This document shows positions 1 through 64,000 of a DNA stretch of 64,000 nt, one piece after another. The notes beneath the pieces were generated by a model. It did not search any database, was not told the DNA's origin, and saw only the letters and a program-made list of their open reading frames with translations. Within the stretch, counting starts at the first letter, position 1, and every line of letters begins with the position of its first letter. The translations under genes and the position numbers were made by a program. The DNA is from Candidatus Bathyarchaeota archaeon (lineage in GTDB: Archaea > Thermoproteota > Bathyarchaeia > Bathyarchaeales > Bathycorpusculaceae). The stretch is from positions 64,001 to 128,000 of the forward strand of contig CAWAKC010000007.1 of NCBI GenBank assembly GCA_963782525.1, written 5' to 3'.

Positions 1-1
1 T

Positions 2-859
2 GCTTTCCAGAACCTCGCTAAGAGTTCGCTTCATTTTTCTTGCGTCCACATCCAGAATCGGCGACTCACAAATCATCGTTGGATGCAGCTCAAAATCGAC
101 AATAACTTCGGCGAGCATGCGGAATTCTGGGCCGTATCGTTCTTCGTCGAGGGTGTGGTGGCGTTTTTCGCCTTGGTTGCTGAATTCGATTTTTGAGAAG
201 TGGCAGTGCATGCTTCGGAGGGTTTCGGTGCCTAGTGTTTGTTCGATTTTTTCTGCGATGTCTTTGAAGTCTTCGACTTTTTTCAGGGTTCCCAAGTGAA
301 GAGCGTGTAAGTGTCCCCAGTCGACGACCAGTTGTGTGCCCTCGACTTCCTGATTGATAGTCAGGATTTCGTCTAAGGTGCCGACTTGAAATTTTCTGCC
401 CATCGTTTCAGGTCCAAGTTTCACTTTCAAACCCAACGATTTCATTTCTGCGCTGACTTCTTTTAGTGCAGTTAGGGCGCTATTGAAGGCGAAGCTCTTT
501 TCTAATTTGCCGTAGAACCCTGTGTGGAAAACCACGACGTATGCTCCCATCCAGTCGGCGGCGGTGGCGCAGGCGATTAATCGGCGTTTGCTTGCTTCCA
601 CAACTTCTTTTTTGCCTGAGAAGTTGATGAAGTAGGATCCGTGCATGCTGAGTTTAACGTCGTTTCTGCGGCATTCCTCCCCGAGCTTTATTGCGTCACC
701 CTGGTTTATCTGGGGCTTTGGACCCCACCGGGAAGCTTGGTACTCAAAAGCGTCTAACCCTTCCTCATGCAAAAGTTTTGGCACGTCTACTGTGGTTGCG
801 CCCATTAACCTAAACATTGGCGGAACGCCTGCTGGACCAAAACGAGTATGATCAGTCAT
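2..859 (-). CDS. nfo: Endonuclease IV / AP endonuclease family 2 (TIM barrel); stop codon lies outside the window
   Basis: Not in ORF track; my translation from ATG at 859: MTDHTRFGPAG...SMHGSYFINF...VVFHTG...GPETMG...VDWGHLH...HCHFSKIEF...RHH...ICESP, the metal-ligand pattern of archaeal EndoIV. Confidence 0.85.
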   Translation of the reverse strand, partial: MTDHTRFGPAGVPPMFRLMGATTVDVPKLLHEEGLDAFEYQASRWGPKPQINQGDAIKLGEECRRNDVKLSMHGSYFINFSGKKEVVEASKRRLIACATAADWMGAYVVVFHTGFYGKLEKSFAFNSALTALKEVSAEMKSLGLKVKLGPETMGRKFQVGTLDEILTINQEVEGTQLVVDWGHLHALHLGTLKKVEDFKDIAEKIEQTLGTETLRSMHCHFSKIEFSNQGEKRHHTLDEERYGPEFRMLAEVIVDFELHPTMICESPILDVDARKMKRTLSEVLES

Positions 860-927
860 CAGAGTCTTCTCTTGTTTTTAGGGGTTGGTTTGTTTGCATT
901 AAGGCTTTCTATCCAAAGGACGATGGC

Positions 928-1710
928 TTAAAGTAAACTGGTAATGGTCGGAATCGACACATAAAAGTGGATATAAACAGCTACTACCAGAATCCCGATA
1001 GTAATCGCCAATAAGCCATAGTCGCCTTTGTGCAGTTTAAGCAGGTAGAGGTTGGTTCGTTTTTTTGTAGCTCCCCAAGCGCGGGACTCCATCGCTTCCG
1101 CAAGTTCCAGGCTTCGGCGTATGGCGCTAACAATAAGCGGGATAAGCACAGGCACGTAGTTTCTGATTCGTTTGAGTAAGCCGCCTTTCTCAAGCTCCAA
1201 CCCGCGGGCTTTTTGAGCATCCATAATTGTTTGGGCTTCTTCCGCCAGAACAGGTACAAAGCGCACTGCTGTTGTGAAGGCGAAAGCGAATTCGTAAGGC
1301 ACGCGAGATTCTTCAAGTGCTAAGCCTAAGTGGTCGGGCGAGGTAGTTAAGAAGAAAACTGAGAATGACTCAACAAGCACGACGAAACGCAGAGTCATTG
1401 CTGCTGCATTCTCGATGTTTGGAGCTATTAAATGATAGCCTGAAGTGAAATAGGTTGTTCCAACGTTTACAACAAAGATGAATATCGCTAAAAATGCTGC
1501 TCCACGCAGCGAACGCAGCCACTGCCGCTGCACACGCGCCAGTAGCACAAAGGGAAGTTGCATAAAGAACAGAATCAGCAATGGAATAATCTGGAAGAAT
1601 AGAATAGCCACAACAAAGATACCGATGACGTAAACAAATTTTATTCTCGGGTCTAAGTTGTGGATTGGAGAGGAGACTTTTCTGAACCTTAAACCGTCAA
1701 AAACGCTCAT
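928..1710 (-). CDS. ecfT: ECF transporter transmembrane component T
   Basis: HNLDPRIK, RFVPVL, AQKARG and AMESRA motifs; follows two ABC ATPases. Confidence 0.93.
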   Translation of the reverse strand: MSVFDGLRFRKVSSPIHNLDPRIKFVYVIGIFVVAILFFQIIPLLILFFMQLPFVLLARVQRQWLRSLRGAAFLAIFIFVVNVGTTYFTSGYHLIAPNIENAAAMTLRFVVLVESFSVFFLTTSPDHLGLALEESRVPYEFAFAFTTAVRFVPVLAEEAQTIMDAQKARGLELEKGGLLKRIRNYVPVLIPLIVSAIRRSLELAEAMESRAWGATKKRTNLYLLKLHKGDYGLLAITIGILVVAVYIHFYVSIPTITSLL

Positions 1711-1711
1711 T

Positions 1712-2533
1712 TCAGCGTTGTCTCTCCTTAGCTTCTAGAATTATTTGTTTGGCTTCGTAAATGTCAATAACGTCCTTTGGGAAACCCAGTGACTCCAACT
1801 TATTGAAAACTTGAGCGATTTGCGGTAGAACAATCGATGACAACTCAAGGAGTGCTGGGTTGGTGAGGATTTCTTTTCCTTCACCATCCGCCACAATTTT
1901 GCCCTCCTTCATCAATATCACGCGTGGATTACATTCTGCCACAAACTCCACATCGTGGGTAACGGTTACCACTGTTTTCTTTTGGGTCTGCATCTGCAGG
2001 ATGAATTGGCGCAGCTTCTCCTTCTGTTCGTGATCTTGCCCGATGGTGGGTTCATCTAAAATCAAAGTGGAGGGATCCCATGCCAGAACAGATGCTAACG
2101 CGACACGCTTGCGTTCGCCGCCGCTTAGCAGAAATGGTGAGGTTTTTCGGTATTGTGTTAATGATAAAAGGTTTAGAGCCCATGTAACTCGGTCTTCAAT
2201 GACTTCTGGTTTAAAACCGAAGTTTTTGAGCGCAAATGCAATTTCTTCTTCGACGGTTTCGCTGAATAGTTGGTGATCGGGGTTTTGGAAGACGAAGCCG
2301 ACATTTCGGGCTAAAGATGCAACGCTTGATTTAGTGGTTTCTACGCCGTCTATGAGAACTTTTCCCTGTGAAGGCTTGAGGAGCCCGTTGAAGTGTTTGA
2401 CAAGCGTTGATTTTCCTGCGCCGTTCTGTCCCATGATAGCTAGGAATTCGCCATCTTCGATTTTTATTGAGACGCCCTTTAAGGCTTCCACTTTGTTGGG
2501 GTAAGCGTAGCGTATGTCTTTGGCTTCAATCAC
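1712..2533 (-). CDS. ecfA: ECF transporter ATPase
   Basis: GQNGAGKST, VFQNPDHQ, LSGGE, ILDEPT. Confidence 0.93.
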   Translation of the reverse strand: MIEAKDIRYAYPNKVEALKGVSIKIEDGEFLAIMGQNGAGKSTLVKHFNGLLKPSQGKVLIDGVETTKSSVASLARNVGFVFQNPDHQLFSETVEEEIAFALKNFGFKPEVIEDRVTWALNLLSLTQYRKTSPFLLSGGERKRVALASVLAWDPSTLILDEPTIGQDHEQKEKLRQFILQMQTQKKTVVTVTHDVEFVAECNPRVILMKEGKIVADGEGKEILTNPALLELSSIVLPQIAQVFNKLESLGFPKDVIDIYEAKQIILEAKERQR

Positions 2534-3381
2534 TACTGCTTTAGCGCCTCCAACAGTTGGTCAGCTAACTCCTCAGAAGACAGAGGCGTTTTATCGGGTA
2601 GGTTTAAGCCTTCTTTTTTGAGCATTTGATAGAGCAGGGTGGCTTTGGGAATTCCTACGCCCATCAAGCGTGTTTCTTCGTTGCTGAGGATTTGCCGTGG
2701 ATCCCCTTCAAAACGCACCTTTCCCTCATCCATAACAATGAGGTGGTTGGTGTACTTCGCCGTCAAATCCAAACGATGTTCAACGAGGATAACGGTGATT
2801 CCCTGCTCCTTGTTTAGCTTGTAGATTACCTCAAAAATCTTCTCGGCACTTAGTGGGTCAAGAAAAGATGTTGGTTCATCCAAAACGATGACTTCGGGCT
2901 CCATAGCAAGCACAGATGCAATCGCTACACGCTGCTGTTGCCCTCCTGAGATTTCGTGGGGTGAACGTTCTCGTATGTCGTAGATGCCTGTTTGGTTAAG
3001 TGCCCAATCGACCTTTCGTCGCATTTCCTCGCGGGAAACGCCAACGTTTTCTAAGCCGAAGGCGACGTCCTTTTCGATGGATAATGCGAAAAGTTGGTTT
3101 TCGGGGTTCTGAAAAACCAAGCCAACGTGCTTTGCCATTTCGTAAGTGTGATGTTTTAGCGTGTCGATTCCTGCAACGGTGATTTCGCCTTTCAGTTCGC
3201 CCTGGTAGAAATGGGGAACGAGCCCGTTGAAGGTTCGGCATAATGTTGTTTTTCCGCAGCCGCTTGGACCCGTAATTAAAACAAACTCTCCCTTCGCCAC
3301 CTTGATCGAAACATCCACAATCGACGGTTTTGTGGCACCGGGGTATGTGTAGGTGAGGTTTTTTGTTTCAATTATAGCCAT
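2533..3381 (-). CDS. ecfA: ECF transporter ATPase
   Basis: GPSGCGKTT, VFQNPENQ, ISGGQQQR, VLDEPT. Confidence 0.93.
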   Translation of the reverse strand: MAIIETKNLTYTYPGATKPSIVDVSIKVAKGEFVLITGPSGCGKTTLCRTFNGLVPHFYQGELKGEITVAGIDTLKHHTYEMAKHVGLVFQNPENQLFALSIEKDVAFGLENVGVSREEMRRKVDWALNQTGIYDIRERSPHEISGGQQQRVAIASVLAMEPEVIVLDEPTSFLDPLSAEKIFEVIYKLNKEQGITVILVEHRLDLTAKYTNHLIVMDEGKVRFEGDPRQILSNEETRLMGVGIPKATLLYQMLKKEGLNLPDKTPLSSEELADQLLEALKQ

Positions 3382-3433
3382 GTTTTTTGTGCCTGCTCAC
3401 CTTAAGCGTGAGTGTTTGCTCATTTAAGCGTAG

Positions 3434-4429
3434 CTACGCTTTTTTGGCTATTTTCTGCTTTACAAGTAACAGGCATTGTTTGAGGGCTTGTTGGATTTCT
3501 CCCTTGCCGCTCACACCAGAAGCCATCGCGTGGCCTCCGCCGACTCCACCCAAGAACTCTCCAAGCGGTGCTGCGATGTCGGTTCCCAAGTGTACGCTTG
3601 CTAACTCGTTGAATTGCCTTGTGCAACGTAGGCTCAACTCGACTTTCCCACCTTTTTTGCCTGCCACAGCAGCCATATGTGCACCCAAATCCACAAGAGC
3701 TTTAGCTGCTGGAGCCTGATAAGCACTGACATGCGAAAGCGCGATAATCCAGCCTTCCACCTTCACAATTTTTGCGCGTTTGCAAGCCTTCAACTTCGCC
3801 ACGCGCTCCGAAGGATCAATAGGCATTGCAAACAACGCTAATGTTGGCTGGACATCTATCCCCGTTGCAACTAGTTTAGCGAGAATCTCAAAGGTCGGCG
3901 AATTAGCCAACGCAAAGTGTCGTGTGTCAAATGCGATACCCACGAAGAGGGCCTTAGCTTCGTTCAGGGTTGGTTCAACTTCTGCTTGACTGAAAAGCCT
4001 ATAGACTAATTCACAGTTTGCCGCTGCCTTCTCATCTACTACGCAGACTTTGCAGATTTGCATCGTTTCAGCGCTTGGGGCGTGGTGGTCGATGATAATT
4101 TTTGGTGCAGGCGACTTCTTTATTATATCTGCGACTTCGTCGAGTTGCTCGACGGTGTTCATGTCTAAGAGCACGATGACTTCTGCAGATTCGATGTTTG
4201 GTTTAAGGTTAACGGTTATGGGCAGGTGCTCGAAGAGTTGTTTAGCTGGTTTGTTGACGCCCTGTGGACAACCAATCTCAACAACAACATCGGGCAAAAA
4301 CCGCTTTAAAAGTCCTTGCAATGCATAAGCTGAACAAATCGCATCTGCATCAGCACTGCGATGACAGAGAAGCAGAACAAAGGAAGACCTTGTGTCTTCC
4401 AAAGTTTTGAGTATTTCTTTGAAGCTCAT
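3434..4429 (-). CDS. DHH/DHHA1 family phosphoesterase
   Basis: HRSADADA, LLD, IIDHH, DT and C-terminal GGGH motifs. Confidence 0.9.
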   Translation of the reverse strand: MSFKEILKTLEDTRSSFVLLLCHRSADADAICSAYALQGLLKRFLPDVVVEIGCPQGVNKPAKQLFEHLPITVNLKPNIESAEVIVLLDMNTVEQLDEVADIIKKSPAPKIIIDHHAPSAETMQICKVCVVDEKAAANCELVYRLFSQAEVEPTLNEAKALFVGIAFDTRHFALANSPTFEILAKLVATGIDVQPTLALFAMPIDPSERVAKLKACKRAKIVKVEGWIIALSHVSAYQAPAAKALVDLGAHMAAVAGKKGGKVELSLRCTRQFNELASVHLGTDIAAPLGEFLGGVGGGHAMASGVSGKGEIQQALKQCLLLVKQKIAKKA

Positions 4430-4722
4430 TTTATCTTTCTCAAAAAATTTTCCGTTGCTTTGTGAGCTTCACTGACTGCTTCTTTGACGAGAGCTTCTGC
4501 ATCTACATTTTTTGTTTGGGGCGATAAAACAAGGTTGATTTCAACTGTAACGTTAACTGGTTTGGAGCCGTCTGCTTCCACGCTGATGTCCAAGCGGTCA
4601 ATCTCCTTTTGCGGAATCTTTGAGAGAATGTATTTTCTGGCAGCTTGTTCAGATGTGGAACATAAAAGCTCGATTTGCTCTGTGGTTAGCTCTGGAAATC
4701 CGAGCTCACCCACAAGCATCAC
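4426..4722 (-). CDS. DUF3194-like small archaeal protein
   Basis: 98 aa between prefoldin beta and DHH gene, a conserved archaeal neighbourhood; AARKYILSKI...LDISVE pattern. Confidence 0.65.
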   Translation of the reverse strand: MMLVGELGFPELTTEQIELLCSTSEQAARKYILSKIPQKEIDRLDISVEADGSKPVNVTVEINLVLSPQTKNVDAEALVKEAVSEAHKATENFLRKIK

Positions 4723-4724
4723 CC

Positions 4725-5099
4725 TTAAGATAGGGGTTGACCGGAGACTGGGCTTAGGTCTTCTTGAAGTTTCGTTTGTGCTTCTTTTACTTGGCTGCGT
4801 ATGCGTTCTTCTTGTCTGGCCATAACTGTGCTTCGGGTGTCCAAGAGCGATTTGCGTTCGGCTAGTTCCTCGTTAATTTTGGCTTTGTCTGCTTTAACCA
4901 ATAGTGATCCGATGGCTTTGTAAACCACTACATCGTCAGCGGTTTTAACCAATTCAGCAATGGTTTGGTCTACCTCGGTTTTTTCCATTTCAACCTGCTG
5001 CTTCTGTGCTAAGATTGATTGGAGGGTTTGTTGCAGTTGCTGTAACCTGAGAAGCCTTTCTTGAACGTTAGGCGGTAACTTTGAAATTTCGTCACTCAC
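4725..5099 (-). CDS. pfdB: Prefoldin beta subunit
   Basis: LPPNVQ...LQQLQQ coiled coil, VYKAIGSLLVK hairpin. Confidence 0.93.
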   Translation of the reverse strand: MSDEISKLPPNVQERLLRLQQLQQTLQSILAQKQQVEMEKTEVDQTIAELVKTADDVVVYKAIGSLLVKADKAKINEELAERKSLLDTRSTVMARQEERIRSQVKEAQTKLQEDLSPVSGQPLS

Positions 5100-5376
5100 G
5101 TTTTATTCCTTCCGTACCAGCAATAAGATAAGCTCTTAATTAAGCATTTCCAACAAAAAAAGGAGATGGGAAAGCATGCTAAAAACCAACTCTTAACTGA
5201 AAGAAGAAGAAGTAACTGAAAATATCACTTTCTTCCTCTTCTCTTAGATAAGAAAAAATATTGTTTTTATATTTTGGATATGAATTTTTCCTTGGAAACC
5301 GTAAAACAAAAAAGCATGGTAACGACCCATTATTCATTCCATCTCCTTAGTCAGTACAATCTAGCAAGTAAGAAAA

Positions 5377-6066
5377 ATGAACACAAAAAGAAAGAGCATA
5401 ATTATCGTTCTCGTTGTAGTTCTATTAGTAGCTCTAAGCTTGACCGTTGTTTTTTCAGAAAATCTTGCAGCCCACTCTGTAAACGACCCCGGCAATAAGC
5501 TGGCGCGTGTTGCTTGCCTTGGCGACAGTATCACAAACATTACAGGGTACCCAGAGCAGCTTCAGTCTCTTCTAGGCAATGGTTCGGTAGTGGGTAATTT
5601 TGGGGTTAATGGGGCAACCGTGAATTTGAACAGCAACAACCCCTACTACTATGACCTAACTTACCGTGATGCCCGAAACTTTCTGCCAACTACAGTCATC
5701 ATAATGTTGGGAACTAACGATGCGCGGTCAGATAATTACCAAAAAATCAGCAACTTCACCACTAACTACGAAAGATTGCTAAATCGGACGCAACGGTTGA
5801 ATAGTACACAACAGATTTTTCTTGTCATTCCTCCGCCGATATTCAACAACACGCTCGACTTGAATTCTACAAGTTATGTGAATGGGGTAATTCCAAGAAT
5901 ACGACAGATTGCAAGCGACTTGGGTTTGCCGCTAATCGATGTTTATACGCCACTGATTGACCATCCTGAGTATTTCCCCGACGGCGTCCACCCCAACAGC
6001 CAAGGAGCCCAAATAATAGCCAACACCATCTACCAAGCCATAACCATAAACTCAAAGGATTCTTAA
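5377..6066 (+). CDS. Membrane-anchored SGNH/GDSL hydrolase
   Basis: N-terminal anchor, CLGDSIT, NFGVNG, MLGTND, DGVHPN. Confidence 0.9.
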   Translation: MNTKRKSIIIVLVVVLLVALSLTVVFSENLAAHSVNDPGNKLARVACLGDSITNITGYPEQLQSLLGNGSVVGNFGVNGATVNLNSNNPYYYDLTYRDARNFLPTTVIIMLGTNDARSDNYQKISNFTTNYERLLNRTQRLNSTQQIFLVIPPPIFNNTLDLNSTSYVNGVIPRIRQIASDLGLPLIDVYTPLIDHPEYFPDGVHPNSQGAQIIANTIYQAITINSKDS

Positions 6067-7139
6067 CCAATCAGTTTTTTGAGCACAGGCACCCGCCGCA
6101 TCAACAAAACCAGTCCGAGCGTAATGAAGAATGTTAGGGCTGCGAGTAGGGGGATTTCTATGATGGGGGTTAGGGTTGTGTAGCTTATTTTGAATCCAAG
6201 TAAGCCGCGCTCGAAGGTTTCAAGGATTATGACGTGGAAGAGGAATAGGGGGAGGGTGTTGTTGCTTATGGCTTGGACGACTGGACGCAGGGGGTTGTTT
6301 GTTCCTGGCCAATCGGGCTTAACCTTAAGCAGAAACAAGAAAAGCGACACTGACCCCACGATGACATTTACGGTTAAGTAGCCCAGGAAATAGTCGCTCT
6401 GCCCCAATCCGCTTAATGGATAAGTCATAAGCCATACACTGAAGACTGTGCCGACAAAACTAGCGATTAACAGCCCATAGAGTATGGTATTTCGCAGTGT
6501 TATTTTCTGGAGGTAGCTGCCCATGACGAAGTAGCCGATGAAGCCGCCGAGGACGAAAACGCCGGCGTCTAAAGTGTAACCAAATCCCAGTTGGATTAAA
6601 GGCAAGATGGCTACCCCTGCAAACCAAAGGGCAATCAAATAGCGCGTAATTCTTTGATTCCCATAGGCGATTATCACTCTCAAGATGGGGGTAATCAGGT
6701 AGAGACCGATGATGAGGTAAATGAACCAGAACTGGTACCAAGCGCCCGTAAACAGATCCTTCACGATGCCCTGCAGGATGTTATCGAGGGTAACTGGTAC
6801 GTTGTAGACAAAGAAGCCCCAAGCGAGGTAAACCATGCTCCAAAACACGAATGCCAACCCGATGCGGGTGAGCCGTTTTTTTAGGAAGACGCGGATGGGT
6901 TCGTTGAGTTTGGCTGGTTGAAACAAAAGTGCACCACTTAGCATGACGAATAGTGGTACGCATGAGAGGGAGAGGCTTTTGTAGACAAGAGCAGTCCACC
7001 AATATGGCATGGGCACGGAAGAAGCCTGCAGCGCCTCATTGGAAGCATGCAATAACACGACTAAGCCGATAGCTAAGGTGCGGATAAGGTCGACTGGAAT
7101 CGCAAGTTTCTTGTTTGGCTCCAAACCGTTCTGTTCCAA
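6063..7139 (-). CDS. Acyltransferase-3 family membrane O-acyltransferase
   Basis: DLIRxxAxxLVVLLH, VPLFVMLSG, KKRLTRI, WFIY; about 10 TM helices. Confidence 0.88.
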   Translation of the reverse strand: MEQNGLEPNKKLAIPVDLIRTLAIGLVVLLHASNEALQASSVPMPYWWTALVYKSLSLSCVPLFVMLSGALLFQPAKLNEPIRVFLKKRLTRIGLAFVFWSMVYLAWGFFVYNVPVTLDNILQGIVKDLFTGAWYQFWFIYLIIGLYLITPILRVIIAYGNQRITRYLIALWFAGVAILPLIQLGFGYTLDAGVFVLGGFIGYFVMGSYLQKITLRNTILYGLLIASFVGTVFSVWLMTYPLSGLGQSDYFLGYLTVNVIVGSVSLFLFLLKVKPDWPGTNNPLRPVVQAISNNTLPLFLFHVIILETFERGLLGFKISYTTLTPIIEIPLLAALTFFITLGLVLLMRRVPVLKKLIG

Positions 7140-7289
7140 TCGAAAGCGCCCTCGAATTGTTGTTGATTATTTGCCGTAGCCAGCGCTTATAAAACTGCTT
7201 GTTTTTGAGCAACAAAAATATACGAACCTGCGGGTTTTGTGAGGTATTTTTAAGTAATTAAAGCATAACAAAACAGTAGGCGAAAAGAG

Positions 7290-7667
7290 ATGGAACGCGA
7301 ACGCGCAAAAGTCACCAAAGAAGAGCTACAAGAAAAAGATACACGTTTTCTAGCGGTTTATGTGGAAGCCCAAAACTCAGTGATGATAATGCTGAGCGAG
7401 AGAGAAGATAAACTCGGCACCTTAGCCATCGCCGTTCCAAAACCCAAAGACCTCATGGGTTCCGTTACTTCGTCCGTGCTTTTAGGCGATAAAAACGTGA
7501 TTACCGCGCGGATGTTTGCGGAGTTGGTTGCAGCTAAGAAGGGCAAAATCGCCATGGTCTCCATCTACCTTGAGAAGATGGGGGAGATGCAGGCGCAAGC
7601 GTTCTTTATGCGTTTAATCGACAAGGTCCTCAAGGTTGAGGGCCAAAAAGAGCCAGAGGCAATATAG
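7290..7667 (+). CDS. Proteasome assembly chaperone 4 (PAC4/PSMG4)-like protein
   Basis: LGTLAIAVP...SSVLLGD...AELVAAKKGKIAMVSIYL resembles the PSMG4 core (recalled, not aligned). Confidence 0.6.
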   Translation: MERERAKVTKEELQEKDTRFLAVYVEAQNSVMIMLSEREDKLGTLAIAVPKPKDLMGSVTSSVLLGDKNVITARMFAELVAAKKGKIAMVSIYLEKMGEMQAQAFFMRLIDKVLKVEGQKEPEAI

Positions 7668-7684
7668 ACTTCGCGTGCGCATCC

Positions 7685-8179
7685 ATGATTCGCAAGTTAA
7701 CAAATACCGATTTTCAAGAAATCTTGATGGTGGTAAACGATGCTGCGGTCGCTTACAAGGGCAAGATTCCAGCAGACCGATGGAAAGAACCCTACATGCC
7801 CTCCGAAGAACTAAAAGAAGAAATCCGAAGCGGCATCCAATTCTACGGCTACATTGAAAACGGCAAGTTAATCGCTGTTATGGGAACCCAACCAGTTGGC
7901 GATGTCACTTTAATTCGGCACGCCTACACCCTAACAAGCCAACAACGGAGGGGAGCGGGAGAAAAACTCCTAAACCACTTGCTCAGCTTAACCCTAACCG
8001 ACAGGATTCTAGTGGGTACATGGGAAACCGCACCGTGGGCAATCAAATTCTACCAAAAACACGGGTTTACCCTGCTTTCGAGGGAAGAAACCAATAAGCT
8101 ATTGAAGAAGTATTGGAAGATTCCTGAGCGTCAAGTTGAAACCTCAATAGTGCTCGAATACAAAGGGAAAAGCCAATGA
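7685..8179 (+). CDS. GNAT family N-acetyltransferase
   Basis: QQRRGAGEKLL acetyl-CoA motif A; AIKFYQKHGF. Confidence 0.88.
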   Translation: MIRKLTNTDFQEILMVVNDAAVAYKGKIPADRWKEPYMPSEELKEEIRSGIQFYGYIENGKLIAVMGTQPVGDVTLIRHAYTLTSQQRRGAGEKLLNHLLSLTLTDRILVGTWETAPWAIKFYQKHGFTLLSREETNKLLKKYWKIPERQVETSIVLEYKGKSQ

Positions 8180-9231
8180 AAACTCTCCTGTTTAAAGTGG
8201 ATGCAGAAAATCCTGACCCAACAATTATTCAGACAGCGGCAGATATTATTCGAAAGGGTGGGTTGGTGGCGTTTCCTACGGAGACGGTTTATGGTTTAGG
8301 AGCAGATGCACTTAACGGGGAGGCGGTTTTGGCGTTGTTTGCTGCTAAGAAGCGTCCGCTGGATAATCCGCCAATTGTCCATGTCGCCGACCTAAAAGAA
8401 GTCGGCAGATTAGTTTTGGAAGTGCCGCCTATAGCCAAGGTGCTTATGGAGAAGTTTTGGCCCGGACCCTTAACATTGATTTTTAACCGCTCAAGCCTCG
8501 TGCCCAAGGTGACGGTTGCGGGTTTAGACACCGTTGCCATCCGTATGCCCAAACACAAAGTTGCCCTCGAACTTATCAAGCAGAGCCGCTGCCCCATCGC
8601 GGCGCCCAGCGCCAACCTTGCGGGCAAACCCAGCCCAACTACCGCCCAGCACGTCTACGAAGACCTAAACGGAAGAATCGATGCCATCCTCGACGGCGGA
8701 GCCACAAACATCGGCGTAGAATCCACCGTCGTTGACCTAAGCGTTGACCCACCGATGCTACTTCGCCCAGGCGGCACACCATACGAAGCCCTAAAGAAGG
8801 TTCTAGGCGACCTCAAACTTCACCCCTTCGTGGAAACAGAGCAAGAGTTGTCGATTCAGGAGATTCGCTCACCAGGAATGAAGCACAAACATTACGCACC
8901 CAAAGCAGAAGTTATTCTAGTTGAAGGCAAAATTCCTGCAGTCACTTTGAAAATCAAGGCGATAGCTGAATCCTACAAGTTAGAAGGTAAAAAAGTGGGC
9001 GTCTTAGCCACCGACGAAACCCAAAGCGCTTACACCGCAGACGTAGTTAAATCGCTTGGCAGCCGCTCCAACTTAGCAACAGTCGCCCAGAGCCTCTTTC
9101 GCTTGCTTAGGGAAGTGGATGCTGAAAATGTGGATGTTATTTTGGCGGAGGGGGTTACTTCGGAGGGGTTGGGGTTGGCTGTGATGAATAGGCTCAGGAA
9201 AGCATCGGGTTACCACATAATTAAAGCGTAG
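8176..9231 (+). CDS. sua5: Threonylcarbamoyl-AMP synthase Sua5
   Basis: AFPTETVYGL, KKRP..NP, FWPGPLT, APSAN, C-terminal SPGMKHKHYAP SUA5 domain. Confidence 0.96.
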   Translation: MKTLLFKVDAENPDPTIIQTAADIIRKGGLVAFPTETVYGLGADALNGEAVLALFAAKKRPLDNPPIVHVADLKEVGRLVLEVPPIAKVLMEKFWPGPLTLIFNRSSLVPKVTVAGLDTVAIRMPKHKVALELIKQSRCPIAAPSANLAGKPSPTTAQHVYEDLNGRIDAILDGGATNIGVESTVVDLSVDPPMLLRPGGTPYEALKKVLGDLKLHPFVETEQELSIQEIRSPGMKHKHYAPKAEVILVEGKIPAVTLKIKAIAESYKLEGKKVGVLATDETQSAYTADVVKSLGSRSNLATVAQSLFRLLREVDAENVDVILAEGVTSEGLGLAVMNRLRKASGYHIIKA

Positions 9232-9275
9232 GTTTGGGTTCGATATGTTTTTTATATTAAATCGCTAGTGCTAAA

Positions 9276-10526
9276 GTGGCGACCATTTTGGTAAAACTGA
9301 AAGGATTCCGAAAACTGACATTAATAGACCAAGCCCTACAAATCTGGTTTGACGCGCTGAAGATTGGCAAACCCAAAGTGACACAGGTTCCGCTGAATCA
9401 GGCTCTTAACTGTGTTTTAGCTGAAGACCTCTTTGCGCAGGAGGCTTTGCCACGCTTTGACAAGTCAGCTATGGATGGCTACGCTGTGAAGTCGGCTGAT
9501 TTGACAGGTGCATCGCAATCTAAGCCCATGGTCCTTAAGTTAACCCAAGCAGACCAGATTGACACTAAGCAGGCTAAGCAGGTTTGGACAGGAAACCCCA
9601 TACCCAAAGGCGTAGACGCCGTCGTCATGCTGGAGAACACCGAGAAACATGGCGAAGAGGTGGAGGTTTGGAGTCAACTTGCGCCGTGGACTAACGTTTC
9701 TAAGGTCGGAGAAGACCTGAAAGTGGGCGACCTTGTGGTTAAAGCTGGCAACCGATTGAACCCTTACCATTTGGGCTTAGCCGCTGCGTTGGGCAATTTG
9801 CAGTTGAAGGTTGCGGAGAAGCCTAAAGTCGCCGTCATAGCCACTGGCAACGAAATAGTTGAAGTCGGATCAGAACGCGCAAGTAACCAAATTTACGATT
9901 CAAACAAAACTATGGTTGCATCCATGTGCCATGAACTAGGTGCAGAAATAAGCGACCTCGGCATCGCAAAAGATAACATCGACGAAATCGCAGAAAAAAT
10001 CCGAGCAGCCCTCAAAACCCACGACGCCATCATCACTACAGGAGGAACCAGTGTCGGAGGCTTAGATTTGGTGCCAGACGCCGTTAACAAGTTGGGTAAA
10101 CCAGGCGTCATCGTTCACGGTGTTGCGTTGCGTCCAGCGATGCCTACAGCCGTTGGGATGCTGGAGGGCAAGCCCGTTTTGATTTTGTCGGGGAACCCTG
10201 TTGCCGCGGTGATTGGGTTTGAAGTTTTCGGCAGACCCCTAATCTGCAAGATGCTCGGCATGGACAGAGAAGAGCCAAGACCTATCGTTAAAGCGGTTTT
10301 GGCAAGAAGAGTCACGAGTGTGTTGGGAAGAAAAACCTACGTTCGAGTTCGAGTTACAACAAAGGATGGCGAGTTGTTTGCTGAACCAGTAAGCTCGAAG
10401 GGTTCAGGCTCCATATCCACCATGACCCAGAGCAACGGATACGTTGTGGTTCCAGAGAACCGCGAAGGCGTCGCTGATGGCGAAACGGTAATCGTCCAAA
10501 TGTTTGGCATCGTGGAGGTTGCGTAA
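9276..10526 (+). CDS. moeA: Molybdopterin molybdotransferase MoeA paralogue 1
   Basis: SAMDGYA, TGNE, TTGGTSVG, LSGNP. Confidence 0.93.
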   Translation: MATILVKLKGFRKLTLIDQALQIWFDALKIGKPKVTQVPLNQALNCVLAEDLFAQEALPRFDKSAMDGYAVKSADLTGASQSKPMVLKLTQADQIDTKQAKQVWTGNPIPKGVDAVVMLENTEKHGEEVEVWSQLAPWTNVSKVGEDLKVGDLVVKAGNRLNPYHLGLAAALGNLQLKVAEKPKVAVIATGNEIVEVGSERASNQIYDSNKTMVASMCHELGAEISDLGIAKDNIDEIAEKIRAALKTHDAIITTGGTSVGGLDLVPDAVNKLGKPGVIVHGVALRPAMPTAVGMLEGKPVLILSGNPVAAVIGFEVFGRPLICKMLGMDREEPRPIVKAVLARRVTSVLGRKTYVRVRVTTKDGELFAEPVSSKGSGSISTMTQSNGYVVVPENREGVADGETVIVQMFGIVEVA

Positions 10527-10528
10527 AG

Positions 10529-11779
10529 GTGTTTAGGAAACTGTTGACGTTTGAGGAAGCGCAAAAAAAAATCGACGAACAATTCAAACCTGTTTTTCTG
10601 GGTGAAGAGGAAGCCGTGCTCTTGGAAGCTTACAACCGCGTGCTTAACGAAGATGTGGTTTCGACGCTGGATATTCCGCCTTTTAACCGTTCAACCATGG
10701 ATGGCTACGCAGTGAAAGCCGAAGACACATTTGAAGCTGACGAAAATACGCCTGCAACGTTGAAGGTTTCTGGCGCCGTCAACATCGGTGAACCTCCAAA
10801 CGTCAAGGTTGGGAAGGGCGAAGCCGTCGAAATCGTTACTGGCGCTCCGATTCCTGAAGGCGCAGACGCAGTCGTTATGATTGAGGACACTCAGCGTGAA
10901 GATGCCGATTTGCAGGTTTTTGGAGCCGTCACTTCGGGCGAAAACGTGATGAAGAAGGGCTCTGACTTAAAAAAAGGCGTTTTGGTGCTCAAGAAAGGGG
11001 TGGTTTTGGGTTCCAGCGAAATCGGCGTTTTAGCCGCACTGGGTTTGACCAAAGTTAAGGTTCTCAAAATTCCCATGGTTGTAGTCATCTCTACAGGTGC
11101 AGAAGTCACGGAACCCGGCAAACCGTTGCCACCGGGAAAAATCTACGACATCAACGCCTACAGCATCAGCACAGCCGTAATCGAAAGCGGCGGCAAACCA
11201 GTGTACTTCGGCGTGGTCCCAGACGACAAAGCCGCATTAGCAAAGGCAATGCAGACCGCAGTGGCTTCAGCCGACATGGTAATAACTTCAGGCGGCGTTT
11301 CCGTTGGTCCCCGCGATTACACTCCCCAAATCGTGGATTCGCTGGGCAAACCAGGCATCGTAGTTTATGGAATCGCCGTGAAACCCGGTAAACCCACAAC
11401 CGTCGGTTTCGTAGGCGACAAACCCATCTTTTCATTGCCAGGTCACCCAACATCAGCTCTTCTGATTTTCTATTTACTTGCAAGACCCCTAATTTTGCGG
11501 TTAGCTGGTCGACCAGTGGGCGCAATGAGGATGGTTCGAGCGTTTGCTGGATCAAGGATGTTTAGTGCAAAGGGTAGGCGAACCTTTGTGATGGTGCGTT
11601 TAGAGTTTGACAAGAACTGCCGATTAATCGCTGAACCAGTTGAATCAGGTGCTTCAGGTGCAATCACCACGTTGGCGAATGCTGATGGATTTGTGGAAAT
11701 AGCTGAGAACGAACAATTTATCGATGTTGACCAGGAAGTCGCGGTTATGCTGTTCCGTGGTTCCGCCGCAAAAGCTTAG
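10529..11779 (+). CDS. moeA: Molybdopterin molybdotransferase MoeA paralogue 2
   Basis: STMDGYA, TSGGVSVG, VKPGKP, LPGHP. Confidence 0.93.
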   Translation: MFRKLLTFEEAQKKIDEQFKPVFLGEEEAVLLEAYNRVLNEDVVSTLDIPPFNRSTMDGYAVKAEDTFEADENTPATLKVSGAVNIGEPPNVKVGKGEAVEIVTGAPIPEGADAVVMIEDTQREDADLQVFGAVTSGENVMKKGSDLKKGVLVLKKGVVLGSSEIGVLAALGLTKVKVLKIPMVVVISTGAEVTEPGKPLPPGKIYDINAYSISTAVIESGGKPVYFGVVPDDKAALAKAMQTAVASADMVITSGGVSVGPRDYTPQIVDSLGKPGIVVYGIAVKPGKPTTVGFVGDKPIFSLPGHPTSALLIFYLLARPLILRLAGRPVGAMRMVRAFAGSRMFSAKGRRTFVMVRLEFDKNCRLIAEPVESGASGAITTLANADGFVEIAENEQFIDVDQEVAVMLFRGSAAKA

Positions 11780-12123
11780 TCTTTGCGTTTCAGCAAAAGA
11801 TAGGCTGTAAAGATCAATGTTAATATGAAGTAGCCAAGCATGCTTAAGCCAACTAATAGGTTGCTGAAGCCTGCTGAAGCGAGGGTAACGATTGTGAAAC
11901 CCGTGATGGTTATAAATAGGATAGCGAATAGCCAAGGTGCCCAAGCCCTTTTCAAGAAGAGGCTGTAGGCAGTTATGAGGCTAAGGATTCCTAAGAAGCC
12001 AACATGCGGTGGATAACCCGTCAACGGCAACGTAACTAGGAGGATTAAGCCTGTGAGCGCAAAGAACCCTAAGGATAATAGTTCAAGGGGCTTGAAGTTT
12101 TTTAGTTTAGTTGCGAGGGACAC
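11776..12123 (-). CDS. Small 4-TM hypothetical membrane protein
   Basis: 115 aa, four hydrophobic segments, fills the gap between convergent genes. Confidence 0.7.
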   Translation of the reverse strand: MSLATKLKNFKPLELLSLGFFALTGLILLVTLPLTGYPPHVGFLGILSLITAYSLFLKRAWAPWLFAILFITITGFTIVTLASAGFSNLLVGLSMLGYFILTLIFTAYLLLKRKD

Positions 12124-12268
12124 AGATTCTTCGCCTTTACCTTATGCAGTATGGGATTAATTAATAAATTTAATGTATTTGGCTAGACCCAATTAGTTTA
12201 CTGCCTTAAAGAAAAGTTATCAGTTAACCCTGGCGTTTGCACGAAAAAAACTTGGTTTTTTTGGCCAC

Positions 12269-12916
12269 TTGCATCTCTTGTGTGCGAATGTAGCTCAGGA
12301 TTCTTATATTTTAACATGCATAATAGATTTTGAGGCTGATAGAACGGCTGAATCGGCAGTGGTTTACACGATTGGGCACTCCACGCGAACGCTCAAGGAA
12401 TTCGTGCAGTTACTCGAAGCTTACGGCATAATTTTACTGGTAGACGTGCGAACCGTTCCCCGTTCACGACACAATCCACAGTTCAATAAAGAAACTCTGC
12501 CCACCAGCCTTAAGCACTACGGCATCAGATACATCCACATGCCCGAAATCGGCGGCTTACGACACCCAAAACGCGACTCCATCAACTTAGCATGGGAAAA
12601 CAGCGGCTTCCGCGGATACGCCGACTACATGCAAACCCAAGAATTCACCGACAACCTCCTAAAAATTGTGGCTTTGGCGCGGGAGAACTGTTTGGCGTTG
12701 ATGTGCGCGGAAGCGTTGCCCTGGCGGTGCCACCGAAACCTACTCTCCGATGCCCTCGTAGTACACCACTTAAAAGTGGAACACATAATCGGCAAAGACA
12801 GCACCATCAACCACCAACTCACCGAATTTGCACATGTGGAAGGAACAAAAATCACCTATCCATTATTCAGTAAAGAAACGCCGCAGCGAACACTTGGAGA
12901 TTTTGGCTCAGCCTGA
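12269..12916 (+). CDS. DUF488 family protein; true start probably 12344-12359
   Basis: YTIGHS, VDVRTVPRS, GGLR, LMCAE...CHR. Confidence 0.88.
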   Translation: MHLLCANVAQDSYILTCIIDFEADRTAESAVVYTIGHSTRTLKEFVQLLEAYGIILLVDVRTVPRSRHNPQFNKETLPTSLKHYGIRYIHMPEIGGLRHPKRDSINLAWENSGFRGYADYMQTQEFTDNLLKIVALARENCLALMCAEALPWRCHRNLLSDALVVHHLKVEHIIGKDSTINHQLTEFAHVEGTKITYPLFSKETPQRTLGDFGSA

Positions 12917-12920
12917 TTTT

Positions 12921-14267
12921 TTATTGTTTTTGTAGTTTTGCTATGAAGAAGCCGTTGCATTGGTGGATATGTGGGTAGAGACGTTGGCATTTAGTTAAAC
13001 CGTTTAAGCCGGGCATTCCGATTTTGGGTTCAATTTCTGCCAGCGTAAATTCTGGGTGTTCTTTTAAGAACCGCTCGATTATGCCTTCGTTCTCTTCCAG
13101 TGTTATACTGCAGGTTGAGTAAGCTAAAACTCCGCCTGCTGCGACTTTTTCGGCGCAGTTGTTAATCATTTGCCACTGGAGCTCTGACATGTTGCGGATT
13201 GAGTTGGGGCTCAGACGCCACTTTGCTGAGGGTTGCTTTGCAAATACTCCTGTGCTGGTGCATGGAGGATCCAAAATCACAAGGTCCGCTTCACCGACTA
13301 AAGGCACAGATATTGAGACATCAGCCACTATAGGTTCTGCATTTTTAGTTCCCATGCGAACGGTTTCTTTTTTCCATGTTTTCATGCGTTTAGCCGAGAA
13401 ATCCACCGAGATGATTGAGCCTTGATTTCCCATAAGTTGAGCTATGAAGGTTGTTTTGGCACCTGGAGCCGCACAGATGTCAAACACGGTGTTGCCCGGT
13501 TTGGGGTTTGCGGCTTGGGTTGCAAAGCAACTGGCTTTATCTTGGACGTAGAATAGGCCTTCTGCGTAGCTTGGCAGGGCGTTTAATGGTTTTTTGGATG
13601 ATAAAACTTTGTAAGTATAGTTGAGAGGAACCGATTTTTCGAGTTCGACGCCTTCTGCTTTGAGCTTTTCCAAGGTTGCTTCTTCGGGTGCGGCTAAGGT
13701 GTTGATTCGGACGTAACCAGGCGGCGCCTTCTTGCTGCCATTCAAGAATGCTATGGCTTCGTCATGCCCAAAGAGCTTGAAGCAATATTCCACGAACCAT
13801 AATGGATGAAAAGTTTGCAGACTAACCTTCTCCGCTTCATTTGCGGCTTCCATAATTGGCGCTAATTTTTTAGTAAGCAAGAAGCCTAAAATGCCTTCCA
13901 CTTCTCGCATAGTTTGCCAGCCCAATATTGCTCTACCCATACCTGCGACGTTTTCGGCTTCTTTGAGGTTCATTTTATCCCAGTTTTTAATAACACGCGT
14001 CTGGTAAACGTACAGGCGCAGAAAAGCTTGGATGCCCATGGTGTATTCGCCCATGTTTTTGGGCGCAACCACCGCGTTGATGAATTTGTCGATGAGGTTT
14101 TTTCTTCTTTCTGTCTCAACGACTAAGCCGTAGGCGAAGCGTATTGCGCTTGGATCTTTGACGCCGAGTTGCTTAATGGTCCGCATCAGAGCTGAACGCT
14201 CGTTTAGTCGGCGCATTTCTATCCAACTGAGAGTCTCTATGGCAACAGTCCAAGCGTCCCGCAACAA
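12921..14267 (-). CDS. RsmB/NOL1/NOP2 RNA m5C methyltransferase
   Basis: VQDKAS, DICAAPGAKT, LDPPCTSTG, YSTCSITLEENE. Confidence 0.93.
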   Translation of the reverse strand: MLRDAWTVAIETLSWIEMRRLNERSALMRTIKQLGVKDPSAIRFAYGLVVETERRKNLIDKFINAVVAPKNMGEYTMGIQAFLRLYVYQTRVIKNWDKMNLKEAENVAGMGRAILGWQTMREVEGILGFLLTKKLAPIMEAANEAEKVSLQTFHPLWFVEYCFKLFGHDEAIAFLNGSKKAPPGYVRINTLAAPEEATLEKLKAEGVELEKSVPLNYTYKVLSSKKPLNALPSYAEGLFYVQDKASCFATQAANPKPGNTVFDICAAPGAKTTFIAQLMGNQGSIISVDFSAKRMKTWKKETVRMGTKNAEPIVADVSISVPLVGEADLVILDPPCTSTGVFAKQPSAKWRLSPNSIRNMSELQWQMINNCAEKVAAGGVLAYSTCSITLEENEGIIERFLKEHPEFTLAEIEPKIGMPGLNGLTKCQRLYPHIHQCNGFFIAKLQKQ

Positions 14268-14470
14268 ATCAATTCACAGCAATGAAAAACACGGGCATCC
14301 TAATAAGAATTCAAAATGGCAGCCATGTTACAGCATGGTAATAGCTACGTAGTTTTTTAATTATTCGTGCTATACCATTCGTTCTCCTCTGAAAAACCCT
14401 TCTCTATGGAGGCAAGTTTTTTGTCGAGAAGACGAAACCGAAACGAGGTCACGAACATAACAAAGGAAAG

Positions 14471-14566
14471 ATGACGCCTCAGGAAACGGGCAAATTGGGC
14501 GGTGCAAAGGGTGGTCCAAGAGTCCGTGAACTCATCAAAGAAAGAAAAAAACTTGAAGACGAATAA
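14471..14566 (+). CDS. Tiny KGG-motif (GsiB/Em-like) stress protein, possibly 5'-frameshifted
   Basis: My translation MTPQETGKLGGAKGGPRVRELIKERKKLEDE; below the ORF track cutoff. Confidence 0.6.
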   Translation: MTPQETGKLGGAKGGPRVRELIKERKKLEDE

Positions 14567-14637
14567 GTGCGTTACAAAACTGTCGCACTCAATTGCTTAA
14601 GCCACTTTTCCTTTTTCTTTAGTTAAAGGGATAAAAA

Positions 14638-14778
14638 TTGAGTCAAATCACCAAACGTAAGAGCACACCTCAAACAAGAGCAGGACAATATATGTGTCCA
14701 GAATGCGGCGAAATCTTTAACACAAAAAAAGAAGTTGACCGCCACCTGTACATTATGCACGAAGTCCAAATCAACTAA
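14638..14778 (+). CDS. 46-aa single C2H2 zinc-finger protein
   Basis: TTG start; MSQITKRKSTPQTRAGQYMCPECGEIFNTKKEVDRHLYIMHEVQIN fits YxCxxCxxxFx8Hx4H. Confidence 0.7.
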   Translation: MSQITKRKSTPQTRAGQYMCPECGEIFNTKKEVDRHLYIMHEVQIN

Positions 14779-14826
14779 AAGCTCCTTGGGCAAAAGCCCC
14801 AAATTGATGATTTTTGGAGCTTTTAG
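14775..14826. terminator. Inverted repeat / nested hairpin after the C2H2 gene
   Basis: Perfect 11-bp inverted repeat CTAAAAGCTCC / GGAGCTTTTAG enclosing a smaller TTGGGC-AAAA-GCCCCAA stem. Confidence 0.45.
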
Positions 14827-14925
14827 CGGCAGATTCTGGTGCTTTATTCATTGGTAAGTTTGTGTTTTTTTAGTCACTAAGGTTTTTAGTCTCATTGTTC
14901 CATATAGAGACAAGGTTAACTGGGG

Positions 14926-17652
14926 ATGGCGCGAACCAATTCGTTAGATGCTTACTTCGGCAGTGTACCAGCTAAATCAGCCCTTAAAGTGGAGGTTAAA
15001 GCGCAAGCTCCAGCTAAACCAAGCGAAGTTAAGGAACCTGTGATGGTTAAGCCCAGGAAGCGGGGTCAGCGCCAACCTTATCCTCCAGTTTGCCCCGAAA
15101 ACCTGGCTCCATCTTACTTTGTCTCAGCATCTTATGATGGACGCCAAAAGAAGGCGATAATCAAACTCTACGAGCCGGAATCGGGACAAATTTATTTTTG
15201 GTACGACAACACGGGTCACAAACCCTATTGTTTAACCAACCTCACACCTTATGAACTAAACAAAATCGAAAGCTTAACCCATCATGAAGGCTTTGACAGC
15301 CTTGAAGTCACCGAAAGATACGACCCCCTGCAAAACCAGCATATCAAAGTTACAAAGATAATCGCTAAAGATCCCCTGGCAATCGGCGGGCGACCGCAAG
15401 GAACCATCCGAGACCTCGTGCCAGAAAATTACCCCAGAGTCTGCGAAACCCACATCGAACCATCAGACATCAAAATTTGGGAATCCAAAATCAAATACTA
15501 CCAATCCTACATCTACGATAAGCAACTGCAGCCAGGCATGATTTACGAGGTAAAAGACGGCAACCTGGTGCCGAAAGTACTAGAGGTTGCAACTGAAAAC
15601 CTTAACAAAATCAGAAGCCTGTTTAAAGAATGCAGCGAGGAGGAACGCGAGTATGCGGAGATGTGGGCTAAACTGCTTGAGTATCCCGCGCCCAAGTTTC
15701 GCCGGGCAGCCATAGACATCGAAGTTCTGTCGCCTCTATCTACGAGAATGCCCGATGCGCGTGAAGGCGCCTGCCCTGTGATTGCCTGCTCAGTGTACAG
15801 TTCCGACGGCGAAAAAAGGGTGCTTGTCCTCAGACGCGAAGGATTATGTGAGGGTAACGTGCATTTAGCCCCAGACATCGAGGTCGAGTACTGCGAAACC
15901 GAAGAAGACCTCCTGCGCAAAGTGTTCGATGTACTGTGCGATTACCCCTTCATCTTAACTTTTAACGGCGACGACTTTGACCTCCGATACCTAGCTCACA
16001 GAGCTGCAAACCTGGGCTTCAGCAAACGTGATATTCCAATAGAAATTGGCAAACGCACCTGCAGCCTCAAGTACGGCATCCACATCGACCTCTACAAGTT
16101 CTTCTTCAACCGCAGCATCCAAATCTACGCTTACGGTGGACGTTACAAAGATGTAAGCCTCGGAGACGTAGGCAACGCACTTTTAGGTGTAGAAAAAATC
16201 CATTTAGAAAAAACATTCGGCGACCTCAACTACAGTGAACTCGCAGCCTACTGTTTGCGCGACTCGGAAATCACGTATAAACTGACGAGTTTTGAAGACG
16301 ACAGCGCCATGAAACTCATCCTGGTGCTCTCCAGAATCAGCAGTATGCCCATGGAGGACGTGAGCCGCCAAGGAGTCAGCCGCTGGATACGCAACTTTAT
16401 GCACCGTGAACACCGCAAACGCGGCATGCTCATTCCCAACGGCGAAGACATCTTGACCAAGAAGGGCAAGACCACCTCCACCGCCGTGATTAAGGGCAAA
16501 AAGTATAAGGGCGCAATAGTCGTGGAACCCACGCCCGGCGTTCATTTTAACGTGGCTGTTATGGACTTTCCCAGCCTGTACCCGTCAATCATCAAAGTCT
16601 GGAATCTAGGTTATCAGTCCATCTGCTGCGAACACCCCGGCTGCAGAAGCCATATGATACCTGACACTCCACATTGGGTCTGCACCGAGAAACGCGCATT
16701 AGAAAGTCTGCTGATCGGTTCGCTACGGGATCTGCGGGTGCGCTGGTACAAGAGCCGCGCCAAAGACAAGTCGCTACCGCCTGAACTGCGCAGCTGGTAC
16801 AACATCACCCAGGGAGCGCTAAAAGTCATTTTGAACGCGAGCTACGGCGTTTTCGGCGCAGACAGCTTCGATCTCTATTGCCCACCAGTCGCAGAAGCCA
16901 CAGCAGCCATCGGCAGATACAGCATCACCCAAATCCTCAACCATGCCAAAACCGTGGGCATCCAGGTACTCTACGGCGACACCGACAGCTTATTCCTAAA
17001 AAACCCCACAAAAGAACAAATCGAAGACGTCGTCCACTACACCGAACATGAACTAGGCATGGGCATTGACGTCGACAAAACATACCGCTATGCAGTTTTT
17101 AGTTCCCGAAAGAAAAACTACCTTGGCGTCCTCGAAGACGGCACAGTTGACGTAAAAGGGTTAACGGGCAAGAAAAAACACATACCGAACTTCATCAAAG
17201 GCGCCTTCAACATGATGAAAGACAGGCTGGCAAAAGTTAAGAACCCCGAAGATTTCGAGAAAGCCAGAAAAGACATCGCCAACATAGTGCGCGAACGCTA
17301 CAACATCCTTAAACGGCGCGAATGGGGCGACATGAGCGAACTCGCCTTTCATGTAGTTTTAGGCGATGAAGTTGCAAGCTACACTAAAACGACGCCTCAG
17401 CACGTGAAAGCCGCTAAAATTCTGCAGGCAAGCGGCAAGGAACTGCGTGCGGGCGACCTGATAAGCTTCGTTAAAGTCAACAGCAACAAAGACCACGTGA
17501 AACCCGTCGAGTTGGCTTCGAGAAACGAAGTGGACGTTGACAAGTACATCGCGTATTTGCAGTCTACTTTCGATCAGGTTTTGGATGCGTTGGGCTTGAA
17601 TTTTGAGGAGATTATCGGGTTGACTAGGCTTGAAAGTTTCCTTGGAGCTTAA
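14926..17652 (+). CDS. polB1: Family B DNA polymerase, PolB1 type
   Basis: DIE, FNGDDFD, DFPSLYPS, KVILNASYG, YGDTDS; N-terminal DNTGHKPY of PolB1; no intein. Confidence 0.95.
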   Translation: MARTNSLDAYFGSVPAKSALKVEVKAQAPAKPSEVKEPVMVKPRKRGQRQPYPPVCPENLAPSYFVSASYDGRQKKAIIKLYEPESGQIYFWYDNTGHKPYCLTNLTPYELNKIESLTHHEGFDSLEVTERYDPLQNQHIKVTKIIAKDPLAIGGRPQGTIRDLVPENYPRVCETHIEPSDIKIWESKIKYYQSYIYDKQLQPGMIYEVKDGNLVPKVLEVATENLNKIRSLFKECSEEEREYAEMWAKLLEYPAPKFRRAAIDIEVLSPLSTRMPDAREGACPVIACSVYSSDGEKRVLVLRREGLCEGNVHLAPDIEVEYCETEEDLLRKVFDVLCDYPFILTFNGDDFDLRYLAHRAANLGFSKRDIPIEIGKRTCSLKYGIHIDLYKFFFNRSIQIYAYGGRYKDVSLGDVGNALLGVEKIHLEKTFGDLNYSELAAYCLRDSEITYKLTSFEDDSAMKLILVLSRISSMPMEDVSRQGVSRWIRNFMHREHRKRGMLIPNGEDILTKKGKTTSTAVIKGKKYKGAIVVEPTPGVHFNVAVMDFPSLYPSIIKVWNLGYQSICCEHPGCRSHMIPDTPHWVCTEKRALESLLIGSLRDLRVRWYKSRAKDKSLPPELRSWYNITQGALKVILNASYGVFGADSFDLYCPPVAEATAAIGRYSITQILNHAKTVGIQVLYGDTDSLFLKNPTKEQIEDVVHYTEHELGMGIDVDKTYRYAVFSSRKKNYLGVLEDGTVDVKGLTGKKKHIPNFIKGAFNMMKDRLAKVKNPEDFEKARKDIANIVRERYNILKRREWGDMSELAFHVVLGDEVASYTKTTPQHVKAAKILQASGKELRAGDLISFVKVNSNKDHVKPVELASRNEVDVDKYIAYLQSTFDQVLDALGLNFEEIIGLTRLESFLGA

Positions 17653-17656
17653 CGGT

Positions 17657-18550
17657 TTATAGAAGCTGGATTATTGCTCCCAACAGCGTGAAGAGCGCAA
17701 CTATGGCTACGATTATTTGTACTATTCGTCTTTCGGTTAAGGGGCGATGGAAACATATTATTGTTACAAGGCTTTTTCTTGCGTCAGAGCTGAGTTTTTC
17801 TCCGTCGAATTTGACTCCTGCACGTTTGTGCGTGAAGAATACAGCGAGCAAAATGATTGCTGAGTTAAAGATGTAGGGCAAGAGGGATATTAACAAGGAA
17901 ACTTTCAGGTCAGAGATCACTGCAAACGAGGCTATTGTTAGGCCGATGGCAAATGACCCTACGTTACCTACAAAAATTTTGCCTCGCACATTGAAGTATG
18001 CTAAAATTAGCCAGAAGAATAAGGGTCCAACCATGAGTGTGTAAGAGGGTGAAAACGCCATCAAGCCCAAGATGACTATGGCTGGGCACACGCTTTCTAA
18101 ACCATTTAAGCCTCCAAGCTGGTTAACCGTGTTTGTGACAATCATGACGATAAGCGGGACAATCAGCAAAACGTAATAAGCACCAAAATGCAAAGTTCCC
18201 AGAAATGGTAAAGATATTGAAGTTCTTATAGCTCCAATTTGTAGACCCTCAAACGTATAATACATCAGCGGTAGGGCTGCGATCAGGGGCATGAACGCTT
18301 TATAGCGCCACTTCAGATCCATAAAATCGTCAAGGAGTCCCATAAAGCCTCCGAACAGTATGCACACTGCAAATGTCAAAGCGGCTGAGGCGCCGTTCAC
18401 TGAGTTGTCTAAACCTAAAGTGAAAACTCTATTCAAAAAGTAAATCGAGAAAAGATAAACTGTGGTGGTTAGGACGAAAAAAACGCCTAACCCATTTGGG
18501 ATTAAGGGTCGACCAACTTTGTGCTGATCGGGAACCTTAGGGAAAGGCAA
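17657..18550 (-). CDS. aglH: UDP-GlcNAc:dolichyl-phosphate GlcNAc-1-P transferase (AglH/Alg7/MraY family)
   Basis: DQHK..P.IP, GLLDD, NTVNQLGGLNGLE, KIFVGNVGS; directly downstream of aglB. Confidence 0.8.
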   Translation of the reverse strand: MPFPKVPDQHKVGRPLIPNGLGVFFVLTTTVYLFSIYFLNRVFTLGLDNSVNGASAALTFAVCILFGGFMGLLDDFMDLKWRYKAFMPLIAALPLMYYTFEGLQIGAIRTSISLPFLGTLHFGAYYVLLIVPLIVMIVTNTVNQLGGLNGLESVCPAIVILGLMAFSPSYTLMVGPLFFWLILAYFNVRGKIFVGNVGSFAIGLTIASFAVISDLKVSLLISLLPYIFNSAIILLAVFFTHKRAGVKFDGEKLSSDARKSLVTIICFHRPLTERRIVQIIVAIVALFTLLGAIIQLL

Positions 18551-18574
18551 AGTTGTTTCCTGCTATTCTGTTTA

Positions 18575-20866
18575 TTAGGGCGGTGTGATGCCGTTTGCCG
18601 CGTCGTATGCTGCCCAGTCGATGCTGTAGATTGCAACTATTGGAACTAAGCCGCCGTATTGTGTTGGTGATATGTTTAGTCCAGCGAAGAATGCTTCTTT
18701 GAAGTAGGTTGGCTGCGTGGTTGTCATGTCGGGTGTTACGGTGATTTGGTTGTTTGTCGCTTGAGTTATGGTGTTGCAGTATTGTACTTCTGCGTAGTTG
18801 AGCAGTTCTTCTACGGTGCAGTTCAAGCCCTGGTCATTCCATTCCCATCTGTTGGTCTGTTGATTGACTGCGCCAAATGTTGTTTCGTTGGTCCAAGCCG
18901 TTGCGGGGTCCATAAAGCCTTGGTCGATGAGTCTTTGTTTGTCTGTTCCTGAAATTCTTGCCATCCATGTCCATTTGCCTTCATCACCGTATCCGGCTGG
19001 GTATGCTACATAGCTTGAAGAGCCACTGCTAGCTTGAGAAATGCCTAAGACCTCGAAGACTGCAATGTACTTAACGCGGTCTTGGCCATAGCTGTTAAGC
19101 ATCTTCATTGATTCGTTCTCATTACCCATGAATATGAAACCATCATTAGCTATCTGAGTGCTGTTTGTAGTAGTGTTATCTGCCAAGCTAGTTACGTTTC
19201 CAAGATCAGACAGCCAGTTACCATAGTCCCACCACATAACGATAACTTGGTTTGAGGGAACGGTTCCGTGCATCCAATCTATTGCGTCAAGCCATGCTCT
19301 TACTGGTTGTGTGAGACCTGCGCCCCCAACTGGAAGGCTTGAGCCGCTGATAGCTGTTGGTGTGTAAGCTTGCGATATTGATCGGGGCTCGCCTCCTGTT
19401 TGGGGTGAGAAAGCGAGACTTGTCACCAGAAGCAGGAATATGATGAGTACGGCGACACCGCTGTATTCTTTGCTTACGCGTGGCATCCGCCGTTTTGATT
19501 TTATCAAAGTTTTCGGTGCTTCCTTCAGTAATGTGACGAACGGTTTTAGCATGGTAACGATTCCTATGCCCGCTATGATGCCGAAAGCTGGGGCAAAGAG
19601 AACTAATAGACGAATCATTGAGGCTGCGAAGTAGAGTGAGGTTACCGCGAAGAGAAGTAGGAAGATGTTGCGGTTAGTCGGGTTCTTAAGGGTGAAGTAT
19701 AAGCCTATTAGGAAAAATAACACGGTGATGCCGACTTCAAGGTAGAGATTTCCCCATGCAGCGATTCTTTGTTCTGCTACTGAATCAATTAGGGGTGAAC
19801 CAGCCCTTATGAAGGGGTCTAAGACGGTGACGAATTTACCTGTGATTCCGCCGATCAGTCCAGTTGCAGCTAAACCGACTATGCCTGCAATTATAGCTAC
19901 CATAGTTGCTATGGCTAACGTAAGTTTATTTTTCATTGATATGTTGTTTCGCAGAACCTCTGCAACAATGAGTATGATAAACACTGCTGCAACAGGGAGA
20001 ATGGCTCCCGAGGTAACATAAGCCGTTGTGATGTAAGGAACTCTGGTTCCGATAAATAAGGCTAAACCGAAGGTTATGCTGTAGTTAACAAGCATTCTTG
20101 GGGTGTACCGCTTTAGCAAGACCAAAACAAAGACGAATAGGACTGCTAAATCAATCAAGTAGTAAGCTGCGCCCCAACCTGCAATAAAATATGCCAATGA
20201 AGCAGCCGCACCTAACGAATATAGTAATGACGCACGCATGGACCTGTTGCTGTCAAGGGACCGCAAGAACAGGAAAATAAACAGTACTAGCCCAAGGACA
20301 CCAGGCACTTCGGTATCAAAAAATCCCAATGAGCTTCTTTGTAAAAATGATGGTGCCATAGCAAGGAATAAGGCAGCGAATAGACCAACTGCTTTTCCAC
20401 CCATATCTTTGCCGATAAGGTAGAGAATTGTGCAAGAGACGACAGCCACTAAAGCCGGAAATATTGCGCAGAAGGTCATTAAATCAATTTTTGCGCCAAA
20501 CAAAGATATAACTTGGAATACTGCAGCGGCTGACATGGGCAGAGCGGGCAACGCTGTGGACATATCTAATCCGTCTGGATACCATTTCTGAGTGTTTATC
20601 CAGTGAGTTGGCCAATAGGGTGAAAGTAAGCCGTTTTGAACCATATGCTGAGTAATGCTGAATTGATAATAGGGATCAAACTCGTTGAGAAGAGATGTGC
20701 CTCCAGAGAGGTTTTCCCAACGTAACGGTAGAATACGCACTGTGAATGCAACAAAGAGAATCGTGATTAATGCTGCAAACGCAATGATTGAACCGTGGCT
20801 AACTTGAAGTCTTAATCTGCTGAAAACGGATAAGCTACCTAGTCGTTCCTTAATTCCTTCGCCCAC
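18575..20866 (-). CDS. aglB: Oligosaccharyltransferase catalytic subunit AglB/STT3
   Basis: EFDPY, GFFDTE, SVAEQ, WWDYG, DNTT and DEGKWTWM (DK motif). Confidence 0.96.
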   Translation of the reverse strand: MGEGIKERLGSLSVFSRLRLQVSHGSIIAFAALITILFVAFTVRILPLRWENLSGGTSLLNEFDPYYQFSITQHMVQNGLLSPYWPTHWINTQKWYPDGLDMSTALPALPMSAAAVFQVISLFGAKIDLMTFCAIFPALVAVVSCTILYLIGKDMGGKAVGLFAALFLAMAPSFLQRSSLGFFDTEVPGVLGLVLFIFLFLRSLDSNRSMRASLLYSLGAAASLAYFIAGWGAAYYLIDLAVLFVFVLVLLKRYTPRMLVNYSITFGLALFIGTRVPYITTAYVTSGAILPVAAVFIILIVAEVLRNNISMKNKLTLAIATMVAIIAGIVGLAATGLIGGITGKFVTVLDPFIRAGSPLIDSVAEQRIAAWGNLYLEVGITVLFFLIGLYFTLKNPTNRNIFLLLFAVTSLYFAASMIRLLVLFAPAFGIIAGIGIVTMLKPFVTLLKEAPKTLIKSKRRMPRVSKEYSGVAVLIIFLLLVTSLAFSPQTGGEPRSISQAYTPTAISGSSLPVGGAGLTQPVRAWLDAIDWMHGTVPSNQVIVMWWDYGNWLSDLGNVTSLADNTTTNSTQIANDGFIFMGNENESMKMLNSYGQDRVKYIAVFEVLGISQASSGSSSYVAYPAGYGDEGKWTWMARISGTDKQRLIDQGFMDPATAWTNETTFGAVNQQTNRWEWNDQGLNCTVEELLNYAEVQYCNTITQATNNQITVTPDMTTTQPTYFKEAFFAGLNISPTQYGGLVPIVAIYSIDWAAYDAANGITPP

Positions 20867-20992
20867 TTTAAGCCATCTCTTCCAAATGTATATTGCGATT
20901 GTACTATTTTACACATTGGCGATTTATTTATGGCTTTCCAAAACCCCCAAACAATGAGCCACGATACCCGACGCATTCGTGTCAGGCTTTTT

Positions 20993-21162
20993 AATTAGTT
21001 TACTAAACCATAACAGCCCATTACAACCAAAAATTAAATCGCTTTTCCTTAAAAAAGGCACATAACCGATTAAAGCCAGCTTATAAAAGGACAATTAGTT
21101 TTCAAATTATTCAATTCTGCAAACTGCCTTGACAAAAGCAACGTGCAACAAATTAGTTTACT
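20993..21162. promoter_or_regulatory. Cluster of AATTAGTTTACT motifs, candidate transcription-factor sites
   Basis: Exact copies at 20993 and 21151, a variant at 21093 and another exact copy at 12191; all intergenic. Confidence 0.4.
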
Positions 21163-21199
21163 ATGCGGAGGCAGGTTTGCAGATTTTTGCGGTTTTCTT

Positions 21200-21370
21200 T
21201 CAACGCTTGTTCACGGGTTTAACTTCAACATCCTGAGGCAAAAGTGATAGTTTTCGGTCGCATTTTGGACATTTTCCCCCGTGAAGGGCAATAACCTCAT
21301 CTGGCGGTTTAAGGTCTTTGCCTTCATATAAAACGTGTTTGCATCCATGGCAAATTACGCGTTGTGGCAT
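21200..21370 (-). CDS. 56-aa zinc-ribbon protein
   Basis: My translation MPQRVICHGCKHVLYEGKDLKPPDEVIALHGGKCPKCDRKLSLLPQDVEVKPVNKR, two CxxC pairs. Confidence 0.75.
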   Translation of the reverse strand: MPQRVICHGCKHVLYEGKDLKPPDEVIALHGGKCPKCDRKLSLLPQDVEVKPVNKR

Positions 21371-21508
21371 CCGAATCCCCCATAATTACACGGATGGGAG
21401 ATATTTATTGGTTGCTAAAAATTTTAGATCTTTGTTAACTGTGTATTTGCTGTAAAGCTTATAATTGGAAACACATTTTGAATGTTAATGTGTGTGGTTC
21501 ATAAGTGT

Positions 21509-23581
21509 TTGAATAAATATACTTTGGTCATCACGGAAAAACCTGATGCAGCAAGCAGGATAGCCACGGCGTTGGATGTTGAGGGAAAACCGAAAAAAAC
21601 CGTAAGCAACGGTGTGCCGCACTATCTTGCATATAGAGATGGTAATATAATTGTGGTTCCAGCGCTGGGACACTTATACACAATTACAGGCAAAGAAAAA
21701 GGGCGAACCTACCCCGTCTTCGATTATCAATGGGTTCCAAAGTATCTGGCTGAGCGTGGCGCTTCCAGAATTCGGGTTTGGCTAAAAGTCATCGCTCAAC
21801 TCGCGAAAGACGCCGAGGAGTTTGTGGATGCCTGCGACTTTGACATCGAAGGCAGCATCATAGGATACACCATCCTAAAGTACGCTTGCAACGGCAAAGA
21901 AAAAGCGGCTAAACGGATGAAGTATTCAACCCTGACTAAAGAAGAACTTCAAGAATCATACTCCACCCTACTTCCAAACTTGGATTTTGAGCTCATAGAG
22001 GCAGGATTAACCCGACATGAAGTAGACTGGTTATACGGCATAAACCTCTCACGTGCCCTAACTCAAGCCGCCAAAAACTGCAGCGGACAATACGCAACCC
22101 TCAGTACAGGCAGAGTTCAGGGACCAACGTTAAAGTTTCTTGAAATGCGGGAAAAAACCATAAACTGCTTCGTTCCCACCCCCTACTGGACATTATCAGC
22201 AAAAATAGCGATTGACGACAAGATCTTTGAAGTTGAATACGAAAAAACCCTTGAAAACAAAACAGCGGCAACAGCGCTAAAAGATGCGTGTAAAACAAGG
22301 GAAGGCAAAATAGAGGCCGTTGAAGTAAAAGAGTTCAGCCAGCTGCCTCCGACGCCGTTTGATTTGGGTTCTTTGCAGAGTGAAGCTTACCGTATCTTCA
22401 AGTACACACCTATGCGAACCTCAAGCGTTGCACAACAACTGTACATGGAAGCGTTGATTTCTTATCCTCGGACAAGCAGCCAAAAACTACCACCATCAAT
22501 TGGCTACAAGAACATACTTAAAAAACTCCAAAAAGCCCCAGCCTACAACAAACATACAGCTGACTTACTGTCCAAAGCCTCGTTGAAACCAAACGAAGGC
22601 AAAAAGTATGACCCAGCGCACCCAGCCATTTACCCAACGGGGAACCTACCAGAAAAACCCTTTGACGCCGCTGAAAGAAACATCTTTGACTTGGTGGTTA
22701 AACGGTTTTTAGCTGTTTTCGGTGAACCCTCCGTCCAGCAAAGCATCAACGTAAAAATCAACATAAACGGATACTTTTTCCTTCTCGATGCAACGCGGAC
22801 ATTGATTGAAGGATGGATGCGGTTCTACAAGCCCTATATCCAGTCAAAAGAGGCATCTTTGCCAGCTTTAGTTGAGGGACAAAAAGTCAGTGTTAAACAA
22901 GTAAAACTAAAAGATAATTTCACAAAGCCACCGACACCATACAACCCCCGCAGTTTACTGTTAAAGATGGAGAAAGAAGAAATCGGAACCAAAGCGACAC
23001 GAGCCGCAATCATCCAAACACTTTACGACCGCAAATACTTAAGCGGCACAACCAACCTATCAATTAGCGACCTCGGCTTTGATGTCATTGAAGTCCTCCA
23101 AAATTTTTGCCCCACCGTGGTCTCTTCAGAAATGACAAGAACTCTGGAAAAGAGAATGGAGGCAATCCAACAGGGCAAAGAAAATAAACAAAAAGTCCTG
23201 CAAGACACCACCGAAACTCTAAAACTTGTAATATCCGAACTCAAAGAAAAAGAAGCCGAAATAGGCGCACGGTTAAGCAAAACACTCCAGCAAGGACGAC
23301 TTGACGAACGAACCGTTGGGGCATGCACCAAATGCTCCGATGGGAAACTGGTGATTTTGCGTTCGAAAAAATCTGGCAAACGCTTTGTGGGCTGCACAAA
23401 CTATTTTGAAGGCAAATGTACCACCACGTTTCCGTTGCCGCAAACTGGAACCGTTAAGCCACTGGGAACTGTTTGCAAAAGTTGCGGTTCACCCATCGTA
23501 GCGGTATATCAGCGGGGAAGATATCCTTGGAGACTTTGCCTCAACATCAATTGCCCAACAAAAGGAGAAAGTAAACCTTGA
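21509..23581 (+). CDS. topA: Type IA DNA topoisomerase
   Basis: LVITEKP, DACDFDIEG, STGRVQ, catalytic LISYPRT, C-terminal zinc ribbons; TTG at 21509 preferred over track start 21482. Confidence 0.95.
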   Translation: MNKYTLVITEKPDAASRIATALDVEGKPKKTVSNGVPHYLAYRDGNIIVVPALGHLYTITGKEKGRTYPVFDYQWVPKYLAERGASRIRVWLKVIAQLAKDAEEFVDACDFDIEGSIIGYTILKYACNGKEKAAKRMKYSTLTKEELQESYSTLLPNLDFELIEAGLTRHEVDWLYGINLSRALTQAAKNCSGQYATLSTGRVQGPTLKFLEMREKTINCFVPTPYWTLSAKIAIDDKIFEVEYEKTLENKTAATALKDACKTREGKIEAVEVKEFSQLPPTPFDLGSLQSEAYRIFKYTPMRTSSVAQQLYMEALISYPRTSSQKLPPSIGYKNILKKLQKAPAYNKHTADLLSKASLKPNEGKKYDPAHPAIYPTGNLPEKPFDAAERNIFDLVVKRFLAVFGEPSVQQSINVKININGYFFLLDATRTLIEGWMRFYKPYIQSKEASLPALVEGQKVSVKQVKLKDNFTKPPTPYNPRSLLLKMEKEEIGTKATRAAIIQTLYDRKYLSGTTNLSISDLGFDVIEVLQNFCPTVVSSEMTRTLEKRMEAIQQGKENKQKVLQDTTETLKLVISELKEKEAEIGARLSKTLQQGRLDERTVGACTKCSDGKLVILRSKKSGKRFVGCTNYFEGKCTTTFPLPQTGTVKPLGTVCKSCGSPIVAVYQRGRYPWRLCLNINCPTKGESKP

Positions 23582-23796
23582 ACTGCAAACTATGCAACAG
23601 AAATGCGAGTGAAAATGATTTTTGCCCAATGCATTCGAAGGCTTACCGCAACATACTTGACAAATTCAGGGTCTGGGAATCGGCTTTGAACGTGTCTTGG
23701 AGGGAATATTTAATTGAAATTCAGAAAAATTCATTAACTGGAGTATGGGCTAAAGATGTAGCAGAATACCTAATTGAGGAAGAGAACCAAAAATGA
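23578..23796 (+). CDS. Small protein with CxxC...CxxH zinc knuckle
   Basis: CKLC...CPMH; overlaps both neighbours by 4 nt. Confidence 0.75.
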   Translation: MNCKLCNRNASENDFCPMHSKAYRNILDKFRVWESALNVSWREYLIEIQKNSLTGVWAKDVAEYLIEEENQK

Positions 23797-24218
23797 CCAG
23801 CAAACTAAAGAAAAGTTCAGAATCTATGTCGTTTTCACTCAGCCGATGGTTCAGAAAATTTAGCCAGAATACACCAACAGCCGCCATCATAACAGCTGTC
23901 GGCATATTCTATGCAGTATTTCTCTTCGGCGGCGGATTGTACACACTAATTAATCATCCACAACCGTCAGCCTACGTTAACAACCAATTCTACTTCCTCT
24001 ATCCAGACATAAGTTCCCAATTCATATCTGACACTTTAATTTCGGTTACACTCTATGTGCTGGGATTCGCGGGGTTACTCGCCATTTACCAAAGCACAAA
24101 GAGTGCGTATAAACCAAGACAAGCTTACATGCTGTTGATTGTCGGCGTGGCGCTATTGCTGTTATCATACGTGTTCTTAGAAGGATCAATCTCGTTCAAA
24201 GCAAACCGCGGAGCATAA
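23793..24218 (+). CDS. OSTC/DC2 (OST3/OST6 membrane domain)-like 3-TM protein
   Basis: FLFGGGLYTLINHP...FLY...SQFISD.LISVTLYVLG.AGL resembles eukaryotic OSTC FLITGGIIYDVIVEP...FL...GQYIME.LASSFLFTMG.LG (recalled). Confidence 0.6.
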   Translation: MTSKLKKSSESMSFSLSRWFRKFSQNTPTAAIITAVGIFYAVFLFGGGLYTLINHPQPSAYVNNQFYFLYPDISSQFISDTLISVTLYVLGFAGLLAIYQSTKSAYKPRQAYMLLIVGVALLLLSYVFLEGSISFKANRGA

Positions 24219-24267
24219 TTTTTTTTTCTCCGCTAAAAAATTTCTTTTATTTTTTGAAGTTTAAAAT

Positions 24268-24780
24268 TTACCAAGGATTTTTCTTCAACTTCATTTTATA
24301 CGCTAAAAAGTTAGTGAACAAGTGGATAGGCGGAGTAATCAACAGTACCGTTGCGGCTACGTCCCAGCCGATCAAGGCTAAGGGAAGCGAAAACACAACA
24401 GCTCCAACTACAAAGTCAATCTGATCCACAATGGGCAACAAGCCGCCTGGTTTAATGCCTATGCGGCGTTTTATGAAGGCACCTGTCAAGTCTCCCAGAA
24501 GTGCGCCCAACGGAATAAGCAAAGCAAATAGAATGGGATAGTTTTGGAAACCGAAGGCAAAGCCCTCCATCAACCCCACCGCGAAGCCCACGCCCCAGCC
24601 GAAGAAGAACCCGCGAAAGGTCTTATTGTTCCCAAAGATACGCTTGCCATCCACGAAGTTTCTACCGAAATCCATCTTGGTGCCGCCTCCCGCCAAAACT
24701 GGGGTGGCATTAGCGCAGTAAGCGGGGAAAATAAATTTTAGGGCTTCAACGATCAGCAGTGCAACATCCATGTGGTTCAA
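24268..24780 (-). CDS. carS: CDP-archaeol synthase
   Basis: PAYCANATPV, DGKRIFG..KT, GDL.GAFIKRR, DQIDF. Confidence 0.93.
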   Translation of the reverse strand: MNHMDVALLIVEALKFIFPAYCANATPVLAGGGTKMDFGRNFVDGKRIFGNNKTFRGFFFGWGVGFAVGLMEGFAFGFQNYPILFALLIPLGALLGDLTGAFIKRRIGIKPGGLLPIVDQIDFVVGAVVFSLPLALIGWDVAATVLLITPPIHLFTNFLAYKMKLKKNPW

Positions 24781-24783
24781 CCA

Positions 24784-25488
24784 TTAACTGTGAAATTGTG
24801 TATCTTGTATTCCCTTTTCACCTATTTGTACATAACACATCTTTCCCTGTTCAACCTCACGTGTTTTCTCCAAATCCACCTTGATTGTTTTGGGGTTATC
24901 GGTAGGTTTGAACGCAATTATTGTGTCCGCCCAAAACTTTAGAACACGCGTAGCCACAGGCCGAACGCTTGAGTTCTGGTCGCTTAGAACGCTTCGCACT
25001 TGACTGGTTATTATTACTGGGATTTTGCGGATTTTCACGAGTTGCGCCAAAATTGCTAGTTGCCGGTTTAACTCCCGGTTAACGCCGAACCCTCTTGTTT
25101 TGCTCGAGGTTTCGCTGACTTTTGCGCTGTAGAGCGAGGTGAACGTGTCAATTATTATCAAGCCCACATTGCCAACTGCATAATCTTGGATTTGGTCTAC
25201 GACTGCGATTTGTTCCTTAAATTCCTTGGGCTTCACAAGAATAATTCGTTCAGCAACCTCATCGAATTTGTCGCCTGAAATCTGAGCGAGCCTCTTGGCG
25301 TAGAAAGTGTTGTCGCAGTCGATATAGAGGACTTTTTGGTTGTTGGTTGCACAGTGGAAGGCACATTGCATTGCAAAGGTTGTTTTTCCCGTTTCAGGTT
25401 CGCCGTAAACCAATGTGACCGTGTCAGGCAAGATCCCTCCGCCTATGGTTGCGTCAATGCATTTGCTACCTGTGGAGATTTTATCCAT
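24784..25488 (-). CDS. radB: RadB-type RecA-family ATPase
   Basis: STGS..ID..IGGG, GEPETGKT, IIIDT, ITSQV; 234 aa with no RadA N-terminal domain. Confidence 0.8.
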   Translation of the reverse strand: MDKISTGSKCIDATIGGGILPDTVTLVYGEPETGKTTFAMQCAFHCATNNQKVLYIDCDNTFYAKRLAQISGDKFDEVAERIILVKPKEFKEQIAVVDQIQDYAVGNVGLIIIDTFTSLYSAKVSETSSKTRGFGVNRELNRQLAILAQLVKIRKIPVIITSQVRSVLSDQNSSVRPVATRVLKFWADTIIAFKPTDNPKTIKVDLEKTREVEQGKMCYVQIGEKGIQDTQFHS

Positions 25489-25563
25489 GCGCTACACGTC
25501 AGGATTATTAGTTTGAAGCTAGTAATGTGTTTTGCACTTAAACGTATACTTTAAGGTTGCTTT

Positions 25564-26235
25564 ATGATTGAAAAAGTTGCTGCGGCAACGGTGCAAGGCA
25601 AAACCTACTTCCTCATAGTTAACAAATTACAGGAGCAAAACATTCCTTTTATCAGTTTAGTGCCCGGAGAATCCGTTCCCCATAGGATTGTGGTAGTCAT
25701 AACCTCTGAGCAAGAAAAACACTTAATTAACCATCAGAAAATCTTAGTTTTAAGTGACGAAGCGGAACTTGATTGTTTAATTGAGCACATAAAGGTGCTA
25801 CTTTTGGGAAAAGAAGCATACAAAAAAATTGTAGTCGGTATTGACCCAGGTGTATCGGTTGGGTTGGTTGCGCTTGCAGACGGAAAAGTTATTGAACAAG
25901 GTAACTGTTTTAGCAATAAAGAAATAATCGACAGCATCCTAAAGATTACAAAAAACATTGACTTGGCAGTAACCCGTGTTTCTGTTAAGATTGGCAACGG
26001 TGTCCCAATATACAAGGAAATGCTCGAAGATTTAGACCAAGCCTTGCCGCCTCAAGTCGTCTTGGAAGTCGTGAGCGAGGCGGGAACTAACAAACCTTTA
26101 AAAGAAAACAAGCGTAGCAGAGGAGTTAGGCATATCGCCTCAGCCAAACGCATAGCTGGAAGAGTAGGAAATATCTGTCCAAGGAGAAAAATAATTGCAG
26201 CACACAATCGAACCCAACAAAACAATGTTAGTTGA
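25564..26235 (+). CDS. Hypothetical protein with RNase H-like (YqgF/RuvC-type) domain
   Basis: IVVGIDPG..VG, VKIGNG, VSEAGT, H..SA..IA. Confidence 0.6.
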   Translation: MIEKVAAATVQGKTYFLIVNKLQEQNIPFISLVPGESVPHRIVVVITSEQEKHLINHQKILVLSDEAELDCLIEHIKVLLLGKEAYKKIVVGIDPGVSVGLVALADGKVIEQGNCFSNKEIIDSILKITKNIDLAVTRVSVKIGNGVPIYKEMLEDLDQALPPQVVLEVVSEAGTNKPLKENKRSRGVRHIASAKRIAGRVGNICPRRKIIAAHNRTQQNNVS

Positions 26236-27280
26236 TGGTCCAGCGTCAGTGCGGCTTCTCACGGGAAAAGCTGAAGTTTTCGGCTATCCAATGAAGGAAT
26301 CCCAGAGTGTTCTGATTCTGGAAGGAAAACGGCTCCCATTTTTTATCGCTGAAAAATCAGCTTTTGACATTTCGTTAGGCCCTAATTCTGGCGTAGCTGA
26401 AACGATGGGCAGTACAAATCCGCCATCTTGGGATAAGCCTGTTGAAGCGATTTTGGGTTTACAGAAGCGCCCCGTGGTTGTTGTGATTTTAGGCGGAATC
26501 GACTGTGGAAAAAGTAGCCTTTGCACTTACCTGTTAAACAGGCTAATCGATGGCAAAAGTAAAGTAGCTGTTTTAGACGGAGACTTAGGCCAAGCTGACA
26601 TAGGTCCATCAGCCACTATAGGTTACGGAATAACTTCTAAACGCATACCTGAACTTTACAATTTAAGGCTGAGAAACGCTTTTTTTGTTGGTGTTACCTC
26701 GCCCATAACGGCTTTGTCCAAAACCATCGAGGGCTTAACCGCTATGGAGGCTGAGGTTTTGCAGGGGCAGGCTGATTTTGTTTTGGTTAACACAGATGGT
26801 TTTGTAAGCGGTGACATGGCGGTTAAATACAAAACGGATTTGGTGCAGGCACTAAAACCCGACGTTATCATTGCAATTCAAATGCAAGATGAACTAGCCC
26901 CTCTCATAGCAAGTCTACAAACTCCAGTTTTCACAGTTGAACCATCTTTTGCGCTCAAGCAGCGTCCTCCAGAAAAACGCAAAAGCCTCCGTGAAATGAC
27001 TTATGCACGTTACCTCAAGAATGCGAAACTGCAGTGCTACCCCAAAAGTCAAGTGATAATCGAACCAAGAGGAGCCATACCGAAAAAGCAGGAACCAGAA
27101 AAAGGCTTACTTGTAGGGCTGTGTGGTCGTGGAAGTAAATTTTTAGGAATCGGCGTGCTAAGGGAAATAAATCAACTTCGTAAGACCCTCAAGATTCAAA
27201 CCGCTGTTTCTACTAAACCTTTAAAAATTCTTATCGGAAAAGTTTTGGTAAACGAGAAGCTTCAGGAAGTTCAAGACTGA
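26195..27280 (+). CDS. Clp1/Grc3-like polynucleotide 5'-kinase
   Basis: GGIDCGKS, DGDLGQADIGP, VNTDG, R...RE lid. Confidence 0.87.
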   Translation: MQHTIEPNKTMLVDGPASVRLLTGKAEVFGYPMKESQSVLILEGKRLPFFIAEKSAFDISLGPNSGVAETMGSTNPPSWDKPVEAILGLQKRPVVVVILGGIDCGKSSLCTYLLNRLIDGKSKVAVLDGDLGQADIGPSATIGYGITSKRIPELYNLRLRNAFFVGVTSPITALSKTIEGLTAMEAEVLQGQADFVLVNTDGFVSGDMAVKYKTDLVQALKPDVIIAIQMQDELAPLIASLQTPVFTVEPSFALKQRPPEKRKSLREMTYARYLKNAKLQCYPKSQVIIEPRGAIPKKQEPEKGLLVGLCGRGSKFLGIGVLREINQLRKTLKIQTAVSTKPLKILIGKVLVNEKLQEVQD

Positions 27281-29205
27281 GTCCTAAAGAAATTGCTGAC
27301 TTCAGTCGCTAAGACACCTTTTTTGTCGGGCAAAACTTTCATCCCGCCTGTTATCCAAGAGGGTAAGAAGTTTTTGCAGTAGTTGGTAGCGAAACGGAAG
27401 TCCAAGAACGCTATAGCGCCTCGGTCATCTAGGGTTCTTATGGGTCTTCCAGCTGCCTGCGAAGCTTTTTTCATGGCAGGCAAAACGTATCCATATTCAC
27501 GTCCAAACCCAGGAAAACGCTTATCATAATAGTCGATTTGCGCTTTAATTCTTGGCGTTGGCTCCGCATAAGGCACCCCAACAACGACTACTGAATTCAT
27601 TTGGTTGCCTGGAAAATCCACACCTTCAGACGTCCTGCCGCCCTGAACACCAAGGAACACAGCGCCGCCCTTGTCGCCGCAGGCTTTGAAATCCTGAACC
27701 ATTTTCTCGTTGGCTTTAGAAGTCATACCTTTACGTTCGTGAAAGAGGGGTTTTAAAAGAGCATTCTCTAAGCCTTCAGCCAATAGGGCATTTAAGACTT
27801 GGAAAGAAGCTGCGAAAACGCCTGTGTTAGTTGGAGTACTGTTTACTACTTCGTTTATGCGTTCCACCATGATTTGATACATTTGAGGGGTCCTCTTATC
27901 CATGGAAGTTGTAACACCCAAGGACACGGCTGAGAAAACGTGTTCCTTGGGGAACGGGGAAGACGCAAGGAACTTTACCGTGCTATCGGGCAACTGCGTA
28001 ATTCTTGCAAACGCCTCCAATGGCTGCAGAGTCCCAGACATAATCACGTTAGCATAGGTAGATGAGAAAACGGGCTGCGTAACCTTGGATGGGTCAAGCG
28101 CAACTATCTCAAGCTTGGCGGTTTTATTGTTTTCTTTGTTAAAATATCGGCTTGCAACATTGATGAAGGAGTCATCCTCCAATGTATCAAACCATTTAAG
28201 TAGAAACTCACTCATCGCATGAACATAAGACCTCGGATTTTTGCCTTCAGCAAGCAAGGTTTTCTTGATTGAGGAGCCTGCTTCATGCATATGCTCAAAG
28301 AACTCTCTTGGTCGAGAAATGTTACCTTGTTTTTGTATGATATCAATCAAGCATTTACCCGGAATGATTTCTTCTCGGCTAATCTTGTCTGTGATTTTTT
28401 CCACTTCAAGCCTGAAGAAGTGGGCGAAGTCTTCGATGTCTTTGTTGCCGAAGCGGTTAGCCTCCATCTCCGCAGCCCGCATAACGAAAAGAGAAAGGGT
28501 GCTGCCTGAGATGCTGATGGCTGTTTCAGGCAAGTTGTGAGCTTCATCCACGATTAGGATGATTTTTTGGAGTTCGGTTTCAAGGTTTTTGAGGAAAGCC
28601 GTGCGGATTACAGGGTCGAAAACGTATAGGTAGCTTAATGCGATGACTTTGACGTCAGAGAGCCCAGCCTTTACAAGTTCGTAGGGACAGACTTCTTTTT
28701 TCTTGCAAATCCGCTGGATTTCACTGCCCATGTAAGGGCGACTAGCAACTTGCTGTTGAAGTTGCATGTAATCGTAAGTTCGCTCCTCCACATTAGTGTA
28801 ATATGGACACCTGCTCTTGGCTTTGAGGAGTTCGCAGACTTCCATAAGTGACTTCGAATCGAAAGCGCCTTTGGCGGCGAAGACGTTGAGACACATTTCA
28901 TTGCGTCCACGAATGGAAAGCCCACTAATCTGGTGTTTCCTAAAAACCGCCCTTAACTCCTCGATAACGCGGTCATGTTGACGGTGGGTTCTTGCCACAT
29001 AGAGGATTTTGAGTTTTTTCTCGATAGCGACTGGTAACACTGCAGAGAGGGCGGAGATTGTTTTTCCTAAGCCGTTGCTGCCCTCGATGAGGACTGAACA
29101 GCGGTTAGCGACGGCGTTGTAGACGGTGCTTATGAATTCGTCCTGGTGTGGACGCACGCTATCGTAGGGGAAGTACTCTGCAACTTGGCTGGGCAACTTA
29201 ATCAT
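27271..29205 (-). CDS. xpd: XPD/Rad3-family Fe-S DNA helicase
   Basis: RPHQ, GLGKT, four Fe-S cysteines, DEAHN, SGTL, QAAGRPIR. Confidence 0.92.
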   Translation of the reverse strand: MIKLPSQVAEYFPYDSVRPHQDEFISTVYNAVANRCSVLIEGSNGLGKTISALSAVLPVAIEKKLKILYVARTHRQHDRVIEELRAVFRKHQISGLSIRGRNEMCLNVFAAKGAFDSKSLMEVCELLKAKSRCPYYTNVEERTYDYMQLQQQVASRPYMGSEIQRICKKKEVCPYELVKAGLSDVKVIALSYLYVFDPVIRTAFLKNLETELQKIILIVDEAHNLPETAISISGSTLSLFVMRAAEMEANRFGNKDIEDFAHFFRLEVEKITDKISREEIIPGKCLIDIIQKQGNISRPREFFEHMHEAGSSIKKTLLAEGKNPRSYVHAMSEFLLKWFDTLEDDSFINVASRYFNKENNKTAKLEIVALDPSKVTQPVFSSTYANVIMSGTLQPLEAFARITQLPDSTVKFLASSPFPKEHVFSAVSLGVTTSMDKRTPQMYQIMVERINEVVNSTPTNTGVFAASFQVLNALLAEGLENALLKPLFHERKGMTSKANEKMVQDFKACGDKGGAVFLGVQGGRTSEGVDFPGNQMNSVVVVGVPYAEPTPRIKAQIDYYDKRFPGFGREYGYVLPAMKKASQAAGRPIRTLDDRGAIAFLDFRFATNYCKNFLPSWITGGMKVLPDKKGVLATEVSNFFRTQS

Positions 29206-29324
29206 GCGTTATTCCCCTGAATCGTATTTCCTTCCCCCGTCTTGAAAATATAGCCCAAATATGGTTTGCATGCTATAAATACCAATTGAAGCAAAATAGT
29301 CCAGATGCCTGATGCAGTGAGGCA

Positions 29325-29945
29325 TTATTTCCTCAGGTTTTTCATTATTTGCTGTGCTATTTCCAAGTCTTTAGTCGTGTTAACGTTCAAAAGAACCTCA
29401 GTTTCCGAGGTTATGATAGCGCTGGTTTCAATCTTGCCTTCCCCCAAAACTTTGGCGCCATTGATAATGTTCACTCCCGAAACAGCATACCAGACGCCTT
29501 TGTACTCGTCAGTCGAGGAGATGGAGAGCCCAAGGTCCTGACGTTTTTTTATTGGAACGAAGACGGCTAAGAAGTCTTTTCCGCAGCCCTCAAATTCGCT
29601 TACGACTTTATCAAGAAATGGCCCAGTTATCGCTGGTACGTCGGAGGGCATAGTCAGCACAGGACCCATCAGACTGGCCTTCAGAACGGCTTGTTTTAGG
29701 TCGTTGTGGTAGCCTTTAGCGTCTGTACGCAGAACCTTCCAGCCTCTATCTAAACAGTGCTTTTCGGTTTGAGACGTGTTCGCACTGGTTATGACGTAGA
29801 ACTCGGAGACTTTCTGGGCATTTAAGATTGCGTCTGCCACCCAGTCGATGAGCGGTTTACCTAAAAACGGAAGCAACGGCTTCTCAGTTGGCACACCCAT
29901 ACGCGAGCCTTTGCCGCCAGCCATAATTAAAGCAGGAATCATCAC
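29325..29945 (-). CDS. cobY: Adenosylcobinamide-phosphate guanylyltransferase CobY
   Basis: MAGGKGSRM...EKP, GYHNDL, NVNT..DL; translationally coupled to cobS. Confidence 0.85.
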   Translation of the reverse strand: MMIPALIMAGGKGSRMGVPTEKPLLPFLGKPLIDWVADAILNAQKVSEFYVITSANTSQTEKHCLDRGWKVLRTDAKGYHNDLKQAVLKASLMGPVLTMPSDVPAITGPFLDKVVSEFEGCGKDFLAVFVPIKKRQDLGLSISSTDEYKGVWYAVSGVNIINGAKVLGEGKIETSAIITSETEVLLNVNTTKDLEIAQQIMKNLRK

Positions 29946-30775
29946 AGCATCACCAGAAACACTACTGCAAACAGAATTAACGTCACAGCACGTGCAACCT
30001 CGTTGGTTGCTCCAATCATATCACCTGAAACCCCGCCGAAAACACCCTCTGAAACCTTCTCCATTACAAATGCCACTGGAATGCTGACTAAAACTATGCC
30101 TACAGCAACTAAACCCCACAGCGGACTAATCGTGAGAGCAAACAAGGGAAAAACAACCAAAACAGCAATCACATAGGCGACGGCGTTGAGTTTCTTTTTG
30201 GCTTTGGAGAGAAAAATCGATCCTAACCCTTTATGGCTGGGCTTTCCAAACCAAACAATCGTAACCATCGATAACTTTGCCGCAATTTCGGCAGCTAATA
30301 TGGCGCCAAAAGCAAACATTGGATTAATAAAAAATAAGCCTATGAAAGCGGCAAATTCCACAACCAACGCCAAAACAGCACCCGAATAGGTTACCGTCCA
30401 AGCGTGCGCAACCATCTTTCTGTCATGCACATTCCGCAAGCCCACGGCATTACCTAAGTCGATTAAGCCATCAAAATGTTGCAGTCCAGTTATCACACTT
30501 AAGAAAGCTATTGTCATAGCTGCAGGAAACAAAGTCGGAAAAACCCAATTGGGCAAACCTGCAAAGCTGTGGATTAAACCTAACAAGAAACCTACAATTA
30601 CGCTTGAACCGAGAAAATATAATCCAGCCAGTAAACCGATAAAGCCGCCTAATAATGGAAAAAGCCAAACATTCTCCGCCGTCGTGAAAATAAAATCTTC
30701 TTTTCCCCCAACTGGAATAATGGTGAGGAAAGATAGCAAATCCCTAAAAGTTTTTATAGTTTTCACCGGCGACAT
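29942..30775 (-). CDS. cobS: Cobamide synthase CobS-like, divergent
   Basis: FLTIIP, FPLLG, TGLQHFDGLID, FGGVSGDMIGATNE. Confidence 0.8.
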   Translation of the reverse strand: MSPVKTIKTFRDLLSFLTIIPVGGKEDFIFTTAENVWLFPLLGGFIGLLAGLYFLGSSVIVGFLLGLIHSFAGLPNWVFPTLFPAAMTIAFLSVITGLQHFDGLIDLGNAVGLRNVHDRKMVAHAWTVTYSGAVLALVVEFAAFIGLFFINPMFAFGAILAAEIAAKLSMVTIVWFGKPSHKGLGSIFLSKAKKKLNAVAYVIAVLVVFPLFALTISPLWGLVAVGIVLVSIPVAFVMEKVSEGVFGGVSGDMIGATNEVARAVTLILFAVVFLVML

Positions 30776-30823
30776 ATACCTACAACCTTACTAATAGGGA
30801 ATATAGGCTTTGTCGTGAATTAG

Positions 30824-31759
30824 ATGGCTGAATTGAAAGGGAAAAAAGTGCTGGTTACTGGTGGAGCAGGCTTTATAGGCTTTCACCTGTGCAATAAACT
30901 GTCACAACTGACGGATGACTTAACGATTTATGATAACCTATCAAGCGGTCTAATGAAAAATGTTAAGGATGTTCCCAAAGCCAACTTTATCAAAGGCGAC
31001 ATACTGGACCTCAAAACGCTTTGCAGTTTACCCAAGAGCGATTTAATCTACCATTTAGCAGCACAAGTCGTCGTGGGTTACTCTATGGAGAACCCTCTCG
31101 TTGATTTTGAGACGAACGCCAAAGGAACGTTGTGTGTTTTAGAAAAAGCCCGCAAAGACGACGCAAAAGTGGTTTTTGCTTCCAGCGCCGCAGTCTACGG
31201 CAACCCTACAGTATTTCCAACTCCCGAATCATATGGCTTTCACCCATTCTCATGCTATGGCTTATCCAAAGTGGTAGGCGAAGAATACTGCCAAATGTAC
31301 CGAGAACAATATGGATTAGACATTGTAATAACACGTTTCGCCAACGTTTACGGCCTGCGATGCCATGGCGTTATCCATGACTTCCTTGATAAACTAGCCA
31401 ACAATCCCAATAAACTTGAAATCATCGGTACTGGTGAGCAATGCCGCGATTTCGTACATGTATCAGATGTGGTTGCGGCATTAGTTAAGGTGGGTTCAGA
31501 GGATTATGTTAACTGCGAAGTCTACAACTTGGGGCTCGGCAAAACCACATCCATAATAGAATTAGCCAAATTGATACTGACCATTCTTGATCTTCAAGAC
31601 AAAACGGTCGTCACAACCACAGGCGTTTCATGGCAGGGCGACGTAACCAAAATCTGGTTTGACATCTCCAAAGCTAAAAAAGAGCTCAAATGGACACCCA
31701 AAGTAACGTTGGAAGAAAGCATCAAAGAAGTCATCGCTGACAGGAAAATTAAGAAATGA
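30824..31759 (+). CDS. NDP-sugar epimerase/dehydratase (extended SDR)
   Basis: TGGAGFIG, HLAA, SSAAVYG, YGLSK, RDFVHV. Confidence 0.92.
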   Translation: MAELKGKKVLVTGGAGFIGFHLCNKLSQLTDDLTIYDNLSSGLMKNVKDVPKANFIKGDILDLKTLCSLPKSDLIYHLAAQVVVGYSMENPLVDFETNAKGTLCVLEKARKDDAKVVFASSAAVYGNPTVFPTPESYGFHPFSCYGLSKVVGEEYCQMYREQYGLDIVITRFANVYGLRCHGVIHDFLDKLANNPNKLEIIGTGEQCRDFVHVSDVVAALVKVGSEDYVNCEVYNLGLGKTTSIIELAKLILTILDLQDKTVVTTTGVSWQGDVTKIWFDISKAKKELKWTPKVTLEESIKEVIADRKIKK

Positions 31760-32667
31760 ATGCAGCCGGGTCAGCTAGAGCTCTAGTTGCTCTGCTGCGG
31801 CTTCCCTACTGGCTGATGACCGGCGGTTTGGCGGTGCTAACGGCATTCGCCATCCTAAAAGGCAACTTTTCAAGTATACAAACTTCAGTTGGAACCCTAA
31901 GTTTTGGGTTAGTTGCGCTTCTGACTTTCTTTTCCATGGCACTCATTGCTTCTGCAGGGTTTGCAATAAACGATTATTTTGACAGGGAAAGCGACGCAGT
32001 CATCAAACCTAAACGTCCCATCCCCTCAGGCGCCCTCAATCTGAAGCAGGTTGTGGCGATTACAGGCGTGCTATTTACTTTAGGCTTACTTCTTTCAGCA
32101 TTAATAAATTGGTTAAGTTTCGCAATAATAGCCATTGATTCACTTTTGCTTTTGGTTTACTCGTACATGGTGAAACGAAAGTCCGGTTTCGCCGCTAACC
32201 TGCTAATGGGTATTTTGACGGGTACAGCGTTCATATTTGGGCAAGCAACCGTTTCAGGCACTATAACATGGATTTCACTAAGCCTCTACCCAATCGCGTT
32301 TGGAACAATAGGCGGCAACGTGCTACGCGACATCTTAAGCATGGAGGGCGACTCAAAAGTGGGATACCCAACGCTACCACAGAAAATCGGCGCTATCAGC
32401 GCAGCTAAAGTCGGCGGCATATTCTTCCTCCTCACAGGATTGCTTGCTCCTCTGCCTGCTCTACCCCTGTTCAAAGACCACTTTACATTGTATTATTTGC
32501 CGCTGATTCTGCTCTGGAGTGCACTGTTAATTTACTCCTCTATACGATTATTCGTGTCAAGTTCAACCATAGCAGATATACGCAAGTATGAAAGGTTGGT
32601 AACGATGTCAATGATGCTGTTGCCGCTTGCACTCATTATTGAAGCTGTCCTTGGATGGTTAATATGA
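31756..32667 (+). CDS. UbiA prenyltransferase, DGGGP-synthase-like, divergent
   Basis: AINDYFDRESD..KPKRPIPSG; second motif altered to NVLRDILSMEGD. Confidence 0.8.
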   Translation: MNAAGSARALVALLRLPYWLMTGGLAVLTAFAILKGNFSSIQTSVGTLSFGLVALLTFFSMALIASAGFAINDYFDRESDAVIKPKRPIPSGALNLKQVVAITGVLFTLGLLLSALINWLSFAIIAIDSLLLLVYSYMVKRKSGFAANLLMGILTGTAFIFGQATVSGTITWISLSLYPIAFGTIGGNVLRDILSMEGDSKVGYPTLPQKIGAISAAKVGGIFFLLTGLLAPLPALPLFKDHFTLYYLPLILLWSALLIYSSIRLFVSSSTIADIRKYERLVTMSMMLLPLALIIEAVLGWLI

Positions 32668-34130
32668 GCGAAACCAAAAGCATCTGCCCTGAATGCCAAA
32701 AGAAAATCGACGCCCAATTAGCCCAGTCCCACGGCAAAATCCAAATAACCAAACAATGCCCCGAACACGGCGAATTTCACGCCACCCACTGGCAAAGTGT
32801 ACCCGTCTACAATCACATGCAAAAGTACGACCAGTTCCAATACCTCGGCGACCTAAATGCACCCAAAAACCCCGAGGGCTGTCCCTACAAATGCGAAACC
32901 TGCAACAAACACGCGTCGGGCACAGTCATCGGCGTAATCGACGTAACCAAACGTTGCAACTTCAAATGTGCTGTATGCTTTAGTACTTTTCCAAATCAAG
33001 AAGCAGATTATGAACCCACCAAAGAAGCCCTCATAAACATGCTTGAGTTCGCAGCTAACGCAAATCCTAAGCCTCCAGCAATTTTGTTCTCAGGTGGCGA
33101 ACCGCTCGAACGCGAGGATATGCCAGAAATTATTGCGGCGGCACACAGGCTAAAATTTATGACTATCTTGGCGACCAACGGAACCCATCTCGTTGATACC
33201 CCCGGGTTGGCTAAGAAGCTCAAAGACAGCGGCTTAAACATAGTTTACTTGTCCTTTGACAGTTTCCATGAAGAATTCAACCGAAAAGTTCGAGGACGAG
33301 AACTCTTAGAAATGAAACTGAAAGCCATTGACGTTTGCCGCACACAGGATATGGAAATCATCCTCGTGAACACCCTCATGAAGAGCCTCAACGACAAGGA
33401 GGTCGGTGACATGATACGTTTCGCTTCCAAAAACACTGACATCGTCCGAGGATTAATCTTCCAGCCTATCGCTTTCACGGGCAGAGCCACAGAGAACCCG
33501 TTCCGCGAAAATTTCCGCGAATGGAGCTTCGCCGAGGATGTTGAAAAGCAAACGAACGGGGAAGTGAAAGCTACTGATTTGTATCCGATGTCTGTTATGA
33601 CTTCGCCGATTAAAATCATGCGTAAATTCATGCAGAAACCCTGGCCGCTATTCAGCTGTAGCCCGCAATGCGGCATTGTTAACTGGGTTTACGTTTCCAA
33701 AAGCGGCAAAATGTTTCCCATAAACCGCTTCGTCAACTTTGACCGGTTCTTCAACAGTATCCGCAAAACCGCTGAAGAAGCCGAATCCAAGGGCAAATTC
33801 TCATTGCTTTCATCGCTGTTTATGGCTTCAATGCTATCTATGGACATGTTTTTGGTCACCAAAGAAGTGGGCATGCCAACTTTGATGAAATCCATCATGA
33901 AAATGCATCTCTCGCCATCTTATCAGTCGCTGGGCAAAATCCGACGCAGAATCTTCCTCTTAGGCTGCATGGCATTCATGGATTCCTACAACTTCGACGT
34001 CAACCGCGTCCGCCGATGCGTCGTCCACTACATCACGCCTGACCTGAAGATTATTCCGTTCTGCGCCTACAACAACGTCCACCGAGTAGCTATCGAGAAA
34101 GCGTATGCTGAAAGACAAAAGAAAGCTTAA
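32664..34130 (+). CDS. Tetraether synthase (Tes/GDGT-MAS, MJ0619 family)-like radical SAM enzyme
   Basis: SICPEC...CPEHG, GCPYKCETCNKH, CNFKCAVC, SGGEP, CSPQC, FMDSYNFD..RVRRC..HY...IPFCAYN; ATGA overlap at 32664. Confidence 0.8.
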   Translation: MSETKSICPECQKKIDAQLAQSHGKIQITKQCPEHGEFHATHWQSVPVYNHMQKYDQFQYLGDLNAPKNPEGCPYKCETCNKHASGTVIGVIDVTKRCNFKCAVCFSTFPNQEADYEPTKEALINMLEFAANANPKPPAILFSGGEPLEREDMPEIIAAAHRLKFMTILATNGTHLVDTPGLAKKLKDSGLNIVYLSFDSFHEEFNRKVRGRELLEMKLKAIDVCRTQDMEIILVNTLMKSLNDKEVGDMIRFASKNTDIVRGLIFQPIAFTGRATENPFRENFREWSFAEDVEKQTNGEVKATDLYPMSVMTSPIKIMRKFMQKPWPLFSCSPQCGIVNWVYVSKSGKMFPINRFVNFDRFFNSIRKTAEEAESKGKFSLLSSLFMASMLSMDMFLVTKEVGMPTLMKSIMKMHLSPSYQSLGKIRRRIFLLGCMAFMDSYNFDVNRVRRCVVHYITPDLKIIPFCAYNNVHRVAIEKAYAERQKKA

Positions 34131-34193
34131 CCTATTGGAATGGAATTTAGGGCTTTTTGGTGCTTTTTAGACTTTTTGAACTCTGAAAAAAAA

Positions 34194-34721
34194 TTACTTT
34201 TTTGCTGCTTCTGCAGTCATTTGCTTGACGAACGCTTTGATGCCTTCAGGTTGACCGTAAACTACTATGCGCCCATCCTTTTCGGGTTTGACCTGGAGAT
34301 TTTGTTCTTCAGCAATCCGTAGTATCCGTCCGGCTGGCAGGTCCTTGATTGGTTCCACTCTCACCCATTTTTGGTCTCTCGGAACACCCGTAACATACTT
34401 GTCCTCCGATGCGGGTTCCTCGCAAACTTCAGCGTTAGCTTCTTCTAGGCGCCTTAGCCATGCGTCAACTTTTTCGGCACCAAAAACCTTCTGCGCCTCC
34501 TCGGCGAGATAAGCTTCCACGTTTGCAGATAATTCCTCAGCTTTTTGGAGAGCATCGCCTGCGCCCCTGGCTTGGGTGCAATGAAGCTTTATCATGCTTT
34601 TTGCAGACCGCAAGTCCGCCAGAATATTTTCAGGGATTACTACTCCTTTTTTCTCCAAATCAATGAGCATGCTTTCGAGAACTTTCCATGATGCCATGTT
34701 GTGACCCATAACCGTCGCCAT
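34194..34721 (-). CDS. DUF2096-like archaeal protein
   Basis: WKVL..M..DL.KKG...DLR.AK..I, GVPRDQKWVRV. Confidence 0.6.
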   Translation of the reverse strand: MATVMGHNMASWKVLESMLIDLEKKGVVIPENILADLRSAKSMIKLHCTQARGAGDALQKAEELSANVEAYLAEEAQKVFGAEKVDAWLRRLEEANAEVCEEPASEDKYVTGVPRDQKWVRVEPIKDLPAGRILRIAEEQNLQVKPEKDGRIVVYGQPEGIKAFVKQMTAEAAKK

Positions 34722-34871
34722 CTGAAATGTTAGGACTTTGCGCTATAAAGGGTTAATCATGGCGGGCAGGGTTTGGAAAGAAATAAATCATTTAACTGGT
34801 TGTAGATAATTGGAGAGTTCTCTTTCGGGAACCAAAGTTAATTTTCAATTAATTTTTTGGCGGTTAAAAAA

Positions 34872-36248
34872 ATGGAAATAAAAACCATCAAGTCTGAAGG
34901 TTTAGCCCACAACAGCTACTATCTATCCGACGAACATGAAGCCGTAGTTATTGACCCAAGGCGTGACTGCGAAATCTACACCCAACTTGCCAAAGAAGAC
35001 TGCGCAAAAATCAAATATATCCTAGAAACTCATCGCAACGAAGACTACGTCGTCGGCTCACTGGAGCTGCAGAGCCTCACAGGAGCAGAAATCGGTCACA
35101 GCAACGCTTTGCTTTTCAAGTATGGAGAAGACAAGTTGTCTGATGGCGACGTCTTGCATGTAGGCGGTGTAAAGATAAAATCTCTCTACACGCCCGGACA
35201 TACCAACGAATCCCTTTGTTACGTTATTTATCCCTCAGAGAGTAACGATGCTAAAGCTGTTTTCACGGGCGACACAATCTTTGCGGGTTCCGTTGGGCGA
35301 ACCGACCTCTATGGCAAAACCAACCATCCCACTCAAGCAGAAAAACTCTACATTAGCCTAAACGAAAAGTTGTTGCGGCTGGGTGACCATGTTTTGGTTT
35401 ACCCCGCCCATGGCGCAGGCAGCGTCTGTGGTCACGGCATAAATAACATGGAACCAACCACGCTTGGCTTCGAGAAAAAAACCAATCCCTACCTGCAATT
35501 TGGCAAGGATGAATTCATCAAAAAAGTAACTGCTGAAGAATTGGTGGTACCAAAGTACTTCAAAAAAATGGAGGAACTAAACCTGAACGGTCCACCGCTA
35601 CTCAGCAAAATGTCCAATCCAAAACCTTTCTCGCTGCTCGAGTTTGAAGTGGAAATGCAAGAGCAGAATATGATTGTTATAGACACTCGAATGCCCTACG
35701 CGTATGCAGGGTCACATATCCCCAATTCAGTCAGTTTGTGGCTTGGAGGAACTAGCGTTTACCCCGGATGGCTCTTTGATACCAATCAGTACATCATCTT
35801 CATGCTTGAGCGCCCAAGTGATATCGACATTGCGGCGCCACAGTTTAGGCGGCTGGGTTTTGACAACATGTGTGGTTACCTATGCGGCGGCATGAATCAG
35901 TGGCAGGATGCGGGGAAGCCTTTCCGTAGCTACAAAACCGTTTCAGCCCCAGAAACAAAAGAGCGGTTTGCTAAGGGCGAAGTTTTGTTGTTGGATGTTC
36001 GGGATCCGCCAGAATGGACCGAAGATGGTTACATTGAGGGTGCAACTCGGATTTTCTTTGGTGACTTACCCCAAAAAACCGCAGAATTGCCAAAAGACAA
36101 ACCGATTGTTGTTACTTGTTCGGTTGGGAACCGTTCAAGTATTGCATTAAGCATGTTGGAGCGGGCGGGCTTTGAAGATGTCAGTAACATGCTTGGCGGG
36201 TTGACTGCATGGAGAAACCGTGGGTATCCGATCAAAAAAGAGATCTAG
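34872..36248 (+). CDS. MBL-fold hydrolase with two rhodanese domains
   Basis: ETHRNEDY, TPGHT, FTGD, PAHGAGS; C-terminal CSVGNRS rhodanese loop. Confidence 0.9.
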   Translation: MEIKTIKSEGLAHNSYYLSDEHEAVVIDPRRDCEIYTQLAKEDCAKIKYILETHRNEDYVVGSLELQSLTGAEIGHSNALLFKYGEDKLSDGDVLHVGGVKIKSLYTPGHTNESLCYVIYPSESNDAKAVFTGDTIFAGSVGRTDLYGKTNHPTQAEKLYISLNEKLLRLGDHVLVYPAHGAGSVCGHGINNMEPTTLGFEKKTNPYLQFGKDEFIKKVTAEELVVPKYFKKMEELNLNGPPLLSKMSNPKPFSLLEFEVEMQEQNMIVIDTRMPYAYAGSHIPNSVSLWLGGTSVYPGWLFDTNQYIIFMLERPSDIDIAAPQFRRLGFDNMCGYLCGGMNQWQDAGKPFRSYKTVSAPETKERFAKGEVLLLDVRDPPEWTEDGYIEGATRIFFGDLPQKTAELPKDKPIVVTCSVGNRSSIALSMLERAGFEDVSNMLGGLTAWRNRGYPIKKEI

Positions 36249-36250
36249 CC

Positions 36251-36970
36251 TTATTGTTCTGATGGCTTAAGTGCCTTCGCCATTCGTTTGGCGTTGTCTT
36301 TGGGTTCCAAGAGTTCCTTGACAAGGTTGTATTGGCGTTGGTAGATGTGACAGTTTTTCGAGTGGAAAATTAGTTTGCCTGTTTTCAATGAAAGGTTGCC
36401 TCGCTCGTTTATTTCGTTGACGAAAGCTTCATTGAAAAGCTGAAGTCCAGCGATGTTAGCCGGTAACCCGCCATACGCATCCCAGCTTCGAAAATAGGAG
36501 GTGAAATGCATTTGGTTGTCGAGAATTTCTGTGTCGATTAGGCTCAGGCAGGGGGGTTCACTTTTTTTGTTGTTTTTACCGTATTTTTTTATGTCTTCTG
36601 GGAACCTGATAACCATCGTAACTTGCCGATCCCTCTGCTCTTCAATGTATCTTTTTATGGCTTCCTCAACCTGGTTGATTGGATGATTTAGGCGGCTGCC
36701 GTAGGTGTAGGTTTCGTCTTCTTGTTTTTCGCCACACCACAAATACTCCAACGCGTAGCCTTGGACGTACTTGAAGTCGCATGGCGCTTTATCGCTGACC
36801 AGAGGCCGATTTTCAGGGTTTGTTATTTCGATTGTAAGATTCAGCTTCCTAGTTTCAGTCTCTTCTGAGCCAAAACCGACTTTGAAAACATCCCCTTCCC
36901 TCCAAATTGCGCTTAACGCTTTGAACCAAGCATCAGGGCAATCGAATGCTGAAATCTTCACATGTTTCAA
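36251..36970 (-). CDS. thyA: Archaeal-type thymidylate synthase family protein
   Basis: YTYGSR, PPCL, FRSWD...PAN, HIY. Confidence 0.8.
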   Translation of the reverse strand: MKHVKISAFDCPDAWFKALSAIWREGDVFKVGFGSEETETRKLNLTIEITNPENRPLVSDKAPCDFKYVQGYALEYLWCGEKQEDETYTYGSRLNHPINQVEEAIKRYIEEQRDRQVTMVIRFPEDIKKYGKNNKKSEPPCLSLIDTEILDNQMHFTSYFRSWDAYGGLPANIAGLQLFNEAFVNEINERGNLSLKTGKLIFHSKNCHIYQRQYNLVKELLEPKDNAKRMAKALKPSEQ

Positions 36971-37134
36971 ACAGAGGTCTCCGAGTTACCGAATAATGTT
37001 TAGCCACTTAACATAATAACTTTACCAATCAAAAGTGGTTCTCTGAATTTTTAACATTCTAATTGCTTGAAAAAGTGCCAATTCGACCTGGCCCTAAGGA
37101 TTCAATCTAGGTTGGAATTAAAAGCAGAATACAA

Positions 37135-37172
37135 AACTTTTTTTAAAAAATAAAATAAAGAAAGAAAATTTG
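37135..37172 (-). terminator. Oligo-T terminator region of the thermosome gene
   Basis: T-rich tract on the minus strand immediately after the stop codon. Confidence 0.5.
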
Positions 37173-37178
37173 GGTCGC

Positions 37179-38855
37179 TTAGTAGGGCATTCCGCCCATA
37201 CCGCCCATTCCACCCATGCCGCCGCCCATACCACCCATTCCTGGTGGCATCTGAGGCATCTTGCTGCCGCCGCCTTTAATGCTGATTAAGTCGTCGATCT
37301 TCAGTATCATGTTGGTTGCTTCGGTAGCGGATTTTATGACTTGCTGCTTTACGCGGAGTGGCTCAATAACCATTTTCACGCGCATGTCAACAATTTTGCC
37401 TGTGGTTACGTCGATGCCGAAGGTTTGGCTGTTTGGTTTCTCGTGCTGTGCGCGTAGAGCTACCATGATGTCTATGGGGTCTAAGCCTGCGTTCTCGGCG
37501 AGCGTGAGGGGAATTTCTTCCACTGCGTCTGCGAAGGCTTCAACTGCAAGTTGTTCGCGTCCTCCAACTTTTACGGCGAAAGCGCGTAGGTTCTTTGCTA
37601 ATTCTGCTTCGGGTGCGCCGCCTCCTGCAACGATTTTGCCGTCTTCGATTGCGTTTCTTACTACGCATAAGCCGTCGTGTAAGCTGCGTTCTGCTTCGTC
37701 TATGACGTTTTTGGATGCGCCTCGGATAACGATTGTAACTGCTTTGGGGTTCTTGCAGTCGCGGATGTAGATTAGTTTGTCGTCGCCGATTTTGACTTCT
37801 TCAACGCGTTTTGCTTTGCCAAGTGCGTCAGGCGTCAAGTCTTTTACGCTTGCACCTATGCTAGCTCCTGTGGCTCTTGAGAGTTTTTCCATGTCGCTGC
37901 TACTTACGCTTTTAACTGCTAAAACGCCCGCTTTACTTAAGAAGTGCAGGACCATGTCGTCGATTCCTTTCTCGCAGAAGATAACGTTTGCACCGGATTT
38001 GGTAATTGTGGTCACCATTTCTTTTAGCATGCGTTCTTCTTCGTCAAGGAACATCTTCATTTGATTGGGGCTTTCGATGTTGATTTTTGCATCGAACTCA
38101 GTTTTCTCGATTTCGAGCTTAGCGTTTAGGAGGGCGATTTTTGCGCCGTCGATGAGTTTTGGCATTCCTGAGCTTGCAACTTCCTTGTCTAGGACCATGC
38201 CTTTGACTAGTTCTGTTTCATCGAGACTTTGGCCATGTTTCTTCACTACCTTTATGAGGTCTATGTCAGAAACGTATTTGTTGTCAACTTTTTCGGAAAC
38301 TTGCTTTACTGCTTCAACGATTATTTTTGCGAAATGGTCTTCTGCAACGTTGATGCTTTTGCTGGAAATTGATGTAATTGCTACTTCTCTTAGGGTTTTC
38401 TCGTCCTCAAAAGCTATAGGTATAGCTATTTTGTCGAGGATTTTCTGTGCTTCTTCACTTGCTTTCTTGTACCCTTCTATTATGACAGTTGGGTGAATGT
38501 TCTTGTCGAGTAAGCTTTCGGCTTTTGCAAGTAATTCTCCTGCTAAGATGACTGCGGTGGTTGTTCCGTCGCCAACTTCGTTATCTTGAGCTTTTGCTAC
38601 TTCAACAAGCATTTTTGCCGCTGGATGCTGAACATCAAGTTCTTTCATGATAGTTGCACCGTCGTTGGTTATTGCAACATCACCCATACTGCTGACAAGC
38701 ATCTTATCCATGCCACATGGACCGAGTGTGGATTTCACAGACTCAGCCACTATTTTTGCAGCCATGATGTTGTTTTTTTGTGCTTCGCGGCCACTTGAGC
38801 GGCCTGTGCCTTCTTTTAATACGAGAATTGGAATGTTTCCTCCGCCTTGAGACAT
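37179..38855 (-). CDS. ths: Group II chaperonin (thermosome) subunit
   Basis: STLGP.GMDKM, TNDGATI, GDGTTT, GGM-repeat tail; ATG at 38855 preferred. Confidence 0.97.
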
Positions 38856-39038
38856 ATTTTTCACCAATATTTCCTTATTGAGTTATTAGATTCTAAACGG
38901 AACAATCAAACCTTGAGATATAAATTTTTCCCAGAGCTTACGCTCTAAACCCAAGAATATAGATAGATGAGATAGCGATGTTTAGTTTTTGTTGGGCGTT
39001 GGCCTGTTTTTATTCTATAGGCAATTGCAGAAACCCGT

Positions 39039-39806
39039 TTATCCGAAAAGATATTTTCTTTCGTCGTTTGCTTTGTCGAGACTTTTTCCGTTGCGAGTAC
39101 CAATCCACATCATGACCAAGCCTACACCCACGATAAAGATTAAGGCACCAATAAAGGGAAAATAAAAGGACAGAGAAACCGCCACGCCTCTTGGCCAATA
39201 TGGAAACAGGGAATCCATTGTAGCCTTCCAAGCAAACGGAACTAATGCTAGAGTTCCTGAAACAAGCAAAAATGTTCCCAGCCAGAAAACCCAGGTTTTT
39301 TTGCGCATAAGCCTCGCCTTTATTTGTCTGCGCTTAAAAAACAGCACCGAAGGAAGTATTGTTGCGGCACTGACGGTTATTATTGTAAAGGTTATCCAGG
39401 GGATTGAGTATTGTGTGTTGAAGTAAACGACGTTGGCAATCTGGTCTTTATACTCATAAGTTCTGTTGAGAAACTCGTAAGTTCTGTTAAAGTAATAGAT
39501 GTTGTAGGAGCAGTAGATTTTTAGGGTGTGCAAGCCAGACGGCAGATTGGTCAGGGTTGCGTTTCCGTTGGTTGCAATTAGCGACTGTTCGTCAAGGACA
39601 TATGTGAAAGAAGTAAAGTTTATGTCATCGCTATGAATGGGAATAAAACTAAGTTGAACGGTGCTTGAAGAGTAAATTTGGTCATTTTTGGGAGAACAAA
39701 CAGTTACCCATGTAGGCGGCAAAGGGTTGGCTTGAGCTACACCTACAACCATAACCGATAATAATACAGCAAATATGAAACCCGTTATCACTAATTTGTT
39801 TTTCAT
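39039..39806 (-). CDS. Surface protein: signal peptide, Ig-like domain, three C-terminal TM helices
   Basis: Signal ending AQA-NP, LPSGLHTLKIY, several N-glycosylation sequons. Confidence 0.7.
   Translation of the reverse strand: MKNKLVITGFIFAVLLSVMVVGVAQANPLPPTWVTVCSPKNDQIYSSSTVQLSFIPIHSDDINFTSFTYVLDEQSLIATNGNATLTNLPSGLHTLKIYCSYNIYYFNRTYEFLNRTYEYKDQIANVVYFNTQYSIPWITFTIITVSAATILPSVLFFKRRQIKARLMRKKTWVFWLGTFLLVSGTLALVPFAWKATMDSLFPYWPRGVAVSLSFYFPFIGALIFIVGVGLVMMWIGTRNGKSLDKANDERKYLFG
39452..39488. repeat. 21-bp-period tandem duplication (NRTYE twice)
   Basis: actcataagttctgtt at 39452 and actcgtaagttctgtt at 39473. Confidence 0.7.
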
Positions 39807-39985
39807 TTGGGCACTTTGGATAATCTGGGAGATTGTCTGCAACCGCTTACTATCTTTGGGATTGACGAGATACGGCGTGCCTGAAAGAGCAAGTTTTTGT
39901 CCTACAGGTTAATTTTGGTTTTTAGAGAAATATTTAACATCCTACGCATCCAATTAACTACCGAGACCCGCTTGGAGAAACTACA

Positions 39986-41413
39986 ATGAGCATCCTTAGC
40001 CACGACAGTTTCTGGAACGCAGTCATAACTATGCCTATGACAAAAAAAATGCTCCAGTTGTCCTTAAAAAAATGCGGCAAATGCGGCAGAACTGTGCTTG
40101 AAGCGGCGCTCGACGATTATGCGGGCAAAACCGACGTCAAATGCGACAGGTGCAACAGTTTGTATTCGCAGGTTATCGGTTTCTGGGTTGAATTTCTGCG
40201 GAGAGGTCTTGGCTTTAAACGGGCAAAAGTTGAGAAACTCTTAACTGACCCCTATGCTAGAAGAGCGGTACTTAACCTGACGAAGTCTTTTGCTTACTTG
40301 GGCATAAAAAAACCCATGTCGCTCTATGCGCCGTTTCTAGTAGTTTGGGATTTCACTCATAAATGCAACCTGAGCTGTAAACACTGCTACTCCAACAGCG
40401 GCGCTGTCAAAGAAGATGAATTATCAACATCTCAAGCTTTGGCGGTTGTTGACCAACTTGCCGACGCAGGTGTTACAGCGTTGGCGTTTAGCGGCGGCGA
40501 ACCCTTAACCCGAAAAGACTTCTTTGAAGTTGCACGGCACGCAGCTGACCGTGGACTCTACGTGTCAGTAGCTTCAAATGGAACCCTGCTCACAAAAGAG
40601 AACGTGCAGAAACTCAAACAAGCTAAAGTTAACTACCTCGACGTCAGCATCGACGGAGCCACCGCCAAAACCCACGACGACTTCCGAGGCGTCCCAGGAA
40701 CGTTCGATAAAGCGGTTGCAGGCCTCAAAATCTGCGTTGAAGCCGACTTATGCGTCTGCATCGCCACAACCGTTGGCAAGAACAACATGGCAGAATTGCC
40801 CGCCATCATAGATTTGGCTGAGGAAATCCATGCTGAGCGGTTTACTTACTTCAATTTTATCCCCACTGGTCGGGGTAAAGCGCATTTTGATCAGGACCTC
40901 TCACCTCAAGAACGTGAAGAAGTCATGCAATACTTGCTTAACCGAATGTCGGCAGGCTGCAAAACCACAATCCTCGCAACTGCACCACAATTGGCGCGTG
41001 TAGCTTTGCAATGTCAAGGTCCCGCTGGTACAGGCGAAGTTATCATGTCCATGGCACACATGCAAACCGTAAGAGTAACCAAAAAAGCCGTGCCCTTGGC
41101 GGATTTTATTGGCGGCTGCGGTGCAGGAAGGCTTTACTGTTCGCTGTCTCCTCAAGGCGACGTTCACCCATGCGTCTTTTTGCCCGTAAACGTCGGGAAC
41201 CTAAAAACAGAAAAATTTCAGGACATCTGGCTAAACGCACCCCTCTTCAAATCGTTCCGCAACAGAGCCAACCTCAAAGGCGCATGCGGCAAATGCGATT
41301 ACAAGTTCATTTGCGGGGGCTGCAGGGCACGTTCAGCCGCATATCATAACGGCGACATGCTCAGCGGCGACCCAGGATGCCTTCAAGGAGTGAAGAATAC
41401 AAAAAATGCCTGA
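39986..41413 (+). CDS. Radical SAM/SPASM enzyme with N-terminal CxxC...CxxC domain, possibly GMGT synthase (Gms)-like
   Basis: CGKC...CDRC, APFLVVWDFTHKCNLSCKHC, SGGEP, GGCGAGR...PC...CGKC....ICGGC..R...DPGC. Confidence 0.8.
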   Translation: MSILSHDSFWNAVITMPMTKKMLQLSLKKCGKCGRTVLEAALDDYAGKTDVKCDRCNSLYSQVIGFWVEFLRRGLGFKRAKVEKLLTDPYARRAVLNLTKSFAYLGIKKPMSLYAPFLVVWDFTHKCNLSCKHCYSNSGAVKEDELSTSQALAVVDQLADAGVTALAFSGGEPLTRKDFFEVARHAADRGLYVSVASNGTLLTKENVQKLKQAKVNYLDVSIDGATAKTHDDFRGVPGTFDKAVAGLKICVEADLCVCIATTVGKNNMAELPAIIDLAEEIHAERFTYFNFIPTGRGKAHFDQDLSPQEREEVMQYLLNRMSAGCKTTILATAPQLARVALQCQGPAGTGEVIMSMAHMQTVRVTKKAVPLADFIGGCGAGRLYCSLSPQGDVHPCVFLPVNVGNLKTEKFQDIWLNAPLFKSFRNRANLKGACGKCDYKFICGGCRARSAAYHNGDMLSGDPGCLQGVKNTKNA

Positions 41414-42368
41414 TTCCTCATCGAAGAGAGTTAAAATTTTTCGAGCCAAAGAGGACATAAGCGACATCATAAAAGAAGCCGTTGCAAACTCGGGATTGCG
41501 TGGCAAGAAAAAGATTTTTGTCAAACCAAACTTAAGCCACCCGGAATATCTGCCTGGAGTTGTAACCAGCCCCGAGTTGATGCGTCAGCTGGTTGGTTTG
41601 CTTCGGGACGGCAACAGTGAAGTCATCGTGGGCGAATCTAACGGCTTCAACTACCCGTGCTGGACAGCTTTCGACAAAACCGGCGCGGAGGCAGCTGTCA
41701 AAGCAGCAGGTGGCACAGTCATAAACCTCTCAGAAGACAAACTGATCGAAGTAAAATTTCCAGACGGTTGTCCGCTCAAGCGTCTTTTTCTGCCCAAAAC
41801 CATCCTCGATTCAGATGCCGTCGTGGATTTGCCGTTGATGAAAACTCACGAGTTCATGACTTACAGTGGCGCTATCAAAAACCTGTTCGGTTGTGTGCCC
41901 AGCAACAAACGCATTTACCTCCACCCCTACCTGCCAGAAGTCATGTACCGGCTTTACACGCTTTTTAAACCTCAGTTAACGATTATGGATGCCCGAACAG
42001 GCATAGAAGGCAACGGACCTACCAAAGGCAAACCCGTCAAGATGGGACTAATGCTGACTGGCAACGATGCGTTGGCTTTAGACATAACCGCCGCCAAAGT
42101 CATGATGCTCAATTGGAAAGAAACCTACCTCAACTACATCGCTAACAAAACAGGCATGGATGAAGAAGACATCCAAGTCGAAGGCTTACCGATAAGCCAA
42201 GTTGAGCATAGTTTTGAGCCACCCCGAATCGATTTACCAGTGAAGGCACAGATGATGATTTACCAGCACGAATACCTAACAAAAATGCTCTTCTGCTCAC
42301 TGGACATCGTCAGATTGTTCCAGAAGGTAACCATGGCGTATCGGGGCAAACCAATCGAAATAGGCTAA
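41406..42368 (+). CDS. DUF362 family Fe-S protein
   Basis: VKPNL, VTSP, MKTH, GAIKNLFG, IEGNGP; overlaps the radical SAM gene. Confidence 0.87.
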   Translation: MPDSSSKRVKIFRAKEDISDIIKEAVANSGLRGKKKIFVKPNLSHPEYLPGVVTSPELMRQLVGLLRDGNSEVIVGESNGFNYPCWTAFDKTGAEAAVKAAGGTVINLSEDKLIEVKFPDGCPLKRLFLPKTILDSDAVVDLPLMKTHEFMTYSGAIKNLFGCVPSNKRIYLHPYLPEVMYRLYTLFKPQLTIMDARTGIEGNGPTKGKPVKMGLMLTGNDALALDITAAKVMMLNWKETYLNYIANKTGMDEEDIQVEGLPISQVEHSFEPPRIDLPVKAQMMIYQHEYLTKMLFCSLDIVRLFQKVTMAYRGKPIEIG

Positions 42369-43561
42369 CTAATTGCTTCATCGTACACTTTCATGGCGTC
42401 TTTGACGACTATGCGCCAATCATAGTTTTCCACGATTGTTTTCCTAGCCAACGCACCCATTTCCGCTGCGAAGACGGGATGCTCGAGCAGATAGAGGATT
42501 TTTTCGCTGAACGCTTTGGAATTGAAAGGTTCCACCAGAAAGCCGTTTTTGCCGCTTTCGATGGTTTCTGGGATACCGCCCACTGTGGTTGTGACAACGG
42601 GCAAGCCTGTTGCAAGCGCTTCCAAAACGGCGAAGGGATGATGCTCATAGAAGGTGGAAAATGCAAAGACGTCGGCGGCTTGGTAGAGCAGAGGCAATTT
42701 CTTGTCGGGGTAGTAACCAGTGAAGATTATGTTGCCTTTTACGCCGAGTTTTTCTGCGTGAATGATAAGTTTGTGCATTTCGTCGCTTTGCCCCTTGCCT
42801 GAAATGATGAATTTGGCGGTTGGGAAGCGTTTAATGACGGCGGGCATACTTTCGATAAGGGTGAATAAGCCTTTGCGGGCATACAATCTGCCGACGGAGA
42901 CGATAGCTAATTCGTCAGGGTTAAAACCAAGCTCCGCCTTGATCTTGCGCTTATCTGCCGCTGGCTTAAACTTGGTTACGTCAACGCCGTTGTGGATAAC
43001 CCGTATCTTGCTTGGGGGAATCTTGTAATAGTTTGTGAGTTCCCACTTGGTGAAATGGCTGACAGCGATTATTCTTCGAGCCCTATGCAACATACCTTCC
43101 TCAAAAAACCGCAAAAACCAATTAAAACTTACCAAAAACTTCTCGTTTGCATTTAATCGGGTGTAAGGTTCTCCGCGGATGGCTTCGGCTTCGCCTTTCC
43201 ATGTGGAGTGGACGGTGCAAACAAGTGATTTACCAAAGTTGGGAGGCACTGCAAAGTTGGGTGTTAGGGGCAATTGGGGATGGGTTACATCAACGTTTGC
43301 TGTTTTTCTTACTCTTTGGAGTTTGCGGTTGCTGGCAGCGGCTAGCATGAAGGATTTTACAATGGGCATTTTGGGGATTTTTAGGAAGGACACGTCGAGT
43401 TGGGGGTTGACTTGTATATCCTGGGCTTGGTTGGAGCCTGTTACGACAAAGATTTTGTAGCCGTTTTTTAGCAATTCATTGCTGAGGTAGTAGACGTAGG
43501 CGCCTGTTCCCCCAGTCAGCGGCCAGTATTCGGGTGAGATAAAGCAGACTTTATGCGGCAT
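42365..43561 (-). CDS. GT4 glycosyltransferase
   Basis: EYWP..GG.G, HNGVD, GRL..RKG, EHHPFAVLEALA; ATG at 43561 coupled to the upstream stop. Confidence 0.92.
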   Translation of the reverse strand: MPHKVCFISPEYWPLTGGTGAYVYYLSNELLKNGYKIFVVTGSNQAQDIQVNPQLDVSFLKIPKMPIVKSFMLAAASNRKLQRVRKTANVDVTHPQLPLTPNFAVPPNFGKSLVCTVHSTWKGEAEAIRGEPYTRLNANEKFLVSFNWFLRFFEEGMLHRARRIIAVSHFTKWELTNYYKIPPSKIRVIHNGVDVTKFKPAADKRKIKAELGFNPDELAIVSVGRLYARKGLFTLIESMPAVIKRFPTAKFIISGKGQSDEMHKLIIHAEKLGVKGNIIFTGYYPDKKLPLLYQAADVFAFSTFYEHHPFAVLEALATGLPVVTTTVGGIPETIESGKNGFLVEPFNSKAFSEKILYLLEHPVFAAEMGALARKTIVENYDWRIVVKDAMKVYDEAIS

Positions 43562-44568
43562 TACTTGTCCTTCCCTGCAAGATACCTTGCCGTAGTTATT
43601 ATTGCGCCGTCGAACCATGCTCCTGCCCTCACAAAGTATAGCAGCACCAGCCGCAGGGCGGCGCGGTCATTGAATTTAACAGCTATTTTGATAGATGAAT
43701 AAACAAAGTAAACCATCATCGCCAAAAAGATTAAACCCGAAACAATCCACATTAACCTCAGCGGCGGCAAGATGCCCACAAAGAAAAACGCAACGACGCC
43801 CAAGAGTAGGATTGGTTGTACGTTCATTCCTACATCGGTGATCTCGTCACCCTTTGCCAAGTGTCCGTGTTTGAAGTAGAGTTTTAGCGTGTTTTTACCG
43901 TACTGCAGTTGCTGGCGATAATACGCTTTCAAGGTGGGACGATTAAAGTGGTAGCAGACTGCGCTGGACTCGTAGGCGATTTTGTAGCCTTTGGCAGCTA
44001 TGCGAAAGCCAAAGTCAGTGTCATATTGACTGGGTAGTTTCTCATCCCACCCGCCTGCCTCCTCGACGACAGATTTTTTGAGCAAAAGGTTCATGGTAGC
44101 GATTCGCCCAGTGTACTTACCTATGCGTTGGTAGCGGTTTTTGAGTTCGTACCCGATGCTTCTTGCCCATGGGTTGTTGCAGTTCCAGGTTTCGATGCTA
44201 CCGCTGACGCCCGCCACCTTTGGCTCAACGAGGTGCGGTGCAAGTTTGTTTAGCCATTCAACTTCCACCTTGGCATCTGCGTCAATGAATCCCAGAATAG
44301 GAAAAGAAGCAATTTTCAAGGCGTAATTGTAAGCGGCTGGAGCGTTAAGCCGTATAGAAACCACTTTGATTGGGAATTGCTCGGCAATTTCTACAGTGGC
44401 ATCTTTTGAGCCTCCATCCATTACTATAACCTCTACAAAACCTGCTGGATAATTTAGCGCCAAGATTGATTTGAGGCATTCTTCCAGTGTATCTTGGCTG
44501 TTATATGCTGCTACTATAATCGAAACCTTGGGATAAACAGTTTCAGCCACTTGCTTATGCCTTCGCAT
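43561..44568 (-). CDS. GT2 glycosyltransferase with C-terminal TM helices
   Basis: SIIVAAYN, DGGSKD, FIDAD, YDTDF, RQQLQYG. Confidence 0.9.
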   Translation of the reverse strand: MRRHKQVAETVYPKVSIIVAAYNSQDTLEECLKSILALNYPAGFVEVIVMDGGSKDATVEIAEQFPIKVVSIRLNAPAAYNYALKIASFPILGFIDADAKVEVEWLNKLAPHLVEPKVAGVSGSIETWNCNNPWARSIGYELKNRYQRIGKYTGRIATMNLLLKKSVVEEAGGWDEKLPSQYDTDFGFRIAAKGYKIAYESSAVCYHFNRPTLKAYYRQQLQYGKNTLKLYFKHGHLAKGDEITDVGMNVQPILLLGVVAFFFVGILPPLRLMWIVSGLIFLAMMVYFVYSSIKIAVKFNDRAALRLVLLYFVRAGAWFDGAIITTARYLAGKDK

Positions 44569-45253
44569 ACGCTAAAACAATCGACAACAGGATTTTAGAG
44601 CCATCTATCACAGGGTCGACACCAGAGTGACCATACGTGCGCTGCTCAAAACTAATAGGCACCTCCGCTACCCTAAAACCTTCTTTAGCTGTTTTAACAA
44701 GCATCTCCGACTCTATCTCGTAGCCGCCTGATTTTAGTTTTTGTTTGCTTAGGACTTCCCGCTTCATTGCGCGGTATCCAGATTGAGAATCAGTTATGGC
44801 AGTTCCCGTTAAGAGCTGAATTAAAAAGTTGAATATACGAACGCCGAAGGCATTTAGTTTTCTTGTTGCAACGTTTTTCTGGTTCAGGTACCTTGACCCA
44901 ATTACCAAGTCAGCTTGGTCTTTTAGGACCGGCGCAAGGACTCGAGGGAGTTCCTCGGGGCGGTGGGAGCCGTCGGAGTCGATAGTGATTATTATATCGC
45001 CCTTTGCCTTAGCGAACCCTGCTCGCAGACCGTAGCCTTTGCCCATGTGCTGTTTTAGGCTGTAGAGTTTGCTGTTATGTTCCCTGACCACTTCAACCGA
45101 GTGGTCGTGTGAGTGGTCGTCAACAACAATTATTTCATATTGCAAGCCAATATGCTGCAAGACAGCTTTTGTACGGTCAATAACGTTGCCTACAGTTAAT
45201 TCCTCGTTGAACACGGGAATTATGACGGAAAGCAGCATTTGGCGTCGACTCAT
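44555..45253 (-). CDS. DPM1-like polyprenol-phosphate glycosyltransferase (GT2)
   Basis: SVIIPVFNEE, DDHSHD, GKG, IDSDGSH, DSQSGYR, EIESE. Confidence 0.9.
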   Translation of the reverse strand: MSRRQMLLSVIIPVFNEELTVGNVIDRTKAVLQHIGLQYEIIVVDDHSHDHSVEVVREHNSKLYSLKQHMGKGYGLRAGFAKAKGDIIITIDSDGSHRPEELPRVLAPVLKDQADLVIGSRYLNQKNVATRKLNAFGVRIFNFLIQLLTGTAITDSQSGYRAMKREVLSKQKLKSGGYEIESEMLVKTAKEGFRVAEVPISFEQRTYGHSGVDPVIDGSKILLSIVLAYAKA

Positions 45254-45337
45254 TTTATTTAAGAAGCCAAAGGAATAACTTATAAAGTTTGGCTACCCCA
45301 ACCTTGTTAGCAACCGAACAGAAAGTTTGATCAAAAA

Positions 45338-45892
45338 ATGGAAACCACCCTGAAAGTTAAAGTTGAAGGCGACCGCAAGGTTTGGTTTTCCATGTGGTTT
45401 CTGGGCGCAGTCGTCACTTTTGGCGTTGCGTTCTTTCCAATGTTTTACCGTTTGGTCGACGGCAGGAACAGGCATTTCCGGCGCGAAGCAGAGTTTGAAG
45501 AGAAGGTTGCAGCTTATTCGAAGAAACAGGGAAAAAAACTGCCGTCAGCAAGTGAGCGATTTAAAGCGATGAATGCGAAAGCTTGGGCAGCCAGCATTAT
45601 TCTAATCGTGCCAGTCTTCATCATAGTTTACTTGTTATCCAGAGATTTAGCGAATCATGAACAAAACCAAGATGCGTTTCTTGCGGCTGCTCTGCCAGAG
45701 CGAGTTTTCATGCCGCAGACGATACCCATAAAAACTTATGCCATAATAACTTTAATTACGTTGGGCGTTGGGGTTATTTACTGGCTCTACAAGGTTGTTA
45801 ACTTGTACAACGCTCACTATAAGGCGCATCTACAAGTGGAGAAAGAAATGGTTAGGCTGATGGAGGAGCAAAAACCTGTCGAGCAACTGTAA
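45338..45892 (+). CDS. DUF4234-like membrane protein with internal repeat
   Basis: Two similar units VVTFG...FYRL...NRH and LITLG...LYKV...NAH. Confidence 0.65.
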   Translation: METTLKVKVEGDRKVWFSMWFLGAVVTFGVAFFPMFYRLVDGRNRHFRREAEFEEKVAAYSKKQGKKLPSASERFKAMNAKAWAASIILIVPVFIIVYLLSRDLANHEQNQDAFLAAALPERVFMPQTIPIKTYAIITLITLGVGVIYWLYKVVNLYNAHYKAHLQVEKEMVRLMEEQKPVEQL

Positions 45893-46997
45893 AAAACGTA
45901 GGTTCGTTAGCCACGGCGGAGACATCTGGGGTTTTAGCAGAAAATACAACATACCTCTCGAAGACGTACTCGAATTCAGCGGACCCATAAACTTTCTTGG
46001 ACCTTCACCAAAAGCTGTCGAAGCTGTAAAGCAGAATGCCCGTTTAATCAAGTTCTATCCGGACCCAAACCCAGTCGAATTCAAAGAGGAAATCGCCAAG
46101 TACGTAGGCTGCGGCATAAAAGAAGAAAACATTCTCTTGGGAAACGGCTCCATCGAACTCATCTACTTGATAACTGAGATTCTGCCTCGTGGTCACAAAG
46201 CAGTAATTCCTGTGCCGTCTTTCTCAGAATATGAGAAAGCGACCCTGCGAGTGAGTGGTGAACCCATTTTTGTCCAGTTGCCGGAGGATTTTTCTTTGGA
46301 TTTGGACAAAATAAAGAAAGCAGTTACCGAGGACACAAAAATCATGTGCCTATGCAACCCCCACAGTCCCTCAGGTAAACTCTACAGCAAAAAAGGACTC
46401 TTAGACCTCGTGGAGTTCTGCAACAAAAAAGACATCATTTTTAGCGTTGACGAAAATTACATCGAATTTGCCGACCAAAGCTTAGATAACACGTTAGCGG
46501 GAATGGTCAAAGACTACGAGAACCTTTTTGTTATTCGTTCAGTCACCAAATTCTATGGCATGGCAGGCATCCGCTTCGGCTACGCCTTAACTGCGGGAAA
46601 TCTAATTGACAAGCTTGAAACCATGCGGCTCCCGTGGAGCATCAACGGATTAGCATGCCAAGTCACGATGGCAGCTATAAACGACACCCAATTCATACAG
46701 AACACCAAAGAAACAATCGCTAAAAACCGCCAAGAACTCGCTCAAAGCCTCAGCCAAATCCCAGGCTTACACGTCTACCCATCAGTAACAAACTTCCTAC
46801 TCGTAAAAATACAGAACAGCAAAATCACATCCACCATGCTAAAAGATCTTTTGGCGAAAGAACGAATCTTAATTCGCGACTGTTGTACTTTCATGGGATT
46901 AGACGATCACTACTTTAGAGTAACCATCAGGTCAGCCAAAGACAACCAAATACTCGCTGAAAAAATAAAACAAATCCTCAACAAAAATGGCGTTTGA
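45876..46997 (+). CDS. cobD: Threonine-phosphate decarboxylase CobD (HisC-like PLP enzyme), probable CTG start
   Basis: Open frame upstream of track start encodes HGGDIW...EFSGPINFLGP...YPDP; then GNGSIE, CNPHSPSG, DENY, RSVTKFYGMAGIRFGY, IRDC. Confidence 0.82.
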   Translation: MSSNCKKRRFVSHGGDIWGFSRKYNIPLEDVLEFSGPINFLGPSPKAVEAVKQNARLIKFYPDPNPVEFKEEIAKYVGCGIKEENILLGNGSIELIYLITEILPRGHKAVIPVPSFSEYEKATLRVSGEPIFVQLPEDFSLDLDKIKKAVTEDTKIMCLCNPHSPSGKLYSKKGLLDLVEFCNKKDIIFSVDENYIEFADQSLDNTLAGMVKDYENLFVIRSVTKFYGMAGIRFGYALTAGNLIDKLETMRLPWSINGLACQVTMAAINDTQFIQNTKETIAKNRQELAQSLSQIPGLHVYPSVTNFLLVKIQNSKITSTMLKDLLAKERILIRDCCTFMGLDDHYFRVTIRSAKDNQILAEKIKQILNKNGV

Positions 46998-48091
46998 TGA
47001 CTGTTTTGCAGAAAAGAAGGCTGGGTAGAACAAATCTTCAGGTCTCAACAGTTGGGTTTGGCGGAACATGGATTTCTGAGTTAACAACGACTAATGCAGT
47101 ACAGGTTGTTAGGAGAGCCTTTGAACGTGGCATCACCTATTTTGACACCGCCAAACTAGACGGCGATAGCGAAGAAAAAATCGGCGCCGCCCTTCAAGAC
47201 GTCAGAGAAAAATGCGTCATCGCAACCAAGACGGGGTCCCGAACAAAAAAGGAGTCCCTTGAAGACTTCAAAGGCAGCTTAAAACGGCTTAGAACTGACC
47301 GATTAGACATCATTCAACTTCACGGAATCGACGACGAAAAAACCCTTGCCAGAGCTATGGGAGTGGATGGTTCGCTGCAAACTTGCAAAGAAGCACGCAA
47401 GCAGGGACTGGCGGATTTCATCGGCATTACTGGGCATAAGCCGCGGGTTTTAGTTAAAGCAGTGGAGTCTGGCGAGTTTGATTCGGTTTTGGTTCCGCTA
47501 AACGTTGTGACTAGGCAGGCTTTGGAGGAACTGTTGCCGGTAGCAAAAGCGCATGACGTAGGTGTCATAACGATGAAACCACTGTCAGCTAAAACCTCCA
47601 CTTTAATCACCTGCCTCTACAACCCTTCACTTTCCCTTCTTTCAGATGAGCCAGAACTCAAAGCCCTACTAGGAGAAAACGTCGATTATAGGGTTAACAG
47701 TGCGTTGAGGTATGTGCTGTCGCAGGATGTGGCAACTGTTATTCCAGGGTTAAAATCCATCTATGAAGTGGAAACCGCAGCTAAAGCTGCAGAACAATAC
47801 AGCAGACTAACCCCAGAAGAACAAGAAAAATTCAGCTTTAACCTTGGGAAAAGTTACTGCAGAGACTGCGGACAATGCCTAACCTGCCCACAGAACATCA
47901 ACATCGCAGCCATACTCCGATTCCACACGCTCTTTGAGGTTTATGGGTTAAAGGTTTGGGCTAAAAAACTCTACAGAGGATTAGATGTTGGGGTTGATAA
48001 TTGCACAATGTGCGGCGAGTGTGAGCTAAAATGTCCCTACCAATTACCTATTACAACCATGTTAAAGAAAGCAAAGTTGGATTTCCAATAA
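46997..48091 (+). CDS. Aldo/keto reductase with C-terminal 4Fe-4S ferredoxin
   Basis: RLGRT, FDTA, ATK, QLH, CRDCGQCLTCP and CTMCGECELKCP. Confidence 0.9.
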   Translation: MTVLQKRRLGRTNLQVSTVGFGGTWISELTTTNAVQVVRRAFERGITYFDTAKLDGDSEEKIGAALQDVREKCVIATKTGSRTKKESLEDFKGSLKRLRTDRLDIIQLHGIDDEKTLARAMGVDGSLQTCKEARKQGLADFIGITGHKPRVLVKAVESGEFDSVLVPLNVVTRQALEELLPVAKAHDVGVITMKPLSAKTSTLITCLYNPSLSLLSDEPELKALLGENVDYRVNSALRYVLSQDVATVIPGLKSIYEVETAAKAAEQYSRLTPEEQEKFSFNLGKSYCRDCGQCLTCPQNINIAAILRFHTLFEVYGLKVWAKKLYRGLDVGVDNCTMCGECELKCPYQLPITTMLKKAKLDFQ

Positions 48092-48102
48092 CCTGAGCGC
48101 CA

Positions 48103-48915
48103 CTATTTTTTGGCTATCCAATAACTCATTTCTGGCTTGCAAGTAATTTTATAAAGGTAAAAAAGTGGGTTTCCTATCCAAGTTGCATGTTGGTAATAGT
48201 CTGCCCGTTTGGATTGTTCAAAGTTTTTTTTGAAAAATGCTCCTACAAGATTATGGTCTAGTGGATGTTCTTTTTTGTGCCAATAATCCGACAGAGTATA
48301 ATCAATTGAGGGAAGTTTTATCCCCGCCATCTGGAAATACAGGATATTTAGGATTGGGTTGGAGTGAAAATAGAAGAGTTTTACGATATTCGCTATTGGG
48401 TTTGGTTCGTCTTTCCAGTAAAATGGCGAAGCCTCGTGGTCGATGTATACCATGCCGCCTTTTTTTAAGAACCCTGAAAGCTTCTGAAGAGTGACTATGT
48501 AGTCGGGAAGATGGTGCAGGACTGAGTAACATGCAATTAAATCGAATTCGCCTGCTTTAAGGTCGACGGCTTCTATTGGCGAGTTGATAACGACTAATTT
48601 TTTATCTGCTATTTCTTTTTTAAACTTGTTTTTCAAAATGGCGCACATTTCAGCAGAAATATCGATGGCTGTAACAGTGTAGCCCATGCCAAGAAGTTTG
48701 CCAGTTAAGTTTCCTGTGCCTGCCCCAAAATCAAGAGCCCTCTTATGGTTATCCGTTATTAATTTGTCTGCGGTTTTTAGGGTGTAGACTATTCGTTTTT
48801 GTTCTTTTTTGCTGTATACTTCGGGGTGGATTGCTTCGTAGTATTTTGCTTCAAACCGGTGGACGGTTACGTTGGCTTGATGTATGCTTTCCTGTAGGTT
48901 TTCTGTGTTAGACAA
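48103..48915 (-). CDS. Class I SAM-dependent methyltransferase
   Basis: ALDFGAGTG, AIDIS, SVLHHLPD, LKKGG. Confidence 0.88.
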   Translation of the reverse strand: MSNTENLQESIHQANVTVHRFEAKYYEAIHPEVYSKKEQKRIVYTLKTADKLITDNHKRALDFGAGTGNLTGKLLGMGYTVTAIDISAEMCAILKNKFKKEIADKKLVVINSPIEAVDLKAGEFDLIACYSVLHHLPDYIVTLQKLSGFLKKGGMVYIDHEASPFYWKDEPNPIANIVKLFYFHSNPILNILYFQMAGIKLPSIDYTLSDYWHKKEHPLDHNLVGAFFKKNFEQSKRADYYQHATWIGNPLFYLYKITCKPEMSYWIAKK

Positions 48916-49199
48916 GTCGTTTATGTCCTTTATTTTAAATTAAAACATTCATTCTGAAGCAAACATATGTAGCTTTCCGTTAAAGCCCAAAACGCAATTA
49001 AAATAATGCACAAGATACCAAGGGGGCTAACCAACTACCTGAACTATGGGCTGATTTCTCACTTTTTTCCTTTCTAAATTTTAAATCTGGAGAAATCAAC
49101 CTAAACATTCAACAAGCAAGGTTTCCGTAAACGCTTAATAAGTTCACATGTTTATCTAACATAAAACTTAGCGAACTGTACTTTGGATGTTGAATTTGA

Positions 49200-49946
49200 A
49201 TGAAAGTGGTTGTCCACTGGAGCGGAGGAAAAGACTGCTGCACCGCACTGCACAAAGTCGTCGAGCAAGGCCACGAAGTCGCATGCCTAGTCACATACAT
49301 TTACATGGAACCCTACGTTTTCCACAGCTTCAAAGTCATAGAACAACAAGTCAAAGCATTGGACATGCCCCACCAATTCGTGAAAATCACCGACAACCGC
49401 TATGACGACATAATGGGAACCCTTGAACGGCTCCACAAAGAAGAAGGCGTGCAAGCCATCGTTACAGGCGACATCGATAACGTCCACCACCGACGCGTCT
49501 GGAAAGATGCATGCAAAAAGTTGGGCGTTCAGCTTATGATGCCTCTTTGGGACCGCCCCCTTAACCTGATTCCGGGTAACCGACGCCGCAAACGCATCAT
49601 GGAAATGGAACAAAACGCAGGCGTAAAAGCCATCATGAGCTGCATTGACCAAAGATACTTTACCCCTGAGTGGCTGGGACGCCAAATCGACAGAAAATGC
49701 ATCGAAGACATGCAGCCACTTGTGGGTCCAGCCGGCAAAGGCATAGATGTTTCAGGCGAACCCGGAGAATATCACTCGACAACCCTTGATGCGCCGCTGT
49801 TTAAGCAACGCGTCGAATTAACCAAGTTTACCAAGAAAAGCAAGGTGGTTGATTTTGGCGGCTCACCGTTCCGAGAGGGCGATTTCCTCTACATGGATAT
49901 CGAAGAGGCAGTTCTCAAACCCAAAGAAGAAAAGGCAGTCACTTAG
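49200..49946 (+). CDS. DUF71/COG2102 (Dph6-like) PP-loop ATP-dependent ligase, paralogue 1
   Basis: WSGGKDC, IVTGDI, PLW, WLGR, GEPGEYHST.LDAPLF. Confidence 0.85.
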   Translation: MKVVVHWSGGKDCCTALHKVVEQGHEVACLVTYIYMEPYVFHSFKVIEQQVKALDMPHQFVKITDNRYDDIMGTLERLHKEEGVQAIVTGDIDNVHHRRVWKDACKKLGVQLMMPLWDRPLNLIPGNRRRKRIMEMEQNAGVKAIMSCIDQRYFTPEWLGRQIDRKCIEDMQPLVGPAGKGIDVSGEPGEYHSTTLDAPLFKQRVELTKFTKKSKVVDFGGSPFREGDFLYMDIEEAVLKPKEEKAVT

Positions 49947-50219
49947 AAAGCACAATGTAGAATTCAAATCAATATGCCGTTTGTTGGGCATTGACGAGAA
50001 GAAGAAAAACATCAATTCTCTGGGAAAAGTTTGTCCTTCTTCTTTCAACTCAGAGTTTTGTTGTTCTGCCAAATAATTCTTGTTCTGAAAAAGGAGTCTC
50101 ATTCCTCAGCGATTGTTGTCTCCAATTCTTAGCGCTCATAGATTAAACCAGAAGTCACGAGTCTGATGAGCAGACCGTTTTTTCAGAGCATGGGAAAGGT
50201 CTATTGATTCAAGCTATTG

Positions 50220-50400
50220 GTCTCTCGTAGTCGTCTATAAACAATCAGCGAAATAGCGACAAACACAAGATCACAACAGTGATAATGGTGATGTTTATTG
50301 GTGTAATCAAGGAACCCATGCAGAAGTAGCGTTATTGAAGGTGTCGGGTCGTGGACAAAGAATTGAACAGGAGCAGAGGAAGTGACTATGCCACAGAGAT
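50220..50400 (-). pseudogene. Frameshifted remnant of a C-terminally anchored surface protein
   Basis: Fragments in different frames: GIVTSSAPVQFFVHDPTPS / SLITPINITIITVVI / LVFVAISLIVYRRLRE, resembling the tail of the 50550 gene. Confidence 0.5.
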
Positions 50401-50549
50401 GAGAAAGATAGGCTTACTTTCAGAGCGGATTGATTTTAATGGAAGGAAGAATAGGCATGAGCATATTTCTAATGCATTACTTCAAAGAAAATCCAAAGAT
50501 GTTGAGTGATAAAATTCTTGAGTTACTGCCTAACTTAGAGAAAACTTTG

Positions 50550-51281
50550 CTACTTTTTTAGCTTATCTTTTCTTCTCTTGAAGTAAACCAGTGAGATTGA
50601 AGCAACAGCCACTATTGCAATCACAATAGCCAGTGTGATATAGACTAGAGGTGGATTCAAAACAACTGGCAATGTGGCACCTGTGTTAATTGTAGGCATA
50701 CTTTGGCTTGGAGTTGGAGTTGGGTCAAGAGAGTTTGGAACCAGAGTAGGAGAAGGGACAGTTGGTTTTTGAGTTATGTTCTGAGTTAGGATTATTTGTG
50801 AGGTTGCTGAACCCAAGGAAATGTATTCGTCAATATACCTTCTGTTAACAAAGCCAGAGTTGTAATAGCCATAATTTACCTCAACTATGTGAGTCCCACT
50901 TGGTAAGTTTGGGAGATTTGATAGTTCCGTTGTTCCTTTGAGAATGTACTGGATGTAGGGGTCATATGCATAGTCATCCGATATGGTAGTATTGCTAACA
51001 AGGTCAAGGTTATTTACCTCAAAAGATTTTGAGTCTAAAACAACAAAGCAGTGGCTATCGGTGAGGTTAGAACCTGTTGCCCAATAATAGTTAGTTTTTA
51101 TGGTAAAGGAAAGTTGGGTGGAATAAGCTGGGCTGTCAATAGTGACTATTGCATACTTTGGCTTTTGCCCATACATTCCAACAGGATTAGCTATAGTCAA
51201 CTCAATCAGTTGAAACATTATGAGAAATGATATGAACAAGATAGTAGTAGAAACAACCATTATTTTTCTCATATCTACCAC
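50550..51281 (-). CDS. Surface protein with Pro/Thr linker and C-terminal TM anchor
   Basis: Signal ending TIA-NP, LPSGTHIVEV, PTPTPS linker, TM plus KRRK. Confidence 0.75.
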   Translation of the reverse strand: MVDMRKIMVVSTTILFISFLIMFQLIELTIANPVGMYGQKPKYAIVTIDSPAYSTQLSFTIKTNYYWATGSNLTDSHCFVVLDSKSFEVNNLDLVSNTTISDDYAYDPYIQYILKGTTELSNLPNLPSGTHIVEVNYGYYNSGFVNRRYIDEYISLGSATSQIILTQNITQKPTVPSPTLVPNSLDPTPTPSQSMPTINTGATLPVVLNPPLVYITLAIVIAIVAVASISLVYFKRRKDKLKK

Positions 51282-51656
51282 ATTCTAACAAGAATAGTAT
51301 ACGCTTAAGAACTTTTTTGTCAAACTTTCTTGTCTGAGAATAGTCAAAGTTTCTTGACCAGGTTATATTAAATTTACTCCAACTGTTGATTTTTGTCTTA
51401 AGGGCAGATATATAGCATCAGGCAAGTTCAAGCTTTTCTTGCGAGGATCTGCACAAGCACAACAAATAAGAAGCAAACCAGAACAAAGAATGCAACAGTT
51501 AATGGCGTACTTTGGAAATAGAGTCTTCCGCAACAACAATCAGACGAAAATAAAATGGCGTCGGAGCTATAGTGCATCGATTATCACTAAAGATCCAATT
51601 TGTGTTTTTATCGCAATGTTGATTAGGCAACTTTACGCCTAAACATACAAGCTGGA

Positions 51657-51971
51657 GTGAACCAAACGTCACAAGAAAAACAAACCGTGGGGAACCTAAC
51701 TCTCAACATTGTTTGGATTTGTGGGGGAACAACAGCCGACATAACTCCAGCGCCCCAAGTGAAGTTTAGCATGGAGCAAGCGTGTGAAAAAATAAAGAAA
51801 CAAAAAATAAAAATCCGTGTGAAAGCGCCCATGCTTGTGATTTTTGAGTTTATGAAGATGGAAGTTAGCCTTTTTGATGGGGGACGCATGCTCATAAAGA
51901 ATGTGACTGATGAGACGCAGGTGCCAAAAGCGTATGTGGAAATCCTCAAAGTGCTCGATGTGCCCATCTAA
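51657..51971 (+). CDS. Stand-alone MoeB/ThiF C-terminal-domain-like protein
   Basis: ICGGTTADI...VSLFDGGRMLIKNV pattern. Confidence 0.5.
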   Translation: MNQTSQEKQTVGNLTLNIVWICGGTTADITPAPQVKFSMEQACEKIKKQKIKIRVKAPMLVIFEFMKMEVSLFDGGRMLIKNVTDETQVPKAYVEILKVLDVPI

Positions 51972-51980
51972 GTTCGAGCG

Positions 51981-53360
51981 TTAATGGAATATTAGTTTGG
52001 AGCCCTTCTTAACGGCAGAACCAATACCTTCCTGCTTAATCACCCGAATTAGGTTGGAAGCCGCAGACTTCCGAAAACTCCCCTGAAACTCTTTTTGGAT
52101 TTTAACAAGCATGTCATAGTCAAAGTCGGGGGTTTTAACACGGGCAAGGTAGTTGTTCATTTGGTCGTAGAGGTGTTGGCTTATTACTTCGTCGTAGAGT
52201 TTGCTACCGGGACAGGCGATGTAGATGTTGAACATGCAGACGTCAGCTTTCAGGGACTTGGCATACTTGAAGGTTGCTTGCATGTCCTCGACGGTTTCGC
52301 CTGGAATACCAAGCATAAACGATGTGGCTGTTCTAATTCCAATTTGGCGGGTCAGCTCGAAGGTGTTTTTAACTTCTTGAAGGTCGACGTTCTTGCCAAG
52401 TTTCTGCTGGATTCGCTCTGAGCCAGATTCGGTTCCGAAAAAGATAGTTTGGCAACCTGCTGACTTCATGTCAGAGAGCACTGCTCTATTCACTAGGTCA
52501 GCGCGTGTTTCGCAGGTCCATTTGAGGTCAAGCTTGTTTTCCTTGATTTTGCGGCAAAGCTCGATGGTGCGGTTTTTGTTTATGGTGAAATTGTCGCCGA
52601 CAAAGTAGATGCCATTTGTGCCGTAATTTTCTACCATGTTTTTGATTTCGTCAACAACGTGTTGGGTTGAAAAAGCTCGGCAGCTGGTTCCCCAGAGCGC
52701 GCGTGTTTCGCAGTAAGCGCATTGATAGGGGCAGCCGCGGAGTATGCTCATGGTGTCGACGGGTTTAGCGTCGATGTAGGGCAAGACGCGGTCATACATT
52801 TTCATGGGCAACAAATGGCGCGCAGGGATGGGGATTGTGTCTAAGTCACTGATAAACTGCTGCGGCGTCTGGACGGTTTCGCCGTTAATTTTGCATGCAA
52901 CTCCCGGGATGGCAGCGGAAACAGTTTTCGGTTCACCCTTTTGGATGCTGGCTGCAAGCTTAACCATCGCTGCTTCTCCTTCTCCGATAACAACAAAGTC
53001 AACTTCGCCGTGTTGCAGCAGGGTTTCAGGCATGTATGAAGCATGGGGACCGCCGACCACAACCATACAAGATGGACAAGCTTCTTTGACGGCTTTAGCC
53101 ATCTCGACACACCGCGAATAAGTCAAACTGCTACAGGTTATGCCCACAATTTCTGGTTGTCGTTTTTTAATTTCTGCTTTAACCGTTTCGATGGGTTGCC
53201 CCAAAAGATAATTATCGTAAATCTCAACTGAGAAACCGCTTTTTTCCAGTGCCGCCGCAACGTAGGCTAAGCCCAATGGAGCAAGTTTTCCCGCCATACC
53301 CCAAGGAGACCTCTCGGGCAGCATGGTGGTCATTAGAAGTATCAAGTGTGTTTTCTCCAT
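51981..53360 (-). CDS. B12-binding radical SAM enzyme (class B) no. 1
   Basis: PLGLAYVAA, VGGPH, GEGE, RGCPYQCAYC, DNFT, GTESGS, GIPGET. Confidence 0.92.
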   Translation of the reverse strand: MEKTHLILLMTTMLPERSPWGMAGKLAPLGLAYVAAALEKSGFSVEIYDNYLLGQPIETVKAEIKKRQPEIVGITCSSLTYSRCVEMAKAVKEACPSCMVVVGGPHASYMPETLLQHGEVDFVVIGEGEAAMVKLAASIQKGEPKTVSAAIPGVACKINGETVQTPQQFISDLDTIPIPARHLLPMKMYDRVLPYIDAKPVDTMSILRGCPYQCAYCETRALWGTSCRAFSTQHVVDEIKNMVENYGTNGIYFVGDNFTINKNRTIELCRKIKENKLDLKWTCETRADLVNRAVLSDMKSAGCQTIFFGTESGSERIQQKLGKNVDLQEVKNTFELTRQIGIRTATSFMLGIPGETVEDMQATFKYAKSLKADVCMFNIYIACPGSKLYDEVISQHLYDQMNNYLARVKTPDFDYDMLVKIQKEFQGSFRKSAASNLIRVIKQEGIGSAVKKGSKLIFH

Positions 53361-53366
53361 GGAGGG

Positions 53367-54779
53367 TTACTTGATGGGGCTGGTTAGTTTAGCCATAAGT
53401 GCTCTTCGGAAGTGTGCCATTATCAGTCGCGTCGCGCCCAAACCCCACATCTTGCCTTTTTTGAACATGCCGATTGCGCTGATGAAGTATCTTGGGCTGA
53501 GGTAGAAGCTTTGGAATGCCTGTTCACGTATCTGTACCAGTTCCTGCATGGTCATGTTTGGGATTTCGAAGGTTGGGGTGGCGGTGTCGTACCTGTCGAA
53601 GTCAGTTATTTTCAGTGACCCGTTGGCGTTAACTTCTTCGTACATGGGTGTTCCCGGATAAGGTGTGGCGATGTAGAAGCCAACGTCGTTAGGGTTAAGT
53701 TCCTTGACGAAGCGGATTGTTTCCCAAGCGCTCTCTTTGGTTTCGCCGGGGAAACCTAAGATGACGCCTGCAACGGTCATTAGTCCTGCTTCTTTTGCCC
53801 ATTTGAAGGCGCGTCTTGTTTGTGTAAGCGAGAAGCCTTTGCCCATGCTCGTTAACTGTTTCAAAGAGCCTGATTCCACTCCAAACCAAACCGCGATGCA
53901 TCCAGCTTCACGCATCTTGACGAGGAGTTCTTTGCTAACCATGTCAACGCGGGTTTCGCAGTCCCATTTGATTTTGAGTCCCCTGCGGTGGATTTCATCG
54001 CAGATTTCAGCGGTCCTCGCTTGGTCCACGGTGAAGGCGTCGTCGTAGAAAGTGAATTGGTTGGCTTTGTAGTTTTTGTGGAGGTATTCGAGTTCGTCGA
54101 CGACATTTTTGGGTGTACGCATACGATATTTTCTGCCGAACATTCGGACTGCAGTGCAGAAATTACACCAGAACACGCAGCCTCTGCTGGTCATAACTGG
54201 GTAGGGTATGGTTCCGTATTTTCGCAGTTCGCCCAGTTTTTCCCATAGGTGAAGGGCGGGGAATGGTAGGCTGTCGAGGTTTTCTAGGAAAGGTCGGTCG
54301 GCGTTTTTGACTATTTCATTACCTTTCCTGCATGTTGTGCCTGGAAGGTCAAAGAGAGGCTGGTTGTTTTCGACTCTTTGAGCGAGTTCCAACATGGTTT
54401 CTTCGCCCTCTCTTCTAATGATTACGTCTAAGGAAGGCGCTTCTTGCAATGCCTTGTCATCCCAGAACGTAACGTGTGGACCGCCAACAGCAGTTACGCA
54501 GTTGGGCAGGGCTTCTTTCGCTGATTTTACGATTTTTAGTGCAGATTTGTAGGTTAAGGTCGTGCATGTGACGCCAACGATGTCTGGTTTGTACTTGGCG
54601 ATTACTTCTTTGAACTGGTCATGACTGATTTTTTGTGCCTGACAGTCAATAACTTTAACTTCAAAATGATTCTTTTCTAACACCGCACCCAGGTATCCTA
54701 TGCCTAAGGGCATGAAGGGTGGATGCTGATGGGAACCGGCAGGGTAAGGTGGATTCACTAGGGTAATGTGAGTTTTCAT
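53367..54779 (-). CDS. B12-binding radical SAM enzyme (class B) no. 2
   Basis: PLGIGYLGA, VGGPH, EGE, SRGCVFWCNFC, DDAFT, GVESGS, TPYPGT. Confidence 0.92.
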   Translation of the reverse strand: MKTHITLVNPPYPAGSHQHPPFMPLGIGYLGAVLEKNHFEVKVIDCQAQKISHDQFKEVIAKYKPDIVGVTCTTLTYKSALKIVKSAKEALPNCVTAVGGPHVTFWDDKALQEAPSLDVIIRREGEETMLELAQRVENNQPLFDLPGTTCRKGNEIVKNADRPFLENLDSLPFPALHLWEKLGELRKYGTIPYPVMTSRGCVFWCNFCTAVRMFGRKYRMRTPKNVVDELEYLHKNYKANQFTFYDDAFTVDQARTAEICDEIHRRGLKIKWDCETRVDMVSKELLVKMREAGCIAVWFGVESGSLKQLTSMGKGFSLTQTRRAFKWAKEAGLMTVAGVILGFPGETKESAWETIRFVKELNPNDVGFYIATPYPGTPMYEEVNANGSLKITDFDRYDTATPTFEIPNMTMQELVQIREQAFQSFYLSPRYFISAIGMFKKGKMWGLGATRLIMAHFRRALMAKLTSPIK

Positions 54780-54897
54780 GTTTTTCCCCGAAACACGTAG
54801 AGGTTATGCCTTGGGGTTCATTTACTTTATGCAAAACTGTTTATTTTTTATGCAACATCGTATTTTTCAGATTTGACACAAAAAAATAAATTGATAT

Positions 54898-55614
54898 TTA
54901 CTTTGTAGGATGTTTTGGCTTAAGATAACATTCTTTAATTTCCATGTAAAGCCATTTCCGCTTCCAATTCTTTGATTTTTCATCTTTCTTTTTGGCTTTG
55001 AACCTGCCAATTTCGATGGATTCTTTGAAAAGCGGCGCTTCCACTACTGTGCTGTGGTAGCCTTGCCCGTCTTCGCTGGATACGTCTATGCCTTTTGCGT
55101 CTGCTAACGCTTTGAGTTCTTTGATAGATTCTGGGTCGATTTTTCGTCCCAGCCATTCTTCACCAAAAAAGTTCGTGTTGATACAGTTTAGCATGGGTCT
55201 TAAGCCGCCATCGATGACTTCTTTGAGGACGCTATAGGTGTCGCCGTCGGCGCTTACATTAGGCATAAGAAATTCAAGGTCCAGCTGTTTTGCCATGCTC
55301 TCGTAGTAGCTTGAATGAACAAGGGCGCAGCCGGCTCCAGCTATGTCACCAGTAACGATGCCCTCGATGCCCTGCTCCTGCTTGAGTTTGGTTAGGGCGC
55401 CCAAGATGTCTTCGTAGGCTTTTTTGATTCGGACAACTTTGAGGGGAGTACCTAAGGTTTTGGATTGGAGCTGCATGACGTCGAAGCTGTGGAAAATGTA
55501 GGGTCTTTGATATTCGAAGCTAAGAAGACAAGCAACTTGATGACCCTGAGCGATGACTTTGTGGTAGGCTAAACAGCATTCTTTACCCCCGCTCCAATGA
55601 ACGACAAGTTTCAT
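54898..55614 (-). CDS. DUF71/COG2102 PP-loop ligase, paralogue 2 (more divergent)
   Basis: WSGGKEC, IVTGDI, WLGR, SEDGQGYHSTVVEAPLF. Confidence 0.8.
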   Translation of the reverse strand: MKLVVHWSGGKECCLAYHKVIAQGHQVACLLSFEYQRPYIFHSFDVMQLQSKTLGTPLKVVRIKKAYEDILGALTKLKQEQGIEGIVTGDIAGAGCALVHSSYYESMAKQLDLEFLMPNVSADGDTYSVLKEVIDGGLRPMLNCINTNFFGEEWLGRKIDPESIKELKALADAKGIDVSSEDGQGYHSTVVEAPLFKESIEIGRFKAKKKDEKSKNWKRKWLYMEIKECYLKPKHPTK

Positions 55615-55707
55615 TCTAAACCCTCTCTTTGGAAAATAGGCAAATGAAGTTGCTATAAACCTTTTGTTAACTTGCCGATTTCACCAAAAAGGCCCTTGAC
55701 CAATTGT

Positions 55708-56181
55708 CTAAGCATAGTAAGTTCGTGCCGAAAACAATTTAAAGTTGTTAGAAAGTTGCCTTTTTCCTAAACCGCAAGGCTTCCAACAAAAAAGCGCCGC
55801 AGAAACAATCGTCACCAAAGCTAAAAACCAGAATGATTCCTGAATGGGTGCGCCAACCAACAGATGAGGAATCAATACAGCGATTTCCCCGATCAAGACA
55901 CTGACAAAGATGAAGCCGAACACTGCAAAGCTGGGAATCAGAGTTTTCCCAAACCAAACGTACCCTTTCACACCCATCTTTTCCTTGACAACGTAGTTAC
56001 CGTAGGAGTCTTTGACGACCAAGCCGAGATCAGTGAGTTTTTGGAGGTTCCGGTAGGCAACACTTGGGCTGCTCAGGTTTGCGCCGCGCATCACATCTCT
56101 GGGGCCAGCTGGTTTTCCAAGTTTGACTAGGTACAGATAAGTTTGAAATGTCGTTGCGTTGAGTTCTTCCTCAGGCTCCAA
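55708..56181 (-). CDS. Membrane-tethered winged-helix regulator (HTH plus 2 TM), C-terminal frameshift
   Basis: YLYLVK...GPRDVMRGANLSSPSVAYRNLQKL..LGLV.KD.YGNY; TTG at 56181; native tail appears to lie in another frame ending at 55748. Confidence 0.75.
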   Translation of the reverse strand: MEPEEELNATTFQTYLYLVKLGKPAGPRDVMRGANLSSPSVAYRNLQKLTDLGLVVKDSYGNYVVKEKMGVKGYVWFGKTLIPSFAVFGFIFVSVLIGEIAVLIPHLLVGAPIQESFWFLALVTIVSAALFCWKPCGLGKRQLSNNFKLFSARTYYA

Positions 56182-56384
56182 GCCAACACCCGACTGCATC
56201 TTAGCATGTTTGCCCTTAAAAACCAAACGCAACCTTTAGCAGTTAATAGGGTAAACATTAGGCGAGCAAAAATCATTAAAAATATGTAGATTGGACATCG
56301 ATCTTTTCCCAAGTTATTCAATCGTCATGTTTACCGTAATCGATATTAACTGTTTACCTAAATTATTTCGAAAGTGGGGTAACA

Positions 56385-57386
56385 TTGGAACTGAATCTCC
56401 TAACTATAGGAACCACTGTTGTAATGTTGGTTTTAGCTATCTTGTTAGATTTGGTGCTTGGCGACCCCTCACCCAACAACCCCGACAGATGGGTTTTCAA
56501 GCTGCATCCCACCGTGCTTATGGGCAATTTTACAAAAAAAATCGAACCCTACTTCAAAAATCCAGAAGCAAAAACCGAAAAGTTCTTGGGTGTTCTTTTG
56601 GGTTTAACGGTGATTGCTACGTTCACGGTACCCACTTTCTTGGGGCTTTGGGCAATCCTCATTTTCCTGCCCTTCTTCTTCAACGTCCTCTTCTACGCAG
56701 TCATAGGCATCATCCTGCTCAAAATGACGATATGCATTAAACTCGAAACTGATTGGGCAAAAGCCGCTGCCAAAGCCATAGACGAAGCCGACTTGCCTGA
56801 AGCAAAAAAATATAGCCATTTCTCAAGGCGAGAATCCAAAGACCTAAACGGCGCCCAAATGGGCAGCGCAGTCATCGAATCCATGTCTGAGAACCTGATC
56901 GACTTTAAACTCTCACCAATGATGTCTTTCGCATTGTTTGGGGTTACTGGTGCGATTGCTTTTCGAGCAATTAACACTCTTGACGGTATGGTAGGCTTCA
57001 AAACTAAAGAGCACATTAACACGGGGTGGTTTAGTGCTAACATCGACAACTTTGTAAACTATATTCCAACTCGATTGACGGCTTTGCTCATGATTGTTGC
57101 CGCAGCAATCTTACGAATGGATGCTGGAAACGCATGGAGAATGGCGCGGCGTGACCACAAAAAAACTCCTAGCCGCAATCACGGTTGGCCTATGGCAGCC
57201 GTCGCCGGGGCTTTGCGAATTCAGCTGGAAAAACCTGGGCAGTATATCCTTGGCGATGCTCAGGAACATTTGACGGGGGACAAGATTTTGGGAGCGCTTC
57301 GAATTAGGGATGTTACAATTGTTTTGTGGGGATTCTTGTGCGTGGCTGTCATTGTTGTTGTGAGGTTATTTTTCTTGCCCGTTTAG
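56385..57386 (+). CDS. cbiB: Adenosylcobinamide-phosphate synthase CbiB
   Basis: LDLVLGDP, HP, ESMSEN..D, RAINTLDGMVG, NYIPTRL, TPSRNHGW. Confidence 0.9.
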   Translation: MELNLLTIGTTVVMLVLAILLDLVLGDPSPNNPDRWVFKLHPTVLMGNFTKKIEPYFKNPEAKTEKFLGVLLGLTVIATFTVPTFLGLWAILIFLPFFFNVLFYAVIGIILLKMTICIKLETDWAKAAAKAIDEADLPEAKKYSHFSRRESKDLNGAQMGSAVIESMSENLIDFKLSPMMSFALFGVTGAIAFRAINTLDGMVGFKTKEHINTGWFSANIDNFVNYIPTRLTALLMIVAAAILRMDAGNAWRMARRDHKKTPSRNHGWPMAAVAGALRIQLEKPGQYILGDAQEHLTGDKILGALRIRDVTIVLWGFLCVAVIVVVRLFFLPV

Positions 57387-57448
57387 TTTATAGATTAATT
57401 GGATTGGTTTAACAAGTTTATTATATTTCCGCTTCTACCTATTTAATC

Positions 57449-57709
57449 ATGAATTCTGCCTTTTACAAGTCTCTAATTATTGTTAAGGTATTTAGTCAAG
57501 TCTTGTTTTTGTTTGGATTGCTAGCGTGGCTTGACGGTGTAGTCATACAGCTCACTCATCCCGAGTGGCTGCCGTTGTCAGTGTCGCATCTTTTGCCCTG
57601 GATAAGAACCGACACCTTCACAATCTTAATGTTCATTGTAAGTGCGGTTGGGTTTTTTGTTTGGAGAGTAATCGCCGAACTAATCGAAGCGGACAAGAAA
57701 ACAACTTAA
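57449..57709 (+). CDS. Small 2-TM membrane protein
   Basis: 86 aa, two hydrophobic helices around HPEWL...RTD. Confidence 0.65.
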   Translation: MNSAFYKSLIIVKVFSQVLFLFGLLAWLDGVVIQLTHPEWLPLSVSHLLPWIRTDTFTILMFIVSAVGFFVWRVIAELIEADKKTT

Positions 57710-59256
57710 GGCTTAGAATAAACTACTTTTCCATCTACTATGGTCAGGTCCACGGGTATGTCTTTAATTTTTTCGGTTGGAACACCCAGTGGATCGGCTG
57801 CTAGAATGGTAAGGTCAACGAGTTTGCCCTCTTCAATTGAGCCCTTAATTTTTTCTTCGCCCGAACAGTAAGCGGCGTCGAGCGTGTACATGCGCAAAGC
57901 TTCCTCAACTGTTAAACGCTGCTCAGGATAACTTTCCCTCAATACGGCTTCTTGCATTCCCAGCAACGGGTTCAGGGGTTCCATGGGGCAATCGGAGCCG
58001 CCCGCAACATGGACACCTTCGTTTAGCAGGGTTTTGAGGGGATGCAGCCACTTTGCACGTTCAAAGCCTAAATGCTCAGTAGCTGACCATGTTGCGAATT
58101 CTGTGGGAACCATTTTAGGCTGGACTGAAACGACGATATCCTGCGCTCCAAGGCGCTTAACTAGACATCTGTTGAGGACTGCTGCCTGCTCGATGCGGAA
58201 CCTGACCTTTTTGGCAGAATGCTCAATTACGGTCAGTGCCGTATCAACTGCCTTATCGCCCATCGCGTGGATAACAGGCTGTAGACCCAATGCTACAACC
58301 TCTGCCACCCAAACAGCCAATTCATTCTGGTTGAGCAACATTTTGCCTTTGTTGTTTTGGTCGTCGCTGTAGGGATCTGTGAGTGCAGCAGTTTTGGAAT
58401 CTAAATAACCGTCAACAAAGATTATGACGCTTCCCAAACGCAGTCGCAGAGGATCATTCGACGTAAACCCGCTTGCATTTTTTAAGAATTCATATGGTAC
58501 TATCACGTTAACTCTGACTGGAAGCTTACCTTGTTTGTGGAGTGTCTGGATTAGGGAAAGCTCGTTTTCGGAGAGAATTATCCAGTCGATACTTGTAATT
58601 CCCGCTTGCACAACCTGTTGGCACGCCAACGCCGCTGCATCCGCAAGTTCCTCAGCGGTTGGCTCTACAACTGCCTGCCAAACCAAGTTGGTGGCACTGC
58701 CTCGAAAAATCCCCGTCAACTCACCCGTCTCAGATTCGTCGATGGATCCGCCTGATAAAACTAGTGTTTGCTTTGTTATGCGAGCGACTGCTAAGGCTTT
58801 GGTGTTTGCAGCACACGTGTACGCAGCTCCATGATAGAGGATTATGGGGTTTTCTGGTGCAGCCTCATCAAGGTCGCCGAGGGTTAGGAGGCGTTTTTCT
58901 TTAAAGTTTTTTTCGTTCCAGCCGCGTCCAACTATCCATTTCCCAGCAGGCGTCTGCTTCACCTTCTGCTTGAGGAGTGTTTGTACGTCCCCGATTGATT
59001 GAACACTGGAGAGGTCAAGCCACATTAAGCACCTGCCAAAATCAGCTACATGAATATGAGTGTCGATTAAACCTGGAACCACTGTTTTGCCCCCGAGGTT
59101 AACCACTTTGGTGCTCTTTCCAATCAGCTGATTTATTTCTTGATTTAAACCCACTTTGACGATCCTGTTTTTTTTGATAGCCACGGCTTGAGCAACAGGT
59201 TGGCGCAGATTCATGGTTCGAATGTTCCCGTTAAGTAGGACTAAATCAGCTGGCAA
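57706..59256 (-). CDS. Amidohydrolase-3 (YtcJ/NfdA-like) metal-dependent hydrolase
   Basis: PGLIDTHIH, GRGWNE, FVDG, HAMGDKA, RIEQA, GSDCP. Confidence 0.88.
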   Translation of the reverse strand: MPADLVLLNGNIRTMNLRQPVAQAVAIKKNRIVKVGLNQEINQLIGKSTKVVNLGGKTVVPGLIDTHIHVADFGRCLMWLDLSSVQSIGDVQTLLKQKVKQTPAGKWIVGRGWNEKNFKEKRLLTLGDLDEAAPENPIILYHGAAYTCAANTKALAVARITKQTLVLSGGSIDESETGELTGIFRGSATNLVWQAVVEPTAEELADAAALACQQVVQAGITSIDWIILSENELSLIQTLHKQGKLPVRVNVIVPYEFLKNASGFTSNDPLRLRLGSVIIFVDGYLDSKTAALTDPYSDDQNNKGKMLLNQNELAVWVAEVVALGLQPVIHAMGDKAVDTALTVIEHSAKKVRFRIEQAAVLNRCLVKRLGAQDIVVSVQPKMVPTEFATWSATEHLGFERAKWLHPLKTLLNEGVHVAGGSDCPMEPLNPLLGMQEAVLRESYPEQRLTVEEALRMYTLDAAYCSGEEKIKGSIEEGKLVDLTILAADPLGVPTEKIKDIPVDLTIVDGKVVYSKP

Positions 59257-59421
59257 TTTTCAGTTTCCCGAGATAATATTCGTAACAAATCGCTATTAAT
59301 GCTTACGTTAACCCCTGTATCCTAATGGAAAAAATTGACACCGCTGATTTTTACAAAATTTATAAATCCTGCATTCGGATAGAAACCTTCGTATCAACCA
59401 AAGTCCTGTGTGAAAGCAACC

Positions 59422-60873
59422 ATGCGTGTTTGTTTGATTAATCCCCCACGTATTCAACCCAGGTTATGGGGTAAGCCGAGTATACTTCAACCCCTAGATA
59501 TAGCGTATGTCGCGGCTGTCTTGGAAAAAGACCATGAAGTACACGTCATCGATGCTGCAAACGAAGGCTGGAAAACTCTTCAAGACGTGGATGGAAACAA
59601 GTATCGGCAGGGACTAAAGAACGAAGAGATAGCTGCAAGACTCAAACATTGGGCGCCTGATGTTGTGCAGATTACGATTCCTTTTTCGGGCTGGTGGAAA
59701 CCAGCTTACGAGATGGCGGAAATAGCTAAAAATACAGACAAAGACACCGTCACCGTTTTGAGTGGGTTGCATCCTTCTGCCCGACCCGTCGATTGTCTTT
59801 CGCATCCAAACATAGATTACGTTATAGTTGGTGAGCCAGAATACACTGCAAAAGAACTCGTAAGCGTGTTAGGACAGGAAAAAGAGATTAACCTCAAAAA
59901 GGTCTTGGGTATCGGTTACATGAAAGATGGGCAACCAGTAATCACTCCTCCAAGACCACCCATCGAAGACTTGGATACCCTGCCATTCCCGGCAAGGCAC
60001 CTGTTGCCCATGGAAGAATACTTCGCAGCCGTAAAAGAGAACCCGCTCAGGGGCGAAATTGGCCATCATTGGACAACAATGATTACGAGCAGAGGTTGCC
60101 CCTATAACTGTGTCTTCTGTTCAGTCCATACGCTCATGGGTAAACAGTGGAGAGGCAGAAGCCCAGAAAACGTAATCGCTGAAATAAAACATCTCGTCGA
60201 CACATATAGCATAAAGCAGATTGACTTCAGCGACGAAAACATCTGTTTAGACAGGAAAAGAATGGAATGCATCTGTGACTTAATCATCCAAAACAAGTTT
60301 GACATCGAATGGTTCACTCCAAACGGAGTGAGGGCAGACACATTAAGCGAGACACTCCTAGAGAAAATGAAAGCATCTGGCTGCAAAAAGATTCGTCTTG
60401 CACCTGAGTCGGGGGTTCAACGAGTTGTGGACACAATCATCAAAAAGAACCTCAACCTAAGCGATGTGGAGCAAGCTATTGTTTGGGCTAAGAAAGCAGG
60501 AATCAAAGTGGGCATCTTCTTCGTAATAGGACTCATAGGGGAAACCAAAGAAGAAATCGAACAAACCATAAAGTACGCTTACAAACTTCGCGGGTTGGGC
60601 GCAGAGGGCTTTCACTTCAGCATAGCCATGCCAGTGTATGGAACAGAACTCTATGAGCAAGCGGTAAAAGGCGGATATTTAAGGGAGTGTTTCAGCGACG
60701 AAGCTTTAGCTGCTTCTGAACCCTTAATTGAAACAGAAGACTTCAACGCCGAAGAATTAATCGATTTATGCAAAAAAGCAAATCAAATCAACTCAGCTTT
60801 GACGCTGAAAAAAATCTTGAACGCTGCCAAACACCCTAAAAAAGTAATACGATTTATACAAGGTACAATCTAA
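59422..60873 (+). CDS. B12-binding radical SAM enzyme (class B) no. 3
   Basis: LINPP, PLDIAYVAA, GLHPS, GEPE, SRGCPYNCVFC, DEN, PESG, PVYGT. Confidence 0.92.
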   Translation: MRVCLINPPRIQPRLWGKPSILQPLDIAYVAAVLEKDHEVHVIDAANEGWKTLQDVDGNKYRQGLKNEEIAARLKHWAPDVVQITIPFSGWWKPAYEMAEIAKNTDKDTVTVLSGLHPSARPVDCLSHPNIDYVIVGEPEYTAKELVSVLGQEKEINLKKVLGIGYMKDGQPVITPPRPPIEDLDTLPFPARHLLPMEEYFAAVKENPLRGEIGHHWTTMITSRGCPYNCVFCSVHTLMGKQWRGRSPENVIAEIKHLVDTYSIKQIDFSDENICLDRKRMECICDLIIQNKFDIEWFTPNGVRADTLSETLLEKMKASGCKKIRLAPESGVQRVVDTIIKKNLNLSDVEQAIVWAKKAGIKVGIFFVIGLIGETKEEIEQTIKYAYKLRGLGAEGFHFSIAMPVYGTELYEQAVKGGYLRECFSDEALAASEPLIETEDFNAEELIDLCKKANQINSALTLKKILNAAKHPKKVIRFIQGTI

Positions 60874-60913
60874 TCGGGTAAACACGCTTTTGCTTTAGTC
60901 TCAAATCTATTAT

Positions 60914-60956
60914 GAAAAAAGAAGACAAAAAAGGGAGAGATTTTGGATTAATCTCT
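60914..60956 (-). terminator. Hairpin plus oligo-T terminator of the propeller gene
   Basis: AGAGATT/AATCTCT stem right after the stop, followed by T tracts on the minus strand. Confidence 0.6.
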
Positions 60957-63776
60957 TTAAGGTCGTTTTCTAATTAAGAGTAGCGCAAGTATTGCGCCAA
61001 CTATTGCGATGGCTACTATTATGCCTGCGATGGCTGGAACAAAGTATGTATCAGAGATAGATACTGGTAATGGTGCTGGTGTAGCGGTAGCTTGTGATGC
61101 ATCTTCTACTGTCAAGTACGTTGTTGCCGATGATGGGCCATATGCTTTGGTACCTGCGAAATTAGCGATTATCTGGTAGGTTCCAGGGACTTCTGGCTTG
61201 TATGAGATTGCATAGTTGCCGTTTATGTCACTTGTTGTTGTGCCGATTGGGACTGAATTGCCGTTAGGGTCGATAGCGCTTAAGCTAACGTCGACGCCCA
61301 TAGCGTTTGTTGGCTTTGCCTGTTGCATGAACATGTATTCCATCCAAGCCGTCATGTCTTGATCAGATATTGCTGGAGTGTCTTTGAGTGGAACTTGTAG
61401 GACATCATTGATGTTGCGTCTGCCAACTGGTGATTGGTCAGTAACTGTACCTTTTATCGTGACTTTGTTTCCTAGAGTTGATGCGTCATCTTGTGTTGTG
61501 ACTGTGGTGCCGCTTGGGCCTTTTCCGAATGCGTATAGTTGGTTGTCAAAGTAGTTAAGACCAACTAGAATACCGTCAGCCATGATGATGTTTGACGATG
61601 ATGGTGACATTCCGCCGAAGAATCCTAGTATCTTCCAGATTTCTTTGCCTGTAGAAGCATCTAAGCATCGTAGGTTGGGTCCACGGAATAGTGGTTGTGT
61701 TGGGGAGTGTTCGCCTGAAACTGTGTAGAGTTTGCCGTCATTAATCATTACGACAGCAGTCGGATAGACTCCGCCGTAAGCAGATTCTGTGCCGATGCTT
61801 TCAGGGTAGTATTGCCATAGTATGTTGCCAGTTTTTACATCGTATGCTGTAATGACTCCGCCGTAACCTGAGCTGTACAATGTGTGGTTGTAGTAGTTTT
61901 GGCTCATGCCGTAGTATTGGAATTGTACTTCAGGCTGGCTTGTCCAAACTAGTTGTCCTGTGTCCATGCTGTAGCCGAACCGTTCTGTCGTTCTTGCTTT
62001 TTGGAAGAGTATCATGCCATCGTCTGGATAGATTCCTGTGAGGCTTACTGTTTCACCGTCTGCCATTGATGGAGGAGTAAATTCTTTGCTTGCTAACAAT
62101 GTGCCTTCCTGGCCTGGTACTAAGCTGATTTTCATGTAGAAGCCTGGTGCAGTGTTTGTGCCGTTGTTAAATCCTAGGGCTGAAACAATCATGTATTCGT
62201 CTTGTTTAATCACTGAGATGCTGCCTGTTTGGTTAGATACCGCATTTCTTGTGCCTAGTATGCTGGGTAGTGAAGCATTTAACGAGTAGAAGTTGCGTCC
62301 GTCATGTACATAGTTGTAGGCGAGTGTGCCAAGGTATGCGTTTGCTCCACCGAAAGTTCCGCCTGCTGGTCTCCATTGCCATAAGCCTGTTCCAAGTTGA
62401 CTTGAGGGCATGGTTCCTGCTGAAGTGTTCCATACTTGCAAATAGTATTTAGGTGCTGTTGTCGATCCAAGGTTTACTATGTTGTAGCGAAGTATGCTTC
62501 CGTCTTTTCCGTAGACAGCTGTTCCTGTTGCGCCTGTTGTTATAGCGGTGGGTTGTCCCTGGGCATTAACTTGACCAGGTCTAGTCTCTGTTTGTGTTAC
62601 GTTAGCGATGTAGGTGATTGTCTCTCCTGTGAATCCGTCAAGCATTTCCCAAACTGTGCCGGCGCTTGTCGGTGTTGCTGTCCTATTTATGGTAACTGAG
62701 GCGCCCTGCTGGACTACTGATAGGTTGGTAAATTGTGTTGCACGTGGAACCTGAATTATCTCTGGCAATGCGACATTAGAGGTTCTCCAAAGGTATGCAA
62801 ATCCGCCGTGTTGGTTTGGTGATTCATAGTTGTAGATTTGTCCAAATGCGGGATTGGTTTGGTTGTAGTCTAAGAATAGTTGTTCGCCTGTATACAAGTC
62901 AAGTTGTTCCCATCCTTGCGTTCCGTGTGCAGTCATGCGTGGAGTAAAGTTGATTTTGCCGTTGAGAATAATTCCTGTCCAGCTGACTCCTTGGTAGTGT
63001 GCAGTTTGGTAGCCTATGGTACTATAGTTCTCATCCATCAAGCCACCAGTGTAGTATTGCTTTGTCCACAATATGTGGGGTGTTTCGGTTCCCGCGCCAT
63101 TAACATAGTTGCTGGTTTGACCTGCGGCGCCCTGAGGATAGTTTTGAGCTGCACCGCCTAGCCAGTTTCCGGCTAGTACATACCACTCATGGTTTGCACT
63201 GTTTAGGGGGCGGTTCCAGTAATCGGTTGTTAGTGGAGTTTCTGTCCAAATAGGTGTTGCTTCTTGCTGAACTGTCATGTTTGCTGTCGAGCTGTAATCA
63301 GGCTGATAATATCTTCTTGATATTACTGCACCCGAACTGTTAGTGGTGTCTTTCCATTCTCCAGGGAAATAGGCCTGCAAAACATAAGTGCCTACTGTTT
63401 CTGGTGTGTAATTTATCCATGTGGCACCTACTGGATCGGTACGTGGCATTGATAGAGTGTCGTTGGTTCCATCAGGCTTTGTGATTGTCACTATTGCTGG
63501 ATTGTTCCATGCGGCTCTGCCGTTTGGTGAAGCAACTGTGCCTGCTGTTTCTCCTACATCTGGAGGCATGTCTGCAGTCCAAGTAATTATAATTACTTGC
63601 TGACCAACGCCAACAGTAATAGGGGAAACACCAACGTAGATATAAGAACGCGTATTCGTTACGGGCACTGTTTGAGCTTCAGCGGGCAAAATAGCAAACA
63701 TCGAAATAGCGATTGTTAACATTAGAAATACTGTAGTAGTGGCAAGTTTTGTTTTATTTTTTCTTAATGTGTTCAT
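60957..63776 (-). CDS. Large secreted, C-terminally anchored PQQ-like beta-propeller glycoprotein
   Basis: Signal peptide, AYDVKTGNILW / CLDASTGKEIW / SMDTGQLVW propeller repeats, Ig-like ends, TM plus RKRP, many sequons. Confidence 0.85.
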   Translation of the reverse strand: MNTLRKNKTKLATTTVFLMLTIAISMFAILPAEAQTVPVTNTRSYIYVGVSPITVGVGQQVIIITWTADMPPDVGETAGTVASPNGRAAWNNPAIVTITKPDGTNDTLSMPRTDPVGATWINYTPETVGTYVLQAYFPGEWKDTTNSSGAVISRRYYQPDYSSTANMTVQQEATPIWTETPLTTDYWNRPLNSANHEWYVLAGNWLGGAAQNYPQGAAGQTSNYVNGAGTETPHILWTKQYYTGGLMDENYSTIGYQTAHYQGVSWTGIILNGKINFTPRMTAHGTQGWEQLDLYTGEQLFLDYNQTNPAFGQIYNYESPNQHGGFAYLWRTSNVALPEIIQVPRATQFTNLSVVQQGASVTINRTATPTSAGTVWEMLDGFTGETITYIANVTQTETRPGQVNAQGQPTAITTGATGTAVYGKDGSILRYNIVNLGSTTAPKYYLQVWNTSAGTMPSSQLGTGLWQWRPAGGTFGGANAYLGTLAYNYVHDGRNFYSLNASLPSILGTRNAVSNQTGSISVIKQDEYMIVSALGFNNGTNTAPGFYMKISLVPGQEGTLLASKEFTPPSMADGETVSLTGIYPDDGMILFQKARTTERFGYSMDTGQLVWTSQPEVQFQYYGMSQNYYNHTLYSSGYGGVITAYDVKTGNILWQYYPESIGTESAYGGVYPTAVVMINDGKLYTVSGEHSPTQPLFRGPNLRCLDASTGKEIWKILGFFGGMSPSSSNIIMADGILVGLNYFDNQLYAFGKGPSGTTVTTQDDASTLGNKVTIKGTVTDQSPVGRRNINDVLQVPLKDTPAISDQDMTAWMEYMFMQQAKPTNAMGVDVSLSAIDPNGNSVPIGTTTSDINGNYAISYKPEVPGTYQIIANFAGTKAYGPSSATTYLTVEDASQATATPAPLPVSISDTYFVPAIAGIIVAIAIVGAILALLLIRKRP

Positions 63777-63801
63777 TTTTTTCTTTCCTTTTGTTCATAA
63801 T

Positions 63802-63825
63802 TCTAGAAAGCACTTGCTTACTAGA
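63802..63825. promoter_or_regulatory. 24-bp near-palindrome between TATA box and start codon of the propeller gene
   Basis: TCTAGAAAGCA-CT-TGCTTACTAGA; minus-strand TTTAATATAT at about 63849-63858. Confidence 0.5.
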
Positions 63826-64000
63826 GCTCCAGATTATCGGTGTATGGTATATATTAAATTAACCTGAAAAACATCATTCGAATCAAATTTAATCTTAAAA
63901 CAATTGAGAATAAATGTTCAAGTTGTCGCATACTATTGAATAACAAATGAGCAAAAAAAGAGCACCTTACAATGCAATTGTCTCCAATATAACTCCAGTC

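Follow-up and report, generated by a model that had tools for sequence, protein, structure and literature searches.

Why should an archaeon keep second copies of enzymes for tetraether lipids and for the last steps of cobamide synthesis, side by side and intermingled with B12-binding radical SAM genes? The question is raised by a 31.5 kb locus in the window, the 64,000-nucleotide stretch of a Bathyarchaeia genome that was analysed here. Such spare, diverged lipid and B12-finishing enzymes beside many B12-dependent radical enzymes point to an undescribed B12-fuelled pathway, which is now testable. Our best explanation, to which we give a probability of about 40%, is a second, tailored and probably glycosylated tetraether line, coupled to a cobamide line of its own for salvage and loop assembly that feeds the B12 radical SAM enzymes.

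Gene content and paralogues of the locus

Pfam and NCBIfam scans recovered every gene named in an earlier, sequence-only reading of this DNA at its position, and the gene coordinates bear out the operon layout described there (Table 1). The Amidohydro_3 gene was absent from that reading's list. CobS2 and the epimerase, the first gene of the epimerase-UbiA2-Tes2 operon, are divergent and separated by 48 bp, with overlaps of 4–13 bp inside cobY-cobS and inside epimerase-ubiA-tes. Short transcript contigs from four RNA libraries (90–99% alike) cover 18–28 of the 30 bins of positions 29325–49324, which is a weak indication.

Table 1. Features of the locus and its surroundings, in order of position
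Feature	Coordinates	Strand	Family evidence	Remarks
carS (CDP-archaeol synthase)	24268–24780	−	PF01864, 149.8 bits	context only
CobY2, diverged adenosylcobinamide-phosphate guanylyltransferase-like NTP transferase	29325–29945	−	TIGR00454, 121 bits; NF045495, 97.6 bits	both under cut-off
CobS2, diverged cobalamin-5'-phosphate synthase-like membrane protein	29942–30775	−	TIGR00317, 118.1 bits (cut-off 110)	canonical CobS 156.7 bits
NAD-dependent sugar-nucleotide epimerase/dehydratase	30824–31759	+	PF01370/PF16363	GalE-like, 168 bits, under 262 cut-off
UbiA2, diverged DGGGP-synthase-like prenyltransferase	31756–32667	+	PRK12884/PRK12882, ~150 bits	under cut-off
Tes2, second tetraether-synthase paralogue	32655–34130	+	NF045702, 464.9 bits (cut-off 450)	canonical Tes (contig C1) 673 bits
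Inserted housekeeping block	34194–38867		Pfam	DUF2096, MBL-rhodanese, ThyA-like, thermosome
SPASM radical SAM, AhbD/NirJ-like	39986–41413	+	PF04055 + PF13186; TIGR04545, 308 bits	under 500 cut-off
DUF362 protein	41406–42368	+	PF04015, 167.8 bits	overlaps SPASM gene end by 8 bp
Glycosyltransferase operon	42365–45253	−	Pfam	GT4, GT2a, GT2b
GT4	42365–43618	−	Pfam	
GT2a	43561–44568	−	Pfam	
GT2b	44555–45253	−	Pfam	AglJ/Dol-P-hexose-transferase-like, 158 bits, under 325 cut-off
hyp184, small multi-pass membrane protein	45338–45892	+	atlas look-alikes only	DUF4234-like
CobD2, L-threonine-O-3-phosphate-decarboxylase-like	45876–46997	+	TIGR01140, 282.4 bits (cut-off 290.55)	full length (~); open frame from 45897
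Aldo/keto reductase, C-terminal 4Fe-4S dicluster domain	46994–48091	+	Pfam	
Class I SAM methyltransferase	48103–48915	−	Pfam	
DUF71a, PP-loop ATP pyrophosphatase, B12-associated kind	49200–49946	+	PF01902	motif EPGEYH
B12a, B12-binding radical SAM	51981–53360	−	PF02310 + PF04055	
B12b, B12-binding radical SAM	53367–54779	−	Pfam + NCBIfam scans	lineage-specific multi-copy subfamily
DUF71b	54898–55614	−	PF01902	motif DGQGYH
TrmB-like HTH regulator, C-terminal membrane helices	55708–56232	−	PF01978, weak	divergent from cbiB2
CbiB2, second adenosylcobinamide-phosphate synthase	56385–57386	+	TIGR00380, 232 bits (cut-off 165.9)	
Amidohydro_3 metal-dependent hydrolase	57706–59256	−	PF07969, 330 bits	PDB relatives all uncharacterised
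B12c, B12-binding radical SAM	59410–60873	+	Pfam + NCBIfam scans	

Each of Tes, UbiA, CobS, CobY, CobD and CbiB in the window is a diverged second copy (30–43% identity), and the canonical copies of all six sit elsewhere in the source genome, among them a DUF71-CobT-CobS-CobY run at C7:60260-63425 and a CobD-CbiB pair on contig C4. Tes2 has all those metal-ligand motifs of the solved Tes (PMC9433317) that were checked: C11/C14/C35/H38, C76/C80/C83/H86 and C101/C105/C108, corresponding to the CX2CX20CX2H rubredoxin, Cys3-His and CX3CX2C motifs. UbiA2 and the canonical copy (contig C9) share 30% identity; UbiA2 retains the NDYxDxxxD motif and has Ser in place of the first Asp in the second motif.

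The sequence-only reading had proposed that the region completes its own cobamide. The cob genes are indeed present, but they constitute a second, diverged CobD/CbiB/CobY/CobS set beside the canonical one. CobT is single in the source genome and in all eight Tes2-bearing genomes tested. CobY2 is 32% identical to canonical CobY (C7:62811-63416) and falls into a deep clade of its own. CobS2 proteins score 82–118 bits across the genomes scored, against 140–169 bits for CobS, and those of relatives lie under the cut-off (82–105 bits). The cobD2 gene starts with CTG here; relatives have TTG or ATG at this place. Its product aligns end to end with 1LC5, HGG motif and PLP lysine included, and matches 1LC5 better (164 bits) than 6OUX (106 bits); by sequence it resembles an ordinary threonine-phosphate decarboxylase. 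The hyp184 gene is always upstream of cobD2, which it adjoins in relatives.

Linkage and distribution in Bathyarchaeia

With about 14 B12-binding radical SAM loci in 2.87 Mb, 0.15 would be expected in 31.5 kb, and three are seen. The real test beyond chance, over this density, is the conservation of linkage. Loss of the linkage in relatives, which the sequence-only reading had named as evidence against its system, is not seen; the core persists at 70–79 of 70–79 loci: across 80 related species loci, the flanks of Tes2 contain UbiA2 (79/79), the epimerase (76/76), CobS2 (74/74) and a CobY (70/70). A genome of another family (G040), at 40–60% identity, holds nearly the whole set within about 33 kb. 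This includes epimerase-UbiA2-Tes2 with CobS2-CobY2 at most 3 kb away, adjoining CobD2-hyp184, three glycosyltransferases (41–52% identity), and orthologues of the SPASM enzyme (55%), the methyltransferase (53%) and the aldo/keto reductase (65%). Six B12-binding radical SAM genes (B12a homologues at 51–58%, a B12c orthologue at 62%) and the amidohydrolase (51%), which adjoins CbiB2, are also found there, and CobQ/CbiA-like, CbiZ and RnfD-like genes lie close to the cluster.

Around this core, the SPASM gene is no more than 10 kb from Tes2 in 49 of 58 loci, side by side with DUF362 in most loci, and so is GT4 in 46 of 58. The carS gene was correctly placed 4.5 kb upstream by the sequence-only reading; it is the sole match in the source genome, in single copy, and is found at most 10 kb from Tes2 in just 9/58 related loci. 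For the thermosome block this is the case in only 7 of the 47 loci with full flanks. The housekeeping block is not part of the system, and the window is a rearranged version of a conserved island into which the thermosome block has been inserted. Further B12-binding radical SAM genes follow downstream.

In 42 of 74 genomes Tes2 and CbiB2 are on the same contig, and 41 of these 42 pairs are at most 50 kb apart; their median distance is 23.5 kb. In the other 32 they are on separate contigs, some of them large. Could this arrangement reflect one old segmental duplication and inertia, with no functional coupling? Five paralogue pairs (GT2b, GT4, DUF71, CobS and CobY) are all 28–32% identical, as expected from one block duplication, and kin share gene order. 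However, the order has been reshuffled many times with the genes still together, even at 40–60% protein identity, and they are gained or lost together, which makes this explanation very improbable. Core linkage, the genome from the other family and the joint distribution identify the locus as a conserved unit and not a chance neighbourhood, and support the sequence-only reading to that extent.

Among 401 Bathyarchaeia genomes, Tes2 is present in 76, CbiB2 in 79 and B12b in 81; 72 genomes have the full trio and 318 have none of it. Tes2 is found in 74 of the 79 CbiB2 genomes and in 74 of the 81 B12b genomes, and about 42 genomes have canonical CbiB only, without Tes2. The genomes behind this co-occurrence come from two families with about 13 genera, and related genomes are not independent. 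CobS and CobS2 are both present in 8/8 Tes2-bearing genomes tested, and CobS was not found in 12/12 Tes2-lacking genomes tested from the Bathy-6 order. All carriers belong to this order except one genome with one B12b match. Gene identities, paralogue status, linkage and shared genome distribution are observed features of this Bathy-6-specific island. Its carriers are archaea of soils and guts (Bathyarchaeia subgroup 6).

This distribution bears on the suggested link to butanetriol and pentanetriol tetraethers (BDGT/PDGT). The literature consulted names no enzyme for methylating the backbone, and the cluster offers candidate B12-binding radical SAM methylases together with a dedicated DGGGP synthase and Tes. 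The link is nevertheless unsupported, because BDGTs are now assigned to the Bathy-8 genus Baizosediminiarchaeum, and to Methanomassiliicoccus (PMC12694404, PMC13003381), whereas the Tes2, CbiB2 and B12b types were not found outside the Bathy-6 order in the 401 genomes, barring the one B12b match. We give this pathway almost no credence.

A possible second lipid line with its own cobamide supply

In our preferred reading, for which we infer every substrate and the direction of supply, the epimerase, UbiA2 and Tes2 would produce a specialised membrane-spanning lipid in addition to the bulk GDGT from the canonical copies, and the GT2/GT2/GT4 operon probably glycosylates this lipid. CobD2 would provide aminopropanol phosphate and CbiB2 would attach it, after which CobY2 would activate it with GTP and CobS2 would close the loop. 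Together with the B12-type DUF71, the amidohydrolase and a second CbiZ farther out, this second cobamide line would serve corrinoid salvage and remodelling. The cobamide would load a lineage-specific expansion of B12a, B12b, B12c and other B12-binding enzymes as well as SPASM/HemN-like radical SAMs, at least some of which would methylate, desaturate, cyclise or cross-link the Tes2 lipid. Published work describes B12-binding radical SAM enzymes, including one of bathyarchaeal origin, that cyclise, methylate or desaturate GDGTs, and many Gmm2-clade copies in Bathyarchaeota. None of the radical SAM enzymes of the locus reaches an NCBIfam family cut-off, and no result of the sequence analyses ties any of them to lipid. 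It is unexplained why a lipid line should need its own CobS and CobY; this counts against the preferred reading, as do the relatedness of the carrier genomes and the 32 genomes with Tes2 and CbiB2 on separate contigs.

The theme shared by the island may also be B12 rather than lipid, since MtrH-like and corrinoid proteins, MetK, Rnf-like genes and the second CbiZ occur in it within about 120 kb. In line with this, B12b has 2–4 paralogues per genome, which is more like a catabolic family. PMC11697101, the sole publication about these genomes, suggests that lignin is the substrate and that the 7–20 B12-binding radical SAM enzymes per Bathy-6 genome and the PQQ-domain proteins serve its metabolism. 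Both cob sets would then supply radical SAM enzymes and corrinoid methyltransferases acting on lignin-derived or other small molecules, with epimerase-UbiA2-Tes2 riding along as a separate lipid module. PQQ/Ig proteins are interleaved with the island genes, but the family has about 50 copies, so that adjacency is expected by chance. We regard this reading as possible, if doubtful: it leaves unexplained why CobS2-CobY stay beside epimerase-UbiA2-Tes2 (74/74 and 70/70 loci, and at most 3 kb apart in G040), and why Tes2 is absent from genomes without CbiB2 or B12b, barring two each way.

A lean towards corrinoid chemistry comes from the neighbours of B12b. Its tightest partner is CbiB2, not Tes2: the nearest B12b among the matches listed lies within 4 kb of CbiB2 in 27 of 36 genomes and within 250 bp in 10 of 36, and DUF71b heads the minus-strand DUF71b-B12b-B12a run (gaps of 118 bp and 6 bp). 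The second cob set, with B12-binding radical SAM enzymes, DUF71, amidohydrolase and methyltransferase, might make or remodel a distinct cobamide, differing in ring periphery, linker or lower ligand. Duplication has affected precisely the four enzymes that act on the aminopropanol-phosphate linker, with CobT left single; both DUF71 proteins share the '..YH' ending of the B12-associated subgroup, where Dph6 has EGGExE (PMC3541065), and CbiZ, CobQ-like and CN-hydrolase genes occur in the extended cluster. A BzaCDE homologue at a B12 locus is named in PMC11697101. The lower-ligand variant, which the sequence-only reading had offered with BzaC/D/E as its model, is weak because no family cut-off is met (BzaD 93–139 bits against 450) and the source genome has no match to a ThiC-like BzaF or BzaAB gene. 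Moreover, CobD2 looks ordinary, at least seven B12-binding radical SAM enzymes are many for one cofactor, and UbiA2, Tes2 and the glycosyltransferases are left unexplained. We consider this corrinoid-tailoring reading unlikely.

Alternatively, CobY2/CobS2 and CobD2/CbiB2 could have been repurposed to build a phosphodiester headgroup on the UbiA2-Tes2 lipid, or to tether a corrinoid to it. We know of no cob-derived lipid headgroup chemistry. CobS2 and CbiB2 come from integral-membrane enzyme families, CobS2-CobY2 and the lipid operon diverge from a common 48-bp gap, an arrangement conserved in 74/74 loci, and CobS2 scores well below CobS. The lack of a second CobT is expected if the acceptor is not alpha-ribazole, and the solved Tes has a large pocket in which headgroups are bound without specificity (PMC9433317). 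On the other hand, the CobY genes have swapped partners in one lineage, including the published complete genome, which fits both CobYs working on the same kind of substrate; together with the ordinary features of CobD2 this agrees with normal corrinoid substrates, and the CbiZ and B12-type DUF71 neighbours argue for cobamide work. We consider repurposing quite improbable.

Relation to described systems

The Tes family is shared with the system of Tes/GDGT-MAS with Grs, Gms, Gmm, Ted and Cgm, as in the gms-grs-gmm cluster of Thermococcus guaymasensis, and published lipid-modifying clusters have SPASM and B12-binding radical SAM genes nearby, as in this island. Tes2, however, forms a separate clade (SH-like support 99), 38–40% identical to the lineage's own Tes, and is always accompanied by an epimerase and by paralogues of DGGGP synthase, CobS and CobY; no such features appear in the available descriptions of that system. 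Second Tes copies beside a working Tes also occur in methanogens, where 22 of 322 genomes have two copies; MA_1114 of Methanosarcina acetivorans yielded no GDGT and only traces of macrocyclic archaeol (PMC8941075). The available account of MA_1114 reports no cob or UbiA neighbours such as those of Tes2.

On the cobamide side, the families are those of archaeal loop assembly and salvage (CbiZ, CbiB, CobD, CobY, CobS, CobT and DUF71-B12), with DUF71 beside cbiB as described in PMC3541065. CbiB2 and CobS2 pass the NCBIfam cut-offs and CobD2 misses its own by 8 bits; in contrast to the known pathway, the island set is a second one beside the canonical, lacks a second CobT and is linked to lipid genes. 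The Bza operon (BzaA/B or BzaF, BzaC, BzaD, BzaE) likewise has cob genes next to genes for B12-binding radical SAM enzymes; the BzaD scores and the lack of a ThiC-like gene given above set the island apart from it.

PMC11697101 reports three loci with B12 genes and a large number of B12-binding radical SAM enzymes. Lipids do not occur in its main text (0 occurrences), and its available text yielded no mention of duplicate CobS/CobY/CbiB/CobD or of Tes/UbiA paralogues. The complete Bathy-6 genome of that paper (CP170178.1) covers the same region, with coordinates matching those of G389 locus L107. As for regulation genes, a 46% paralogue of the TrmB-like protein beside cbiB2 adjoins another radical SAM gene at C7:160398.

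Gene layout and the canonical copies

Pfam and NCBIfam scans of the open reading frames between 21 kb and 64 kb of the window recovered every gene named in the sequence-only reading at its coordinates and bore out the operon layout drawn there, with carS located 4.5 kb upstream (see table). A TrmB-like regulator with membrane helices is divergent from cbiB. The Rfam scan of the window matched zero families and therefore no cobalamin riboswitch. In RNA libraries, short contigs of relatives indicate presence only, not transcription levels or operons, and uncovered bins are uninformative. For hyp184, a small membrane protein, an Atlas search returned DUF4234-like membrane proteins of unknown function, and a PDB sequence search with the amidohydrolase matched only uncharacterised hydrolases, which give no clue to its substrate.

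Coordinates of features in the window (bare numbers, window positions) and in its genome, G000 (C1, C4, C7 and C9, contigs; the window lies on C7)
Feature	Position	Strand	Remark
AglB/STT3 and Glycos_transf_4 (AglH-like) genes	17657-20866	-	
cobY-cobS unit	29325-30775	-	4-bp overlap between both genes
epimerase-ubiA-tes unit	30824-34130	+	divergent from cobY-cobS unit, 48 bp apart
DUF2096, MBL-rhodanese, ThyA-like, thermosome	34194-38867		housekeeping genes; corrects the sequence-only reading
hyp184-cobD-AKR (aldo/keto reductase) unit		+	divergent from GT2-GT2-GT4 operon (-), 84 bp apart
Amidohydro_3 gene	57706-59256		absent from the list of the sequence-only reading
PQQ/Ig-domain gene	60957-63776	-	
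Canonical DUF71-CobT-CobS-CobY	C7:60260-63425		just upstream of the window
MetK, bacterial type	C7:164305-165660		N, M and C domains
MtrH-like gene and small corrinoid protein	C7:177407-178763		O-demethylase-type pair
Canonical CobD	C4		306.9 bits
Canonical CbiB	C4:74859-75789		two frames, frameshift in the G000 assembly
Canonical Tes	C1		673.3 bits vs 464.9 for the window copy (NF045702)
Canonical UbiA	C9		

The window proteins were compared with the whole genome (2.87 Mb, 12 contigs) by tblastn and by NCBIfam score. The copies in the window, denoted here by the suffix 2, share 30-43% identity with the canonical genes elsewhere in G000, and CobT is present in a single copy (397 bits). Either an assembly indel or a true pseudogene could account for the split of the canonical cbiB; in G010, the closest relative, canonical CbiB has no strong match. 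If the split is real, CbiB2 would be the sole intact CbiB. The paralogue pairs of two glycosyltransferases (GT2b and GT4), DUF71, CobS and CobY (C7:57556-63425 versus window 29325-30775, 42365-45253 and 49200-49946) all show 28-32% identity. Because this range is shared by all five, the block of GT, DUF71 and cob genes looks like the product of one old segmental duplication, judged from sequence. An AglB/STT3 oligosaccharyltransferase and an AglH-like gene are found 9-12 kb upstream, so the GT operon could act in protein rather than lipid glycosylation.

The Tes2 clade and its neighbourhood

With 464.9 bits, Tes2 clears the 450-bit equivalog cut-off of the NCBIfam model NF045702. C11/C14/C35/H38, C76/C80/C83/H86 and C101/C105/C108 are invariant across canonical Tes and the Tes2 of G000, of a further genome, G003, and of G040, a genome of another family. 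The solved tetraether synthase, in the accessible part of its description (PMC9433317), carries a rubredoxin-like CX2CX20CX2H, an N-terminal Cys3 plus His and a radical SAM CX3CX2C as ligand motifs, all of which Tes2 shares. Towards the C-terminus, C339, C455, C470, M439 and M442 are likewise invariant and are candidate counterparts of the C-terminal [4Fe-4S] cluster, with its labile methionine, of Tes (MJ0619).

Tes2 is not orthologous to the functional Tes of the lineage. In a quick FastTree phylogeny of 59 rows, for which 45 representatives of 430-600 aa were kept and the rest dropped, it forms one long-stemmed clade (SH-like support 99), and the canonical Tes of Bathyarchaeia subgroup 6 (Bathy-6) falls elsewhere. 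A search of 1.84 billion representatives found only one other close cluster, the G040 type, at 45% identity and 471 bits, and the best representative outside the clade reached 320 bits. Among the 120 matches listed in a homologue search there were only relatives of 68-94% identity. According to the available part of PMC8941075, MA_1114 is an earlier example of an additional Tes whose role is unclear. In four of 24 same-genus genomes (G002, G004, G016, G023), Tes2 lies in two or three pieces or has an in-frame stop; because several of these genomes have few contigs, long-read indel errors are as likely a cause as decay.

DGGGP synthases of the UbiA superfamily carry two Asp-rich motifs. In a three-sequence alignment, the first motif of UbiA2 (NDYFDRESD) is intact, and at the first Asp of the second a Ser is aligned in both G000 and G040. 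UbiA2 scores below the DGGGP synthase cut-offs (150.2 bits on PRK12884, cut-off 269; 148.8 on PRK12882, cut-off 296), as does the canonical UbiA (232.1 and 175.3 bits, respectively).

A linkage that dissolved in related genomes would have counted against the sequence-only reading; it persists. The survey covered the 40 kb surrounding Tes2 for ten genomes, plus 80 species loci with flanks of 10 kb, counting loci with sufficient flank. Flanking Tes2 are UbiA2 (79/79 loci), the epimerase (76/76), CobS2 (74/74) and a CobY (70/70). Within 10 kb also lie the SPASM gene (49/58), GT4 (46/58) and canonical cobT/cobS (33/47); the thermosome block is near in only 7/47. The usual order, contiguous over ~21 kb, is cobD2-hyp184, GT2b GT2a GT4, DUF362-SPASM, cobY2-cobS2, epimerase-ubiA2-tes2, GT2b' GT4' hyp193', DUF71' cobT cobS' cobY', of which the window is a rearranged version. 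G040, a single-contig genome with 40-60% protein identity, holds within ~33 kb epimerase-UbiA2-Tes2, CobS2-CobY2, CobD2-hyp184 and CbiB2, together with three GTs, SPASM, a methyltransferase, an AKR, six B12-binding radical SAM enzymes (B12-rSAMs) and the amidohydrolase. This cluster is surrounded by CobQ/CbiA-like, CbiZ, CN-hydrolase, RnfD-ferredoxin and HemN-like genes, and canonical CobS, CbiB and a single CobT are encoded elsewhere in the genome. Tes2 thus represents a second tetraether synthase clade, narrow and clearly set apart, with fixed partners, namely a DGGGP synthase paralogue, the epimerase and the CobS/CobY paralogues. The literature searched does not report a linkage of Tes/UbiA with cob genes; supplements (PMC11697101 Fig. 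S10 and Table S4; PMC11214058 datasets) may list some of the genes.

In one sample of 401 Bathyarchaeia genomes, 76 encode Tes2-type proteins (at least 44% identity and at least 463 bits; canonical Tes at most 381 bits). The CbiB2 type, whose boundary to canonical CbiB is blurred in two genera, occurs in 79, and the multi-copy B12-rSAM subfamily B12b in 81, with 2-4 copies each. All three coincide in 72 genomes, at least one is present in 83, and 318 genomes have none; these counts are a pattern and not a statistic, because related genomes are not independent. The carriers belong to ~13 genera in two families of one order, with a single B12b match as the sole exception. Another ~42 genomes have canonical CbiB only and no Tes2. 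Within the order, CobS was absent from all 12 Tes2-lacking genomes tested, and CobS and CobS2 were both present in 8/8 Tes2-bearing ones. Of 74 genomes, 42 have Tes2 and CbiB2 on one contig, with 41 of the 42 pairs within 50 kb (median 23.5 kb), and the other 32 have them on different contigs. In named public records, the related loci all belong to Bathy-6 (Candidatus Bathycorpusculum and relatives); the sources are soil, peat, bioreactors and termite guts. The idea that the region makes butanetriol tetraethers (BDGTs) fails on this distribution and on taxonomy, BDGTs having been assigned to Bathy-8.

A second set of linker-handling cobamide enzymes

CobS2 of the window passes TIGR00317 (110 bits) with 118.1 bits (canonical copy 156.7); in relatives, CobS2 scores 82-105 bits in single matches, below this cut-off, and canonical copies 140-169. 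CbiB2 passes TIGR00380 (165.9 bits) with 232.1 bits. CobY2 lies below its cut-offs (97.6 bits on NF045495, cut-off 250; 121.1 on TIGR00454, cut-off 174.7), and canonical CobY likewise (115.6 and 147.5 bits). The full frame of CobD2 scores 282.4 bits on TIGR01140 (cut-off 290.55) and can be aligned with Salmonella CobD (1LC5) over the full length, matching both the N-terminal HGGD and the PLP lysine of SVTKFYG. A different linker (nor-cobamide) is therefore unsupported, CobD2 resembling a normal ThrP decarboxylase. Its frame is open from 45897. The codon used as start (45876-45878) reads CTG here, TTG in G010 and ATG in the relatives G014 and G015; the apparent N-terminal truncation of cobD is an ORF-calling artefact of the CTG start. 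With this start, cobD2 overlaps the end of hyp184, an arrangement suggestive of translational coupling.

A CobY tree built by a quick search method has two deep clades. In the published complete Bathy-6 genome (G389 C1:2359390-2397473) the partners of the two cobY genes are exchanged: the CobY2 type follows cobT-cobS, and the canonical type precedes cobS2. The swap goes back to one lineage of 11 loci and fits CobY paralogues that act on the same kind of substrate. In the B12-associated subgroup of DUF71 proteins, ENGEF/YH replaces the EGGE/DxE of Dph6 (PMC3541065). All three copies on C7 end in YH like this subgroup (DUF71a EPGEYH, DUF71b DGQGYH, the copy beside CobT EGGEYH), and the one on C12 has the Dph6 form, EGGEIE.

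The second set of linker-handling enzymes is thus complete, without a second CobT. It makes two matters directly testable: the long-standing question of why the late steps of cobamide synthesis are membrane-located, and whether paralogues of CobS or CbiB act on other substrates. In one speculative and very improbable scheme, CobS2 would not perform ordinary loop closure. Instead, CobD2, CbiB2 and CobY2 would make a GDP-activated compound, either a corrinoid or a different carboxylate bearing aminopropanol phosphate, and CobS2 would join it to a hydroxyl of a glyco- or ether lipid supplied by epimerase-UbiA2-Tes2 and the GTs. The outcome would be a base-off cobamide anchored in the membrane, or a phosphodiester headgroup of the cobamide type. 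If true, this would account for three features: the duplication of exactly the four linker-handling enzymes but not of CobT, the tight attachment of CobS2-CobY to the lipid operon, and the membrane location of the late cobamide enzymes.

Radical SAM enzymes and the proposed pathway

We favour, with a probability of about 0.4, a second tetraether line formed by epimerase-UbiA2-Tes2, whose product is probably glycosylated, coupled to a dedicated line for cobamide salvage and loop assembly. The latter would feed a lineage-specific set of B12-rSAMs, at least some of which are predicted to tailor the lipid. No GrsA/GrsB, Gmm, Gms, Ted or Cgm family is among the NCBIfam matches listed. In a PDB sequence search, B12b matched distant B12-rSAMs (AprD4, TokK, TsrM, OxsB), without a clue to the substrate. 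The main rival, a somewhat unlikely one, keeps the cobamide supply and has the radical SAM enzymes act on non-lipid substrates; lignin substrates are proposed for the Bathy-6 B12-rSAMs in the available part of PMC11697101. The lipid reading of their expansion now stands beside this published attribution.

Tailoring of the corrinoid itself is a distinctly unlikely alternative. It draws on the adjacency of CbiB2 to B12b and of DUF71b, B12b and B12a: among 36 genomes with CbiB2 and a B12b-subfamily gene listed on one contig, the two lie within 4 kb in 27 and within 250 bp in 10. Its Bza form, the lower-ligand alternative of the sequence-only reading, is weakened, however. The three window B12-rSAMs reach 139, 129 and 93 bits on the BzaD/BzaE model TIGR04385 (cut-off 450), and G000 (95.8% complete) has no match to TIGR04386 or to ThiC-like genes (BzaA/B, BzaF).

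For the tetraether line, epimerase-UbiA2-Tes2 offers lipid laboratories a concrete three-gene operon for expression in archaeal hosts that are already available. Should a new lipid of Bathy-6 be found, it could serve as a candidate biomarker of Bathyarchaeia in peat, soil and guts.

Further along this contig, downstream of the window, lie four additional B12-rSAMs, SPASM and HemN-like radical SAM genes, RnfC/D-like genes, a second CbiZ and a CN-hydrolase. From this gene content, the wider setting is therefore a ~120-kb island rich in B12 and radical SAM genes. A bacterial-type S-adenosylmethionine synthetase, here in an archaeon, lies in a radical-SAM-rich stretch, and the pair of MtrH-like methyltransferase and corrinoid protein sits beside a B12b paralogue and the second CbiZ. 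The PQQ/beta-propeller and Ig-domain proteins (~900 aa) number ~50 paralogues genome-wide at 29-51% identity. A lignin role has been proposed for this family in the accessible part of the Bathy-6 paper (PMC11697101), and several of its genes are interleaved with radical SAM genes.
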